A stretch of 64,000 nt of DNA from Phycisphaerae bacterium (GTDB lineage Bacteria > Planctomycetota > Phycisphaerae > UBA1845). The stretch is taken from positions 448,001 through 512,000 of the forward strand of contig CAXXGO010000001.1 in NCBI GenBank assembly GCA_963666835.2, read 5' to 3'. Both the position numbers and the translations under genes were made by a program. Below the pieces are notes generated by a model. That model had not been told where the DNA came from and did not search any database. It saw only the letters and a program-made list of their open reading frames with translations. Below are positions 1 to 64,000 of this stretch, one piece after another. Position 1 is the stretch's first letter; the number at the start of each line of letters is the position of its first letter.

Positions 1-2216
1 GACGACGTCGTTCCCGCCCGGCACGAATACTCCCACTCAGCCTCCGTAGGTAAACGGATCGTTCGACCAGTACGCGCCGACAACTTCCGGCAGAACTCCT
101 GAATCTCGTTCCACGACACGCTCTCGACCGGCCGGCTGTCGCCCTTGAAATGCGACGGATTACTCCCCATCACCGCACGCCACTGCGCCTGCGTTACCTC
201 ATGCTTGCCCATGTAAAACGGTTTGCTGATCCGTACCCGGTGTTGCGGGCCTTCATCGTCGTCGCGTTTCGCCTCTGACGACGGCGAACCCATCAAAAAC
301 TCGCCCGACTCGATCAAAACCAGATCCATCGTCACCCCGCCGCCCACGTCCACGGTCAGCGACGGCTCCGGACCGTAATAACCTTCGATCTTCTCCTTCA
401 GTCGAAGCGCCTCAGAGTGATCGGGTTCGAGCGTCAGCAGCGCCTCGAGAGCCCGCAAAGCGACCTTGCCGTTGGCCTTGCTGTCATTCGCCCTCGCATC
501 CCGCAACAACCCGGCTATCCGCTCACGCCGGTCCCGGGCCGCACGCTCCTGAGGGGACTCCAGCGACTCCAAACGCCCACGCTCCGCCAACGCCGCCGAA
601 TCGCCGGGGTACAATTCCAGAGCCCGACGAATCGCCGACAATCCGCGGTCACGCTCGGAGTACGTCGTGCAACCTCTGGCGGTAGTGACTAGCTGAGAGA
701 ACCTGCCCCGTTTCTCCCGTTCGGCAACCACAGCCGGATCCTCGATTTCGGCAATACGGGCTCGCTCCGCCAACGCCGCCGCGTCGTCAGGGTACAGAGC
801 CAGAGCCTCACGCGCGGCCGTCAAACCCCGATCGCGGCAGGCATACGCGGTACAACCGTTGGCCGTGGCAATCAGCCGCTCGTACTGCTGCCGCTTCTCG
901 CGCTCGGCAACGACAACCGGGTCCTCGATCCGCCCGATACGCTCCCGCTCCGCGATCGCTTGAGGGTCATCGGGGAACAGAAGCAACGCCGCCCGTACCG
1001 CAGAAAAGCCCCTGTCACGATCCGAGTACGCTGTGCAGCCCTTCGCCGTAGCCATCAGTTCATCGAATCGCGCAAGCTTCTGCTGGCCGGGATCAACCAC
1101 CTCCGGGGGAGACTCAGCTTCCTGTTCTTCCGCAGGAACTGCCACCACTGGACCCGATACCGGGGACACGGCCGGCTCTGTATCGGGCGGACGCGACCCA
1201 GCCCCCAGAACCGCCCACAAACCAACGGCGGCCAGTACGACCACGCCCGCGACGGCCAGCGTCCGACGATGGCCGTTACGGCCGACCGCGCGGAGATCTT
1301 GCAGCAGCCCCGCTGCCGAGGCGTAACGGCTGGACGGCTGTCGGTCCAGGCATCGTGCCACGACCGTGTCCCATTGCTTCGATAACCCACGGACAAGCTG
1401 CGACGGAGGTTTGGCCATCCCGGCAGGTCTTTCCCCCGTCACGAGTCGGTACGCGACCACTCCGAACGAGTAGATGTCCGTCCGTTGGTCGATTTCGCCC
1501 GTGCCCTCGCCACGCTGCTCCGGAGACATGTAGTCGTATGTACCCAGGATGCTCGACGCGCTGCTCGTGCGGCGGTTGCCGCTCCCACCCTCGGGGATGG
1601 TGGCCGCGGCGTCGAGCGTGTCCAACGCGCCGTCCGGGGACGGCGAGCGAAGCGTCGGCCGGCTGCCCAAGGAATGTTGCATCGTCGAGTGGATCTGCGA
1701 AAGGATGAACTCGCTCCCGATCGCCTTGGCCAGGCCGAAGTCGGTCAGCTTCGCATCGCCATCGGCGTCGATCAGGATGTTGGCCGGCTTGAGGTCGCGA
1801 TGGATCACGCCCCGCTCGTGGGCGTACTGCAACGCCTCGGCGATCTGAATGGACCACTTCCGCACTTTGGCCTCGGGCAAGCGGCCGTCCGGCTGCTGCT
1901 TGAGGTGCTCGTGCAGGCTCAGCGGCTTGCCCTCCGGACCGGTCACGTAGTCCATGACCAGGAAGTACACCCCCTCGGCACAACTCATGGCGTGAACCTG
2001 GACGATGTGCGGGTGATGCAGGTCGGCCATCACCCGGGCCTCGTCGTAGAATCGGGCGACGAACCCCTTATCCTGGGCCAGCCCGGCCGGCAGGATCTTC
2101 AGCGCGTACTTCTTACGCAGGTGAACGTGCTCGGCCAGATAAACCTCGCCCATCCCACCCGCGCCGATAGATTCCACGACCCGATAGTCGCCGAGTTGTC
2201 TGTCGATGAACGTCAT
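1..2216 (-). CDS. Transmembrane Ser/Thr protein kinase with C-terminal FGE-sulfatase/CLec domain (partial; 3' end and presumed VR lie outside the window)
   Basis: ATG at 2216 ([17 protein letters not shown]), HRDLKPAN and DFG motifs. Near-identical to parts of 17973-20564, 20798-23587 and 2442-5552. Frame at position 1 agrees with the start; not in the ORF track because no stop lies in the window. Confidence 0.9.
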
Positions 2217-2362
2217 GGGCAGTTTCTGCCTTTTGGTCTTTGGCACGACAGTCGCAAATCGCCTCTGGGACCGCAAGATGTCGAGCGGGCGACACATCCC
2301 ATCCCGCCGCGACCCAATCGCCACAGGACCTTGTACGGACCGATCTGTTGCGGGTCAGTCAT
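2213..2362 (-). pseudogene. 49-aa kinase N-terminal fragment ([22 protein letters not shown] plus unrelated tail)
   Basis: First 22 codons copy the start of 2442-5552; its TGA overlaps the ATG of the next kinase (ATGA). Confidence 0.75.
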
Positions 2363-2382
2363 GCTTGCCACTCAACTTCGCA

Positions 2383-2419
2383 CGCCGCTATCAGCGGCGA
2401 CCAGGGGCTCCGCCCCTGG
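2383..2419 (-). promoter_or_regulatory. DGR target-type tandem hairpins downstream of VR
   Basis: CCAGGGGC-GGA-GCCCCTGG followed by CGCCGCT-GAT-AGCGGCG, about 20 nt after the stop codon. Confidence 0.8.
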
Positions 2420-2441
2420 ACCCCGGGAAAAGAGAAAAGAG

Positions 2442-5552
<3,111 letters not shown>

Positions 5553-5740
5553 GCTTACTTTGCGACGTCAAAGCGGCACCTACCGTGTTCAACGACGTCA
5601 TCCACCTCGGTAGTTGTTGCTCAATAGAACTCCGACAGCATCACCACGTAGCGGCTTCTTCGCAAGGTCCGCCGGAAGATCTTCCAAGTACGAAGAGACT
5701 CCAAACATCACGCGAAGCAGATGGAGACCTCGGGGCTGAT

Positions 5741-8386
5741 CTACTCCTCTACCCAGTTCTTGATGTCGTCGCTGCCTTCCTTGCCACCGTCGTCCTTCCC
5801 GTCAGGTCCACAACTCCACAGGTCGAATGCGTGCTCATTCACTTCGCCTGGGCAGCGATACTCGTACGGATTTTTCCATGGATCAACAAGCTCATCCGAC
5901 TTCCCCTCGAGATAGGGCCCTCGGTACCGCTCGTCAGAGGCGAGATTCACCGGAGGAAACAACGCTGCGAGGCCCTGATTAGTGTCCGGGAACACCATCA
6001 TATCCCATCTGTAGGCGGACAGGGCCTTGGCGATTCGACCACTTCGGTGCACAGCAGCTTTGGCCGTATCGATGCGCGCTTCCTCCGACTCGCGCGCCAC
6101 GGTCACGACGGCACCATGACCGGCACGAGGGAAAGCCACAGGGGTTGCAGACTGGCCGCTCCCTGAAACGCGGTGCGGATCACGAGATTGGACATTAGCC
6201 ACAACGCGGAACCCGATGTAGTTGCTGCGGATGTCCGGCCCGGCCATGGCGCGAAACGCACAACTGCAGTAGAGCGCATAGTTGGCCCACGAGCCTCCCC
6301 GGAGAACACGGGACGTTCCTCTACCAGGACCGGCCGGGGCCGTGTCCAGAGAGTTCGCATAGTAGTCCCAGTCATGCCAATCACCGCACCACTCCCAGAC
6401 GTTTCCGTGCATGTCATACAGACCCCACCCGTTAGGCTGTTTCGTACCCACCGCATGCGTATTCCGCCCGGAGTTATCCCAGTACCAAGCATGGTCGCCC
6501 AAGCCCCCCGCCCAGTCTCCGAACGAATACGCCGTCTCCGTGCCCGCTCGGCACGCGTACTCCCACTCTGCCTCCGTAGGTAACCGCATTGTTCGACCCG
6601 CACGACGAGCCAACCACTCGCAAAACGCCGTCGCGTCGGTCCAACTGACGCATGCCACCGGGTGTTCATCGGTCTGGCTGTAACCCGGATCCCGCCAGCT
6701 CAGCCCAGCAACCAACTGCCACTTCCCGTCCTTCCCCGCCCTTGCGTCGCCGTATTTCTCCGCGTCCGTTACGTGCCCCGTGGACTCCACGAAACACCGA
6801 AACTGGCCCACCGTGACCTCACGTGTCGCCATGTAGAACGGCTTGCTGATCCGAACGCGTTGGCGTGGCTTTCCGTCGAAATCTTCGTTGTGCCAGTCCG
6901 TAAACACCAGCTCCACCGCGCGCGAGACCGAGGAGTAGTCGTACGCCTTGGTCGAAAATTCGCCCGACTCGATCAAAACCAGCTCCATCGTCGACCCGCT
7001 GCCCAAGTCGATGGACAGTGTGTTCGAGAGATCGCTTGCCGCGGCCGCATTCTCATGCGTGGCGGGTCGAGAAGCCTGCGTCGATTGCTCGGGAGGAGAG
7101 TCCGTTGCTCTTGGCTTCTTGCCCTGCGATGATTGCGTCATTCCCGGAGAAGGGGTCTCGCGAGTCCTTGGTGCGTTCGATGAGTACTGCTTGGAGAGTC
7201 CTCCGGAATGCCAAACCAGCAACGGGATGACAAACGACGCGACCAGCACCAGAATGTCCCCAAATTCAAGAGTCCTACGGCGTCCTTTCTTCGCGCCAGA
7301 CCGTACCGGCTCTCGCACGACCGCTTCCGCCGCTAAAGCCGGCTCTTTCTGCCCAGTGGGCGCCGTGGCGTCGACCGCAGGCGGTCTCGGCTCTTCACCG
7401 GTCTTCGAAGGTAACTGGACGGGCCTCGCGAACTTCGCCGGCGACTCGAACAGTTCGACAAGCCCCTGCGCGCTGGTTGGGCGATCCTGTTGATCCTTGG
7501 CTAGCCCTCGTCGAATCGCGGCATTAACGTGCGGCGAGACGTCCTCGATCTCCGGGGGCTCAAGGTGCAGGAGTTGATGCCCGATCGAGCCCTGATAGAA
7601 CGGCGGGTGGCCGGCTAGGCATTCGTACAGCGTCGCGGCGAAAGAGTACACGTCCGATGCCTCCGTCGGCGGTTTGCCACTGAACTGCTCCGGCGACATG
7701 TACAGCAGGGTCCCCGACGTCTCCTGGCCGGTGACCCGGGTCATCGAGTCCTTCAGTTCCCGGGCGATTCCGAAATCCAGCACCAGCGCGTGCCCGTCGG
7801 GTGTCACCATGATGTTCGACGGCTTGATGTCGCGGTGCAGCACCGGCGGGGAGCTGCTATGGGCATGGTCCAACGCTTCGGCCACGTCCCTGGCGATCGG
7901 CAGCAGCTCGCCAAGGGGCATCAGGCGATCGGCTTTGCCGTCCAGCAGCTCCTCCAGCGTCTGCCCCTGAATGTACTCCATCACGAGGAACTTGACGTCA
8001 CCGTCGGCGTTGAACGTGTGCAGCCGGCAGATCCGCGGATGAGTGAGCCGCAGGGCGATGGCCGCCTCGCGCTTGAGGCTCTTGATGCTGCGGGGGTTAC
8101 GAGCCAACATCGGCGGCAGGACCTTGATGGCGACCGGCATGTCATCCAGCTCGGTATCCACGGCCTGCCACACTTCGCCCATGCCGCCCGAACCAAGCCG
8201 ATTCCCCACGCGATACCGCCCGGCCAGCACGCGACCCTCGCACAGCTCACCGGCATGCACGGTCCTCGCCCCGTCGAGCGTATCGCCGGCACCCGGCGCG
8301 GCGAGATCATCCAACACCGAGCCGCAGTGCTTGCACTTGACGGCTTGGTCCTGGATCTCCTCGGCGCAGAACGGGCAGGTCTTCAT
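5741..8386 (-). CDS. Zinc ribbon - Ser/Thr kinase - TM - FGE-sulfatase/CLec - GspG-like C-terminal domain; VR-like segment 6215-6286
   Basis: [28 protein letters not shown]. The tail GPYL..DPWKNPYEYRCPG..FDLWSCGPDG..DDIKNW is typical of T2SS pseudopilin G. Confidence 0.9.
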   Translation of the reverse strand: MKTCPFCAEEIQDQAVKCKHCGSVLDDLAAPGAGDTLDGARTVHAGELCEGRVLAGRYRVGNRLGSGGMGEVWQAVDTELDDMPVAIKVLPPMLARNPRSIKSLKREAAIALRLTHPRICRLHTFNADGDVKFLVMEYIQGQTLEELLDGKADRLMPLGELLPIARDVAEALDHAHSSSPPVLHRDIKPSNIMVTPDGHALVLDFGIARELKDSMTRVTGQETSGTLLYMSPEQFSGKPPTEASDVYSFAATLYECLAGHPPFYQGSIGHQLLHLEPPEIEDVSPHVNAAIRRGLAKDQQDRPTSAQGLVELFESPAKFARPVQLPSKTGEEPRPPAVDATAPTGQKEPALAAEAVVREPVRSGAKKGRRRTLEFGDILVLVASFVIPLLVWHSGGLSKQYSSNAPRTRETPSPGMTQSSQGKKPRATDSPPEQSTQASRPATHENAAAASDLSNTLSIDLGSGSTMELVLIESGEFSTKAYDYSSVSRAVELVFTDWHNEDFDGKPRQRVRISKPFYMATREVTVGQFRCFVESTGHVTDAEKYGDARAGKDGKWQLVAGLSWRDPGYSQTDEHPVACVSWTDATAFCEWLARRAGRTMRLPTEAEWEYACRAGTETAYSFGDWAGGLGDHAWYWDNSGRNTHAVGTKQPNGWGLYDMHGNVWEWCGDWHDWDYYANSLDTAPAGPGRGTSRVLRGGSWANYALYCSCAFRAMAGPDIRSNYIGFRVVANVQSRDPHRVSGSGQSATPVAFPRAGHGAVVTVARESEEARIDTAKAAVHRSGRIAKALSAYRWDMMVFPDTNQGLAALFPPVNLASDERYRGPYLEGKSDELVDPWKNPYEYRCPGEVNEHAFDLWSCGPDGKDDGGKEGSDDIKNWVEE

Positions 8387-8411
8387 CAGGGATCTCCTCC
8401 CAAGAGCCGGG

Positions 8412-10259
8412 CTACTGTTTCTTCCCGCACGCGGTGCAGAAGTTGCCGCCCGATTCTAGCGGGGCGTTGCAGTGCGCACAGCACGCACCCGCCTTTCCGC
8501 CCGATTGGGAGTTGACCATCACGTGGGCTCCGCCGCCACCACCGCCCGGGGTCACGATGGTATCCGGCGGCTCCACCGGCCGGGCGCGGGTACCGGCCAC
8601 GTGCCCCATCTGCTGCAGGGCGGTCTGCATAATCCGCTCCATCCGATCGGCGGTATCCGCGGACGCCTCCTTCTGCTCGGCGACGCGCTTCTCGAGCAGC
8701 TCGCGCATCTCGTCGGAGAGACGGCCGTCGGCCTTGTACTTCTCGGCGAGGGCCTGGGCGGCGGCCGGGGAAGCCTCGGCCGTGATCGCAAGGATCTGCT
8801 CCGGGGTGAGGTTCTTCTGACGCTCGAGCTTGGTCAGATCCGCGATCCGGTCACCCGCGGGACCGTCTACAATAGAGAGAAGCGCCTCGACCGTCGCATT
8901 ACTTCGCTCGGCGAGCCGCTTGGCCTCGACCTGCTGGGTCCACTCTTCGCGTTTGCGATCGCGATCGTCCATGCGATCCAACAGATCCTGACCGGCGAGC
9001 GCCTCGGTCATGTCCTGCTCGTGGTCCTTCGCCCGGGTCTCGCGCTGGATGTCGTCGATCTTCCCATCGGTCGCGGCCTCTTCCACGCGCCGCGCTCTCT
9101 GGCGCCGGTGGGCCTCGTCGAGCGCGTCCTCATCGGCCAGTTGTTGCTTGCGCGCCTCGTCGCGTAGGGCGTCTTGAGAGATACCTTCAATCTCGATACG
9201 CCGCAGGGTCTGCTCGCGGTCGCGCTCGTGCTCGAATCGCGACTTCAAGCGGATCATCTCGTCGTCGCGGATGACGTCCTTGAGACCCAGCTCGTGTTCG
9301 GTCTGGCGGATGAAGTCCTCGAGGTCCTTCTCGCTGGTGAACTCGTCCATCTTGTCGGTGGTGAGCACGTCGCGGAGGCGGCGGGTGAGCTGGGCTCGCT
9401 GGTCCTGCAGGTCGATGTCCTTACCGAAGGTCTGCAGCTCGCCCTCTTTGGCCCGTAGTCCTTCGTATGCCTCCCCGCAGAAGTCGACGAAACGCAACTG
9501 GATCAGACTCAACCCGAACCGCGAGAACGTCGTGCGCAAATGCTCGCGAAGCTGGGCCTCGATCTCATACCGGGCGTCGATACTGCCGAACAGTTGATCG
9601 GCCTTGTACTTGAGCACGATGCCCTCGAGCAACATCTGGACCTCTTCGGCAAGGAGGCACTCGAGCTGGTCGAGGGTAACCTGGCCGCGGCCTTTGATGA
9701 GGTTCTTGAACAGGCTCTCGGGATCCTGCACCTGGATCACCAGACGCAAAGACACGCCCACCTCGAACTTGTCCGAAGTCCACAGCCGGCCGTTCTCCAG
9801 ATCGCAGGTGGTGTCGCCGGCGTCCATGATGACGATACTGGCGGGGTTATCGATCATGAAGTTGGTAAGCCGCTGGGCGAACCCGCCGACGTCGTAGCGT
9901 GATTCCTGCAGTTCGCCGGCGAACTTGCCGGACTGGAACACAAGCCCGGTCGTTCCGTGCTCCACGATGAGCGGCTTGACCAGCCACCCCTTGACGTCGT
10001 CCACATCGATCCGGATGGCGAAATCCTCGGGCTGGCGGGCCCAGCGGTTGTGGTCGAACTTCGGCTTGACCGACACGGCCATGTCCGCCCCGCACTGCGG
10101 GCAGAACTTGGCGCTGCTGCGGACGTTGGCGTTACAGCTACCGCAGGGGACCGTTCCTTTCGGGGCGCCAGCGCCGCACTTCGGGCAATAAGTGGCGCCC
10201 TTGCGGACGCGCTGGTCGCAGTTCGGATTGATACATTTGTTCGTTCGAAAACCCATCAC
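8412..10259 (-). CDS. SPFH (band-7)-like domain protein with N-terminal double zinc ribbon, coiled coil and C-terminal zinc ribbon
   Basis: CxxC pairs at both ends; LIVEHGTTGLVFQSGK and FGLSLIQLRFVDF resemble the SPFH core; long E/R/Q-rich helical region. Confidence 0.7.
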   Translation of the reverse strand: MMGFRTNKCINPNCDQRVRKGATYCPKCGAGAPKGTVPCGSCNANVRSSAKFCPQCGADMAVSVKPKFDHNRWARQPEDFAIRIDVDDVKGWLVKPLIVEHGTTGLVFQSGKFAGELQESRYDVGGFAQRLTNFMIDNPASIVIMDAGDTTCDLENGRLWTSDKFEVGVSLRLVIQVQDPESLFKNLIKGRGQVTLDQLECLLAEEVQMLLEGIVLKYKADQLFGSIDARYEIEAQLREHLRTTFSRFGLSLIQLRFVDFCGEAYEGLRAKEGELQTFGKDIDLQDQRAQLTRRLRDVLTTDKMDEFTSEKDLEDFIRQTEHELGLKDVIRDDEMIRLKSRFEHERDREQTLRRIEIEGISQDALRDEARKQQLADEDALDEAHRRQRARRVEEAATDGKIDDIQRETRAKDHEQDMTEALAGQDLLDRMDDRDRKREEWTQQVEAKRLAERSNATVEALLSIVDGPAGDRIADLTKLERQKNLTPEQILAITAEASPAAAQALAEKYKADGRLSDEMRELLEKRVAEQKEASADTADRMERIMQTALQQMGHVAGTRARPVEPPDTIVTPGGGGGGAHVMVNSQSGGKAGACCAHCNAPLESGGNFCTACGKKQ

Positions 10260-10260
10260 A

Positions 10261-10929
10261 TTAGCTCCGATTCGCGGTTCCGGCCGGCCGGAAAGCGCGC
10301 CTGAGTTTCGCCAGGAAGATCAAGAGGATCATGAGAAGGAAGAAGAGGGCCAACACCAACATCGGGAATTGCCAGAACCGGGCGACTGCGTCGCTCCAAT
10401 GGATGAGCGCCTCGGCGGCCTGCATTCCGCTGGTCCAGATGTTCTCGCCGGTTTCGACAACGCCCATGTTCACGATGGCTTTGACGTGCCCCCGCGTACC
10501 CCACAAGTTGGTCGTGTGGTCCCAGATATCGCCGTAGATAATCGCGTCTACGCCTTCCAGCTCTCCGAAACGCTGGACCGTTTCGGGCTTCATGATGTCA
10601 CCCTTACGATCGCCGAACTCGATCTCTCCGGCCAGCAGGTCGAGCCTGGCGTCGCGGACGTACAGCTTGAACGGGCTGCGCGTCACCGCCGCCTCCAAGG
10701 CCGCCGTTACGTAGCCGTCCTCGTCCCCGCGCACGGTGACGACCGCCACGTTCACGACACCCTCTAAACTGGCCTTGTCCAGGTCCGCGGCGATCTGCTC
10801 GACGACTTTGTCGGTGGCCCGTTGGAGAATGTCGTTCTCGTTTGCCAACGCCGGGCCGGCCAGGAGTATCAAGCCCAGCGCCGCGAGGGTTCCCGGTCGC
10901 CGAAGTCTCATAGTTTGGAATCTGCTCAT
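10261..10929 (-). CDS. Exported CsgG/TolB-N-like protein with C-terminal membrane anchor
   Basis: Signal peptide ending ALA, FGELEGVDAIIYG motif, hydrophobic C-terminus followed by RR. Confidence 0.55.
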   Translation of the reverse strand: MSRFQTMRLRRPGTLAALGLILLAGPALANENDILQRATDKVVEQIAADLDKASLEGVVNVAVVTVRGDEDGYVTAALEAAVTRSPFKLYVRDARLDLLAGEIEFGDRKGDIMKPETVQRFGELEGVDAIIYGDIWDHTTNLWGTRGHVKAIVNMGVVETGENIWTSGMQAAEALIHWSDAVARFWQFPMLVLALFFLLMILLIFLAKLRRAFRPAGTANRS

Positions 10930-10977
10930 CGTTATGTCCTTGTGTACTGCCGGACGAGGGCGCGCCCTCACCGGGGC

Positions 10978-11988
10978 CTAGTCAAAGAAGTCCTGATCTG
11001 CTTTGATCACCTTGCCGTGTCGCTCGACGCTTTCGATGCGTACGCGATCACGGCGCAGCTCATCGACGTACGGCGCCAGGAATCGCTCGACATCGAAGCG
11101 GCAGAGCACGTCGTACTCCGCCGTATCCGATCTGTCGTCCCAACGCTCCAGCGAGACATAGTAGATCCCCACGCGTCGCTGCAACCCGACCCGTAAGTCG
11201 TCCGCCTCTCGAAAGTGCCTCAACCCCGAAACCGCGAGCCTCATCCGGACGAGGCTCGTTGCCTCCCACTTGCGGGTGACTTCGTCCGTCAGGTACGCGG
11301 CTAGGTCTTCGGCCGCCTTCTCCAGGGCGTCCTCGCCGGCTTCGGCCTCGTCGAGATCCCGCTGGCCCTTGCGGCGGACGGTCTTCGTGGCAATCTGCTG
11401 GTGCGTCGTGAGGTTGAGCACCTTGCCCCGGAGCTTGCACTTGAACAGGTAGTAGTTGCCGTGTTTGTCGAACTGCTCCGCCTCGCCGTCCATCAGGAAC
11501 GCGAGGTTGCAGTCGTTCTCCGTCCGGAACCGGTCCTGCTGCGCTTCGGACGGCTCGAAGGGCAACCGGTCTGTCATCTCGATCACGTTGAAGCTCAGCT
11601 CGGCCATCTTGTTGGCCAGGACATCTCGCGCGACGGTGGTCGTCTCGACTCCGTCGGGCAGGGCGATCCGCTCGCGGCTGCTGATCATCATCCGCTGCAG
11701 ATTCAGCAGTGCCTTGTGCACGATGTCATGCTTCTGGGCATTCGTATAGGTCGGGCGGATCGGGGCATCGTCGTCATCCGCGATACGATCATCCGGCCTC
11801 GGTTCGTCCCGGTCGGGCTCGGGCGTCGGGTCGGGCTCAGGTGCGGGGTTGGGCTCCGGTTCAGGGGTTCGCCCCTGGTTCTTCTGGTAGTCGTCACCGT
11901 ATCCGATCTGTTTTCCGCTGCATCCGGGCAGGGCGAAGGCGAGAACGACGATCACGCCCCAAGCCGGCCATCGTAGTGAGCACTTCAT
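10978..11988 (-). CDS. Lipoprotein of unknown function with Pro/Glu linker
   Basis: Lipobox LPGC after a hydrophobic stretch; PEPEPNPAPEP linker. Confidence 0.75.
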   Translation of the reverse strand: MKCSLRWPAWGVIVVLAFALPGCSGKQIGYGDDYQKNQGRTPEPEPNPAPEPDPTPEPDRDEPRPDDRIADDDDAPIRPTYTNAQKHDIVHKALLNLQRMMISSRERIALPDGVETTTVARDVLANKMAELSFNVIEMTDRLPFEPSEAQQDRFRTENDCNLAFLMDGEAEQFDKHGNYYLFKCKLRGKVLNLTTHQQIATKTVRRKGQRDLDEAEAGEDALEKAAEDLAAYLTDEVTRKWEATSLVRMRLAVSGLRHFREADDLRVGLQRRVGIYYVSLERWDDRSDTAEYDVLCRFDVERFLAPYVDELRRDRVRIESVERHGKVIKADQDFFD

Positions 11989-12327
11989 GTCTGGCTATCT
12001 CCAATCAACATGGCTGGTTCGTCTCTTATTGATTAGCGGGGGCGGCTGCCACCCGCGAGTCATTACCGAGAACAGGTCTTTCCGGTGGCGGTCTACTTGT
12101 CTTCCGCCGGGGGAGTTACGGGCTCGTTCGGGCCCGGGTGAACCGGTCCATCGCGGGGCGGATCATAATCCACCTTCTCACACCGCTGGTGCGTGCAGCA
12201 CCCGGAAACCGCGAGCGTAGTCACAAACACGACGGCAAGTCTGCCAAGCCGGGCAATGACGTTCATGATCTTGACCCTTCCAAGAGCTCTACGTGGTCAT
12301 TCGTATTCGTTCGGGAGCTGCATCGAA

Positions 12328-13581
12328 TCACGCCAACGGACGCGACAGCATCAGGCCCTTACCGGCCCGCTCCCGAACATCGTATTGGCCCGTTCGGTGC
12401 AACTCGTCGAACGCGGCCCGTAGCCAACTAACGTGGCCGCCGCACTCCTGCGCGGCGTAATCGAGCGAAACACAATCATAGCGACTCACCAGCTCCGTGA
12501 GCTGCTCTCGGATCCGGGTCAACTCGCGGGCCAGCCGCGCCGGAGCCAATAGTGGCCAAAACGCCAGGAGCCGATCGTCATTCTCGTCAAGGTGTACGTG
12601 GTCGGCGTGCAGATCCCACAGGCCGATACCCAGCCGCTTATCCCTGAACGCCGAGCCGTGGTCTGCTTGGGTGATGATCTTGACGGCGGGCTCGCTCCAA
12701 CCGGTCGGCGATCCGATCGACACGACGTGGAACCGATCCTCCTTCCCCGCGCGCTTGCGCAGGTCGTCCAATACCGGGTTCAGCTCGACTTCCCCCAGCG
12801 GCTCTCCGTCGTAGCCTTGAGTCTCGAGTACGTCGGTCCGTGCCAGGAACCTCGCCTCCAACACGAGCCCGCCCTTGGGCTTGCCCCATCCGCCGATCCG
12901 GAGCGTGAACCGGCTGATCGTATTCGCCGGGCCGTGCACCGCCCCGCGAGTGCCGGCCTCCATCACGTGCTTTACCCGCGCGAGGCGCAGGGGTACTGCG
13001 AGCCCGGCGAGGGGATCCGGCAGCTCATTCACGTGCTCCAGCCGCTGGGCGAACGCTCGAACGAACGCCTCTTCCGCCAGCTTGGCCTCGTCCGCCGTAA
13101 CCACCGGCCGACCCTCCCGGCGAAGTCGCTCGACCATCGACCCGAGATGAGGGCGGCTCGGCTCGACCGGAACACCATCTACGCCATCGTCGGCATCCGA
13201 TCGGGTGACGGCCGCGGTGGTCTTACCCGCCCCGTGCGCGGCACACCGCCGGATCTTGCGGACGGCCCAGCAAGCCTGGCAGATACTCAACTCGCATAAC
13301 TCGCACTTGCCCGCGATGGAAAACTCGCTCACGAGACTGGCGCCGCAAGCCCCACACCGCCGCCCTTCACCGGAGGTGAGCCCGGTCCGTCTGGTCTGGA
13401 CGGCGAGCTGCTCTTTCTGCCGTTCGAAGTACTCGTCGAGATCCTCTTCGCGAATCCGGTAGATCCGACCGACTTTGCCGGCCGGGATATCGCCGGCGCG
13501 AACCAGGCGGTAGATGGTCTTGTACTCAACCCCCAGCCGGTCAGCAGCTTCTTCAACCGTGAGAAATTTGCCCATCAGCAT
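12328..13581 (-). CDS. Excisionase-type HTH DNA-binding protein with Cys-rich zinc finger and an unassigned C-terminal domain
   Basis: FLTVEEAADRLGVEYKTIYRLVRAGDIPAGKVGRIYRI; CGAC..CELC..CQAC..CAAH. Start placed downstream of the predicted promoter (13575 is an alternative). Confidence 0.8.
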   Translation of the reverse strand: MLMGKFLTVEEAADRLGVEYKTIYRLVRAGDIPAGKVGRIYRIREEDLDEYFERQKEQLAVQTRRTGLTSGEGRRCGACGASLVSEFSIAGKCELCELSICQACWAVRKIRRCAAHGAGKTTAAVTRSDADDGVDGVPVEPSRPHLGSMVERLRREGRPVVTADEAKLAEEAFVRAFAQRLEHVNELPDPLAGLAVPLRLARVKHVMEAGTRGAVHGPANTISRFTLRIGGWGKPKGGLVLEARFLARTDVLETQGYDGEPLGEVELNPVLDDLRKRAGKEDRFHVVSIGSPTGWSEPAVKIITQADHGSAFRDKRLGIGLWDLHADHVHLDENDDRLLAFWPLLAPARLARELTRIREQLTELVSRYDCVSLDYAAQECGGHVSWLRAAFDELHRTGQYDVRERAGKGLMLSRPLA

Positions 13582-13632
13582 CGCTCGGAAAGTGGTCCAG
13601 CATCGGAGCATCCTGGCTCCCAACGCTCCTGA

Positions 13633-13661
13633 ATCATAACGGATTCCCGGGCACCCTACAA
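13633..13661 (-). promoter_or_regulatory. Putative sigma70 promoter of the HTH gene
   Basis: TTGTAG-17 nt-TATGAT on the minus strand, with an A-tract upstream. Confidence 0.5.
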
Positions 13662-13984
13662 TACTTTTTTGTACCACAATTACCCCCTATTACCTTCCAT
13701 GTTCCCAGATGACTCCGTAAGTCGTTATAAGACCCGGACTTACGAATCCTCGAGTTTCAGCGTTTTTTTGAGGTTTGGTGGCCGGATTCCGGTGGGGCTG
13801 GGGGCAAACCGGCCGGTTGGGGGCCGCCCGGCGGGCGCGACCGCGTCACGTGGGGACAGCTCGGACCGGACCCCGCGGCCGACCCCGGCAAGGCACTCCC
13901 GGGATCCCCAATCCTATGAAGTGCCGACGACTTGGCACCAGAGGTGCAAGAGCGTGGTTCCGCCCTGTCGGGCAGCGTGGGCCG

Positions 13985-15553
13985 TCACATCCCGACTTGG
14001 GCAAGTTCCTCAACGCTCCCTTGCAGCCCGCCGCCGAGCTGAAGACCGGGCGACAGCGGAAACGCGCTGCCGGCCGCGATCGGGACACCGTCGGCCACGA
14101 GGTTGTTCTCGTCGGCTTGGCTCTCTACCCAGAGACGCTCGCCGAGTCGCAGGACCCGCAACTGCCGGCGATCCGCACCGGTCCCGGATACGCGGATCTC
14201 GTTGTCGACACCCGCCCCACAGCCGGCCCAACGGTACACCACTACGTAACGTTCCTCGTTGGTGAGGTTGTCCACCCGCTCGATGAGCAGGGAACGCAAG
14301 CCGAGGCTCTCGGAAATCTGCCACAGAGAGTCGGGCGGGCCCAGCCGGGCGTACCGCTCGGCGGTCACGGCCGCCTCGCCCGCGGCATCGCGGTAGGGAG
14401 TCATCCGCAGCCGCAAGGTCGAGGCCACGTCCACCTCCGCCGGTCTATCCAACGGCAGCTTCACTTCGCCGGTAACGGGTTGCCCGTCCACCCGCGTCCC
14501 GTTCACGGTCTTGCGGTCGGCCAGGTACAGACCGTCGCGCCGCAACGCGATCACGAGGTGCGATTGGCCGATCATCCGAGTCGAGTGATCGTGTTCTTTC
14601 GAACGCGGAACGAGCCGGAGGATTACGTCGTTCTGCTCGCGTTTGCGGCCCATCCGGATCTTGGACTGCCCCAGCAGCAACGTTCGCGTCTCGCCGCCGG
14701 CGCCGTCCCGCAGAATGATCGAGGCCTTGTCGAGCTGCCGCTGAGTCCTGGCCAGCTCGTCGACCAGCCGGATTCCCGCGTCGCGGCGCAGCAGGCTCAC
14801 GCCGTTCCACTGCGCGGGGTAGACCTGCTTGATCAAGTCGTTGACATCGCGGATCTGGCCAGCGGCGACATCTTTGGTCACCTGGTCGCGGACGCTGAGC
14901 CCATAGCCGATGTTGCCCCCGGCGTGCATGCTCGCGTCGATGTTGATCGTCGAGGGGTTCTCGTTTCTGGCCCAGACCTTCAGGAACGGCTGGGCGGTCC
15001 AGACGTGAATCTCGCCGCCGATTCGGAAGCGCAGGGTGATGTCGACCACGTGCTCCCCGGCCAGCTCGGGGACGATCTGAATCCGGTCGTGCCCGTCACG
15101 ATACTCGTTCACGCGAACCACCGGGAACCGGCGCTCGTGCGTCGTGCCCAGCAACTGGCTGGATACCGAGAAAGACACGTCCTCGATGTTCCCCCCGCTG
15201 CGGTTCAGAAGACGAAACTCCAGCGCGCAGGCGTACTTCTCCATGTAGAAGTGGTTGTCGTTGATCTCCAGCTCGATAGGGGGAGTCTCGACGCCAGCTC
15301 CGGGAGTCGCCTCTACCCCGCAGCACGGGTCCCCGGGCTTTCGCGACGCTGCCGGCGCGTCTCCGGGGTCCGGCCGGACGCCCGCTGCCTCCGGTGGGGC
15401 CGGGTCCGTCCGGTCCTCGGCCGTTGCGGGTCCACCGCCTGGTGCGGTACTATCGATTCCGTCGTCCTCGGCCGCCATCAGCTTCTCGCCGCATTCCGTG
15501 CAGAAGCTCGCGGTGTCGTCTTCCGCCGCCGCTCCGCATCTCGGACACTTCAC
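13985..15553 (-). CDS. Zinc ribbon - beta-rich domain - FHA domain protein
   Basis: CPRC..CTEC; FHA motifs IRMGRK..NDVIL..IGQSH..LADRKTVNGTRVDG; possible second degenerate FHA. GTG start after AGGGGAG overlaps the avd-fragment stop. Confidence 0.8.
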   Translation of the reverse strand: MKCPRCGAAAEDDTASFCTECGEKLMAAEDDGIDSTAPGGGPATAEDRTDPAPPEAAGVRPDPGDAPAASRKPGDPCCGVEATPGAGVETPPIELEINDNHFYMEKYACALEFRLLNRSGGNIEDVSFSVSSQLLGTTHERRFPVVRVNEYRDGHDRIQIVPELAGEHVVDITLRFRIGGEIHVWTAQPFLKVWARNENPSTINIDASMHAGGNIGYGLSVRDQVTKDVAAGQIRDVNDLIKQVYPAQWNGVSLLRRDAGIRLVDELARTQRQLDKASIILRDGAGGETRTLLLGQSKIRMGRKREQNDVILRLVPRSKEHDHSTRMIGQSHLVIALRRDGLYLADRKTVNGTRVDGQPVTGEVKLPLDRPAEVDVASTLRLRMTPYRDAAGEAAVTAERYARLGPPDSLWQISESLGLRSLLIERVDNLTNEERYVVVYRWAGCGAGVDNEIRVSGTGADRRQLRVLRLGERLWVESQADENNLVADGVPIAAGSAFPLSPGLQLGGGLQGSVEELAQVGM

Positions 15554-15942
15554 CACCGCGTATCTCCCCTGTATCTCGGGCATGTTGCCCGGTTCTCCCA
15601 ATGCCCCGCCCGGGGCAATGACTGCATGAGCCGGGCGGGATCACAATGTGCATTCGTCTCTTGTGCATTATAGCACGAATGAATCCTCAGCTCGTTGGCC
15701 AGCCGGGTAAGCATCCGGACAACCTGGAGATCGAGATTCGTTCCCGTCAGTAACGCCGCCCGAGTCTCCCTCGGGCTGTACTTGGCGCGAATCAGATCCT
15801 CCAAGACGGTGTACAGACCCTGCTTGAGCCGCGCTCCGATCCCGTAACGGCGACATCGCGGGAACTTCGCCAGCCGATCGATGTACCATCGAACAAGCTC
15901 GCACATACGGTCAATGACGACCAGCTCCTCGTATTTAGCCAT
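15550..15942 (-). pseudogene. avd: Truncated DGR accessory protein Avd (last helix replaced by unrelated sequence)
   Basis: KFPRCRRYGIGARL..LEDLIRA..NLDLQVVRMLTRLANEL matches the Avd four-helix bundle, but the E-x-G-R-M-x-G-G-W helix is missing. Confidence 0.8.
15667..15675 (-). promoter_or_regulatory. Extended -10 promoter (TGCTATAAT) at the avd truncation junction; second copy TGCTATGAT at 17622-17630
   Basis: Consensus TGnTATAAT about 115 nt upstream of the GTG start. Confidence 0.55.
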
Positions 15943-15958
15943 TTTCTTCTCCGCTGTG

Positions 15959-15995
15959 CGCCGCCTTCAGCGGCGGCCAGGGGCTCCGCCTCTGG
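15959..15995 (-). promoter_or_regulatory. DGR target-type tandem hairpins (GGA and GAA loops)
   Basis: CCAGAGGC-GGA-GCCCCTGG (one mismatch) and CGCCGCT-GAA-GGCGGCG. Confidence 0.75.
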
Positions 15996-17508
15996 ACCCC
16001 GGAAAAAGAGAAGAGGGTGAACTCCCCGCCACAACACGAAACCCGCTGCTGGAGAGGCGGCCGTCCGGCCAGTTCCTGCCGCGATTCGCACAACGGCAGT
16101 TGTGCGCATCGATGCTCCACGAGCCGCCCCGGAGAACACGGCACTGCCCACTACCCGGACCGGTCGGGTCCGTGCCTGGAGAATCCGCATAGTAGGCCTC
16201 TCCATACCAGTCACCGCACCACTCCCAGACGTTGCCGTGCATATCGTACAGGCCCCACGGGTTAGGCTGTTTCATGCCCACCGCGTGCGTCTTCTGCCCG
16301 GAGTGCTTGTGATACCAAGCATGGTCGCCCAAACGTCCCGTCGATTCTACGAACGAATACGGCGTCGTCGTCCCCGCCCGGCACGAGTACTCCCACTCCG
16401 CCTCCGAGGGAAGCCGTATCACACGTCCACTATGATCAGACAATCTCTGGCAGAATTCTCGGCAGTCCTCCCACGATACGTTCTCTACCGGACGATCGTC
16501 GCCCCTGAAATGTGACGGATTGTCGCCCATCACTGCCTGCCACTGAGCCTGCGTCACCTCGTATTTGCCCAGGTAGAACGGCTGGCTTATCCGGATGCGA
16601 TGGGGAGGCTTCTCGTCACGGTCTCCGTTGTTCGAACCCATGACGAACCCGCCCGCCGGAATCAGAACCAAATCCATCGCCAGACCGCTGCCAAGATCCA
16701 GCTTAGTGGGCTCAGGGTCGACAATCGCTTCCTGGATGCGCTTCGTGTACTGGGCAATGTCTGCACCACAGCTTCCACAGTAAGCATGGCCCATCCGATT
16801 CTCTTCACCACACGTGGGACACGTCCTCGTTCCAGCCTCCCGGCCTCCCGCATGGCGACGCAGCAGGCTCACGCGGCTCCACTGCGCGGGGTAGACCCGA
16901 TTGATCAGGTCGTTGACGTCGCGGATCTGGCCAGCAGCGACATCTCTGGATACCTGGTCACTGATCTTGTGTCCGTAACCGATGCTGCCCCCGGCGATCA
17001 TGCTCGCATCAAAGATGATCGTCGAGGGGTTCTCGTTTCTGGCCCACACCTTCAGGAACGGCTGCGCGGTCCAGACGTGGAGCTCGCCGCCGATCCGGTA
17101 GCGCAGCGTAATGTCGACCACGTGCTCCCCGGCTAGATCGGGGACAATCGCAATCCGGTCGTGCCCATCACGGTGTTCCTTCAGCCGGATTACCGGGAAT
17201 CGGCTTTCGTGCGTGATGCCCAACAGCTTGCTGGACACCAAGAAGGACACGTCCTCGATGTTGGCACCGCTGCGATTCAAAAGACGGAACTCCAGCACGC
17301 ACGCGTACATCTCCATGTAGAAGTGATTGTCGTTGATCGCGAGCTCGATCGGGGGAGTCTTGACCCCGGCCCTCGGGTGATGCAAACCCGACTCGTCTTC
17401 GGCCGCGACCAGTCCACCGCTCTCGACCGCCACAAGTTGCGCGCCGCATTCCGCGCAGAAGCTGGCGGTGTCATCTTCCGCCGCCGCTCCGCATTTCGGG
17501 CACTTCAC
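15967..17508 (-). CDS. Zinc ribbon - beta-rich domain - zinc ribbon - FGE-sulfatase/CLec protein; DGR target (VR 16045-16116)
   Basis: N-terminal half paralogous to 13985-15553; LPSEAEWEY, DMHGNVWEW, RGGSW..GFRVV; no signal peptide or TM seen. Confidence 0.9.
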   Translation of the reverse strand: MKCPKCGAAAEDDTASFCAECGAQLVAVESGGLVAAEDESGLHHPRAGVKTPPIELAINDNHFYMEMYACVLEFRLLNRSGANIEDVSFLVSSKLLGITHESRFPVIRLKEHRDGHDRIAIVPDLAGEHVVDITLRYRIGGELHVWTAQPFLKVWARNENPSTIIFDASMIAGGSIGYGHKISDQVSRDVAAGQIRDVNDLINRVYPAQWSRVSLLRRHAGGREAGTRTCPTCGEENRMGHAYCGSCGADIAQYTKRIQEAIVDPEPTKLDLGSGLAMDLVLIPAGGFVMGSNNGDRDEKPPHRIRISQPFYLGKYEVTQAQWQAVMGDNPSHFRGDDRPVENVSWEDCREFCQRLSDHSGRVIRLPSEAEWEYSCRAGTTTPYSFVESTGRLGDHAWYHKHSGQKTHAVGMKQPNPWGLYDMHGNVWEWCGDWYGEAYYADSPGTDPTGPGSGQCRVLRGGSWSIDAHNCRCANRGRNWPDGRLSSSGFRVVAGSSPSSLFPGSRGGAPGRR

Positions 17509-17897
17509 CACCGCATATCTCCCCTGTATCTCAGGCACCTTGCCCGGTTTTCCCAATGCCCCGCCCGGGGCAATGACTGCATGAGCCGGGCGGGATCGCA
17601 ATGTGCGTTCGTCTCTTGTGCATCATAGCACAGGTGAATCCTCAGCTCGTTGGCCAGCCGGGTCAGCATCCGAACAACCTGGAGATCGAGATTCGTTCCC
17701 GTCAGTAACGCCGCCCGAGTCTCCCTCGGGCTATACTTGGCGCGAATCAGATCCTCCAAGACGGTGTATAGACCCTGCTCGAGCCGCGTTCCGATTCCGT
17801 AGCGATGACATCGCGGGAACTTCGCCAACCGATCGATATACCAGCGAACAAGCTCGTATGCACGGTCGATGACGACCAGCTCCTTGTGTTTAGCCAT
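17505..17897 (-). pseudogene. avd: Truncated Avd, second copy
   Basis: Near-identical to 15550-15942 with the same truncation point. Confidence 0.8.
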
Positions 17898-17913
17898 CTT
17901 CTTCTCCGCTGCA

Positions 17914-17950
17914 CGCCGCTTTCAGCGGCGGCCAGGGGCTCCGCCTCTGG
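17914..17950 (-). promoter_or_regulatory. DGR target-type tandem hairpins (GGA and GAA loops)
   Basis: CCAGAGGC-GGA-GCCCCTGG and CGCCGCT-GAA-AGCGGCG. Confidence 0.75.
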
Positions 17951-17972
17951 ACCCCGGAAAAAGAAAAAAGAG

Positions 17973-20560
<2,588 letters not shown>

Positions 20561-20564
<4 letters not shown>

Positions 20565-20710
20565 GGGTAGTTTCTGCCTTCTGGTCTTTGGCACGACAGT
20601 CGCAAATCGCCTCTGGGACCGCAAGATGTCGAGCGGGCGACACATCCCATCCCGCCGCGACCCAATCGCCACAGGACCTTGTACGGACCGATCTGTTGCG
20701 GGTCAGTCAT
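20561..20710 (-). pseudogene. Kinase N-terminal fragment, second copy
   Basis: Near-identical to 2213-2362 with the same ATGA overlap. Confidence 0.75.
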
Positions 20711-20738
20711 GCTTTCCACTCGACTTTTCTCCGCCGCA

Positions 20739-20775
20739 CGCCGCCTTCAGCGGCGACCAGGGGCTCCGCCCCTGG
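20739..20775 (-). promoter_or_regulatory. DGR target-type tandem hairpins (GGA and GAA loops)
   Basis: Perfect CCAGGGGC-GGA-GCCCCTGG and CGCCGCT-GAA-GGCGGCG. Confidence 0.8.
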
Positions 20776-20797
20776 ACCCCGGGAAAAGGGAAAAGAG

Positions 20798-23587
20798 TTA
20801 AGGGGAAAACGGTAAAGTCCCCGCCACAACCCGGAACCCGACGTAGTCGTTGCGGAGGCCCGGCCTGCACCAGCGGCGATTCGCACAACGGCAGTAGCGG
20901 GCGAGGCTGAGCCACGAGCCGCCCCGGAGAACACGGTATTTGCCACTACCAGGTCCGGTCGGATCAGCGCCCGGGGAATCCGCATAATAGTCCTCTCCGC
21001 ACCAATCACCGCACCACTCCCAGACGTTCCCGTGCATGTCATACAAGCCCCACGCGTTGGCTGGGAAACTGCCAACAGACGTGGTCTTCTCGCGGTACAC
21101 ACCCTTTCTTCCTTCACCGTACGGGTGATTCCCGTCATAGTTCACCTGATCCGGCGAGATCGTGCTGCCAAAATGGAACGGGGTCGTCGTCCCCGCCCGG
21201 CACGAGTACTCCCACTCAGCCTCCGTAGGTAAACGGATCGTTCGACCAGCTCTCTCAGACAGCTTCCGGCAGAACTCCTGAATACCGTCCCACGATACCT
21301 GCTCCACCGGAAGATCGTCGCCCTTGAAATGCGACGGATTACTCCCCATCACCGCACGCCACTGCGCCTGCGTTACCTCATGCTTGCCCATGTAAAACGG
21401 TTTGCTGATCCGTACCCGGTGTTGCGGGCCTTCATCGTCGTCGCGTTTCGCCTCTGACGACGGCGAACCCATCAAAAACTCGCCCGACTCGATCAAAACC
21501 AGATCCATCGTCACCCCGCCGCCAAGATCGATCGTTTGCTCACGGAGGGCGAGCCAGGGTTCCAGTTTTCGGCGCAGGTCACCCGCTATTCGATTCTCAC
21601 TGTCGAGTGCCAGAGCTGCGTCGATCTCTGCAACCGCGCGGTTCGCCGCAGCCTTCTCGCTCTCCGAGCGTCGGGCCGTCGGCCCAGCATCGAGATTCAA
21701 CCCGACATCGGCAATGATCTTCCGCGAGGCGGACAGGTGCCCCTCGATCTTGCCAACCGCGGTTTCGGTGATCCTGAGAGCTTCCTCGTACTTGCCGGCC
21801 GCCTGCCCGTACAACTTTCGAGCTCCAACGAAGTCCGTTCCAGCGCCCTGAGCCCGGCGCATCAGCTCCTGGGCATCGTCCAGAGCGGTCGAGGCGAACT
21901 TCCAGCCATCGCCAGTATTCGCTCGATCCTGGGCGGCCAGGGCTTCCCTGCGCGCCGCAGCTATGATGGCTTCACCCTGTTGCCGGGTCTCCTCAATCGC
22001 GAGAGTGAATCGCTCGATCGCCCGCCGGAGCAAACTCGTGGCCTCCACTCGATCGGACGTTTCCATCGCCTGTTCTTCGAGCTTCCTGGCCTGCGCGAAA
22101 CGAACGTGTGCCCACGTTTCGACGTCCAATGCAGCGGCCTCCCCCTTGGCCGACTCAAGCTCCTCTTGAGCCTGCCGAAACGCCTCTATCTCCGACTTGA
22201 TCCTCCGTGCGGCCTGCTCGGCTTCGCCGAAGACCCGGCTCGCCTCATCGTACTTGGCGACGGCATCGCCAAAGGAAGTCAGAGTGTCGTGGGCTTCGCC
22301 CTCGGCCAGGAGTTTTTCGGCGTTGGAGAGCACATCGGGTGTGTGAACCTGCGCATCGGCAGCTCGCGCCGCTTGCCGAGCGGCAAGAGCAGCGATCCGC
22401 GCACGGCTGGCTTGATCCGCCGTGGCCGTGGTGGTTTCCTCGGTGGCGGGAGGTTTGTCTTGGATATCCGGTGGTCGTACCGTCGATTGACGATCCGGTG
22501 TGCTACGCGGTGGATCCTGCTGTTGGACAACTCGGGCATTCGATGGTGGCGCAGGAGTACTCGACCCAACACCCGAGATCGCCCAGACCCCGACGGCGGC
22601 CAGTACGATCACCACCGCAAGAGCCAGCATCCGGCGGCGGCCGCTACGGCCGACCGCGCGGAGATCTTGCAGCAGTGCCGCTGCCGAGGCGTAACGGCTG
22701 GACGGCTGTCGGTCCAGGCATCGTGCCACGACCGTGTCCCATTGCTTCGATACCCCCCGGACAAGCTGCGACGGAGGTTTGGCCATCCCGGCAGGTCTTT
22801 CCCCCGTCACGAGTCGGTACGCGACCACTCCAAACGAGTAGATGTCCGTCCGTTGGTCGATTTCGCCCGTGCCCTCGCCACGCTGCTCCGGAGACATGTA
22901 GTCGTATGTACCCAGGATGCTCGACGCGCTGCTCGTGCGGCGGTTGCCGCTCCCACCCTCGGGGATGGTGGCCGCGGCGTCCAGGGTGTCCAACGCGCCG
23001 TCCGGTGACGGCGAACCGAGCGTCGGCCGGCTGCCCAGGGAGTGCTGCATCGTCGAGTGAATCTGCGATAGGATAAACTCGCTGCCGATGGCCTTGGCTA
23101 AGCCGAAGTCGGTCAGCTTCGCATCGCCGGTGGAGTCGATCAGGATGTTGGCCGGCTTGAGGTCGCGATGGATCACGCCCCGCTCGTGGGCGTACTGCAA
23201 CGCCTCGGCGATCTGGATAGACCACTTGCGGACCTTCGCCTCCGGCAGGCGGCCGTCCGGTTGCTGCTTGAGGTATTCGTGCAGGCTCAGCGGCTTGCCC
23301 TCCGGACCGGTCACGTAGTCCATGACCAGAAAATAGACCCCCTCGGCCTGGCTCATTTGGTGGACCTGGACGATGTGCGGGTGATGCAGGTCGGCCATCA
23401 CCCGGGCCTCGTCGTAGAAACGGGCCACGAACCCCTTATTCTGCGCCAGCCCGGCCGGCAGGATCTTCAGCGCATACTTCTTGCGTAGGTGGACGTGCTC
23501 GGCCAGATAAACCTCGCCCATCCCACCCGCGCCGATAGGCTCCACGATCCGATAGTCGCCGAGTTGTCTGTCGATGAACGTTCCCAT
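20798..23587 (-). CDS. Ser/Thr kinase - TM - helical region - FGE-sulfatase/CLec; DGR target (VR 20840-20911)
   Basis: Kinase motifs, TM (MLALAVVIVLAAVGVWAI), FGE motifs. Confidence 0.95.
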   Translation of the reverse strand: MGTFIDRQLGDYRIVEPIGAGGMGEVYLAEHVHLRKKYALKILPAGLAQNKGFVARFYDEARVMADLHHPHIVQVHQMSQAEGVYFLVMDYVTGPEGKPLSLHEYLKQQPDGRLPEAKVRKWSIQIAEALQYAHERGVIHRDLKPANILIDSTGDAKLTDFGLAKAIGSEFILSQIHSTMQHSLGSRPTLGSPSPDGALDTLDAAATIPEGGSGNRRTSSASSILGTYDYMSPEQRGEGTGEIDQRTDIYSFGVVAYRLVTGERPAGMAKPPSQLVRGVSKQWDTVVARCLDRQPSSRYASAAALLQDLRAVGRSGRRRMLALAVVIVLAAVGVWAISGVGSSTPAPPSNARVVQQQDPPRSTPDRQSTVRPPDIQDKPPATEETTTATADQASRARIAALAARQAARAADAQVHTPDVLSNAEKLLAEGEAHDTLTSFGDAVAKYDEASRVFGEAEQAARRIKSEIEAFRQAQEELESAKGEAAALDVETWAHVRFAQARKLEEQAMETSDRVEATSLLRRAIERFTLAIEETRQQGEAIIAAARREALAAQDRANTGDGWKFASTALDDAQELMRRAQGAGTDFVGARKLYGQAAGKYEEALRITETAVGKIEGHLSASRKIIADVGLNLDAGPTARRSESEKAAANRAVAEIDAALALDSENRIAGDLRRKLEPWLALREQTIDLGGGVTMDLVLIESGEFLMGSPSSEAKRDDDEGPQHRVRISKPFYMGKHEVTQAQWRAVMGSNPSHFKGDDLPVEQVSWDGIQEFCRKLSERAGRTIRLPTEAEWEYSCRAGTTTPFHFGSTISPDQVNYDGNHPYGEGRKGVYREKTTSVGSFPANAWGLYDMHGNVWEWCGDWCGEDYYADSPGADPTGPGSGKYRVLRGGSWLSLARYCRCANRRWCRPGLRNDYVGFRVVAGTLPFSP

Positions 23588-23921
23588 CCGGAACTCTCTA
23601 TCTTAACGATGGTGCGAGGACGAATGCTGCGATCACGCTCCGCCGGGTCTTGCGATCCGGCAGTCCGGTGGTCCCGCCCGCCATGAAGCTGGGCAACGCC
23701 ACCCGATCATGCCCAATCATGGCAGATTCCGCTGCCAATGTAAACCGAAGTACTGGACGTGCGGGGTCATTGATGGTCGTCGATGGGCAGCGTCGGACGA
23801 ACAGGTGGTTGGTATGGCCTCCTGGATACGGTTGGTATCATCGCGTCGATCAAGCTGGGGGCGGTGGAGATACGCTGGTCCGCCGATGGTGGAGCAGAAT
23901 AGCGAGAGAGCGAGTAGGTAG

Positions 23922-24728
23922 ATGCCAGAGAAACCCACCACGCCGCCAACCGCACCCACGGGCTCCGCTTGTCTACCGGTGGAAGACACGGGCAACCGTT
24001 GCGTGCAGTGCGGATACAACCTGACCGGCCTCACCACGGACACCTGCCCCGAATGCGGTTGGCAGATCGACTGGAAGTTGGCCCAGGGGGGAGTGGACGG
24101 TCGGCGAGTAGGCACGCTCGCCCATCGGGCCCGCGGCTGGCGAAAGGTCGACCAGACACTGCTGACGGTTCTGGAGATGCTGTTCACTCCGTGGCGCTTC
24201 GCCCGGCAAGTGCGCAGCGACGAGGCGATCTGGCCAAGCCTGATCGTGGCGACGCTGTGTTACCTGAGCATGATCCTCCCGGACGTGAGCGGTTGGAAGG
24301 ACCTGCTTCCCGAGATTCTGAACTACCTGCCGCCGATATCCGCAGTCATCCTGGGGCAGTCGTTGGTCTTCGCGACCATGTGCTCTAGACCCTCGGCGGA
24401 TTGGCCTCGTTGGTATGCCCGGTTCCGCCTTTGGCTGATCGTTTCGTTCTACTCGACCTGCTTCGTGGCGAGCTGGAGGTCCGTCGGCGAGCCCCCCTTG
24501 GTCTCTTCGCCGTTCTCGACGAACTTCGCTTGGCCGTTGGACTCGACCGGTCTGGTTTGGCGGGAGCTGGGCGTGACGGTCATCTTCTATTGGTGGTGGA
24601 TCATCCTGGCGGCGGTATTGATCATCCGCAACCGCCCCCGATGGCTGGCCGGACTCTTGATCCCGCTCGTTTTCCTGTTCGCCTGGTTGGGGTACGCCGT
24701 CGGCGAGCGTACGGTGGAGATCTTCTAG
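23922..24728 (+). CDS. Multi-pass membrane protein with N-terminal zinc ribbon
   Basis: CVQCGYNLTGL..CPECG followed by about five hydrophobic segments. Confidence 0.75.
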   Translation: MPEKPTTPPTAPTGSACLPVEDTGNRCVQCGYNLTGLTTDTCPECGWQIDWKLAQGGVDGRRVGTLAHRARGWRKVDQTLLTVLEMLFTPWRFARQVRSDEAIWPSLIVATLCYLSMILPDVSGWKDLLPEILNYLPPISAVILGQSLVFATMCSRPSADWPRWYARFRLWLIVSFYSTCFVASWRSVGEPPLVSSPFSTNFAWPLDSTGLVWRELGVTVIFYWWWIILAAVLIIRNRPRWLAGLLIPLVFLFAWLGYAVGERTVEIF

Positions 24729-25311
24729 CCGAGCACGCCCACACCCCGCAGGAGCTACGGGCAGTAGTTCGCCAACCGGCGATGCCCCGCCGATACGGCC
24801 GTGACGGGAGCTACGCCGACCGGGAGTTGGTCCGTGGACGAGGCGGAACATCCTTGCGTTTGCAGCGTGCGCGCCCATGCATACCCCGCGTGCACGCTCA
24901 ATCGCCTGTGGTAGCGGGAGTTACGTCGATCGTGCATAGATTTCGCAGCGCACACGCCCCGGGACGGCTTGAGATTCTCGCCGGTGCTCCCGTCGGTTGG
25001 GCTGGCCGAGGATCAAGCTGTCGGTGCTTCCCCTCCATAGCGCTGGACCTGCCGGCTTCGTTGCTGGCCTCGGCAGGGTCGAGTTCCATCGTCACAGCTT
25101 CAGAGCCGGCGACGGCGGCTCGCGGACCCGAGTAGTGTGTCTTGTTGAATCTGGGGCGGCCCGACGCTCCTCGCGGACACCTCCGAGAACTCACTCCCCC
25201 AGCTCCACCCGATCGTCTCACCTTCCCCGCTCGACTGTCATCACGCGGTCCCCACGCCGCGTCGGTCTCACACTTCGATATGCCCACTCACCAAGCCGGT
25301 CGGCCGAGGCA

Positions 25312-25345
25312 ATGCGGGTACATATGCGGGTACTATGGCGGGTAC
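25312..25345. repeat. Three direct repeats GCGGGTAC at 12-nt period (candidate integrase arm sites)
   Basis: ATGCGGGTACAT ATGCGGGTACTA TGGCGGGTAC, about 110 nt from the att core. Confidence 0.55.
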
Positions 25346-25445
25346 TCTTGTCTTTTTATGTCCCATTAGGTACCCTATTGACGTTCAATGCCCCCAGTCG
25401 ATCGGCGATTGGGGCGAAATACGCCGTGTCGGCCTGCAAATGGAG

Positions 25446-26927
25446 TTACTTAGGGGAGTCGATTCCCCCCGCCTCCATGTTTTGTGACAGTGACGAGTCA
25501 CTGTCACACGATGCCGAAAACGGCCCTGAGAGGTCCAGAACGGACCTTTCGGGGTCTTTTTCTTTGGCCGCTTTTCTCGGCGAAATGTCCTGAGATGACT
25601 GCTTAATACCCTGAGATGAACCGGATCGCGCCATGCATGGCGCCATGCGCAAACGGGGGTCGGCGGCATCGTCCGTGAAGGCCGGCGCGCCGTCGGTACC
25701 GGTTGCGCGTGCCCTTTCGCTCTTGCGATCGTTCGGCTGAATTCGCGGCAGCTTCGCCGATGCGCCGTGGGTGTTGATCAGACGCGGGTCGGTGTACACT
25801 CTTGTCGTCAGCCGCATATCCGTGTGCCGCATCAGCTCCATGGCTTCGCGAATGTCGACCTTGCTTGTGGCCAGCAACGTGCCGAAGGTCGTCCGCAGAG
25901 CGTGAAGGTCGAGCTTGCCACCGTCCACCACGCACTCGATGCCAGCCCGCTTGAGGTCGTTCTTGAACGTGCTGGACTTTGGGATCGACGAGAACACCCG
26001 GTCAGTCGGCCGGAAATCGCCAGGCCGGTGCGCCTCCAAGGCCTCGGCGAGCTCCGGGTTGATCGGAAGCGTGTCCGCTCGCTTGGATTTCGTCGTCGCA
26101 GCCCGCAGGGCGATCCGCGGAGGCGAGCTGTCGAGGAGCACGTCGCGCCATTCGAGGAGCCGAAGTTCCTTGCGGCGAAGGCCGGTAAGCACGGCCGTAA
26201 GGTAGACTATGGAGCGTTTCCCGGACATCTGCAGTAACCGCTGCAGTTCCTCGATTGTGGCCGCCCGCCGTACGCATCGCGGCTCTATGACATTCGCCTT
26301 GGCCACCGTGGCCACCGGATTCCGCTCAAGCCGTCGCTGCGCCACACACCAGTTGCAGAACGCGATCGTTGTCTCCAGATAGTGATTGGCGGTCCGCTCG
26401 CCCAACCCGCGGCGGATGTCGAGCCCCATCCATCGGGTCAGCCCGTCCGGCGTAATGCTGCCCAGGGAGACCCACCGGAGCTCCTTGCAGAGGCGTTTGA
26501 TGCGGCTGCTGACCTTGCGGATGTAGTCGGGGGAACGATTCACCCGCTCCAGGTCCGCGATCCACGCCGCGATGTGCTCTTCAACCGGGGCATTCGTGTG
26601 ATCCACCGACACATCGATGATCCCCGCCCGCTGCCGATCAACTTGCCGCTCGATCTCCGCGAGACGCTGCATCGTCGCCCGCTTATCCGTGTAGCCGGCC
26701 GTCCGCCGAGTTCGCCCCTGGGCGTCCTTGTACTCAATCGTCCAGCGGGACGATTCCCGGTAGACGGGGTTGCTGTGCGCATCGAGCAGAGGTTCGCGTT
26801 GGGGCGTCTTGATCCGGGTACCGGCGTTCTTACCCTTGGTGGCCGTTCGCTCGACCATGACGGGCCGGCCCTTGGCGTCCCTAACGACCCGCATCTTCGG
26901 GTACTTGGCCTTGAAGATCCTGCTCAT
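25446..26927 (-). CDS. Tyrosine recombinase/integrase
   Basis: TGLRRKEL, TTKSK, LHALRTT, LMRHTD, RVYT catalytic motifs. Confidence 0.95.
   Translation of the reverse strand: MSRIFKAKYPKMRVVRDAKGRPVMVERTATKGKNAGTRIKTPQREPLLDAHSNPVYRESSRWTIEYKDAQGRTRRTAGYTDKRATMQRLAEIERQVDRQRAGIIDVSVDHTNAPVEEHIAAWIADLERVNRSPDYIRKVSSRIKRLCKELRWVSLGSITPDGLTRWMGLDIRRGLGERTANHYLETTIAFCNWCVAQRRLERNPVATVAKANVIEPRCVRRAATIEELQRLLQMSGKRSIVYLTAVLTGLRRKELRLLEWRDVLLDSSPPRIALRAATTKSKRADTLPINPELAEALEAHRPGDFRPTDRVFSSIPKSSTFKNDLKRAGIECVVDGGKLDLHALRTTFGTLLATSKVDIREAMELMRHTDMRLTTRVYTDPRLINTHGASAKLPRIQPNDRKSERARATGTDGAPAFTDDAADPRLRMAPCMARSGSSQGIKQSSQDISPRKAAKEKDPERSVLDLSGPFSASCDSDSSLSQNMEAGGIDSPK
25454..25477 (+). other. att core: isolated 3'-end fragment of tmRNA or tRNA
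   Basis: GGGAGTCGATTCCCCCCGCCTCCA resembles a T-arm plus acceptor end; overlapped by the integrase C-terminus (MEAGGIDSP); no intact RNA gene upstream. Confidence 0.65.
25483..25565 (+). terminator. Perfect 12-bp inverted repeat plus rho-independent terminator after att
   Basis: TGTGACAGTGAC-GA-GTCACTGTCACA; CCCTGAGAGGTCC-AGAAC-GGACCTTTCGGGG followed by TCTTTTTCTTT. Confidence 0.6.
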
Positions 26928-26930
26928 GTT

Positions 26931-27161
26931 CTACTTCCTCTTGGATCCGATTGGGCGCAGCTCGAGTTCGAGGACCTCGCACAGCCGCTCGACGTTCGAC
27001 AGGGCGATGTCCCGGTCCGTCGCCATGAAGCGGTGGATGGTGCTGTAGGGAATCCCGGTCCGCTTCGCGAGTTCGTACCGCGTCAAGCCACTCTCGACAA
27101 ACGCCCTGCGGATCCGATCCCCAATCCCGACGTGTCGTTTCTTTTTGCTCATGTCCTTCAT
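26931..27161 (-). CDS. XRE-family HTH regulator
   Basis: GLTRYELAKRTGIPYSTIHRF..LSNVERLCEVL. Confidence 0.85.
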   Translation of the reverse strand: MKDMSKKKRHVGIGDRIRRAFVESGLTRYELAKRTGIPYSTIHRFMATDRDIALSNVERLCEVLELELRPIGSKRK

Positions 27162-27794
27162 GATATCGCCTTTAGCATACAAATCAAGCCCCTTCCGCCC
27201 GGGCAACCGACGAGGGCCGGTCCGGGGAGAGGCTGGGATCAGAGTCATCATCCGCGTCCCGAATCGACTCATGCTCGGTCGAGCATCCGGCACACGGTGG
27301 CGGAGCCGCCGCTTCCCCGACCCATTCGGGCGGTTGGCGCCGGGCATTCGTCTCCGCACCCTCCAACCGATCGGCCTCTGCGAACAGCCGTGCAGACTCC
27401 ACCTCGTCGATGTCCATGAGCTGTACCGCTTGCTGCCGGAGCGTTCTCGCTGGGCTGGGCGAGCGTAGCGGAACGAGCCGAAGGCTCTCGGCCTCGATGC
27501 CTTGCGGGATGTCCCCCTTCGCCACCACCTCGGCCCGGGATGGGGTAGTCCGGCCTGACGCACGGACACGGCCTGCGGCTATCGCAGCCGTACGGTCTCC
27601 CCCGCAACCCGCGTCCACCGTCGCGTTTCGGCCGGAAGCTCCGGCATGCCCCCGAGTCTTCGAATCGCTGGGGGGATCGTCGCGGGTCATGCGGCCCGGA
27701 TCATCAGCCGACTCGGAACAGGAAGCCCGTGACGTAGCTACGGCTCCTTCGCGCCCAGCCCGCAACATCCGCAATCTTCGTAGCGAGTCATTCA

Positions 27795-30263
27795 TCAACA
27801 GTCTCCCTGCGCAGAATGCGCACAATGCGCAGAATCGCCCACCGAAACCGGATTGTGCGCATTCTGAGTATTGTGCGCATGGGCCACCGGATTCACCTCG
27901 TACGTCGGACTGGGCTTCCTGCCAGGACCAGCACTCTCTCGCGGTCGCTCGCGGATGTAGAGGTGTTCCTCAAGTATTGCCAACGGGGCGTCGGTTTCCT
28001 TGGCCTGACGCACAGTGCCCCGCAAGCGAAGGAAGGCGTCGCGTTTCGTGAACTCGGTTACGCCTTCCTTGACAAGCCAGTCAAGGATGCGACGCGCGAG
28101 CGAGATTGCCGGGTCCGTCCCCATCTCGAAGTAGGCCGCTCGGGCATGCTCGACGGCGTACTCCCCGATGGCTATGGCGCTGCGCATCGTCTCCGCGTCG
28201 ATTTCGAAGCTGGAGGGACTCCCCGTCGACGCATGGATAAGGCCGTGGAAGATACCGGCGATACGGCAGACCGCCCCGGGTAGTTTAGTGCCCCAGTCGC
28301 GTATCGCGGACATCGCTTGTCCCTCACGCAGCTCATTCTCGACTCGTTGCCGGAAGTCATCCAACTCCTCGATCGCGTCCGCGCTGAGGCGGATTATATG
28401 GGCACATGGTCTGCCAGAGTTGTCGGTAGCAGGCTGGAGTCTCAGCGCTGTGCGAATCCCGTCAGCGTACCGCCGAGCAACGCTCGGTGGTACGGGCATG
28501 GCGCGAAGGCTCCGATGCCCTACCCGTGATCGTGGCATCGAGTACAGGAACCGACCCAGAACGCCACGACCTCGAAAGCCCTTCTTCTCCATCAGGCCCC
28601 GGAGCACTTCCGGCTGTACTGCCAGGCCAACAGTCAGGGCCGGATGTTGGACGTACTCGGGGGGGCGGTCCTTGCTGACGCGGTCGACGCGAATGTCGTC
28701 ACCTGCATGGCCCTTGAGGTATACACCGAGATTCGGCTGCCCGCTCGTGCCGTACCTTCCAGCCATCAGGTCGAACGTATCGCCCTCGGGCGAGAGCAGG
28801 GCTATGCGGCCAGCCTGCTCGTGAAGAAGGCGGGAGACCGCTTCCGGCGTCGCGTCATCGGCACAGTACCGCGGTGCCCGCAAGACCTCCAGATTACGGA
28901 GTTCTTCCTTCAGTTCGAAGGCCTTTTTCTTGGCTTCTTCCTGTTCCTCCGGCTTACTCGCCTTGGCCGCCTTCGTCTCGGCGTCCTTGAGCCTATTGGC
29001 GAGAATCACCCGTTCGGATTCGTTCCTTGCGATGTCCGGCGCAAGACGTTCAGCCTCTTCTCGCTCAAACTCCGACAATGGCCTAGTGATGGCGCCGAAC
29101 ACGGCACTCTTTCGTTCACCGGGTTCCATGGCCACGGCAACAAACAGATTCACGGGCTCATGCCAATCGCCCACTACAACGATCTCTACCCGCTTCGCCA
29201 ACGCCGCGGCGCCGACTGCCAGCACCAGCATTCCCGGAAGATCGGGTGGGACCTGATATGATTCGGCAACGGCCGCGCAGTAATCCCGCAGCCACTCCAA
29301 CTTAGAAGGGAACTCCTCAAGCGGAAACTCCGGGAGATCGAAATGGCCAAGTGGAACGGGAGGTTCCCACGAAATTGGCCCTACGACCTCCGCCTCCACC
29401 TCGTCGACTAACTTCAACAGCTCAGCACGGATCGCCTCGTTATCGAGGCCGGCCTCGCGGCGGGCCGCGATGAACTCCACGGCGTCCCCTTTCTCGGGCA
29501 GACCGGGCAACGTGATCTCCTTGATCACGGGGCGAGGTTCCAGCTCGTTCAACAGCCGGAAAACGTCGTCAGCATACCGTTCGCCCGAGCTGTCGTTGTC
29601 TGGCGAGAGCACGACCTCTTTGCCACGTAGCGGTGACCAGTCCGTTTTGCCTGCCGCCTGGCTACCACCCGCACACGTGGTCGCCACCAGGCCCAACTCG
29701 CGCAACGCATCGGCCGCCTTCTCGCCCTCGGTCACGAACACCAGATCCGCATCTGCCAGCTCCGACAGAGCGTACAGCGGGCGGGGCACCGGCATTGCGC
29801 CGATGCCCCAGCCCTTGCCGTTCCGGGCGACGGGGCGAATCTCCTTCCCGCCGTCGCGATCCCAGCGAACCACTACGCCCACCGGCTTACCTTGGCTATT
29901 CGTATAGGTCCACGTCCGTGACCTGGGGCCGAGCTGGCCTTCAAGCGTCTCGACCACTGCCTCAGCGGTCTCGTACGCACGTGCGGATCGCACGGCCCGG
30001 GCCGCCCTACCGTGTGCGTCACTGGGATCGTCGGGCATCAGGTCGGACATCTCCAAACCGAGGGCCTTTACGACCTTTTCCGCCGGGCAGCCGGCGTGGC
30101 AGCGAACCAGCACCCGCCCATCGTCACCGGCTGCAATCGAGAGGCTCGGGTGATTGTCGTCGTGAGCCGGGCAACACGACTGCCACCCATCACCGCACGC
30201 CTTCGGCTTACGGCCGGTCACCTGCTCGATCGCGGCCAGCACGTTGTCCACGGCACTACTCAT
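27795..30263 (-). CDS. Primase-like replication protein: Zn finger, TOPRIM, DUF3987/YfjI-like NTPase
   Basis: CPAHDD..PSLS..CHAGC; VTEGEKAADA..PDND; PGERKS, DDATPEA, GVLGRFL. Confidence 0.85.
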   Translation of the reverse strand: MSSAVDNVLAAIEQVTGRKPKACGDGWQSCCPAHDDNHPSLSIAAGDDGRVLVRCHAGCPAEKVVKALGLEMSDLMPDDPSDAHGRAARAVRSARAYETAEAVVETLEGQLGPRSRTWTYTNSQGKPVGVVVRWDRDGGKEIRPVARNGKGWGIGAMPVPRPLYALSELADADLVFVTEGEKAADALRELGLVATTCAGGSQAAGKTDWSPLRGKEVVLSPDNDSSGERYADDVFRLLNELEPRPVIKEITLPGLPEKGDAVEFIAARREAGLDNEAIRAELLKLVDEVEAEVVGPISWEPPVPLGHFDLPEFPLEEFPSKLEWLRDYCAAVAESYQVPPDLPGMLVLAVGAAALAKRVEIVVVGDWHEPVNLFVAVAMEPGERKSAVFGAITRPLSEFEREEAERLAPDIARNESERVILANRLKDAETKAAKASKPEEQEEAKKKAFELKEELRNLEVLRAPRYCADDATPEAVSRLLHEQAGRIALLSPEGDTFDLMAGRYGTSGQPNLGVYLKGHAGDDIRVDRVSKDRPPEYVQHPALTVGLAVQPEVLRGLMEKKGFRGRGVLGRFLYSMPRSRVGHRSLRAMPVPPSVARRYADGIRTALRLQPATDNSGRPCAHIIRLSADAIEELDDFRQRVENELREGQAMSAIRDWGTKLPGAVCRIAGIFHGLIHASTGSPSSFEIDAETMRSAIAIGEYAVEHARAAYFEMGTDPAISLARRILDWLVKEGVTEFTKRDAFLRLRGTVRQAKETDAPLAILEEHLYIRERPRESAGPGRKPSPTYEVNPVAHAHNTQNAHNPVSVGDSAHCAHSAQGDC

Positions 30264-30768
30264 ACTTGGCCTCTCTGTCATTCCTGGACCGCCGCGCCGC
30301 CGGTCGGCCATCAAACCACCCGGCACCCCAGCTCGACTTCCCGCGATCAACGCCGCCGCGCGGGAACGGCGAGTGCTTGCTTGCGGAGGCTCGGGGAAGC
30401 GGCGACTTGTGGGCCCAATGCCTGGGCGGAACCGTTTTGGAGCTGGCGGGGCGCATATGGAGACACTCTGTGGCATCTTCCTGGCACTGCTGTGCCGCCA
30501 AGAGGCGGTCGAGCAGCCTTTGCAGGGACCTCCCGAAGAACGAAATACGCAGGTCATCGCCATGCTCCAGGGCGCGGGACAAGCGGTCGATGAGCATACC
30601 TGCGAGACGTTCATCACTGCCTGCCCAGCCATCCGAATCTTCCAGATGCTGCCGGGCTAGGAGTAGCACGCTCCAAGGGCTTCTGGTACAGTTCGGTTGA
30701 TTGGTATTGCCAAGGCCCTGACCCGCCGTGCCACCGGCGACAGGGCCGTTTTTTGTGTCATTCAACAT
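30256..30768 (-). CDS. Hypothetical protein
   Basis: ORF packed between the AlpA-like gene and the primase, overlapping both; no motif recognised. Confidence 0.4.
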   Translation of the reverse strand: MLNDTKNGPVAGGTAGQGLGNTNQPNCTRSPWSVLLLARQHLEDSDGWAGSDERLAGMLIDRLSRALEHGDDLRISFFGRSLQRLLDRLLAAQQCQEDATECLHMRPASSKTVPPRHWAHKSPLPRASASKHSPFPRGGVDRGKSSWGAGWFDGRPAARRSRNDREAKYE

Positions 30769-30994
30769 CTTCTTGGTCCTTTCGAATTCTGTCCCATGTT
30801 GCCCGATCCGGCGCACCGGCCCGGATCCAGTCTTTCACCTCTTGAACCGAGAACCGCACCGACCTGCCGAAACGCAGAGCCTGCGGGCCGAGCTTTCCGT
30901 TGCTCTGCATCCGGCGAAGGTGTCGTAGACTGATGCCCATGGCGTCGGCTAACTGGCTCGCGTCCATGGCGAGGGTCTGTTCGTTCTCACCCAT
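30758..30994 (-). CDS. AlpA/excisionase-like HTH protein
   Basis: ASQLADAMGISLRHLRRM..GKLGP..LRFGRSVRFSVQEVKDWI. Confidence 0.85.
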   Translation of the reverse strand: MGENEQTLAMDASQLADAMGISLRHLRRMQSNGKLGPQALRFGRSVRFSVQEVKDWIRAGAPDRATWDRIRKDQEDVE

Positions 30995-31282
30995 CCCTGA
31001 TCTCCTTGTCTTGTCGCACGTCGTGTGAAACCTGTTGCGTTGGAGTTTGTTCCCGACAGCCGTGAGTCCCGACTGGGCCGCGAGGTGGACTTCGACCGCG
31101 GGAACCGGAGTCAGGGCGGATGGAGGTCGAGCACGATGCCGAAGCCTGCCGGTCTTGCCCGTTCTTCGTGAACGCGTTCGCAACGAGGTTTGCGGAGATA
31201 CCGTCTGTTCGGTATGATGTATCCATCTTGATTCTCCTTACGACGGCCGCACGCTTTGCCTGGGCAGCGGCCGTCGTAGTAT

Positions 31283-31582
31283 CTAAAGTCCCATTTTTTC
31301 CAGTTGCTTGTCCGCTCTGTCGATCGCGCGGCGCCGTTCGGCGCTCGCCCGTCCAGCTGGTGTCGGTTGCGGCTTGGTCAGGCCGTCGCAGAACCGCTGC
31401 AGGGCCTCGAGGCTGGTGCAGAGAACCCCGCCGACCTGGATGGTCTCGAGCACCTCCCCGCGAACACCGCGCTGGGCCCAGCGGTAGAGTGTGGATACGT
31501 GCGGCTTCTTCCCCCGCCGGGTGGGCAGGTGCTTCGTGGCCTCGGTCAGCGACATTACGGTTTCGGTCTTCAGGTCGATCAT
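31283..31582 (-). CDS. DUF1580-like DNA-binding protein
   Basis: SLTEATKHLP..KPHVSTLYRWAQRGVRG..LET..VGG..TSLEALQRF. Confidence 0.8.
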   Translation of the reverse strand: MIDLKTETVMSLTEATKHLPTRRGKKPHVSTLYRWAQRGVRGEVLETIQVGGVLCTSLEALQRFCDGLTKPQPTPAGRASAERRRAIDRADKQLEKMGL

Positions 31583-31930
31583 GTTTTTTCCTCGCACGGT
31601 CAGGCTGCCAAGCCTTCTGTAGGAAGTGTGCATCACCGATCCATGTGCGGCCTACGTGTCTTTTTCCGCTCATCTCCGCACAAAACGGGCCCGAAACGCA
31701 CGTGTGCTGGCGCGGAAGACACAGGATGTGCCGAAGATTCGCGAGTCTTGCTGAGAAACGCACAAGGTGAGGCCGGGAGGCAAAAAACGGGCCGGCTCAC
31801 GCACAACCCGAATGAACGCGTGGTTCAACCATGGCGTTCACTGGCAAGGGCATGAACGTGGACCATCGGCGTCGTCGAGTGGATGAGGTATGGCGTGGGG
31901 CGTGGGTTTGTCAGAATCTGGCGAGGGCTA

Positions 31931-33451
31931 CTACTCTTCGATCCGAATCTCCTCTGGTGACAAGTCAAGGCTCACGCCCTGCCCGGGCCTCCTCTGTACG
32001 AGATCCAGGATTGGCTTCGGCGTCTTCTTGACGATCAGATCGGGCCTTTCTTTTGAGGTCGGTCCACCCCTCTTCAGTTGGTCGGTTGGTACATACTCTC
32101 CGGGACACTGTGCGAGCACCTGGAGGATCTCCATCTGACGTTTCGTGACTCTGTGCTCTTGTCCGTCGAGCATGATCTTCCTACGCTTGGTGTAGATGAT
32201 CATTCGCGGCTTCCTCCACGGAGTAGTTTCTGCAAACCTGTCCTTGGGCGGGCCATGCTCAATCACGACGTTGTCGATTACCGGGCTGGTTCCTGGCAGC
32301 ATGTGAGTTCCCGATACGTGGACTTCCTGTTCCTCCAACTGTTGCCAGATCGTGTCGACAACGTCTGCGGGCGTGGGAGAGGCCAATCGGCCCAACACGA
32401 TGTTCGCGACCTCGTGCCGGGCCGAATGTCTGAGGCTCGCAGCTAAGTGCCTCAACAGCGACTGGAAGCGATCATCGCTGTGTGCACCGTACCGTTCAGC
32501 GGATCCTGCAACCAGTAGTCTGACGAGCTCGTCGAACCTCGCACCCGTTGGAGGCCACGCCACGAGCTCGGCGTGATCGCGCGCCGCCTGCGTGGTTTCG
32601 TTGTCCGGGATTCGTTCGATGCGTTGCGCAAGGGGGATTCTGCAGTTTGCGAGGTAGCTGAGTACTGCCCTACGTACGCGCGTTGCGACGTGCCTTTCGT
32701 CTGGCGGGTAGAATCCGTTGAGACTGCGGGCGTTGCTATCGATCTCCGTCCAATAGGTCTTGTATGCGGTCAAACCGCGTCGCGTGAGGGAGATGAGCCC
32801 GGCGCCTTCCAGGGGGCCGGTGCTTGCTATGGAAATATGGCCCAGCAGGGCCAACAACTGCATCCCCACCGAGAAGACAGCGGGTTCTTCACCACCGTTG
32901 CTCCACGCGTACATGTTGAGAAGCTCTCGTCGCGTGACCTCGCCGTGGATGTTGACGCGCGGATCGAATGCGGGTTGGACAGAAGGTGCTTGTGGGTTGG
33001 CTCCCTTGGACATGGCCAACGCGTCGCCCAGGGCCGCGAGGATCGAGGGAGCGCAGTCCACCGCGAGTGAGCTGCCCGAGGCTGCCAGAGCTGGCGGACG
33101 TCGCGACGTTTGGCTCAGGCCTGGACAGAGAGCGTTCCCGATCCGATCTTGGCCATAGGCATACCAGCCATCCGGCGTTACCGTGAGTTGGTCTTTGCGA
33201 CGCTCCAACCACCCCTGATCGACTGCATGTCGCAGCGCCTCTTCCATTAGCGGAGGTTCGATTTGCGGGTTGCCACGTCTTCTGGCCTCGGCCTCGCAAT
33301 CCTCGAAGATTTCTTTCCGACGGACCGCGTCAGAATCCGCGTTACTGCGCAACTTGGCCACAGTCATGTGAACGATCAGTCTGGTGAGACCATTGCAGCA
33401 GCAGTAGTGATGCGTTGGAACGCGGTCCATTGATAGTCTCCCCTCGGCCAC
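31931..33451 (-). CDS. Hypothetical protein with C-terminal winged-helix (OmpR-like) domain
   Basis: LDGQEHRVTKRQMEILQVLAQCPGEYVPTDQL; start uncertain. Confidence 0.55.
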   Translation of the reverse strand: MAEGRLSMDRVPTHHYCCCNGLTRLIVHMTVAKLRSNADSDAVRRKEIFEDCEAEARRRGNPQIEPPLMEEALRHAVDQGWLERRKDQLTVTPDGWYAYGQDRIGNALCPGLSQTSRRPPALAASGSSLAVDCAPSILAALGDALAMSKGANPQAPSVQPAFDPRVNIHGEVTRRELLNMYAWSNGGEEPAVFSVGMQLLALLGHISIASTGPLEGAGLISLTRRGLTAYKTYWTEIDSNARSLNGFYPPDERHVATRVRRAVLSYLANCRIPLAQRIERIPDNETTQAARDHAELVAWPPTGARFDELVRLLVAGSAERYGAHSDDRFQSLLRHLAASLRHSARHEVANIVLGRLASPTPADVVDTIWQQLEEQEVHVSGTHMLPGTSPVIDNVVIEHGPPKDRFAETTPWRKPRMIIYTKRRKIMLDGQEHRVTKRQMEILQVLAQCPGEYVPTDQLKRGGPTSKERPDLIVKKTPKPILDLVQRRPGQGVSLDLSPEEIRIEE

Positions 33452-33816
33452 GCCGCGGCGGGAACACCGGGGCGACTCGTCGAAGTGACGAATAGGCTCG
33501 GCTGTCGCAACACGGCAGCAGGTGTTGCTGCTTCTTGTCGATTATCGCGCCGCCTTCAAAGGCGAGCGGATACTCCGTTAGCCGTATGTTAGCGCGGTCA
33601 CCAGGTCCGAGGATGCTACCGGTTTCTCACAGTGTTGCCAAGCGTCGCACCGCGAAGCATTAGCACGTTTGGCCCATTGCGGGGAGGTGATTCGTGTGTT
33701 AAGTGTGAACTCGTCTGCAGCCTACGGGGTCTTGCGACGCGGTCGTGCGCGAGCAGCCGCGTCCCGAGCGTGGATTCGATTGTCGCGCCGCATCGGTGCG
33801 AGTCGGAGGAGCCATC

Positions 33817-34182
33817 ATGAACAAACCACCGTCACCAAACGGTTCTAACGGTCAGCGGGATGCGGGAGGGCGATTTGTCAAGGGGAACAAGGGCGGGCCC
33901 GGGAATCCGCACGGTCAGCAGGTCGGGAGGATCCGGGCGATGATCCTCGAGGCCGTGACGGACGAGGACTACCGTGCGATCGTCTCGACCCTCGTCGACA
34001 AAGCCCGCGACGGCGACCTGGCCGCGATCAAGTTGCTGTTCGACCGCACCCTCGGCCACACGCCTGATCCGCAGTTGCTCGACTTGCAGGATTTCAAGGA
34101 ACGTGAGCTGGCTATTGCCAAGCAACGAGCCGAGGCGGCCATGGTAATGGCGGACGCGGCCGAGGAGAGGGCGTCATTCTAA
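33817..34182 (+). CDS. DUF5681/small-terminase-like protein
   Basis: RDAGGRFVKGNKGGPGNP..KARDGDLAAIKLLFDRTLG; GGAGG RBS. Confidence 0.65.
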   Translation: MNKPPSPNGSNGQRDAGGRFVKGNKGGPGNPHGQQVGRIRAMILEAVTDEDYRAIVSTLVDKARDGDLAAIKLLFDRTLGHTPDPQLLDLQDFKERELAIAKQRAEAAMVMADAAEERASF

Positions 34183-34261
34183 GACTGGAAGATCTTGACA
34201 ATTGTCGCACCGTACGGTCGGACAATGGTCAAGGTCAAGGCAGATAGCAGGAGCGACACTC

Positions 34262-34717
34262 ATGGAGAGTCAATTAGAGAACGCTGCGGCGCATATTACG
34301 AGGGAGATCCTCTCTGTCGCTCGCGATGCCGCTAGGGCCATTCTCGCCGAGGCGGACGATCACCCGACGATCATGGTGACTCCTGAGCTGATAAGAGCGC
34401 GGGATGAAGCCCTGATGTCGCTCATGGCCTCGGACAATCCGGGGATCGTGAGTAGGGGGCTGCGGGAGATGGCCTTTCTGAACCGGGAACGTGTGCACAT
34501 CCAGAAGATGGAATTGGACTTTGCCATAACGGCTACCAAGCTTGTCGTCGACCGCCTAGGCGTTCAATTGCTCAGGCAAGCCCAGGCGTCGCCACAACCG
34601 GCACGACTGGCCGCGGCGAAAAGCGACGAAGCCACCGCAGATGATGCGAAGATACTGCCCCTGCGGGATACCGGCGAAACCGCGCGAGCCGGATCCAATG
34701 CCAAGGCCGTGGCGTAG
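34262..34717 (+). CDS. Hypothetical helical protein
   Basis: AGGAG RBS and a protein-like ORF; no motif recognised. Confidence 0.5.
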   Translation: MESQLENAAAHITREILSVARDAARAILAEADDHPTIMVTPELIRARDEALMSLMASDNPGIVSRGLREMAFLNRERVHIQKMELDFAITATKLVVDRLGVQLLRQAQASPQPARLAAAKSDEATADDAKILPLRDTGETARAGSNAKAVA

Positions 34718-35152
34718 GACGGCAAGAAGCCGCGTAAACGGGTGGGCAAGGAGGCTGTTAAAGAAGGGGGCTGACGCCGAGCAGATTCCCGCTCACGGCT
34801 CCAACAGACGCTTTCGGCGAGTGCCCTGTACCCTTTTTCAATGCGTCTCGCGGCTGCCCGCTTGGCGATCCGTCATCAGCCGATCCGTCCAAAGGTGGGC
34901 CGGCAACAGCCAACGGCCCCCTGAGCATAACCATAGCAGGCCGTCACGAACGTCAAAGCCGAGTATCACGGCCTCGCGGGAATCGGAGGCCCGCCGCGTT
35001 GCGAAAGTCGCAGGACGGCCAATCTGATGGGCCCGGTGGGGGCACGCGCGGCGAGCTGGTCTTCCCAGGTCCACCCTCGCAGCCGTTGGACCCCCTCATG
35101 GCCGGTCGGTGTTTGAGCCGCCGCCACACGGCAGGAAAAACGGAATTCCGCT

Positions 35153-35210
35153 GAAGTAGTACTGTTTTCACTTGATGTCTTCGCCTGGCGTCCGGTATTA
35201 TGAGGGCTTG
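35153..35210 (+). promoter_or_regulatory. Conserved promoter element (other copies at about 37499-37556 and 46496-46553)
   Basis: AAGTAGTACTGTTTTCAC then TTGATG-18 nt-TATTAT. Confidence 0.6.
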
Positions 35211-35283
35211 CTCATCGCGCAGCCCCGGTCGGAGCTCTTCCGCCCTGGCGGCCGCGCGGGTCTCATCTTCCGGAGGATATGGT

Positions 35284-36390
35284 ATGTCGCGTCTCTGTGT
35301 GCTGTTCGCGTTATTGCTGGCCGCAGTTTGCGCGTCAGTGGGTCAGGCCGAGGTCGTTATCGAAACGGTGACCGTGGGCAATGCAGGGAACACCGGAGAA
35401 TTGTCCGGTGAAGGGGCCGGCGGTTACGGCCCGGACCGCATCTGCGGAGCGGTGGATTACGTCTACAGTATTGGCCAGTACGAGATCACGGCCGGGCAAT
35501 ACGTCGAGTTTCTCAACTCGGTGGACTCGGCAGGATCGAATCCATACGGGGTCTACAACGGCTCCATGGATACCGATCAGTTCGGCTGCCAGATAACATG
35601 GAACGCGGGAAGTTCGACCTACGACTTCAGCGGGCGTTCGAGCGGGACGGAAGCTGACTGGGTCGACCGCCCGGTGAACTACGTTTCCTGGGGCGATGCG
35701 GCGCGTTTCGCCAACTGGCTGCACAACGGCCAACCGACGGGGCAGCTAACCGGGGACCCGGCGCAGGATGCGGGCCTGACTGAGGACGGATCGTACTTCC
35801 TGAATGGAGCAACAACGGATGGCGCACTCATCGCGATCGTCCGCGAGCCCGATGCCACGTGGGTAATCCCGTCGGAGGACGAGTGGTACAAGGCGGCGTA
35901 TCACTACAACGACGGCGTCACGGGGAACTACTGGGATTACCCAACGGAATCGAACACGGCCCCGACTTCCGAGGCGCCGGCGGGCACCGACATGACGAAC
36001 GGCTCGGCGAACTACTATGACGGCGGTTATGTGATAGGCAGCCCGTACTACCGGACCGAGGTTGGCGCGTACGACGCCAAGCCGTCGGATAGCCCGTACG
36101 CCACGTTCGACCAGGGCGGGAACGTCTTTGAGTGGAATGAAGCGGTAATTTACGGTTCGTCTCGCGGCCTGCGTGGCGGGGCGTTCTGCTACGTCGGCCT
36201 GCACGCGGCCGGCCGCAGCGTCGACTACCCGACGAGCGAGGAGTACTACATCGGGTTCCGTGTCGCCGAAGTGTCTGAGCTAGGTCCCGACATCCCGGCT
36301 GTTTCGGAGTGGGGTGTTGTCACGATGGCCTTACTCGTGCTGACGGCTGGGACGCTGGTATGGACGAGGCGTGGTGCGGCGATAGCGTAG
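35284..36390 (+). CDS. Secreted FGE-sulfatase/CLec protein with IPTL-CTERM-like anchor; probable DGR target (VR about 36181-36252)
   Basis: Signal peptide; PSEDEWYKAAY, DQGGNVFEW, RGG..GFRV; IPAVSEWG plus TM plus RR. Confidence 0.9.
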   Translation: MSRLCVLFALLLAAVCASVGQAEVVIETVTVGNAGNTGELSGEGAGGYGPDRICGAVDYVYSIGQYEITAGQYVEFLNSVDSAGSNPYGVYNGSMDTDQFGCQITWNAGSSTYDFSGRSSGTEADWVDRPVNYVSWGDAARFANWLHNGQPTGQLTGDPAQDAGLTEDGSYFLNGATTDGALIAIVREPDATWVIPSEDEWYKAAYHYNDGVTGNYWDYPTESNTAPTSEAPAGTDMTNGSANYYDGGYVIGSPYYRTEVGAYDAKPSDSPYATFDQGGNVFEWNEAVIYGSSRGLRGGAFCYVGLHAAGRSVDYPTSEEYYIGFRVAEVSELGPDIPAVSEWGVVTMALLVLTAGTLVWTRRGAAIA

Positions 36391-36476
36391 CCGGGCAAGG
36401 GGAGGTGGGAGGGTTAAGCTCTGTTCTTTCTCCCTCTTACCCTTTTCCATCCGAGCGCAGCGAGGATCGAAGTTTT

Positions 36477-37271
36477 TTGAGAAGCGAGAATCGCGGTAGG
36501 GGACGAGAGGGCCAGCCACCGGTCGTCCTGGTGAAGTGGTATGACACGACGCGGTGGCTCCTGGAGCGAATCGACAGCTTCCCGAAGAGTCAGCGGTTCA
36601 TCTTCGGGCAGCGGCTCGCGGACCACGCGATCGACGTTCTGGAACTGCTCGTTGAAGCAAGCTACACCTCGGACAAGCTGGAGTTGCTCGCCCGAGCCAA
36701 TCGTGAGATCGAGGTCCTGCGCTGGCTGGTTCGTCTGGCGAAAGACCGGAAACTGTTCACCCAGAAGCAGTACCTGTACAGTTGCACGGCCTTTGCCGAG
36801 ACCGGTCGGATGGTGGGTGGCTGGCTGAAACACGCGGCGGGGAACTTCATCTCCCGCATTGCGGACGAGCCGGTCTACCGCATCTGGCCGGAGGCGGTGG
36901 TCCACGTGGGCGACTGCCCAATCGTACCGGTTGCCGAGTACAGCCTTACACCCACGATGAACGGGGTCAGTTTCTCCGACTCGCTAGCGGTGAATACGAT
37001 TGCGCAGCCGTTCCCGAAGTACTGGGCAGACGTTGTCGGCGACTTCGTCGAGGGTGCGTGGACTGGGCCGCAGGGGACGGTCAATATGAGTGATATCATG
37101 GCCGTGCTTCAGGGGTTCTCGTCTACGCCGAGTGCACCGCCGTTGACCTGGTGCGATCTCGACGGACAATCGCCGAACGCGATCGTGAACATGACCGATG
37201 TCCAGCAAGCCGTGGCGGGGTCCAAGGGCGAGCCGTACCCGTTCAGCGATCAGGAGCTTTGCCTGTTCTGA
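36477..37271 (+). CDS. avd: Full-length Avd domain fused to a partial surface-protein C-terminal (dockerin-like) domain
   Basis: SFPKSQRFIFGQRL..REIEVLRWLVRLAKD..ETGRMVGGWLK, then KYWADVVG..VNMSDI..NMTDVQ as in neighbouring proteins; TTG start uncertain. Confidence 0.8.
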   Translation: MRSENRGRGREGQPPVVLVKWYDTTRWLLERIDSFPKSQRFIFGQRLADHAIDVLELLVEASYTSDKLELLARANREIEVLRWLVRLAKDRKLFTQKQYLYSCTAFAETGRMVGGWLKHAAGNFISRIADEPVYRIWPEAVVHVGDCPIVPVAEYSLTPTMNGVSFSDSLAVNTIAQPFPKYWADVVGDFVEGAWTGPQGTVNMSDIMAVLQGFSSTPSAPPLTWCDLDGQSPNAIVNMTDVQQAVAGSKGEPYPFSDQELCLF

Positions 37272-37629
37272 GACGCCGAAAGAGCCTATACCGACCGTCA
37301 GTACGTCAGAACTTGGTAGGCCGGCCTGATGGGGCATGGATGGTCCGCCGCGTCGACGAAGTCGCAGGATCGCCAATCTTACGGGCCTGAGGCGGGGTAT
37401 GCGCAGGTAGCTGGCCCGCCCACGCCCCCCGTAAGCCGCCAGAGCCCCTCATGGCCGGTCGGTCCCTGGCCCCACGCCAGAACGAACCGAATTCCGCTAA
37501 AGTGGTACTGTTTTCACTTGGCGTCTTCAGCCAGCGTCCGGTAGTATGAGGGCTTGCTCATCGCGCAGCCCCGGTCGGAGCTCTTCCGCCCTGGCGGCCG
37601 CGCGGGTCTCATCTTCCGGAGGATATGGT

Positions 37630-40600
37630 ATGTCGCGTCTCTGTGTGCTGTTCGCGTTATTGCTGGCCGCAGTTTGCGCGTCAGTGGGTCAGGCCGAGGT
37701 CGTTATCGAAACGGTGACCGTGGGCAATGCAGGGAACACCGGAGAATTGTCCGGTGAAGGGGCCGGCGGTTACGGCCCGGACCGCATCTGCGGAGCGGTG
37801 GATTACGTCTACAGTATCGGCCAGTACGAGATCACAGCCGGGCAATACGTCGAGTTTCTCAACTCGGTGGACCCGGCAGGATCGAATCCATACGGGGTCT
37901 ACAACGGCTCCATGGATACCGATCAGTTCGGCTGCCAGATAACATGGAACGCGGGAAGTTCGACCTACGACTTCAGCGGGCGTTCGAGCGGGACGGAAGC
38001 TGACTGGGTCGACCGCCCGGTGAACTACGTTTCGTGGGGCGATGCCGCTCGGTTCGCCAACTGGCTGCACAACGGCCAACCGACGGGCCAGCTAACCGGG
38101 GACCCGGCCCAGGACGCAGGCCTGACCGAGGACGGGTCGTACTTCCTCGACGGTGCGACGAGCGACCCCGGGCTGATGGCTGTCGTGCGTGAGGCGGACG
38201 CGACGTGGGTGATTCCGTCGGAGGACGAGTGGTACAAGGCGGCGTATCACTACAACGACGGCGTGACGGGGAGCTACTGGGATTACCCAACGGAATCGAA
38301 CACGGCCCCGACTCGCGAGGCGCCGCCGGGCACGGACATGACAAACGGCTCGGCGAACTACTATGGCAGCAACTGGGCAATAGGCGCTCCGTACTACCGT
38401 ACCGAGGTGGGCGCATATGACGCCAAGCCGTCGGACAGCCCGTACGCGACCTTCGACCAGGGTGGGAACGTCTGGGAGTGGAATGAAGCTGTGATTTCCG
38501 GTTCGTCTCGCGGTCTGCGTGGCGGGTCGTTCTACTACGCCGGCGGCGTCTGCCTGCATGCGGAGTTCCGCAGCTGCGACGGCGAACCGTCGAACGAGGA
38601 CCTGAGCAGCGGGTTCCGTGTCGCGAGAGTCACCCCCACCGTCAGCAACGTCACAGCCAGCCAAAGGACTGACTCCATGCTCGTGGACATCGGCTACGAC
38701 CTGGTTGATGCCGACGGTGACCCGTACGTGGTATCGGTGCTCGTCAGCGACGACGGGGGAAGCACGTGGGATGTTCCAGCCACGTCGTTCACGGGCGATA
38801 TCGGGGTGGGGATCACTCCCGGAATGGGCAAGGCGATCGTGTGGGATTGGGGGGCGGACCTGCCGGGAGCGTTCGGCACGGACTATGTGGTCCGGGTCTG
38901 CGCCGATGACGAGATGGTCCTTGTCCCCGGGGGTGAGTTTGAGATGGGCGATCATCACGATGGGACGTCTGACGCGCTTCCTGTCCACGCAGTCTACGTT
39001 GATTCGTTCTACATGGGCGTGTACGAGGTGACAAACGCCCAGTACGCCGCGGGTCTGAACTGGGCGCTTGCCCATAACCCACCGCTTATCGACGACCCAT
39101 CGATCCACGGGGGTGTGGTGCAGGACACCACAACCGGCACTGTCTACTGCGATACTAACACCAGCTGGTCGTATAGCCGGATCACCTGGGACGGGAGCAA
39201 TTTCGCAGTCACGGTGGGCAAGGAGGACCATCCGATGGTGACGATGAGCTGGTACGGCTCGGTGGCGTATGCAAACTGGCGCAGCGCGATGGATGGGCTA
39301 ACTCCTACCTACGACCTGTCTACGTGGGAATGCGACTTCGCTGCGACCGGGTATCGCTTGCCTACGGAGGCCGAGTGGGAGTACGCGGCGCGTGGGGGCG
39401 AATACACACCGTACTACCGGTATCCCTGGGGCGATACGCTCGACGGCTCAAAGGCCAACTATTGGCAGTCCGATGACCCGTACGAAAGCGGTGACTACCC
39501 GCGGACGACGCCGGTGGGTTACTACGACGGCGCGCAAACGCCCCCGGGCGCAGATATGGCCAACGGGTACGGGCTGTACGATATGGCGGGCAATGTATGG
39601 GAGTGGTGCAACGATTGGTACGGGGCCTACGCTGACTGTGATCCAGCGCCATGCGATAACCCACGCGGACCGGCAAGCGGAGGGTCTCGGGTCGTCCGGG
39701 GCGGTTCGTGGGGCATTGGCGGCGTTAATTACTTGCGTTGTGCGGACCGCAACGACGCCAGCCCCGTCGAACGGAGCAGCGCAACCGGGGTCCGGTTGCT
39801 CCTGGACTCAGGCAGTTTCGTTTTCGTTGTCTGCAGTGATTCTCTGACGTTCACGCTCGACTCGAGGGACTGCAACGACAACGGAATCCCAGACTCTCAG
39901 GATATAGCGGGGGGCACGAGCCAGGATTGTGACGGCGGCGGCGTGCCCGACGAGTGTGAGGCGGGGTACGGCTCCTTCGAGTGGGTCGGGCTCGATGAGG
40001 GGATGTTTGAGGATCCGGAGAACTGGGAACCGGCCGGGGTGCCCGGGGTCGGCGGCGAGGCGGTGCTGTCTAACGATACAGAGGTGGACAACCGGAGCAT
40101 TCTGGGCGGATTCGACTCGCGGGAGATCTGCACGCTGTCGATCGGGGCCACGAGCACCGGCCGGCAAGTCCTTCGGATTGAGGACCCCGCAAAACTCGTC
40201 GTGCACGACGCGACCACCATCTCCACCGGCGGCGAGATCGAGCTGCAAGACGGTGTACTCGAAAGCGAGACCGTGACCAATGCGGGCGGCGGCATTTCGG
40301 GATCCGGCGAGGTGTCCGCCGACTTCGTCAACCAGGGCGAAATCACCGGCGCGGCCGGGGGGATGCTGCTGTTCTCCGGGAGCACTTTCGAGAACCAGGC
40401 ATCCGGTCTGATACGTGCGCCGTTCCGGGCGTTTGTGTACGTGTCATCAGCGGGGGTGACGCAGGGCGGTCAGTTGGAGATTGATACGCAGGCCGGGGTG
40501 CTGTTCGACGCCGCGCTAACCAACTTGGCCGGCGGGGCCATCACGATCCTCGGAGGCTCCCTCGGGGCCCCCAGCCTGACCAACGACGCGTCCGGGCTGA

Positions 40601-41871
40601 TCTACGGGTTCGGCACGGTGGACTCCGACGCGACGAACGACGGCGAGATGACCTTCGTGGCGGATACGGAGATTGTCGGCGACCTGACCAACAACGGCCT
40701 CGTGACGGTCCAGAGCGGGCTCCTGACGATTCTCGGCTCGCTGACCGGCTCGGGGACCATCGTGGGTGATTTCTTCGGCCGCAGCGGGAACGACGGCCTC
40801 ACGGTCCTGGGAGACTATCAGGCGGCCGCCTTGGGCTCGCTGCAGGTCGCCAACGGGACGCTAAAGCTGGCGGGCGACTTTGACGTCGCCATCAACGACC
40901 CGGCTCGGTTCGACTTGGCTACCGGCACGCTGCAGCTGGTCGCTTTGCCGGAGGATGATCCGCAGTTGATTGAGGTTCTGGGAGAGGACGTGGGCGCGTG
41001 CGTGGTCCTGCCCGATCCGGCTCTCTTCTCGTTCGGCGGGATCCGCATCGGACCAACGGCCACGACTGTCCAGCTCGTAGACGACCACGACAATGCCCCC
41101 GGTGCCGGGGCCGAGGCGGTGTACGTTGAACAGTTGGTCCTTGAAGAAGACACGACTCTGGATCTGGCCGGGCACCAACTCTACTACGTGACGATGACGC
41201 CCGAGGACCCGTACGGCACGGGCAGCGGGGTGACCGTGGTCGATTCGGTCGGGGGCGGCGCCCTGATCCCTGTTTGGACCGTCGAACCGCCGGCCGCGGA
41301 GGCCATGGCGACTCCGAAGAACCGGTATCTGTCCTTCCAACCGAACAACGCGGGCGAGCCCGTGGCGTTCCACGTGGAGCTGACGGCCAGTGACTACTTC
41401 CCCGGTTCGGTTGGTTTCGACGGCTGGGTCGGCGAGCCGGACTTGGATGATGTATGCCGGTTGGTAGCGGAGGCTTACTACAGCGACGCCTGGCCGGCGT
41501 TAGTGTACGTCGGCGATTGCCACGTGGTGCCGGCCGCGACGTACGAGGTCAGCGCGACCTGTAATGGTGAGACACTCACCAACCCGCTGACGGTGACCAC
41601 GATCCCGCAGCCGGGAGTAAAGTATTGGGCCGACGTTGTGGGCGGTTTCGTCGACGATGCATGGACGGCCCCGAACGGCGTCGTCAACATGAGCGACCTC
41701 CAGGCGATCCTGCAGAGGTTCTCGTCAGCTCCGGGTGCTCCACCGCTGACGTGGTGCGACCTCGACGGCCAGACACCGAACGCGATCGTCAACATGACCG
41801 ACGTGCAGCAAGCCGTGGCCGGGTTCCAGGGCGAGCCGTACCCGTTCAGCGATCCGGGGGGTTGTCCATAG
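37630..41871 (+). CDS. Large secreted protein: two FGE-sulfatase/CLec domains, Ig-like segment, autotransporter-like beta region, dockerin-like C-terminus
   Basis: First ~325 aa duplicate 35284-36260; second FGE domain ([21 protein letters not shown]); DCNDNG repeats. Confidence 0.9.
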   Translation: MSRLCVLFALLLAAVCASVGQAEVVIETVTVGNAGNTGELSGEGAGGYGPDRICGAVDYVYSIGQYEITAGQYVEFLNSVDPAGSNPYGVYNGSMDTDQFGCQITWNAGSSTYDFSGRSSGTEADWVDRPVNYVSWGDAARFANWLHNGQPTGQLTGDPAQDAGLTEDGSYFLDGATSDPGLMAVVREADATWVIPSEDEWYKAAYHYNDGVTGSYWDYPTESNTAPTREAPPGTDMTNGSANYYGSNWAIGAPYYRTEVGAYDAKPSDSPYATFDQGGNVWEWNEAVISGSSRGLRGGSFYYAGGVCLHAEFRSCDGEPSNEDLSSGFRVARVTPTVSNVTASQRTDSMLVDIGYDLVDADGDPYVVSVLVSDDGGSTWDVPATSFTGDIGVGITPGMGKAIVWDWGADLPGAFGTDYVVRVCADDEMVLVPGGEFEMGDHHDGTSDALPVHAVYVDSFYMGVYEVTNAQYAAGLNWALAHNPPLIDDPSIHGGVVQDTTTGTVYCDTNTSWSYSRITWDGSNFAVTVGKEDHPMVTMSWYGSVAYANWRSAMDGLTPTYDLSTWECDFAATGYRLPTEAEWEYAARGGEYTPYYRYPWGDTLDGSKANYWQSDDPYESGDYPRTTPVGYYDGAQTPPGADMANGYGLYDMAGNVWEWCNDWYGAYADCDPAPCDNPRGPASGGSRVVRGGSWGIGGVNYLRCADRNDASPVERSSATGVRLLLDSGSFVFVVCSDSLTFTLDSRDCNDNGIPDSQDIAGGTSQDCDGGGVPDECEAGYGSFEWVGLDEGMFEDPENWEPAGVPGVGGEAVLSNDTEVDNRSILGGFDSREICTLSIGATSTGRQVLRIEDPAKLVVHDATTISTGGEIELQDGVLESETVTNAGGGISGSGEVSADFVNQGEITGAAGGMLLFSGSTFENQASGLIRAPFRAFVYVSSAGVTQGGQLEIDTQAGVLFDAALTNLAGGAITILGGSLGAPSLTNDASGLIYGFGTVDSDATNDGEMTFVADTEIVGDLTNNGLVTVQSGLLTILGSLTGSGTIVGDFFGRSGNDGLTVLGDYQAAALGSLQVANGTLKLAGDFDVAINDPARFDLATGTLQLVALPEDDPQLIEVLGEDVGACVVLPDPALFSFGGIRIGPTATTVQLVDDHDNAPGAGAEAVYVEQLVLEEDTTLDLAGHQLYYVTMTPEDPYGTGSGVTVVDSVGGGALIPVWTVEPPAAEAMATPKNRYLSFQPNNAGEPVAFHVELTASDYFPGSVGFDGWVGEPDLDDVCRLVAEAYYSDAWPALVYVGDCHVVPAATYEVSATCNGETLTNPLTVTTIPQPGVKYWADVVGGFVDDAWTAPNGVVNMSDLQAILQRFSSAPGAPPLTWCDLDGQTPNAIVNMTDVQQAVAGFQGEPYPFSDPGGCP

Positions 41872-41983
41872 CCGTCTCCAAGTGGAGTGTGGTTGCGATG
41901 GCACTAGTTACCCTTACCGCAGGAACCTTGGTCTTCACGATGCGAAACCGCAGATTGACAGCAATGACCCGGAGGGAGAAACC

Positions 41984-44900
41984 ATGAGACCTCGTATTCT
42001 TGCTTCGTTGGCCCTTGGCCTTACGGCCTTGAATGCAACGGCAGCCGAGTACCGGATCATCCAGATCACCTATAACGCCTACGACGACTACAAGCCGCAG
42101 ATTAACGATACCGGGCAGATGGCTTGGATTGAGAATCGTACCGGGCTTGATCCCGGGCTAGGCGACAACCTAGTGTTTCGTGACTCCCCGGAAGCTCCGG
42201 ACACCATACTGCCAAGTGATCGAGGACGCGTTAGTATGTACGACCTGAACGAGGTCGGGGCTGTTGCCTGGCCCGACAAAGAGGTCTACTTCTTTGATGG
42301 CACGACGATCACACAATTCACGACTAGCGGCCATACGAACATGGACGTCCATCTGAACAACTCCAACCACATCATTTGGAATCAGCGCGTTGATGATGCC
42401 TCAGACGTCTATTGGTATGATGGAAGCGGGATCACCCCGTTGACAAACTATCCCGCAACGAACGGCAACCATCCTTGGATCAACGACAACGGCGACACGG
42501 TTTGGATGGCTGCGAGTGATCTCGTGCAGATAGACCAGGTTGTTCTGAACGACATCAACATCAACACGATTCCGCATTTGAACGGCGGTGCTCGATTCAA
42601 CGACAGTGGGCAGGTTGTGTGGATCGCCGGATACGAGGACAGTAACGACGCCCTCGAGGTGTTCCTCTACACTGATGGCGTTACCGACCAGCTGACCGAT
42701 GATGAGCGAGCAGACCTGTCGGCCCAGATCAACGCGAGCGGGCAGGTGGCATGGGTCGGTGGGTACTGGAGTGTCCAGGAGATCATGCTCTTTGATGGCG
42801 TTGTTACCAAACGCATCTCCGATCCAGGCTTGACCAGCCAGTACAATCCGCAGATCAACAACAACGGCTGGGTTGTATGGAACGGTTACGATGGCGAGGA
42901 TCACGAGGTTTTCGTGTACGACGGAGTAACGCGGACGCAGGTTACCGAGGACACGGTCGACGTTGGGTTCTGTGCGATCAACAACTTGGGCATGATCGTC
43001 TGGCAGCAGCAGGATGAAGTTGAGGGTGACTACGAGATCTTCTTGGGCATCCCCATGACGGACTGCAACGGCAACGGCATCCCCGACGAATGCGACCTCG
43101 ACTGCGCAGCGACCGTAGACGTGACGGGTGAATTGTGCAGCCTGCTCTTTCCTGCCTGCGGGGGAAGCACCGATTCCGACGGCGATGGCGTGATGGATGA
43201 ATGTGAAGCGCCCGTCCCCGCAGTCTCCACCTGGGGGATGCTCGCGATGGTGTTGTTGACGATGACGGCGGGGACAATCGCGTTTCGGGGTCGGGCGAAG
43301 CGCGGGGCGGCAGCACTCGAGAGAGGATGTCTGCAGAACAACCGATGGAATCGGCTGCGAGTCTTAGTAGTTCCAGCGTTCCTTCTTGTGGCCGGGTCAG
43401 CGAGCGCTGACGTGGGGCAGATGGGCGTGGAGGTCGTCGGACAGTGGGGAGGCGTCAACTGGCGCAGCGCCGTTGTCGGGAACACCGCCTACATCGGCGT
43501 CGGACCGCGTCTTGTGATACTCGACGTGTCAGGCCCCAGTGATCCTATCGAGTTGGGCAGAACCGATGTTCTGCCTGGTGTCGTGGACGATATCATGATT
43601 GAGGGCAGTCATGCCTATCTGAGCACGTGGCACCGGCCCGGACTCCTGGTTGTGGACGTAAGCGACTCGAGTTCGCCGACTCTGGTTGCTGAGTACGAGA
43701 CCATCGCCCGAGTCGACGGAATCGACATCGTGTCCGGCATGATCTACATTGCCGAACAGAACCTCCTTGAGATCGCGCAGATCGTTGGGCCCACCACACT
43801 ACTGTACCGGAGTGACATCGCCACAGTGGGCTCTACGTACGACGTAACTGTAGTCGGCAATGTGGCCTACGTTGCCGATGGAAACGATGGTGGCCTTCGG
43901 TTGTTCGACGTTTCTGATCCTGATGCCCCGACGCTACTCGGTGCATACGACAGCGACCACGAGGTGGTGGATGTGGTCGTGTCAGCGGGATACGCCTACA
44001 TCGCCGACTACCCGGCGAGTCTCTTGATTGTGGATGTTTCTGACCCAACTGATCCTCAGTTCTGCAGCGAATACGCCGTGAACGGCGCGGCGAACGGTAT
44101 CGACCTGGTTGGTAATACAGCCTACCTTGGCGCCCGCAGTCAAGGCCTTCATGTGTTTGACGTTACGGACCCCTGCAATCCGATTCGATGCGGTGGTTAC
44201 AATCCGGGCGGCTTGGCGGCACAGGTGCTTACGATTGCCGATCTTGTCTACCTCTCTGACTACCGACTCGGGCTGCACATCGTGGATGTTGCAGGTGCTT
44301 GCTCCGGCGTGGCTCCCCAACGCGTAGGCGGTTATGAAGCCAGCAATGCGGCTCTCAAGGTAGTCGTGCAGGGCGACCTTGCGTACGTTGCGGATTGGTA
44401 TGCCGGTGTCCAGATCGTCGACATCTCCGATCCGACTTCTCCAACGCGCATTCACACCCACTCAAGGTGGCAGACATATGATGTCGACGTAGAGGGCAAC
44501 GTGGCATGCCTGGCGACCTGGAACGGCAACGCCTATCCCGTAGATCTTACAAGCCCGACAGCGCCCGTAGAGTGCACGCACTACGATACGGGCGGCAACA
44601 ACCAGGCGGTCACTTTGGAGAACAGTATCGCATACGTAGGCAACGTAAACCCCTCAGAGCTGTACATTGTAGATCTAAGCGGGGATTGCGGCAGCGCCCC
44701 GTCTCTCTGCGATGTTGTCGCGCCGGGTGACCATCCCCTCGACACCGAAGTGCAAGGGGACCATGCGTACGTTGCCGAGGGAGGCGTCGGCCTGGAGATC
44801 TATGACGTCCACGACGTTTGTAGCGGCGGCGCTGCAGTATCCATCGGTGTATGCGACACAAGCGGGTCATCGGTAGCTGTGGCTGTCGACGGCGACCACG

Positions 44901-46546
44901 CTTATGTGGCCGATGCGTCCAATGGGCTTGTAGTGGTAGATGTTTCCGATGTTGCGAATCCTGTCCAGGTCGGCCATGTCGCCACCGGCGACACGACGTA
45001 TGATGTGGCGACATCCGGAGATCTCGTCTTCGTTGCGAACCACCATTCCGGTTTGGCGGTCATTGATGTGGCCGATCCGGAAGCTCCCGTTCTCGTAGCC
45101 GAGCATGAGACGCCCGGACCATCCACACAAGGCGTTGCCGTTGCCGGCGACAACATACTGCTCGCAGACGGCTACGGTGGGCTTCTTATCGTCAGAGCGT
45201 TTCCGGACTGTAACGGTAACAACATCGAGGACGCAGAGGATATCTCTGAGGGGACCAGTTCCGACTGCAACTCCAACAGCATCCCCGACGATTGCGAGTT
45301 GGATACGGATGGCGACACCGTGATTGATGCCTGCGATACTGATGACGACAACGATTGTGTTAGCGATGGCAGTGACAGCAACTCATTGGATCCGCTGCAA
45401 TGCGAGGATATGGATGGGGACGGTTGCGACGATTGTTCGGTCGGGGTCGACGGCTTCGGGGCCTTATGCGACAACAGGCCCGCCGATGACGGTGTAGATA
45501 CCGATGCCGACGGGCTGTGCGATGTTGGCGATCCATGTACGGACGTCGACGGCGACGGCTGGGGTCAGGATGTCGGCAACGGGATTGACTGCCCCAACGG
45601 TGCGACTCCAGATTGCGACGACGAGGGGTCGAACGCTACCGATCCGGATGTCGACAACGTCTGTGAGCCAATCGACAACTGCAACCTGTACAACCCGGAC
45701 CAGCTTGACTGTCAGCCGAATAGCATCGGGGACGTGTGCGATATTGACGCGGGGACCTCGCCGGACCAGGACGACGACGGAACCCCCGACGAGTGCGAGT
45801 TCGGCCCGCCGCAGCCCGAGCCCGAGCCCGAGCCCGTATGTAAGAACCGCTACATCTCTTTCGTCCCCGACCATGCCGATGTGCCCACGGCCCTTCACGT
45901 GGAGATCACAGCCAGCGAGTTGTTCCCGGACTCCGTGGGCACTGCTGGATGGGTCGGCACACCGGATGAAGACGGTGTTTCCCGGATCGTCGTATACCCC
46001 GTGTATCGCGTATGGCCGGAGCCGCTGGTCAACGTGGGCGATTGCATGATCGCTCCGACGGTTACATACGAAATCACGGCCGTGGTCGGTCCGACGCCGG
46101 AGATCCGCTCCGACGCTCTGATCGTGGACACAATCGCACAACCGTCTCCGAAATACTGGTGCGACGTTGTCGGCGAATTCGTCGCGGGTGCGTGGACGCC
46201 CCCGAACGGGATCGTCAATATGAATGACATCATGGCGGTACTTCAGGGATTCTCGTCGGCTCCGACTGCCCGGCCGATTGCCTGGTTGGACCTCGACCCC
46301 GAGGTGCCGAATACGATCATCAACATGACCGACGTTCAACGGGCCGTGAGCGCTTTCAAGGGCGAGCCGTATTCGTTCAGCGATCCGGGGGATTGCCCGT
46401 ATTCAATCGGAGAGACGTCGGTTGAGGATCCCACACGGACGCGCCGAGCGACTCCCACATCATTGGGCCAGCGCCACGGAAATCAAGATTCTGGTAAAGT
46501 AGCACTGTTTTCGCTTTGCATCGCTGGCTGGCGTCCGGTATTATGA
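41984..46546 (+). CDS. Large secreted protein (apparent two-gene fusion): beta-propeller with internal IPTL-CTERM, LVIVD repeats, Cys/Asp-rich repeats, dockerin-like tail
   Basis: Signal peptide MRPRILASL; INxxGQVxW repeats; PAVSTWG plus TM; AYVAD..GLxIxDVSDP repeats. Confidence 0.9.
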   Translation: MRPRILASLALGLTALNATAAEYRIIQITYNAYDDYKPQINDTGQMAWIENRTGLDPGLGDNLVFRDSPEAPDTILPSDRGRVSMYDLNEVGAVAWPDKEVYFFDGTTITQFTTSGHTNMDVHLNNSNHIIWNQRVDDASDVYWYDGSGITPLTNYPATNGNHPWINDNGDTVWMAASDLVQIDQVVLNDININTIPHLNGGARFNDSGQVVWIAGYEDSNDALEVFLYTDGVTDQLTDDERADLSAQINASGQVAWVGGYWSVQEIMLFDGVVTKRISDPGLTSQYNPQINNNGWVVWNGYDGEDHEVFVYDGVTRTQVTEDTVDVGFCAINNLGMIVWQQQDEVEGDYEIFLGIPMTDCNGNGIPDECDLDCAATVDVTGELCSLLFPACGGSTDSDGDGVMDECEAPVPAVSTWGMLAMVLLTMTAGTIAFRGRAKRGAAALERGCLQNNRWNRLRVLVVPAFLLVAGSASADVGQMGVEVVGQWGGVNWRSAVVGNTAYIGVGPRLVILDVSGPSDPIELGRTDVLPGVVDDIMIEGSHAYLSTWHRPGLLVVDVSDSSSPTLVAEYETIARVDGIDIVSGMIYIAEQNLLEIAQIVGPTTLLYRSDIATVGSTYDVTVVGNVAYVADGNDGGLRLFDVSDPDAPTLLGAYDSDHEVVDVVVSAGYAYIADYPASLLIVDVSDPTDPQFCSEYAVNGAANGIDLVGNTAYLGARSQGLHVFDVTDPCNPIRCGGYNPGGLAAQVLTIADLVYLSDYRLGLHIVDVAGACSGVAPQRVGGYEASNAALKVVVQGDLAYVADWYAGVQIVDISDPTSPTRIHTHSRWQTYDVDVEGNVACLATWNGNAYPVDLTSPTAPVECTHYDTGGNNQAVTLENSIAYVGNVNPSELYIVDLSGDCGSAPSLCDVVAPGDHPLDTEVQGDHAYVAEGGVGLEIYDVHDVCSGGAAVSIGVCDTSGSSVAVAVDGDHAYVADASNGLVVVDVSDVANPVQVGHVATGDTTYDVATSGDLVFVANHHSGLAVIDVADPEAPVLVAEHETPGPSTQGVAVAGDNILLADGYGGLLIVRAFPDCNGNNIEDAEDISEGTSSDCNSNSIPDDCELDTDGDTVIDACDTDDDNDCVSDGSDSNSLDPLQCEDMDGDGCDDCSVGVDGFGALCDNRPADDGVDTDADGLCDVGDPCTDVDGDGWGQDVGNGIDCPNGATPDCDDEGSNATDPDVDNVCEPIDNCNLYNPDQLDCQPNSIGDVCDIDAGTSPDQDDDGTPDECEFGPPQPEPEPEPVCKNRYISFVPDHADVPTALHVEITASELFPDSVGTAGWVGTPDEDGVSRIVVYPVYRVWPEPLVNVGDCMIAPTVTYEITAVVGPTPEIRSDALIVDTIAQPSPKYWCDVVGEFVAGAWTPPNGIVNMNDIMAVLQGFSSAPTARPIAWLDLDPEVPNTIINMTDVQRAVSAFKGEPYSFSDPGDCPYSIGETSVEDPTRTRRATPTSLGQRHGNQDSGKVALFSLCIAGWRPVL

Positions 46547-46866
46547 CAGCTTGACGGGCGTGCGGGCCCAATCGCGGATGGGTCCTCCGTCGGACGCGAG
46601 ACTGATGTCTCGTGAGGTCGCTTTGGGGCCATTGGTTGCGCGGTGTTGCCGTTGCCGGCTGTACGCCGGCCAATCCTCGAGGAGCTGGCGGACTCCCAAA
46701 CGATGCTCGTGTTGCATACGAACAGCGCGCGCTACAGCTGGCGGTCCTGCCAGCATGTCCGTGCGGAGAACGGCGCAACCGCTTTTCCGCACAGCAGGAC
46801 GAACGCACAGACCAGAATCGAGGCCGATTGAACGACGTACTCCAAACCCAAGAAAGGGGATTTCGC

Positions 46867-48132
46867 ATGGCTGAATCACTGAACTTGAACACTCTCCAGG
46901 ATGCCGTTCGCCACGGCGCCGCGTTGCGTTGCCGGACTACCTTGCAGCCGGCCGGTGGGCCGGGGACGAAGGTCTTTCCTCCGACCTACAGCGGCGCCGT
47001 CTACGCCACGGAGAAGCGGCGGCTTCCCGGCTCTGATGAACCGGTCGAGTGCGTTTTGCTCGATTCGGTTCAGTCGCAGGCCAACCGCATGGAGGACGCC
47101 TTGCAGCAGGCGGTCGACAATGGGCGGGTGAAGATTCCCATTATCGAAGTCGACTTCACGTCGTACGAAGGCGACGATCAACCTGAGGACATGCGGCTTC
47201 TGGATCCGGTCGGCAAGATCAGTTCGTTGCAGGCACCGCACCGTATCGCCGACGCGATCCTGCGAGACAGCCTGCTTGGCGACAAACCCTTTCGAGACTC
47301 GGAAGTTGGCCAGCGTCTTGGCCAAGTGCGGAGCGGAGACGCTACTGCACTCTTCGAGCTTTGCCCGACTGCCCTGCTATTCGGTATGTGGGACTCAACG
47401 GGGCCCAAGGGGGGCCTTGGCGCAAAGTTCGAACGGGCGATGGTCAGCGAGATCGTGGGAATCAATGCCGCATACGGCGTGAAGACCAGCAGCCGGATTG
47501 ACCCGCTCGCCATCCAGTTAAAAGCCGGTCCGCTGTTTCACGCTGAGGGAGGTGGCTGGACGCTCGATGAGGCGCAGGCTCGGCATGAGAAGAAGAAGCC
47601 TATGATGATGGGCAAAGATGGAAGACCCTCTGAGGCCAACCACGGCAATATTGTACCTTCGCTATCGGAGACCGATCGAAAGACACAGCAGTACCTCGCT
47701 GGTGGTGTGACTATTGACCATGCCGAGCAGACGATCGTGCTGTCGTTTCCGTGTCTTCGCCGGTTGCGGTTCCCAGTCGACGGGGAGTGCATCAAGGACC
47801 GGGATACCGCCGCACAAACGGTTCTTGCAGCCCTGGGCATATGCTCCGCCGCACTCGCCGCCGAGGCCGGCCTGGATCTTCGCTCTCGTTGCCTTCTCTG
47901 GCCGACCGAACCTCTAACCTGGGAACTACTCGGCCGGGCGGGCGAAGAGCCCAGCGAGCTTTCAATCGAAGCGGAGGCCGCCGTGGCTTTGCTCAACGAT
48001 GCGGTCGAGGAAGCGACCAAGCTCGGCCTACCTTGGCAAACCCAGCCGCTCTCGCTCACCCCTTCTGATCAGCTGGTCAAACTCGTTGTGAAGAGCCAGA
48101 GACTCGCCGTGCAGCAAAGTGAGGAGGAATAG
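46867..48132 (+). CDS. csb1: Type I-G (I-U) Cas7g
   Basis: LQPAGG..KVFPPTY, LLDSVQSQANRME, APHRIADA, PTALLFGMWDS, HGNI. Confidence 0.95.
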   Translation: MAESLNLNTLQDAVRHGAALRCRTTLQPAGGPGTKVFPPTYSGAVYATEKRRLPGSDEPVECVLLDSVQSQANRMEDALQQAVDNGRVKIPIIEVDFTSYEGDDQPEDMRLLDPVGKISSLQAPHRIADAILRDSLLGDKPFRDSEVGQRLGQVRSGDATALFELCPTALLFGMWDSTGPKGGLGAKFERAMVSEIVGINAAYGVKTSSRIDPLAIQLKAGPLFHAEGGGWTLDEAQARHEKKKPMMMGKDGRPSEANHGNIVPSLSETDRKTQQYLAGGVTIDHAEQTIVLSFPCLRRLRFPVDGECIKDRDTAAQTVLAALGICSAALAAEAGLDLRSRCLLWPTEPLTWELLGRAGEEPSELSIEAEAAVALLNDAVEEATKLGLPWQTQPLSLTPSDQLVKLVVKSQRLAVQQSEEE

Positions 48133-48135
48133 CCC

Positions 48136-49821
48136 ATGCCATCACTGGCAGTCGGATGGGAGTACCTCACGGGGTACGCGGTCGCGACCGATTGGACCAA
48201 CCGCGACCGAGCCGAATGGCCACCGCATCCCGGACGCGTGTTCCTTGCGCTGGCGGCAGCGCACTTCGAGACGGGCGAGGACCCTGCCGAAAGAGATGCC
48301 CTGCGCTGGCTGGAGGCCCTGGGTGATCCAGAGCTACACCTGCCGCCGAGCAACGCAGTGTTCGAACGTACGAACGTGACGGTCTATGTGCCGGTCAATG
48401 ACAAAGCCGGGCCGTCCGCAGCAATGCTGCAATCCGCTCCGACAACGACGCGGAGCAGACAGGCTCGGACCTTCCCACGCGTGTGGGTCGGTTCGTCGCC
48501 GTGCTATATGACCTGGCAGGACGCCGGCGACCTAGACAAACACCGGGCCGCGCTCGAGCAGGTATGCACCAAGGTCACCCGAATCGGCCACTCCTCGTCG
48601 CTCGTACGAATGTGGGTGGCGGATGAGGTCGATCCCCGGGCCGGGGAACACTGGCAGCCCGACGACCTGAACGCCACCGTCCACTGCCGAGTCGTCTCGA
48701 AGAACACGCTTGGCAGCCTGCCGGAGCAGACGCAGATCCCACTCATTAACGATTTCGCTCACCTTGCCCAACGCGTTGCTTCGAGCAAGCGTGCCGAACA
48801 GAAACTCGTAAAAACCGAGTTCGAGGGACGATTCGGCAAAAAGTGGAAACGCGGTATCGCCCCGCCACCGTTGCTTCGGCCGAACCTGGGCATCTGGCGA
48901 GGCTATCGTTCGGCCGGAGCTCATCGGCCCGATCCGGATGTCGCCCACAGCAACTTCGATACCGATCTGCTGATCCTGTCGCACACCGACGGTCCGCAAT
49001 TGCCACTTGTTTCGACGTTGGCTGCCTCCCAGGCCCTGCGCAATACGATCATGAAGCACAGCGGAGAGCAGCCGGTGCCATCGTGGGTCAGCGGGCACGA
49101 TCCCAACGGCACACCGCTTCATCACGACAGCGACGCACACTTGGCATTGACTCCGTTGCCCTTTGTGGGTCGTAGTCACGCTGACGGCCATCTGCTCGGC
49201 ATGGGCCTGGCATTCCCCCGCAGTACAAACCTCAAGGAACGTGGTCGCGTGCTTGGGGCGTTGCTCTTGAACGAACACGGCAAGCCCAAACCCGTCGCGC
49301 TCCACCTCGGTCGACTCGGCGCATGGACCCTGACGAAGCGCGACTGGACGGAGTCACGACGTGCCCTCCAGCCGGAAACTTGGACCGCACACTCCCGCGG
49401 CTCGCAAACCTGGGCGTCTGTAACACCTGTAGTATTGGACAAGTTCCCCAAGTCTTCCCGTCGCGACGATCGCGCAGCATGGACTGACGAAGTTGCCCGG
49501 ATAGTGGCATCCTCGTGCGAACGAATCGGCTTGCCGCTGCCGGATGCCATAGACCTCGACACCACGAGTTGGGTCCACGGCAGCTCGCGCGCGGTTCGGA
49601 AGCAGCGACAACTTCGCAGTGGAGCCGGCTCAGACGGGCAGCAAGGCACGGGATGCGGTGATGGATTCCCACCCTATCCCCCGAAGGGAACAAATGTCCC
49701 GCGACTGCAAGTACACGTCTGGTTGCGCTTTCCTGAACCCGTTGTTGGCCCGATCCTGCTGGGCGCCGGTCGTTATCGTGGCTATGGGCTATGCATGCCC
49801 TGGAAGGAGGCTGACCGATGA
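48136..49821 (+). CDS. csb2: Type I-G Cas5/Cas6 fusion
   Basis: EWPPHPGRVFLALAAA, YVPVND, IGHSSSLV, WASVTP, GPILLGAGRYRGYGLC. Confidence 0.95.
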   Translation: MPSLAVGWEYLTGYAVATDWTNRDRAEWPPHPGRVFLALAAAHFETGEDPAERDALRWLEALGDPELHLPPSNAVFERTNVTVYVPVNDKAGPSAAMLQSAPTTTRSRQARTFPRVWVGSSPCYMTWQDAGDLDKHRAALEQVCTKVTRIGHSSSLVRMWVADEVDPRAGEHWQPDDLNATVHCRVVSKNTLGSLPEQTQIPLINDFAHLAQRVASSKRAEQKLVKTEFEGRFGKKWKRGIAPPPLLRPNLGIWRGYRSAGAHRPDPDVAHSNFDTDLLILSHTDGPQLPLVSTLAASQALRNTIMKHSGEQPVPSWVSGHDPNGTPLHHDSDAHLALTPLPFVGRSHADGHLLGMGLAFPRSTNLKERGRVLGALLLNEHGKPKPVALHLGRLGAWTLTKRDWTESRRALQPETWTAHSRGSQTWASVTPVVLDKFPKSSRRDDRAAWTDEVARIVASSCERIGLPLPDAIDLDTTSWVHGSSRAVRKQRQLRSGAGSDGQQGTGCGDGFPPYPPKGTNVPRLQVHVWLRFPEPVVGPILLGAGRYRGYGLCMPWKEADR

Positions 49822-52800
49822 CACCCTTGACCATCGACCGTTTCGACGATTACTTCCGCGCTCTGCATAGCCATGCCCCTTATCCATGGCAGCAGGCACT
49901 CGCCGCACAAGCCGTAAGCGGCACGTGGCCCAGCGTAATCGATCTACCAACCGGCAGCGGCAAGACTGCGTGCATCGATATCGCAGTTTTCGCGCTAGCC
50001 TGCCAAGCCGGTCGCTCCGCGAGCGACTGGACAGCCCCGCGCCGGATCTTCTTCTGCGTCAACCGCCGCGTAATCGTCGACGAGGCGCACGACCGTGCCG
50101 CGCGCATCGCCCGCCGGATCAGTGACTCCGAAGAAAGAGACTCTTCGGCACCCGACATACTCCGGGATGTTGCGACCGCCCTGCGCGCCGTCGCCGGCAC
50201 GACCCCCCAAAACCTAAGCCCACCGCTTGACGTGCTCGAGTTGCGCGGCGGCATCTACCGCGACAATCGTTGGGCCCGCTCGCTCACCCAGCCGACCATC
50301 GTCTGCACGACGGTCGATCAGCTCGGCTCCCGGCTCTTGTTCCGCGGCTACGGAGTCTCGCCCAACGCCGCCCCGATTCAGGCCGCGCTTGTTGCGTACG
50401 ACAGCCTGATTCTGCTCGACGAGGCCCATATCAGCCGGCCTTTCCTTCAGACCCTCGAGCGCGTCCGTCGCTTCCTCGACCCCGCCAAGTGGGCCGAACA
50501 AGACCTCGGCATCCGGCCGACCACTGTCGTGCCGATGACGGCCACCCCGCCCGCTGACCTCAACGAGGTCTTCCGAATGAGCCCAGCCGACCGAAAGAAC
50601 GAGTCGTTGCGCCGGCGTCTGTCCGCGAGCAAGCCGGCTGAGCTTCGCCAGGTCAAGAACGTAGCCAGCTCCGCCGTTGAGGCCGCCGGAGAGGCCGCTG
50701 CCGACACCCCCGTCACCATTGGCATTATCGTGAACCGCATCACCACCGCCCGGACGATTCACAGAAAGCTGCTTGAGGCACAAAGGCCACAAGGACGCAG
50801 CCGTCCGAAGATCGCCCCCTCAGCACAGATCGAACTCGTCATCGGGTCCATGCGTCCGCTGGATCGTGACCGGCAAACCGAACGGCTACGCCCGCTCTTG
50901 GGAAGTGCTCGACCTGAGGCCACCGCCCAGACGAGCATCGTCGTCTCGACCCAATGTTTGGAGGTCGGAGCCGACTACGACTTCGATGTGCTGATCACGG
51001 AGTGTGCATCTCTGGACGCTCTTCGACAGCGTTTCGGACGGCTCAATCGTGCCGGACGAGGGATTACGGCCTGGGCCCTCGTTCTTATCGATGCCAAAGC
51101 TGTAAAACCCGAAGACAAACTCCACGACGATAAACCGTTGGACCCAATCTACGGCAACGCCCTTGTCCGCACCTGGAACTGGCTCTGGGAAAACGCTGCC
51201 ACCGTCGATGGTACAGACGAAAGGACGATCGATTTCGGCATCGACACCTTCAGCCAATTGCTCGCCCAAGCGGGCATGGACGGCCGAATTCCGCTGGAGC
51301 TACTGGCGCCTTCCGCCATGCTCGACGCACCGGTCATGCTGCCCGCTTACGTGGACCTGTGGGGCCAGACCGCTCCCAAGCCCGAGCCCGAGCCTGAGGT
51401 CTCGCTGTTCATCCACGGCCCGCAGACCGCCCCGCCGGACATGCAGGTATGCTGGCGAGCAGACCTGGTTGTCGAGGAAGGGCCGTCCGAGCCTGACCAC
51501 TGGTGCGAGGTGGTGGCGTTGTTGCCGCCCACTGCGGCCGAATGCATGACTGTCCCCCTCGCGCGCGTCCGGAATTGGCTGGCCGGGTTGATCGACTCGT
51601 TCCACAAACAGCCGGACAGCAGCAGCGACGTGCTTGGTGAGACAGAGCATGAGCAGACAACTGACGTAAGCCGTCCGAATAAGGCAATGCCGCCGGCTGT
51701 CCTTTGGCGTGGCCCCGAGCATAGTGTTCTCCTCGATTCGCTTCAGGATCTCCGCCCCGGAGATACGCTGGTTCTGCCAACCTCGGCCGGCGGCTGGAAT
51801 GAGCTAGGTCACATCCCCGCTATAGGCGACGAGGGCGCAGCAGGAATCGACATCGCCGAGCAGGCCTTCGAGCAGGCACGCAACCGTACGGTTCTGCGTC
51901 TGTACGCCACGTTGACCGACAGGGTCCCCGATACCGACGCCGGCCGCGAGTTGCTGACGCGAGCACGCGATCCTGACGACCGGCCGACTCTTGCCGAGTG
52001 GCGTACCATCCTTCGTGCCGCAGCCGACTTCCCCGAAGTGGATAACAGATTTCGCACCGCGCTCGAAACCCTGTCCGATGAGCACAGTGGCCTTCTCGTC
52101 GAACGGTACCCGGACAACGGCGGCGTTGTGCTAACAAGCCGGAGGCGACGCATCGAGTCCGGTCTTCGTGGCTTGCCGGCGCTCGACGATGGTGATGACT
52201 GCCCCTCGCGTACGATACAGCGGTCTTCGGTTTCGTTGTCCGAACACACACGCAACGTGCTGGCCGAGCTGGACAACGCACTTCAACGATTACCTGCCGA
52301 TGAACTTCGCCCGGCTCTGCGCCTGGCGGCCGTCCTGCACGACGCCGGGAAGGCCGACGAGCGTTTCCAGGCCATGCTCCGACGGTCCGACCGCACCGAC
52401 GCTTGGCTTCACACCGGCACGTCCACCATCATGCTCGCCAAGTCCGGCGGTTTCCCGCTGGGTGCCGGTGCGTCGGCGGCAGCTCGCCGTCGAGCCAGCC
52501 TGCCGAACGGCTTTCGACACGAAATGCTCTCCGTGCAGCTCGCCGAACGGCACGACCTGCTGTCGTCCGATCCCGTGCTGCGGGAACTAGCGTTACACGT
52601 GATTGCCGCACATCACGGTCACGCCCGACCCTTCGCCCCGGTCGTTATTGACGACGACCCGCCCGACGTCGAAGTGTTGCTCGACCGAAACTCGGGTGGT
52701 TCAGCCACAGCCGCCGACGTCGGTCCGCTTGCTATCTCAGCCGACGATCGCCGATGTCGACCGGCCCATAGGCTTGACTCCGGCGTTGCGGAACGATTCT

Positions 52801-52934
52801 GGTCACTCACCCGCCGCTTCGGTTGGTGGGGCTTGGCATATCTCGAAGCCGTCGTTCGGCTCGCCGACCAACAGGCCAGCGCAGGCGAAGAGATCGATCC
52901 CAGCAAACATCAGAACACGGAGGCCTTAGTATGA
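49818..52934 (+). CDS. cas3: Type I-G Cas3 (helicase N-terminal, HD nuclease C-terminal)
   Basis: LPTGSGKT, DEAH, QRFGRLNR; C-terminal LSEH, HDAGK, RHE, HHG, LAD. Confidence 0.95.
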   Translation: MTPLTIDRFDDYFRALHSHAPYPWQQALAAQAVSGTWPSVIDLPTGSGKTACIDIAVFALACQAGRSASDWTAPRRIFFCVNRRVIVDEAHDRAARIARRISDSEERDSSAPDILRDVATALRAVAGTTPQNLSPPLDVLELRGGIYRDNRWARSLTQPTIVCTTVDQLGSRLLFRGYGVSPNAAPIQAALVAYDSLILLDEAHISRPFLQTLERVRRFLDPAKWAEQDLGIRPTTVVPMTATPPADLNEVFRMSPADRKNESLRRRLSASKPAELRQVKNVASSAVEAAGEAAADTPVTIGIIVNRITTARTIHRKLLEAQRPQGRSRPKIAPSAQIELVIGSMRPLDRDRQTERLRPLLGSARPEATAQTSIVVSTQCLEVGADYDFDVLITECASLDALRQRFGRLNRAGRGITAWALVLIDAKAVKPEDKLHDDKPLDPIYGNALVRTWNWLWENAATVDGTDERTIDFGIDTFSQLLAQAGMDGRIPLELLAPSAMLDAPVMLPAYVDLWGQTAPKPEPEPEVSLFIHGPQTAPPDMQVCWRADLVVEEGPSEPDHWCEVVALLPPTAAECMTVPLARVRNWLAGLIDSFHKQPDSSSDVLGETEHEQTTDVSRPNKAMPPAVLWRGPEHSVLLDSLQDLRPGDTLVLPTSAGGWNELGHIPAIGDEGAAGIDIAEQAFEQARNRTVLRLYATLTDRVPDTDAGRELLTRARDPDDRPTLAEWRTILRAAADFPEVDNRFRTALETLSDEHSGLLVERYPDNGGVVLTSRRRRIESGLRGLPALDDGDDCPSRTIQRSSVSLSEHTRNVLAELDNALQRLPADELRPALRLAAVLHDAGKADERFQAMLRRSDRTDAWLHTGTSTIMLAKSGGFPLGAGASAAARRRASLPNGFRHEMLSVQLAERHDLLSSDPVLRELALHVIAAHHGHARPFAPVVIDDDPPDVEVLLDRNSGGSATAADVGPLAISADDRRCRPAHRLDSGVAERFWSLTRRFGWWGLAYLEAVVRLADQQASAGEEIDPSKHQNTEALV

Positions 52935-53896
52935 TGACCGACTATACAAGTTCACCATCCTCACCTGCCGGCCTGCTCTTGCCGGGCCTCGACGGCAGCA
53001 ACCCGCTGGGCTTCCTCGCTGCCCTCGGCGTACTTCGTGTCATAGCTGGGGCACCTGGTACTCAGCATGCACGGATTAGCTGGACGCCTCACGGAGGCGT
53101 TTGGGTGCCGGCCATCTCCGCCTCGCCTGCGACGCTCGACGAAACAGCTCTCTTGGACATCCTGGAAGACAATCTAACGACAGATATAGCTGAGCATCCC
53201 GCGAGGCTCCTCGCCGCCCTGGCCGACGATGCCAAAGACGGCGACAGGGGACATCTCCAGGTCTTCTCGAATCTTCTCAAAGACGCAGATGCCGCGAATC
53301 GTGTCTCGATCGACTGGCTTGCTGCCATCGCGAGTGACGCGGCCTCCCCGGATGCCACCAACCAGCTTCAGACTTCCCGCCGAGACTACTTCTACGGCAA
53401 CCTGACCTCGGTGATGGCGGCTTGCACGCGGGAGCACCTCCACCGCGCGATCTTCCGCCAATGGGACTACGGTGACCCACTGCAGAATCAGTCGTTGCAC
53501 CTCGACCCCAGTGAAGATCGAAGGCACGCCCACCAATGGAACCAACCGTCCGGGGACCCGGAACGCAACCGTTCCGGCGGAATGTTGGGCGCGAACCGAA
53601 TGGCAATCGAGGCCATTCCCGTATTCACCTCCATACCGGAGGGCGAGAAGCTCCGCACAATCGGCTTCACCGGTACTCGTGCGGCTAACACGCGGTGGAC
53701 ATGGCCGGTCTGGTCGGTGCCGCTTGGCCTTCGAGCGGTGCAGTCTCTTCTGACTCTTCCTGACCTGCAGGCAGAGGTAGTAGACGAAAGGTGCTGGCGG
53801 AATCTTAGACAGCGAGGCGTGATGTCCGTATTCCGGTCTCGTCGCATCCTCGTGGGGAAGACGCCGAACTTCACGCCGGCGCAGTGTATTGGCTGA
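52931..53896 (+). CDS. Type I-G short large-subunit protein (Cas8g/Csb3-like)
   Basis: GLDGSNPLGFLAALG, SLHLDP, GANRMAIEAIP, WTWPVW; lies after cas3 with an ATGA overlap. Confidence 0.8.
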   Translation: MMTDYTSSPSSPAGLLLPGLDGSNPLGFLAALGVLRVIAGAPGTQHARISWTPHGGVWVPAISASPATLDETALLDILEDNLTTDIAEHPARLLAALADDAKDGDRGHLQVFSNLLKDADAANRVSIDWLAAIASDAASPDATNQLQTSRRDYFYGNLTSVMAACTREHLHRAIFRQWDYGDPLQNQSLHLDPSEDRRHAHQWNQPSGDPERNRSGGMLGANRMAIEAIPVFTSIPEGEKLRTIGFTGTRAANTRWTWPVWSVPLGLRAVQSLLTLPDLQAEVVDERCWRNLRQRGVMSVFRSRRILVGKTPNFTPAQCIG

Positions 53897-54020
53897 TGGC
53901 CACCGCGTGAACTCGCTGGAACAACGGATGAACCGACTTTTCCATGTCAGTGCTCTTTGACAACCGAATAGGCGTGTACCGGGGCCGTGGGTCAACGACG
54001 GCTCCGACCGGAGGATCGGA

Positions 54021-55814
54021 ATGACCAATGCAAACGGCCCAGGCCAAGAACCTAACGCACGCGACCCGGTGTCGGCCAATCCAGCCAGCCCGGCGAACAC
54101 CAGCGATAGTGCGGACCTGCCTGATCTTCTACCCGTCCGCATGCTCAACGAGTACGTCTACTGCCCGCGCTTGTTCTACCTCGAATTCGTGCAAGGGCAG
54201 TGGGCGGACTCCGCCGACACGATCGAAGGCCGCCGGCGTCACAAACGCGTGGACCGCGAAACCGGCGAACTCCCACCGCCCGGTCCGAACCGCGAAGGCG
54301 AGACTCCCACAACGGACGGGGACGGCGATAGCACGCAGCACGCCAGATCCGTCCTGCTATCGTCTTCCGATGCGGGCCTGATCGCGCGAATCGATCTCGT
54401 CGAAGCCGATGGCCCTCGTGCCACTCCCGTTGACTACAAGCGCGGGGCCGTTCCGGATCATCTGCCCGAGCAAGCCTGGGACGCTGATCGGGTCCAGGTC
54501 GCCGCCCAGGCCCTAATTCTCCGTGACAACGGCTACGCCTGTGACGAGGGCGTGCTCTACTACTGTGCGAGTAAGACCCGCGTGGCCGTGCCGATCGACG
54601 AGCAGACCATAGCCTGGACGCGGTCAGCACGTGACGAAGCCCGGGCCGTAGCTACCGGCGGGCAAATCCCGCCTCCCCTTGTCGACAGCCCCAAGTGCCC
54701 CGGCTGCTCGCTTGTTGGCATATGCCTTCCCGATGAAGTCCACGCCCTGGCCGCGTTGGACTCCGGCCGGCAGCCGGGCGAGGTCCGCCGCCTCACCCCC
54801 GCCCGCGACGACCCCACCCCGGTCTACGTTCAGGCGCCCGGGGGTTCTGTGGGCAAGAGTGGCGACCAGCTCTACATCACGGCCAAGGGGCAACCGCGCA
54901 GGACCGTGCGTTTGCTGGACGTCGCCCAGCTCAACCTGTTCGGCAACATCCAGGTGTCGACCCAAGCGATCCGCGAGCTGGCCCAGCGGGGGATTCCCAT
55001 CTGTTACTTCAGCTTCGGCGGCTACTTCCAGGCAATCACTACCGGGCTTACCCACAAGAACGTGGAGCTTCGCATCCGTCAGTTCGAGACCGCCCGCAAC
55101 GAGCACAAGTCTCTGGCTCTGGCGCGGTCGTTCATTCTCGGCAAGATCCGCAATTGCCGTACCATGCTCCGAAGAAACTGCATCAAATCGCCGCGCGATG
55201 CCCTGCGAGACCTTCGGGACCTGCGTAAGCGCGTAGCTACCGCCGGCAGCGCGGCCACGTTGCTCGGCCTGGAGGGTAACGCGGCGCGGATCTACTTCCA
55301 GAACTTCGCGGCGATGCTGAAGACCCCGGCCGACAACATCCCCGGCTTCGACTTCGCCTCGCGCAACCGGCGCCCGCCGCGAGACCCGGTCAACGCGTTA
55401 CTATCGCTGGCGTACAGCATGCTCGCTCGGGAGGTCACGGTCGCGGCACTACGGGTAGGCTTCGATCCGTTCCTGGGTTTCTACCATCGACCGAAGTACG
55501 GGCGTCCTGCCCTGGCGCTCGACTTGACGGAGGAGTTCCGCCCGCTCATTGCGGACAGCGTCGTACTCCAGGTAATCAACACGGGTGAAGTGCAGACCGG
55601 CGACTTCGTGCATCGCGGCCCGGCTTGCAACCTCACGGCCGGTGGACGCAAGAAGTTCATCGACGCCTTCGAGCGTCGGTTGGACAGCCTCGTAACCCAC
55701 CCGTTGTTCGGGTACACGATCAGCTATCGCCGAATCGTCGAGGTCCAGGCCCGGCTGCTGGCGGCGTGCTTGGCGGGCGAGTTCTCAGACTACACCCCCT
55801 TTATGACCCGGTGA
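54021..55814 (+). CDS. cas1: Cas4-Cas1 fusion
   Basis: [33 protein letters not shown] (Cas4); [35 protein letters not shown] (Cas1). Confidence 0.95.
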
Positions 55815-55819
55815 ATCGC

Positions 55820-56113
55820 ATGCGCCACCGATACCTCGTGTGTTATGATGTTGCCAACGCCAAACGGCTGAGGCAGATCCACAAGAAGATGCTGGGGTTC
55901 GGAGACCCGATCCAGTACTCCGTCTTCAAGTGTGATCTATCCGCAGCGGAACACGCCCTGATGCGGGGCACGATTCAGGACGTTATTAACGCTCGGGACG
56001 ACCGTATTATGATCATCCGGATCGGCCCCGTTGACGATTCGTCGAGCAAGGCGGTAGAATTCATGGGTAAGCCGCTGGCCCCGTGGGAGCGGCAGCGAGC
56101 GATCGTGGTGTGA
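55820..56113 (+). CDS. cas2: CRISPR-associated Cas2
   Basis: YLVCYDVANAKRL..IQYSVFKC. Confidence 0.95.
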   Translation: MRHRYLVCYDVANAKRLRQIHKKMLGFGDPIQYSVFKCDLSAAEHALMRGTIQDVINARDDRIMIIRIGPVDDSSSKAVEFMGKPLAPWERQRAIVV

Positions 56114-56347
56114 CCGATGGCACTCGATCCGTTGTTTATGGTCGGCGTTGATAGGTTTCGCCGTTCATGGTATTCGAGCGGGTAGGTGATGCGACAGACC
56201 CCGGACCCGCTCGAATGTGTAAGTTGGTGATTGGCAATATGTTACAACAGCACCCTGGAAACTCGGAGGATCCATACCCTCATTCGGACCAGTCGCTCGA
56301 AAAGTGCCCCGTAAACCGCGGTACCACAACGGCTTGTGGGTGCCGCG
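56114..56347 (+). promoter_or_regulatory. CRISPR leader with 12-bp inverted repeat
   Basis: ATTCGAGCGGGT (56172-56183) and ACCCGCTCGAAT (56205-56216); lies between cas2 and the first repeat. Confidence 0.75.
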
Positions 56348-58183
56348 ATCTCCACGACCCCCAGGTCGTGGCCCCATTGAAGCGCCACGGCCAACTACGG
56401 AACGGGCGCCGCTGACGGATCTCCACGACCCCCAGGTCGTGGCCCCATTGAAGCGTGCCTTCGGATTGCCCTGCTAGCGCTCAGTGCGTTATCTCCACGA
56501 CCCCCAGGTCGTGGCCCCATTGAAGCGATTTCTCCGCCAGCTTCCAGCCACCACACTGCGGATCTCCACGACCCCCAGGTCGTGGCCCCATTGAAGCCAG
56601 CGAGGGGCTGAGTTTCACGGAGTGGTCGGGTACGATCTCCACGACCCCCAGGTCGTGGCCCCATTGAAGCGCCTACCACGCCCGTCAATGACCTCCCCCC
56701 GCCAGATCTCCACGACCCCCAGGTCGTGGCCCCATTGAAGCAGCTCACATGCCCGACCGTCGTCCGGCCCGGCGAGCTATCTCCACGACCCCCAGGTCGT
56801 GGCCCCATTGAAGCTCAGCAGCCGCCCGAACCATCGCCCGGGCCCTGGATCTCCACGACCCCCAGGTCGTGGCCCCATTGAAGCACGACATCGTCAGCCC
56901 GATAGAGCTGAGCAAAGGGATCTCCACGACCCCCAGGTCGTGGCCCCATTGAAGCAGCACGAGCGATAGCGACGGCGCGGGGATCGCCCGTATCTCCACG
57001 ACCCCCAGGTCGTGGCCCCATTGAAGCATGCTGGCTGTGGTACACGTACAGGGGAGATACGCGGATCTCCACGACCCCCAGGTCGTGGCCCCATTGAAGC
57101 CTGGGTGTCCAAGTCATGAGCGCCGGAGACTCGGCCATCTCCACGACCCCCAGGTCGTGGCCCCATTGAAGCTACGCTCGATGGAAAGCGGACTCCGACA
57201 TGTACAGATCTCCACGACCCCCAGGTCGTGGCCCCATTGAAGCCACGAAGGGAAGGCGAGAGAATTATGATCGGTAACGAATCTCCACGACCCCCAGGTC
57301 GTGGCCCCATTGAAGCCCGACACCCTAAGCATAACACGTGACACAGCCCTGTATCTCCACGACCCCCAGGTCGTGGCCCCATTGAAGCGCTATGCCGTTG
57401 CGATGTCCCTCGACCCACTCGGCATCTCCACGACCCCCAGGTCGTGGCCCCATTGAAGCCGATACCCGGCGGGACATCGAAAAGCGTGAAGGGCGATCTC
57501 CACGACCCCCAGGTCGTGGCCCCATTGAAGCACGGTCTACGGCACAACGGTAGACGAGTTGCGGGCGATCTCCACGACCCCCAGGTCGTGGCCCCATTGA
57601 AGCTGGTCACCAGATGAGCATTGGCATCGGTGTGCAAAGATCTCCACGACCCCCAGGTCGTGGCCCCATTGAAGCCGAGCTGTGCCGAGAGCTGGCCAAT
57701 ACGCCGAGCAACATCTCCACGACCCCCAGGTCGTGGCCCCATTGAAGCACATATCCCCTGTAGATTCGTTTCGTTCGCCCCGGCTCATCTCCACGACCCC
57801 CAGGTCGTGGCCCCATTGAAGCATTCGCACGAACATCTTATTCAGCAATACGCGCGCCATCTCCACGACCCCCAGGTCGTGGCCCCATTGAAGCTACTCT
57901 CTATCCGGTTTCAAAGCCATTCCTATTCACATCTCCACGACCCCCAGGTCGTGGCCCCATTGAAGCGTGCAACAAGTGGCGACTTAGTGACGACCAGATC
58001 GCATCTCCACGACCCCCAGGTCGTGGCCCCATTGAAGCACAGAGTCGCGTCATGTGTTATGCTTGTGGTGTCGGCATCTCCACGACCCCCAGGTCGTGGC
58101 CCCATTGAAGCGTGGGCGAGTTGTATCGGTGCGTAATCGATAATGCTATCTCCACGACCCCCAGGTCGTGGCCTCATTGGATT
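56348..58183 (+). CRISPR. CRISPR array: 26 repeats (ATCTCCACGACCCCCAGGTCGTGGCCCCATTGAAGC, 36 nt), 25 spacers of 34-38 nt
   Basis: 25 identical repeats plus a degenerate last repeat at 58148; internal hairpin CCACGACC/GGTCGTGG. Confidence 0.99.
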
Positions 58184-58664
58184 CTCGGGTTCGGTCCACG
58201 GCCACATCCTCGGGCTCCAGGCGGACCGCTGCACGTGCCCTGCCGGCCCATTGCGGCCTTTGAGAGCGTCGATGGTCCTCCGGGCCGAGATAGTCGCAGG
58301 ACGGGCGTCCTGACGCGTCTGAGGCGGGACAGAAGACAGAGTGTGGGGTCGAATAAAGGGCGGCAGACTACGGCGAGCAGACTCCGCCACCAGAGGGCCG
58401 AGCTTGCCGTGCGACTTCCACAAGCGGCCGCACGATCCGCCCGACGGCGAGGTTGGCGAACATATACGCTGCCCAATCGTGGCCGTGTCGTTTTCGGGGC
58501 GGGGTGGTTGCGAGAGTGTCGGAACAGGCGAAGCTCCTGGCGCCTAACGGCGCCCGTTCCGATCGGCCACCCCGACGCGCCGAGGATGGCCGGCGGAAAC
58601 CCCGGTCTCCCAGAGTTCCCGGCGCCCATGACATTGCCCGGTCGGACAGCGCCCTTCCCAGACT

Positions 58665-61600
58665 CTACGGGCAGTCCGCTGGGTCGGGAAACGGATACTC
58701 TCCGCCCTTGAAGGCGTCCACGCAACGCTGAACGTCGGTCATGTTCACGATTGCGTTCGGCACTTCAGGTTCGAGGTCCAGCCAAGTCACCGGTGGAGCA
58801 CCCGGAGCTGATGAGAACCCCTGAAGCATCGCCATGATGTCGCCCATATTGCCCACGCCGTTTGGTCCAGTCCACGCGCCCTCGACGAAGTCGCCGACAA
58901 CATCGCACCAGTACTTCGGGAATGGGTGCTCGATCGTGTGAAGCTCCAGGGCATCCGTACACGTCTCATGCGGGAAGCCGTCATCCACGGCACCGCGGAT
59001 TTCGTAGGTAGCAACCGGAACGATCTCGCAGTCCCCAACGTTGACCAGAACATCCGGCCACTCACGGAAGGTCGGGCTGGCCACGACTCGAGATATGAAC
59101 GTGTCGGTGGCCAGCTCTTCTGGATCACCGACCCAGCCTATGATCCCTGTTACACCGGGACCGCTGGTCATCTCCACTTGGTAGGCCGCCCGGAGGTCCA
59201 GAGTGTTCGGCCGAAACGAGATATACCGGTTCTTTCGGGCGTTCAACGGTGAGTCGGCTTCATCCGGCGCCTCGAGTTCGCACTCGTCGGGCACATCGTT
59301 CCCGTTCCAGTCCTGGCTTGTACCGTCGTCAATATCACACACGTCACCGACGTCGTTCGGCTGGCAGTCGAGCTGGCCGGGATTGTACAGGTGGCAGTTA
59401 TCGTCCGGATCACACGCATTATCAATATCCGGATCGGTAGCGTTCATGCCTTCGTCGTCACAATCCGGCGTGCCGCCGTTGGGGCAGTCGATTCCGTTGC
59501 CGGCATCCTGCCCCCAACCGTCGCCGTCAACGTCGGTACACGGATCGCAGGCATCGATTAATTCATCACTGTCCGTGTCTAACTCGCATTCATCCGGGGT
59601 GCCGTTGGTATCGCAATCCTGGCTGGCGCCCATGGCAATGTCGCATTCGTCGGGGATCAGATTGTCGTTGCAGTCGGCACTCGTTCCGCCGCCAATATCG
59701 CAGGAATCCTCGACAGCGTTTGCATTACAGTCTGCGACCAGCTGATGCGTGCATGTTCCGTCGGGGTTGCACGCCTCTGTCCCAGTGCACGGGTCAATAT
59801 CATCGCAATCGATGTCGTCCAGACAGTCAACGCACTGATCATCCGATTCACGGCACATCTGCTCGGGAAGGCACGGAGCAACATCTGCCACGCAAACACC
59901 AGCGGTGCATCTTTCAACACCGGTGCAGAACAGGCCGTCCTGGCACTCATCATCGATATCGCAGGAGTTGACGTACTCGTAGGCCCCCATATCAACGATC
60001 GGTGGTGTGCCGTTGCCGGTATCCGCAGTGATAGGATCGTCAATGAAACGAGGGCTCCCATCCAGGTCGAATGGAATCGGTTCGTCCGTATCACCGTCGT
60101 CGTCGAGATCGAGCGTATCGGTAGGCACAGCGGTGTTGTCGGCTGCGTCGATGCACGGGGAGCCGGACTGGACATGGTAGTCGGAGCTGCCCGCGAAGGA
60201 CGGATTCGCGTCGATGTTGCCGGCATTCCAATCCAATGTGCAGGTTGAACGCACTTCTGCTGCCGCCTGCCCATCTTGTACGTCACTATAACTCACAGTC
60301 AGCGTATTTGCCTGACCTAAGAGCCCTTTCATGGATATCTGGTCACCAAGTCCGGCGCTATTGCCCCAAACAACACAGTTCCTGACCTTCGGGTGGCCGC
60401 CCCACGAATAGATGCCACCCCCGCCATCCGAACCACTCCCTGCAACGGTGTTTCCGGCGATGGTGCAGTTGACGATTGTCGCGTTATCCATCGCGTATGT
60501 CCTGATGCCACCGCCACCGCCGTTGGTACCCACGCCGGTAACATTGTTGCCCGTGATCTCGCAGTTTACCAGCGTTACTATTCCATCATACGGACTTTGG
60601 TTGTACATTAGCACGCCACCGCCCCATTCGCTCGCGGTATTCCCGGAAATACGGCAATTCAGGACGACCGCTTCTCTTACTTGGTCAATACTCATGCCAC
60701 CGCCCGACATGGAAGCACTGTTGCCGGTGATAATGCAATCTGTAACGGCGTGATGTCCGTACAGCAACCGGATTCCGCCAGCAAACCGTGCCGTATTCCC
60801 AGTAATCGTAGAATCGGTGACGGTCAGATCGCTCCAGTGACTGTAGATTCCACCACCATTCCACGCGGCCCCATTTCCGCTAATAGTACAGCCGACGATT
60901 GTTGGCAGCGTGCCTGCGTTACGACAATGAACTCCACCACCAAAGTCGCCCTGGCAACGGCTAACCACACACCTATCGATGGTCGGGCTACTGCCGTTGC
61001 GGCAATATATGCCGCCACCGCCGGGGTCCGACACGCCCGTATCCGGGGCGTACCCGTTCTCGATGGTGATCCCGGCGAGCACCGAGTCCGCCCCCTCGCC
61101 CGAGTGGAAGTCGAAGCCCCTGTGCCTGCTCGACGAGCTGCCCTGGCAGTCTATTACCGTCGCGGCGACCACTATCGGATCGCTCGGGTCGGTGCTGCGG
61201 ACGGTGATTGCCTTCCCGCCGAAGTCTAGGTCGCGGTTGCCGTCTCCAGTATACGTGCCTTCGCACAGGACCACCTCGTCACCATGTGACGCGGCATCGA
61301 TCCCGCCCTGGATGGTGAGGTAGTCTCCGTTCCCATCCCAGCAGACCGTGACCAAAGCGCCACCCCCGGGAACGACTTCAACGATGCCCTGGTGGGGAAC
61401 GCCCCAGCCGTCGTTCGGCACGTCGTTCCACCCGTTATGATCCCATTCCGCGTAGTTTTCCGTTCCACCGCCACTCGGCTCACCGGGCAACCAATCTGTG
61501 TACGTTACCGATTCGCCACTTATCCAAACCCAGTTGCCCTCGTGGCCTGCATCCGTAAACCCGATCCACCTGTGTGCTGCAGAACCGAGTTCGGTGGTAT

Positions 61601-61811
61601 AAAGCCAGTCGTCCTCTGCGGCGTCGTTGATTGTGACCAAGTGGCCGCCGAGGCTTACCGCTTCCGCCTCTGCAGCGGTCCACGTGGACGCCTCCAGCAA
61701 GTAGTAGTCGTGCCCGTTTGCCGGGTTGGTGATCGGCCCCAAGATCGGCACCGCCGAGGCCAGGTTGCTTGCCAAGACAAACGAGACGATCGCTGTGCAG
61801 GAAGTGCGCAT
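58665..61811 (-). CDS. Secreted protein: C-type lectin, right-handed beta-helix, Cys-rich repeats, dockerin-like tail
   Basis: Signal peptide; GGHLVTIND..WIGFTD..GEPS..WND; GGGIY/CTISGN repeats; VDMGAYE; KYWCDVVG..NMTDVQ. Confidence 0.9.
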   Translation of the reverse strand: MRTSCTAIVSFVLASNLASAVPILGPITNPANGHDYYLLEASTWTAAEAEAVSLGGHLVTINDAAEDDWLYTTELGSAAHRWIGFTDAGHEGNWVWISGESVTYTDWLPGEPSGGGTENYAEWDHNGWNDVPNDGWGVPHQGIVEVVPGGGALVTVCWDGNGDYLTIQGGIDAASHGDEVVLCEGTYTGDGNRDLDFGGKAITVRSTDPSDPIVVAATVIDCQGSSSSRHRGFDFHSGEGADSVLAGITIENGYAPDTGVSDPGGGGIYCRNGSSPTIDRCVVSRCQGDFGGGVHCRNAGTLPTIVGCTISGNGAAWNGGGIYSHWSDLTVTDSTITGNTARFAGGIRLLYGHHAVTDCIITGNSASMSGGGMSIDQVREAVVLNCRISGNTASEWGGGVLMYNQSPYDGIVTLVNCEITGNNVTGVGTNGGGGGIRTYAMDNATIVNCTIAGNTVAGSGSDGGGGIYSWGGHPKVRNCVVWGNSAGLGDQISMKGLLGQANTLTVSYSDVQDGQAAAEVRSTCTLDWNAGNIDANPSFAGSSDYHVQSGSPCIDAADNTAVPTDTLDLDDDGDTDEPIPFDLDGSPRFIDDPITADTGNGTPPIVDMGAYEYVNSCDIDDECQDGLFCTGVERCTAGVCVADVAPCLPEQMCRESDDQCVDCLDDIDCDDIDPCTGTEACNPDGTCTHQLVADCNANAVEDSCDIGGGTSADCNDNLIPDECDIAMGASQDCDTNGTPDECELDTDSDELIDACDPCTDVDGDGWGQDAGNGIDCPNGGTPDCDDEGMNATDPDIDNACDPDDNCHLYNPGQLDCQPNDVGDVCDIDDGTSQDWNGNDVPDECELEAPDEADSPLNARKNRYISFRPNTLDLRAAYQVEMTSGPGVTGIIGWVGDPEELATDTFISRVVASPTFREWPDVLVNVGDCEIVPVATYEIRGAVDDGFPHETCTDALELHTIEHPFPKYWCDVVGDFVEGAWTGPNGVGNMGDIMAMLQGFSSAPGAPPVTWLDLEPEVPNAIVNMTDVQRCVDAFKGGEYPFPDPADCP

Positions 61812-62647
61812 TGCTTTTTCTCCCAAAATCGCGCCACGACCGCACGAAGCTAACTGTTGCCCTCGTGGACGGGGCGGCAACGGGTTCCTTATCGTCAAGA
61901 TCGGTCGATCGCGGCCAAGTGGACCCTAACGTTGCATAATTCGAGTCGATTCGTCTGGTTCGGAGCCTTGAAAACCGGTGTTTCCGCAATCCGATCGCCC
62001 GGCCAGCCAACTTCACGCAAGGCGAGGTTTGCCAACACCAGCTGGCGGTCAGCAAACGAATGCGATTCGCCGGGAGATTCTGCCATTCTAACGAATCGAA
62101 GCCTCAGGTTTATGCAACGTTAGGGTGGATTGTCTCACGGCTGTCCGTGGTCTCTCGGGTAAGCTCCGATCGAGGATGCCATACGCACGCCAGAGAGACA
62201 TATGGCGGTTTCGGGGGCATGGATGACCCACCGGGCCGAGATCGTCGCAGGACGGGCGTTCTGGGGCGCCTGCAGCAGGGCAGGAGGCGAGATCTCGCCA
62301 GGTCGGCGATAGGCGGATGAACAAGGCGAACCGCTCGTGGCCGCGCGTTTGTGGAGGTTGTTCATCGCGATCACGAAGAGCGAGGAGGCCTCGTGGGGCC
62401 GAACAACGGGTGTCGGAGTGCGGCAGCGGCGCTCCCCCATTGTCTGTTGCCTGTTCCGCTGCGTCTCGGGGCGCTCGTTCCGTCCGCGCATCGGCGCGGT
62501 TGGTCGGCGGGACGCGATGCTCGGCCCGTCTCTCCTTCCGGTGTACGGGTTGCTCGACAGGCAACGGCACTTTACCCTGTGAACGGCCATAGAATCAACT
62601 AATCTGGTCCAAGCGTCGGAGTTCTGGTCTCTTGGAGGAGAACGAAA

Positions 62648-64000
62648 ATGTCGCGTCCTGGCACATCCGGATTGATGATCTCGCTGGCTATCCTGTCTTC
62701 GGTAAGCGCCCAGACTGTGGTCCATGTTGACATTGATGCTCCACCTGGCGGAGGTGGGACGTCCTGGACGACGGCCTACGACTCACTGTCCGCAGCTCTG
62801 GCGGCCGCACAACCGGGCGATCAGATCTGGGTGGCGGCCGGACGGTATGTGGGCAACTTCACGCTTGCGCGTGGCGTGCAGCTCTACGGCGGCTTCGCAG
62901 GCACGGAGACTGAGCTCGATCAGCGCGACTGGACGATCAACAAGACGATCCTAGATGGCGACCAAAACGGCAGCGTGGTCACATCGCCAACCAGAGCAAC
63001 CGAGACAACTCGAATAGACGGCTTCACGATTACGGGAGGTAATGCCTACCACGGCGGCGGGCTGCACCTTGGGAGTTCCTCGCCGACTATCGCGAACAAC
63101 ACGATCACGGGAAACAGGGCATCCTACTCTGGCGGTGGGGTCTATTTGTCGTACTCCGATGCGACGATTGCGAACAACACGATCACGGGCAACACGGCTA
63201 GTAAGTACGGTGGTGGGCTGTATCTGTCGTATTCGGATGCGACGATTGCGAACAACACGATCACGGGCAACACGGCTAGCAACTACGGTGGTGGGCTGTA
63301 TCTGTCGTATTCCGATGCGACGATTGCGAACGACACGATCACGAGCAACAGCGCCTACAGCGGCGGCGGGCTGTACGTCGAGGATTCCTCCCCGATGATC
63401 GCAAACACGATCATCGCGTTCAACTCGTCCGGGATGCACCTGGAGGACGACGAAAGCGCGCCGACCCATCGGTATAACTGCGTCTACGGCAACACCGAGT
63501 ACGACTACGATGGCCTCTCGGACCCCACCGGGACCGACGGCAACATCTCCCAAGATCCGTTGCTTGCCGATGCCCAGTATGGCAACGTACACATCCAGCC
63601 GGATTCGCCTTGTGTCGATGTCGGAAGCAACTCGGGTGCTTATGGTGAATCCGATCTGGACGGAGAGCCCCGCATCCATCCGGTGGACGGAATCGTGGAC
63701 ATCGGAGCCGACGAGTCGGATGGTACGGTGTGGCCACCGGGTCCGTACGCCGTTGTACGAGTGAGCCCGCTGGGGGACGATTTCAACGACGGCTTGTCCT
63801 GGGCCCAGGCCAAATGCACGGTCCAGGCGGGAGTCGACGCGGCATCGGTGCTGGGTGGCGAGGTGTGGGTGCAGTCTGGCTCTTACGAGGAGAACATTAC
63901 CCTACGCCCCTATGCCTATCTCTATGGAGGATTCGCTGGCGACGAAGAGGTTCGGGACGATCGGAACTGGGTCAACAATGTTACGGTTCTCGACGGCCGG
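62648..64000 (+). CDS. Secreted right-handed beta-helix (pectin-lyase-like) protein, partial
   Basis: GGAGGAG RBS; MSRPGTSG..VHVD..SWTTAY..IWVAAGRY..LYGGFAG; 72-nt tandem repeats at about 63130-63350; runs off the window end. Confidence 0.85.
   Translation, partial: MSRPGTSGLMISLAILSSVSAQTVVHVDIDAPPGGGGTSWTTAYDSLSAALAAAQPGDQIWVAAGRYVGNFTLARGVQLYGGFAGTETELDQRDWTINKTILDGDQNGSVVTSPTRATETTRIDGFTITGGNAYHGGGLHLGSSSPTIANNTITGNRASYSGGGVYLSYSDATIANNTITGNTASKYGGGLYLSYSDATIANNTITGNTASNYGGGLYLSYSDATIANDTITSNSAYSGGGLYVEDSSPMIANTIIAFNSSGMHLEDDESAPTHRYNCVYGNTEYDYDGLSDPTGTDGNISQDPLLADAQYGNVHIQPDSPCVDVGSNSGAYGESDLDGEPRIHPVDGIVDIGADESDGTVWPPGPYAVVRVSPLGDDFNDGLSWAQAKCTVQAGVDAASVLGGEVWVQSGSYEENITLRPYAYLYGGFAGDEEVRDDRNWVNNVTVLDGR

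Follow-up and report, generated by a model that had tools for sequence, protein, structure and literature searches.

A probable DGR-built repertoire of receptor kinases on a tmRNA-integrated island of a Phycisphaerae bacterium

Gene content of the array

The window, a 64,000-nucleotide stretch of DNA from a Phycisphaerae bacterium, contained five 72-nt variable segments (VRs) on the minus strand, each bounded by TGG and GGG and aligned without gaps, at 2484–2555, 6215–6286, 16045–16116, 18015–18086 and 20840–20911, as an earlier note on this DNA had described. The last four codons that it had read in them (TAC AAC GAC TAC, AGC AAC TAC ATC, CTC TCC AGC AGC, CAC TTC AGC CTC and AAC GAC TAC GTC, respectively) were also correct. 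Two additional VR copies lay to the left of the window, at C1:447685–447756 and C1:441497–441568. The array was carried by an element of approximately 44 kb integrated at tmRNA (tmRNA C1:429418–429772), which was closed by an att-like copy of the tmRNA 3' end at 25453–25477 on the plus strand, inside the end of an integrase gene (25446–26927).

The array features that follow were all on the minus strand. The target gene at 20798–23587 (929 aa) encoded a Ser/Thr kinase, a single TM, a helical linker and an FGE/CLec domain, as revealed by Pfam, hydropathy and intact kinase motifs; its VR of 24 codons (20840–20911) was accompanied by a perfect 8-bp GC hairpin with a 3-nt loop at 20757–20775 (z −2.98), a candidate DGR homing element. 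The target gene at 17973–20564 (863 aa from ATG) consisted of kinase, TM, TPR-like repeats and FGE/CLec, with its VR at 18015–18086 and a hairpin with one stem mismatch at 17932–17950 (z −1.10). In the gene at 15967–17511, a zinc ribbon, a beta domain and another zinc ribbon preceded the FGE/CLec domain, and neither kinase nor TM was found; its stop codon had been lost through a short deletion 3' of the VR (16045–16116), and a hairpin with one stem mismatch was located at 15977–15995 (z −1.16). These three VRs were recognized by alignment and template columns, and the domains of the latter two genes by Pfam and hydropathy. A paralogue of the 15967 gene at 13985–15556, in which an FHA domain replaced the CLec (Pfam FHA, shared domain), may encode a phosphothreonine reader, and an excisionase-like HTH protein at 12328–13677 (profile matches) is a candidate regulator. 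Three linked genes at 8412–11988 (Pfam, hydropathy) encoded proteins of 336 aa and of 236 aa with a C-terminal TM, both without an assigned family, and an SPFH/band-7 protein with zinc ribbons. The gene at 5741–8386 (Pfam, hydropathy) was a kinase–TM–FGE/CLec–GspG-like fusion with no hairpin, and it is probably retired as a DGR target; its VR (6215–6286) was internal, 154 residues ahead of the stop. The target gene at 2442–5552 (1036 aa; kinase, TM, linker and FGE/CLec by Pfam and hydropathy) carried the VR at 2484–2555 and a perfect 8-bp GC hairpin with a 3-nt loop at 2401–2419 (z −3.68). Positions 1–2324 held the 5' part of a further kinase–TM–FGE/CLec gene, whose VR is the copy just left of the window, and two more paralogues beyond it reached C1:440303. 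The VR stood 10 residues before the stop in four copies, 22 in one, and was internal in two. Across the seven copies, the GC-rich hairpin 3' of the VR had a perfect 8-bp stem in three and one mismatch in two, and was absent in two.

The earlier note had regarded all five VR genes as receptor kinases, which held for four of them as Ser/Thr kinase–TM–FGE/CLec proteins, the exception being the gene around the 16045 VR. The kinase motifs (Gly loop, catalytic Lys, HRD..KP.N, DFG and PEQ) were intact in all four full-length kinases of the window. The expected TM between kinase and variable domain could be confirmed by hydropathy in all seven array kinases, with a predicted Kyte-Doolittle peak of 2.2–2.6 and basic residues on the N side. 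On this hydropathy prediction, the kinases would be single-pass proteins with the N-terminus inside and the CLec outside. The proposed CLec/FGE fold was supported by a PF03781 match and by TvpA (PDB 2y3c), which was the closest PDB structure in a sequence comparison (E 4e-33), with an alignment that extended through the VR motif. AlphaFold, given an alignment of 6 rows, produced a poor model (pLDDT 43), which was set aside. Kinase–FGE proteins are also common without DGRs.

Variation of the VRs and templates of relatives

Among the five copies, 31 of 72 VR columns varied, and 29 of these 31 fell at codon positions 1–2, in agreement with the claim that variation is almost confined to those positions. 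Mean pairwise differences by codon position over six copies (the five and C1:447756) were 10.9/9.3/1.1 in the VR, compared to 2.9/2.7/6.1 and 2.1/1.9/5.7 in two 24-codon blocks upstream, while the same region gave 7.1/6.5/11.6 in nine orthologues of the family whose retrieved loci matched neither avd nor RT. Third positions were frozen within the VR, but neither upstream nor in the control orthologues. The variable codons contained no conserved cysteine; the FGE catalytic Cys pair would presumably fall among them. Base use at 168 A-sites was A 40.5, T 28.0, G 19.6 and C 11.9%, the base order of the BPP-1 RT (chi-square p 0.17), for which A > T > G > C was measured at template-A sites according to the available text of PMC7826257. 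The commonest residues at variable positions were Tyr, Leu and Ser; Tyr and Ser are also prominent among the variable residues in the accessible part of PMC12875486. In the non-A columns of the VR, every pair differed at 0–4 of 44, whatever the divergence of the flanks.

The array's own template is absent from the assembly, and real templates of relatives were used for comparison. With the template of locus L058, 27 of 29 A columns were variable in the array, against 4 of 43 others. The corresponding values were 25 of 28 and 6 of 44 for L063, and 23 of 26 and 8 of 46 for L101, while the control orthologues scored with the L101 template gave 17 of 26 and 35 of 46. The prediction of one shared AAC-rich template proved useful, as its motif found nine metagenome loci, all nine with a DGR-type RT. 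Its count of 28 mutable adenines may be one short, codon 4 position 3 being A in the L101 and L127 templates. The variation pattern, together with the prediction of variable columns by relatives' templates, indicates on sequence grounds that the five 72-nt segments are DGR-derived, as had been proposed.

The metagenome contig L101 contained an intact DGR with a kinase–TM–CLec cis target, avd, RT and template; its kinase C-lobe was 68% identical to that of the array, and its Avd 58–60%. Intact same-order cassettes of target, hairpin, avd, RT, template and spacer, as well as L101, resembled the array in gene order up to avd, pyrimidine tract, hairpin type, template family and spacer 3' end, and the L101 target belonged to the same kinase–TM–CLec family. 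Unlike the array, they keep RT and template and have a single target, not a tandem array, in the stretches examined. Scans of genome-contig and viral-contig collections with the template motif gave no match, and Avd queries of these collections gave no related locus. A homologue search for alleles of other strains found none, the best CLec-domain match being 70%, and for residues 330–863 only paralogues of this genome exceeded 59% among the best 120 of thousands of matches.

The upstream FGE sequence had been described as nearly identical among several copies. Identity was found only between the 2484 copy and the one at C1:447685–447756 outside the window; other pairs differed at 19–31 of 150 upstream bases. 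In the identical pair, 968 flanking bases were the same (561 nt up, 407 nt down), yet 20 of 28 A-sites differed, which indicates very recent rewriting. Identity fell off abruptly beyond these flanks, and the array as a whole was a recombination mosaic of 85–92% identical kilobase blocks with chimeric genes. Another assembly with the 20798 gene (P0009), which may come from the same sample, had the same VR. Assembled contigs from four of seven runs were aligned at 80% likeness, a noisy comparison in which contigs drop rare variants. Among the matches listed, exact contigs spanned the VRs at 6215 and 16045 in run X2, which may be the source sample; in run X6 the VR at 18015 was covered, with no more than 28 bases on one side. 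The alternative letters that runs X1, X5 and X6 showed at 2551 and 2555 were indistinguishable from paralogues or other organisms.

The avd stubs, the deletion scar and the search for a donor

Downstream of two array copies, a truncated avd directly abutted the 3' end of the DGR-RNA spacer. The stub at 17505–17897 was a 130 aa ORF in which approximately 87 Avd codons ran in-frame to spacer-derived sequence, with the junction near 17630–17640; the spacer remnant at 17559–17615 forms the right side of the scar. The second stub (15550–15942) was a 130 aa ORF with the same junction and a remnant at 15604–15660. Both stubs gave partial matches to Pfam bAvd and NCBIfam NF033474, below cut-off, and the spacer remnant was 79–86% identical over 35–60 nt to the post-template spacer in 6 of 11 cassettes tested. 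The distance from avd to the spacer end was 1375–1396 nt in five intact cassettes vs 30 nt in the array. Judged from the nucleotide sequence, the scar shows the stub to be the product of a deletion of approximately 1.35 kb that took the avd 3' end, RT and template.

The two stub units had diverged by 8%, with 7 amino-acid changes compared to a neutral expectation of 13.2 (p 0.001). This shortfall is left unexplained by a simple dead-remnant model and counts against the explanation favoured below. The avd differences between them were mosaic, 17 of 20 lying within codons 1–43. If the shared scar is older than the 8% divergence, the pair with identical flanks would have been rewritten after the deletion, needing a further donor. 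An Avd from a 3,177-base contig (P0005) was identical to the 17505 stub at 84 of 87 positions and ended at 90 aa. An 18-nt match of a CRISPR spacer next to the scar was rejected as chance-level (1/69 real vs 1/690 shuffled spacers at 18 nt).

A template beside a DGR RT had been expected in this genome; neither could be found in the assembly, while both were present in L101. An invariant-column scan for the template repeat on both strands of all 7 contigs (6.02 Mb) returned only VR-type copies, and blastn with relatives' templates against the genome matched only VRs. No DGR-type RT (IGxxxSQ motif) was detected with an HMM of 17 DGR RTs, which otherwise found only a 33-aa stub at C1:625682. The 14 Pfam RT matches in the assembly were 13 members of one group II intron family (one member scanned, above the TIGR04416 cut-off) and one RT-Cas1-like fusion; both were rejected as donors at 27–30% to DGR RTs. 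A full-length Avd above 50% identity was absent among 67 candidates of 71–228 aa, and a third avd at 36534–36833, above the family cut-off, was fused and had no RT. Two other DGR loci of this genome were likewise gutted. Present-day hypermutation was not borne out, as the cis cassette bears the scar and neither a template nor a DGR RT was found in the assembly. At 92% completeness, the assembly may have missed a donor.

Origin and meaning of the repertoire

The explanation that we favour, with somewhat better than even confidence, is a DGR-built receptor-kinase repertoire on a tmRNA island, with RT and template deleted and the repertoire most likely fixed in this strain. An ancestral cassette of target, hairpin, avd, RT, template and spacer would have rewritten the binding face of the C-terminal CLec at positions of template adenines, as the sequence pattern shows. 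Tandem duplication and domain shuffling would have brought the same CLec/VR end onto several receptor-type Ser/Thr kinases and one cytoplasmic zinc-ribbon protein, with every copy, according to the pattern, rewritten independently from one template. The deletion recorded by the scar would have come afterwards; given this deletion and no other donor in the assembly, the repertoire is most likely fixed despite its very recent last rewriting. With the kinase inside and the variable CLec outside, a bound ligand would bring kinases together and activate them, and the linked FHA and HTH proteins may read the signal. An antigen-receptor-like role, as put forward in the earlier note, is conjectural. 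The 3-nt hairpin loop counts against this explanation, as phage DGR hairpins have a 4-nt GRNA loop according to the available text of PMC3240598.

Possible, although clearly less probable, is that an intact RT/template cassette, left unassembled, located on another element or present in part of the population, still diversifies the array in trans. A fully rewritten VR between flanks with no divergence and the incomplete assembly speak for it, as do the perfect hairpins at three copies, which are expected of live targets rather than of a frozen array. In Thiohalocapsa, activity in trans was reported, as were structural variants that retain an intact RT/template (PMC10907252, in the part available), and the mosaic avd differences could reflect exchange with an intact avd. 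However, no template, DGR RT or full-length Avd above 50% identity came from the searches described, the other assembly with the 20798 gene (perhaps the same sample) had the same VR, and the two other DGR loci are also gutted. It is quite improbable that the VRs are older DGR products and that the flank identity of the 2484 pair arose by gene conversion, unequal crossing-over or assembly polishing: separate tracts ending exactly at both VR edges would be required, and the near-identical non-A columns in all pairs point to a common donor, even though the mosaic array and the abrupt identity drop outside the flanks would suit such an origin. Ordinary paralogue divergence under positive selection on the binding face has a nearly negligible chance; binding faces can evolve fast and DGR-free kinase–FGE proteins are common, but frozen third positions restricted to the VR, the avd, hairpin and spacer remnants flanking array genes, and the real templates that predict the variable columns all argue against it.

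Several features of the array have published counterparts. The available text of PMC7517822 (2020) describes cyanobacterial DGR targets in which a Hanks-type kinase at the N-terminus is joined to a VR-bearing CLec at the C-terminus, and VR-homologous paralogues without a nearby RT, for which machinery removal after selection was proposed; its supplement includes remote targets of Anabaena WA102 with kinase, TPR and transmembrane regions. The array shares the kinase–CLec architecture and the RT-less paralogues. Those targets are mostly predicted to be cytosolic and the remote ones dispersed, whereas the array has six to seven tandem copies on one island, single-pass kinases, a donor absent from the assembly and a visible deletion scar. 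The multi-locus DGRs of Thiohalocapsa PB-PSB1 (Dore et al. 2024, PMC10907252, in its available text) are similar in having several targets per template class, degenerate loci without RT or template, and cytoplasmic and periplasmic CLec sensors with a proposed antigen-sensor role; they differ in one complete locus per class and targets that are mostly vWA/NACHT/STAND conflict proteins, while the array has no complete locus and its receptor-type kinases are linked to FHA, SPFH and HTH genes. According to the same text, TvpA of Treponema denticola, with an FGE-type CLec, is a surface lipoprotein target without a kinase, unlike the array. The available parts of PMC8144416, PMC8867640, PMC10053308 and a Bacteroides preprint contained nothing on receptor-kinase arrays. 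Since the literature already contains kinase–CLec targets, remote targets and decayed DGR loci, the array is less surprising than it first seemed.

A more general proposal, which we regard as doubtful, is a hit-and-run DGR that works in bursts on fresh receptor-kinase duplicates of a mobile island before being lost, so that one cell ends up with several different fixed receptors; with the hairpins retained and a truncated Avd under selection, an incoming RT/template could rewrite them again in trans. The one locus records a DGR life cycle of duplication, independent rewriting and RT/template deletion, and RT-anchored surveys miss arrays such as this one. In the array, one binding scaffold exists in six or seven matched natural versions, most of which are coupled to the same kind of kinase output. 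As these paralogues differ almost only at the binding face, the question, still open in the field, of what cellular DGR targets bind and how they benefit the cell could be addressed by comparing them.

Variable regions and their predicted template

The five 24-codon segments reported in the earlier note were confirmed on the minus strand at 2484, 6215, 16045, 18015 and 20840, each lying between TGG and GGG. Two further copies were found left of the window (C1:448001–512000), at C1:447685–447756 and, more decayed, at C1:441497–441568. Among the five segments, 31 of 72 columns were variable, with codon positions 1, 2 and 3 contributing 15, 14 and two of them, respectively. The mean pairwise differences of six copies were 10.9, 9.3 and 1.1 at codon positions 1, 2 and 3 of the variable region (VR), compared to 2.9, 2.7 and 6.1 and to 2.1, 1.9 and 5.7 in two control blocks upstream of it. 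The VR-equivalent region of nine control orthologues of the family, chosen from 14 non-self loci as a single group of orthologues lacking any avd or RT match, gave 7.1, 6.5 and 11.6. Judged from these sequence comparisons, the VR pattern reflects neither chance nor ordinary divergence.

A search with a motif of the predicted AAC-rich common template led to nine metagenome loci, all with a DGR-type RT. Genuine templates of this VR's family are present in relatives from the same order. The template adenine columns of locus L058 predicted variable columns of the array in 27 of 29 cases, against 4 of 43 other columns; the corresponding values were 25/28 against 6/44 for L063 and 23/26 against 8/46 for L101. 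Agreement with L101 extended to 38 of 41 invariant columns, and control orthologues scored against its template columns gave 17/26 vs 35/46. L101 is an intact cassette consisting of the C-terminal part of a kinase-TM-FGE target followed by avd, RT and template; its target was 68% identical to the kinase encoded at 17973 over 84 residues, and its avd was 58–60% identical to the truncated avd ORFs of the array.

The 28 predicted adenine sites per copy held A 68, T 47, G 33 and C 20 times in six copies, the same base order as that described for the BPP-1 enzyme in vitro (PMC7826257), with a p value of 0.17 for a difference in base use. Tyr (13), Leu (11) and Ser (11) were the commonest of 72 residues at AAC-type codons; Tyr and Ser are described as favoured products (PMC12875486). 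One off-pattern column, codon 4 position 3, has A in the templates of L101 and L127, while the remaining off-pattern variation consisted of single changes, mostly in two hairpin-less copies. A DGR origin of the array's VRs is regarded as practically certain.

At its 3' end (16020–16044), the 16045 region was unlike the other copies and resembled template-side, not target-side, ends of related cassettes. In another genome (G016), a nearly unmutated template-like region occupies the target position at L061:9400–9496, ahead of a hairpin and a truncated avd; this locus lacks an RT as well as an upstream target gene.

Target genes and the element carrying them

Pfam analysis revealed kinase and FGE-sulfatase domains in genes 2442–5552, 5741–8386, 17973–20672 and 20798–23587, and zinc ribbons with FGE in 15967–17601. 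The earlier claim of five receptor kinases thus held for four genes, as the protein containing the 16045 copy had neither a kinase domain nor a hydrophobic peak by hydropathy. Three more kinase-FGE genes extended from window 2324 down to C1:440303. The end of one of them, C1:444820–447525, was unrelated to the others, so the VR is not carried by every paralogue. The predicted TM between the kinase and the FGE domain could be supported by hydropathy in 7/7 kinases, each with one peak of 2.2–2.6 after basic residues, and kinase motifs were intact in all four full-length kinases within the window. Among solved structures, the DGR variable protein TvpA matched the C-terminal domain best; the kinase-FGE architecture is a common one. 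Genes for an FHA, an HTH and an SPFH protein lie between the targets along with two unknown genes, all on the same strand.

The array lies inside an element of ~44 kb, bounded on one side by a tmRNA gene (C1:429418–429772) and on the other, at window 25453, by an att-like copy of that gene's 3' end. Four such copies (C1:429745, 473453, 514388 and 605711) point to a stack of several islands at this gene. Judging by homologue names and a probe motif, the host is probably a planctomycete. Contigs of run X1, approximately 2% different over window 7808–13976, represent a second strain of the array's element.

Missing machinery and its remnants

An invariant-column scan of both strands of the whole assembly (6.02 Mb, seven contigs, 92% complete) revealed no A-rich copy. 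Of the 14 Pfam RT matches, 13 belong to a single group II intron family and the other is an RT-Cas1-like fusion adjacent to a CRISPR array; beyond these, a profile of 17 DGR RTs and tblastn searches with two such enzymes detected only a 33-residue stub at C1:625682. The array's DGR machinery is absent from this assembly, and the array represents DGR targets and remnants, not a complete DGR. The CRISPR array adjoining the fusion (contig C6:1808107–1813437) has a block of four duplicated spacers.

Behind the 16045 and 18015 regions lie 130-codon ORFs (15550–15942 and 17505–17897, minus strand), of which the first ~87 codons encode Avd. Straight after the avd break, 35–60 bases showed 79–86% identity to the post-template spacer end in 6 of 11 cassettes tested, and no such likeness was found in the other five. 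The spacer-end motif lies 30 bases behind avd codon 85 here vs 1375–1396 bases in five intact cassettes, which indicates a deletion of ~1.35 kb that took the RT, the template and the end of avd. A similar avd-to-spacer junction at a different point was observed in locus L075. Loss of this kind is common: 279 genomes of the order yielded 28 non-self avd loci, of which 12 had an RT match within a 1.5 kb flank and 16 had none, in some cases because the contig ended.

The two stub units share the junction and differ at 20/258 bases in avd and 11/135 after it. Amino-acid changes were fewer than expected (7 vs 13.2, p 0.001), and 17 of the 20 avd changes fell within codons 1–43, which may reflect selection, apparently purifying, acting on the stub, or else recombination with an intact avd. 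This pattern runs against a simple dead-remnant reading. The stop of each stub overlaps the next gene's start.

Two further gutted DGR loci were found in the genome, at window 35200–36833 and C1:624600–625800. The former region (35200–37271, plus strand) carries an FGE-like gene, whose C-terminal tail is of sorting type, followed by avd, and lacks an RT; its avd (36534–36833) is near full length, exceeds the family cut-off and is fused to an unrelated coding tail. Gene 37546–41871 (plus strand) repeats the 5' part of the gene of this locus with a different variable-looking end. The latter locus, 20 kb beyond another att-like site, retains an FGE fragment, the 33-residue DGR RT start and a P-loop NTPase-like ORF, presumably KAP-type by motif. 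A CRISPR-Cas locus at 48136–58200 encodes GSU0054, Cas3 and Cas4-Cas1 with 25 spacers. Its spacer at 57028–57064 shares 18 exact bases with 15557–15574 beside the scar, which is compatible with chance. The spacer at 56384 may target the genome itself, as it matches 35 bases at C6:384869 exactly.

State of the repertoire and proposed mechanism

The 2484 and C1:447756 copies were identical over 561 bases upstream and 407 downstream. Of their 28 adenine sites, 20 nevertheless differed, as did one other site, which is as many adenine-site differences as between any other two copies (15–23). Rewriting thus came after a duplication or conversion that was itself very recent; that the VRs are instead older variants with homogenised flanks is improbable. 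If a single deletion predates the divergence of the stub units, the most recent rewriting drew on a different donor, which has since been lost or is unassembled. Hairpins, described as required for homing through their stems, with 4-nt loops (PMC3240598), were perfect 8-bp in three of seven copies, had one mismatch in two and were lacking in two. The repertoire is probably now fixed, and continued rewriting by a live donor in trans is rather unlikely.

Kinase-CLec proteins are reported as the commonest DGR targets in cyanobacteria, where remote targets and one paralogue without RT occur, and one supplement row lists a target with kinase, TPR and transmembrane regions (PMC7517822). Multi-locus DGRs, degenerate loci, trans activity and periplasmic CLec domains are also described (PMC10907252), as are FGS/FGE domains in planctomycete conflict systems and kinase-annotated targets (PMC7159879, PMC11661182). 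No report of a tandem receptor-type-kinase target array with a deleted cassette was found in the literature, where subscription papers or supplements may hold one. The array is real and DGR-made; it clearly belongs to a known kind, and its arrangement is new.

The sequence evidence shows that targets were duplicated in tandem, that the VR copies were rewritten by a DGR from one template and that the cis machinery was deleted. In the proposed mechanism, the kinases would act as single-pass receptors with the variable CLec domain outside and the kinase inside, and one variable protein would be cytoplasmic. Read-out may proceed via the FHA and HTH proteins, and the ligands, as a guess by analogy, might be phage or cell-surface molecules.
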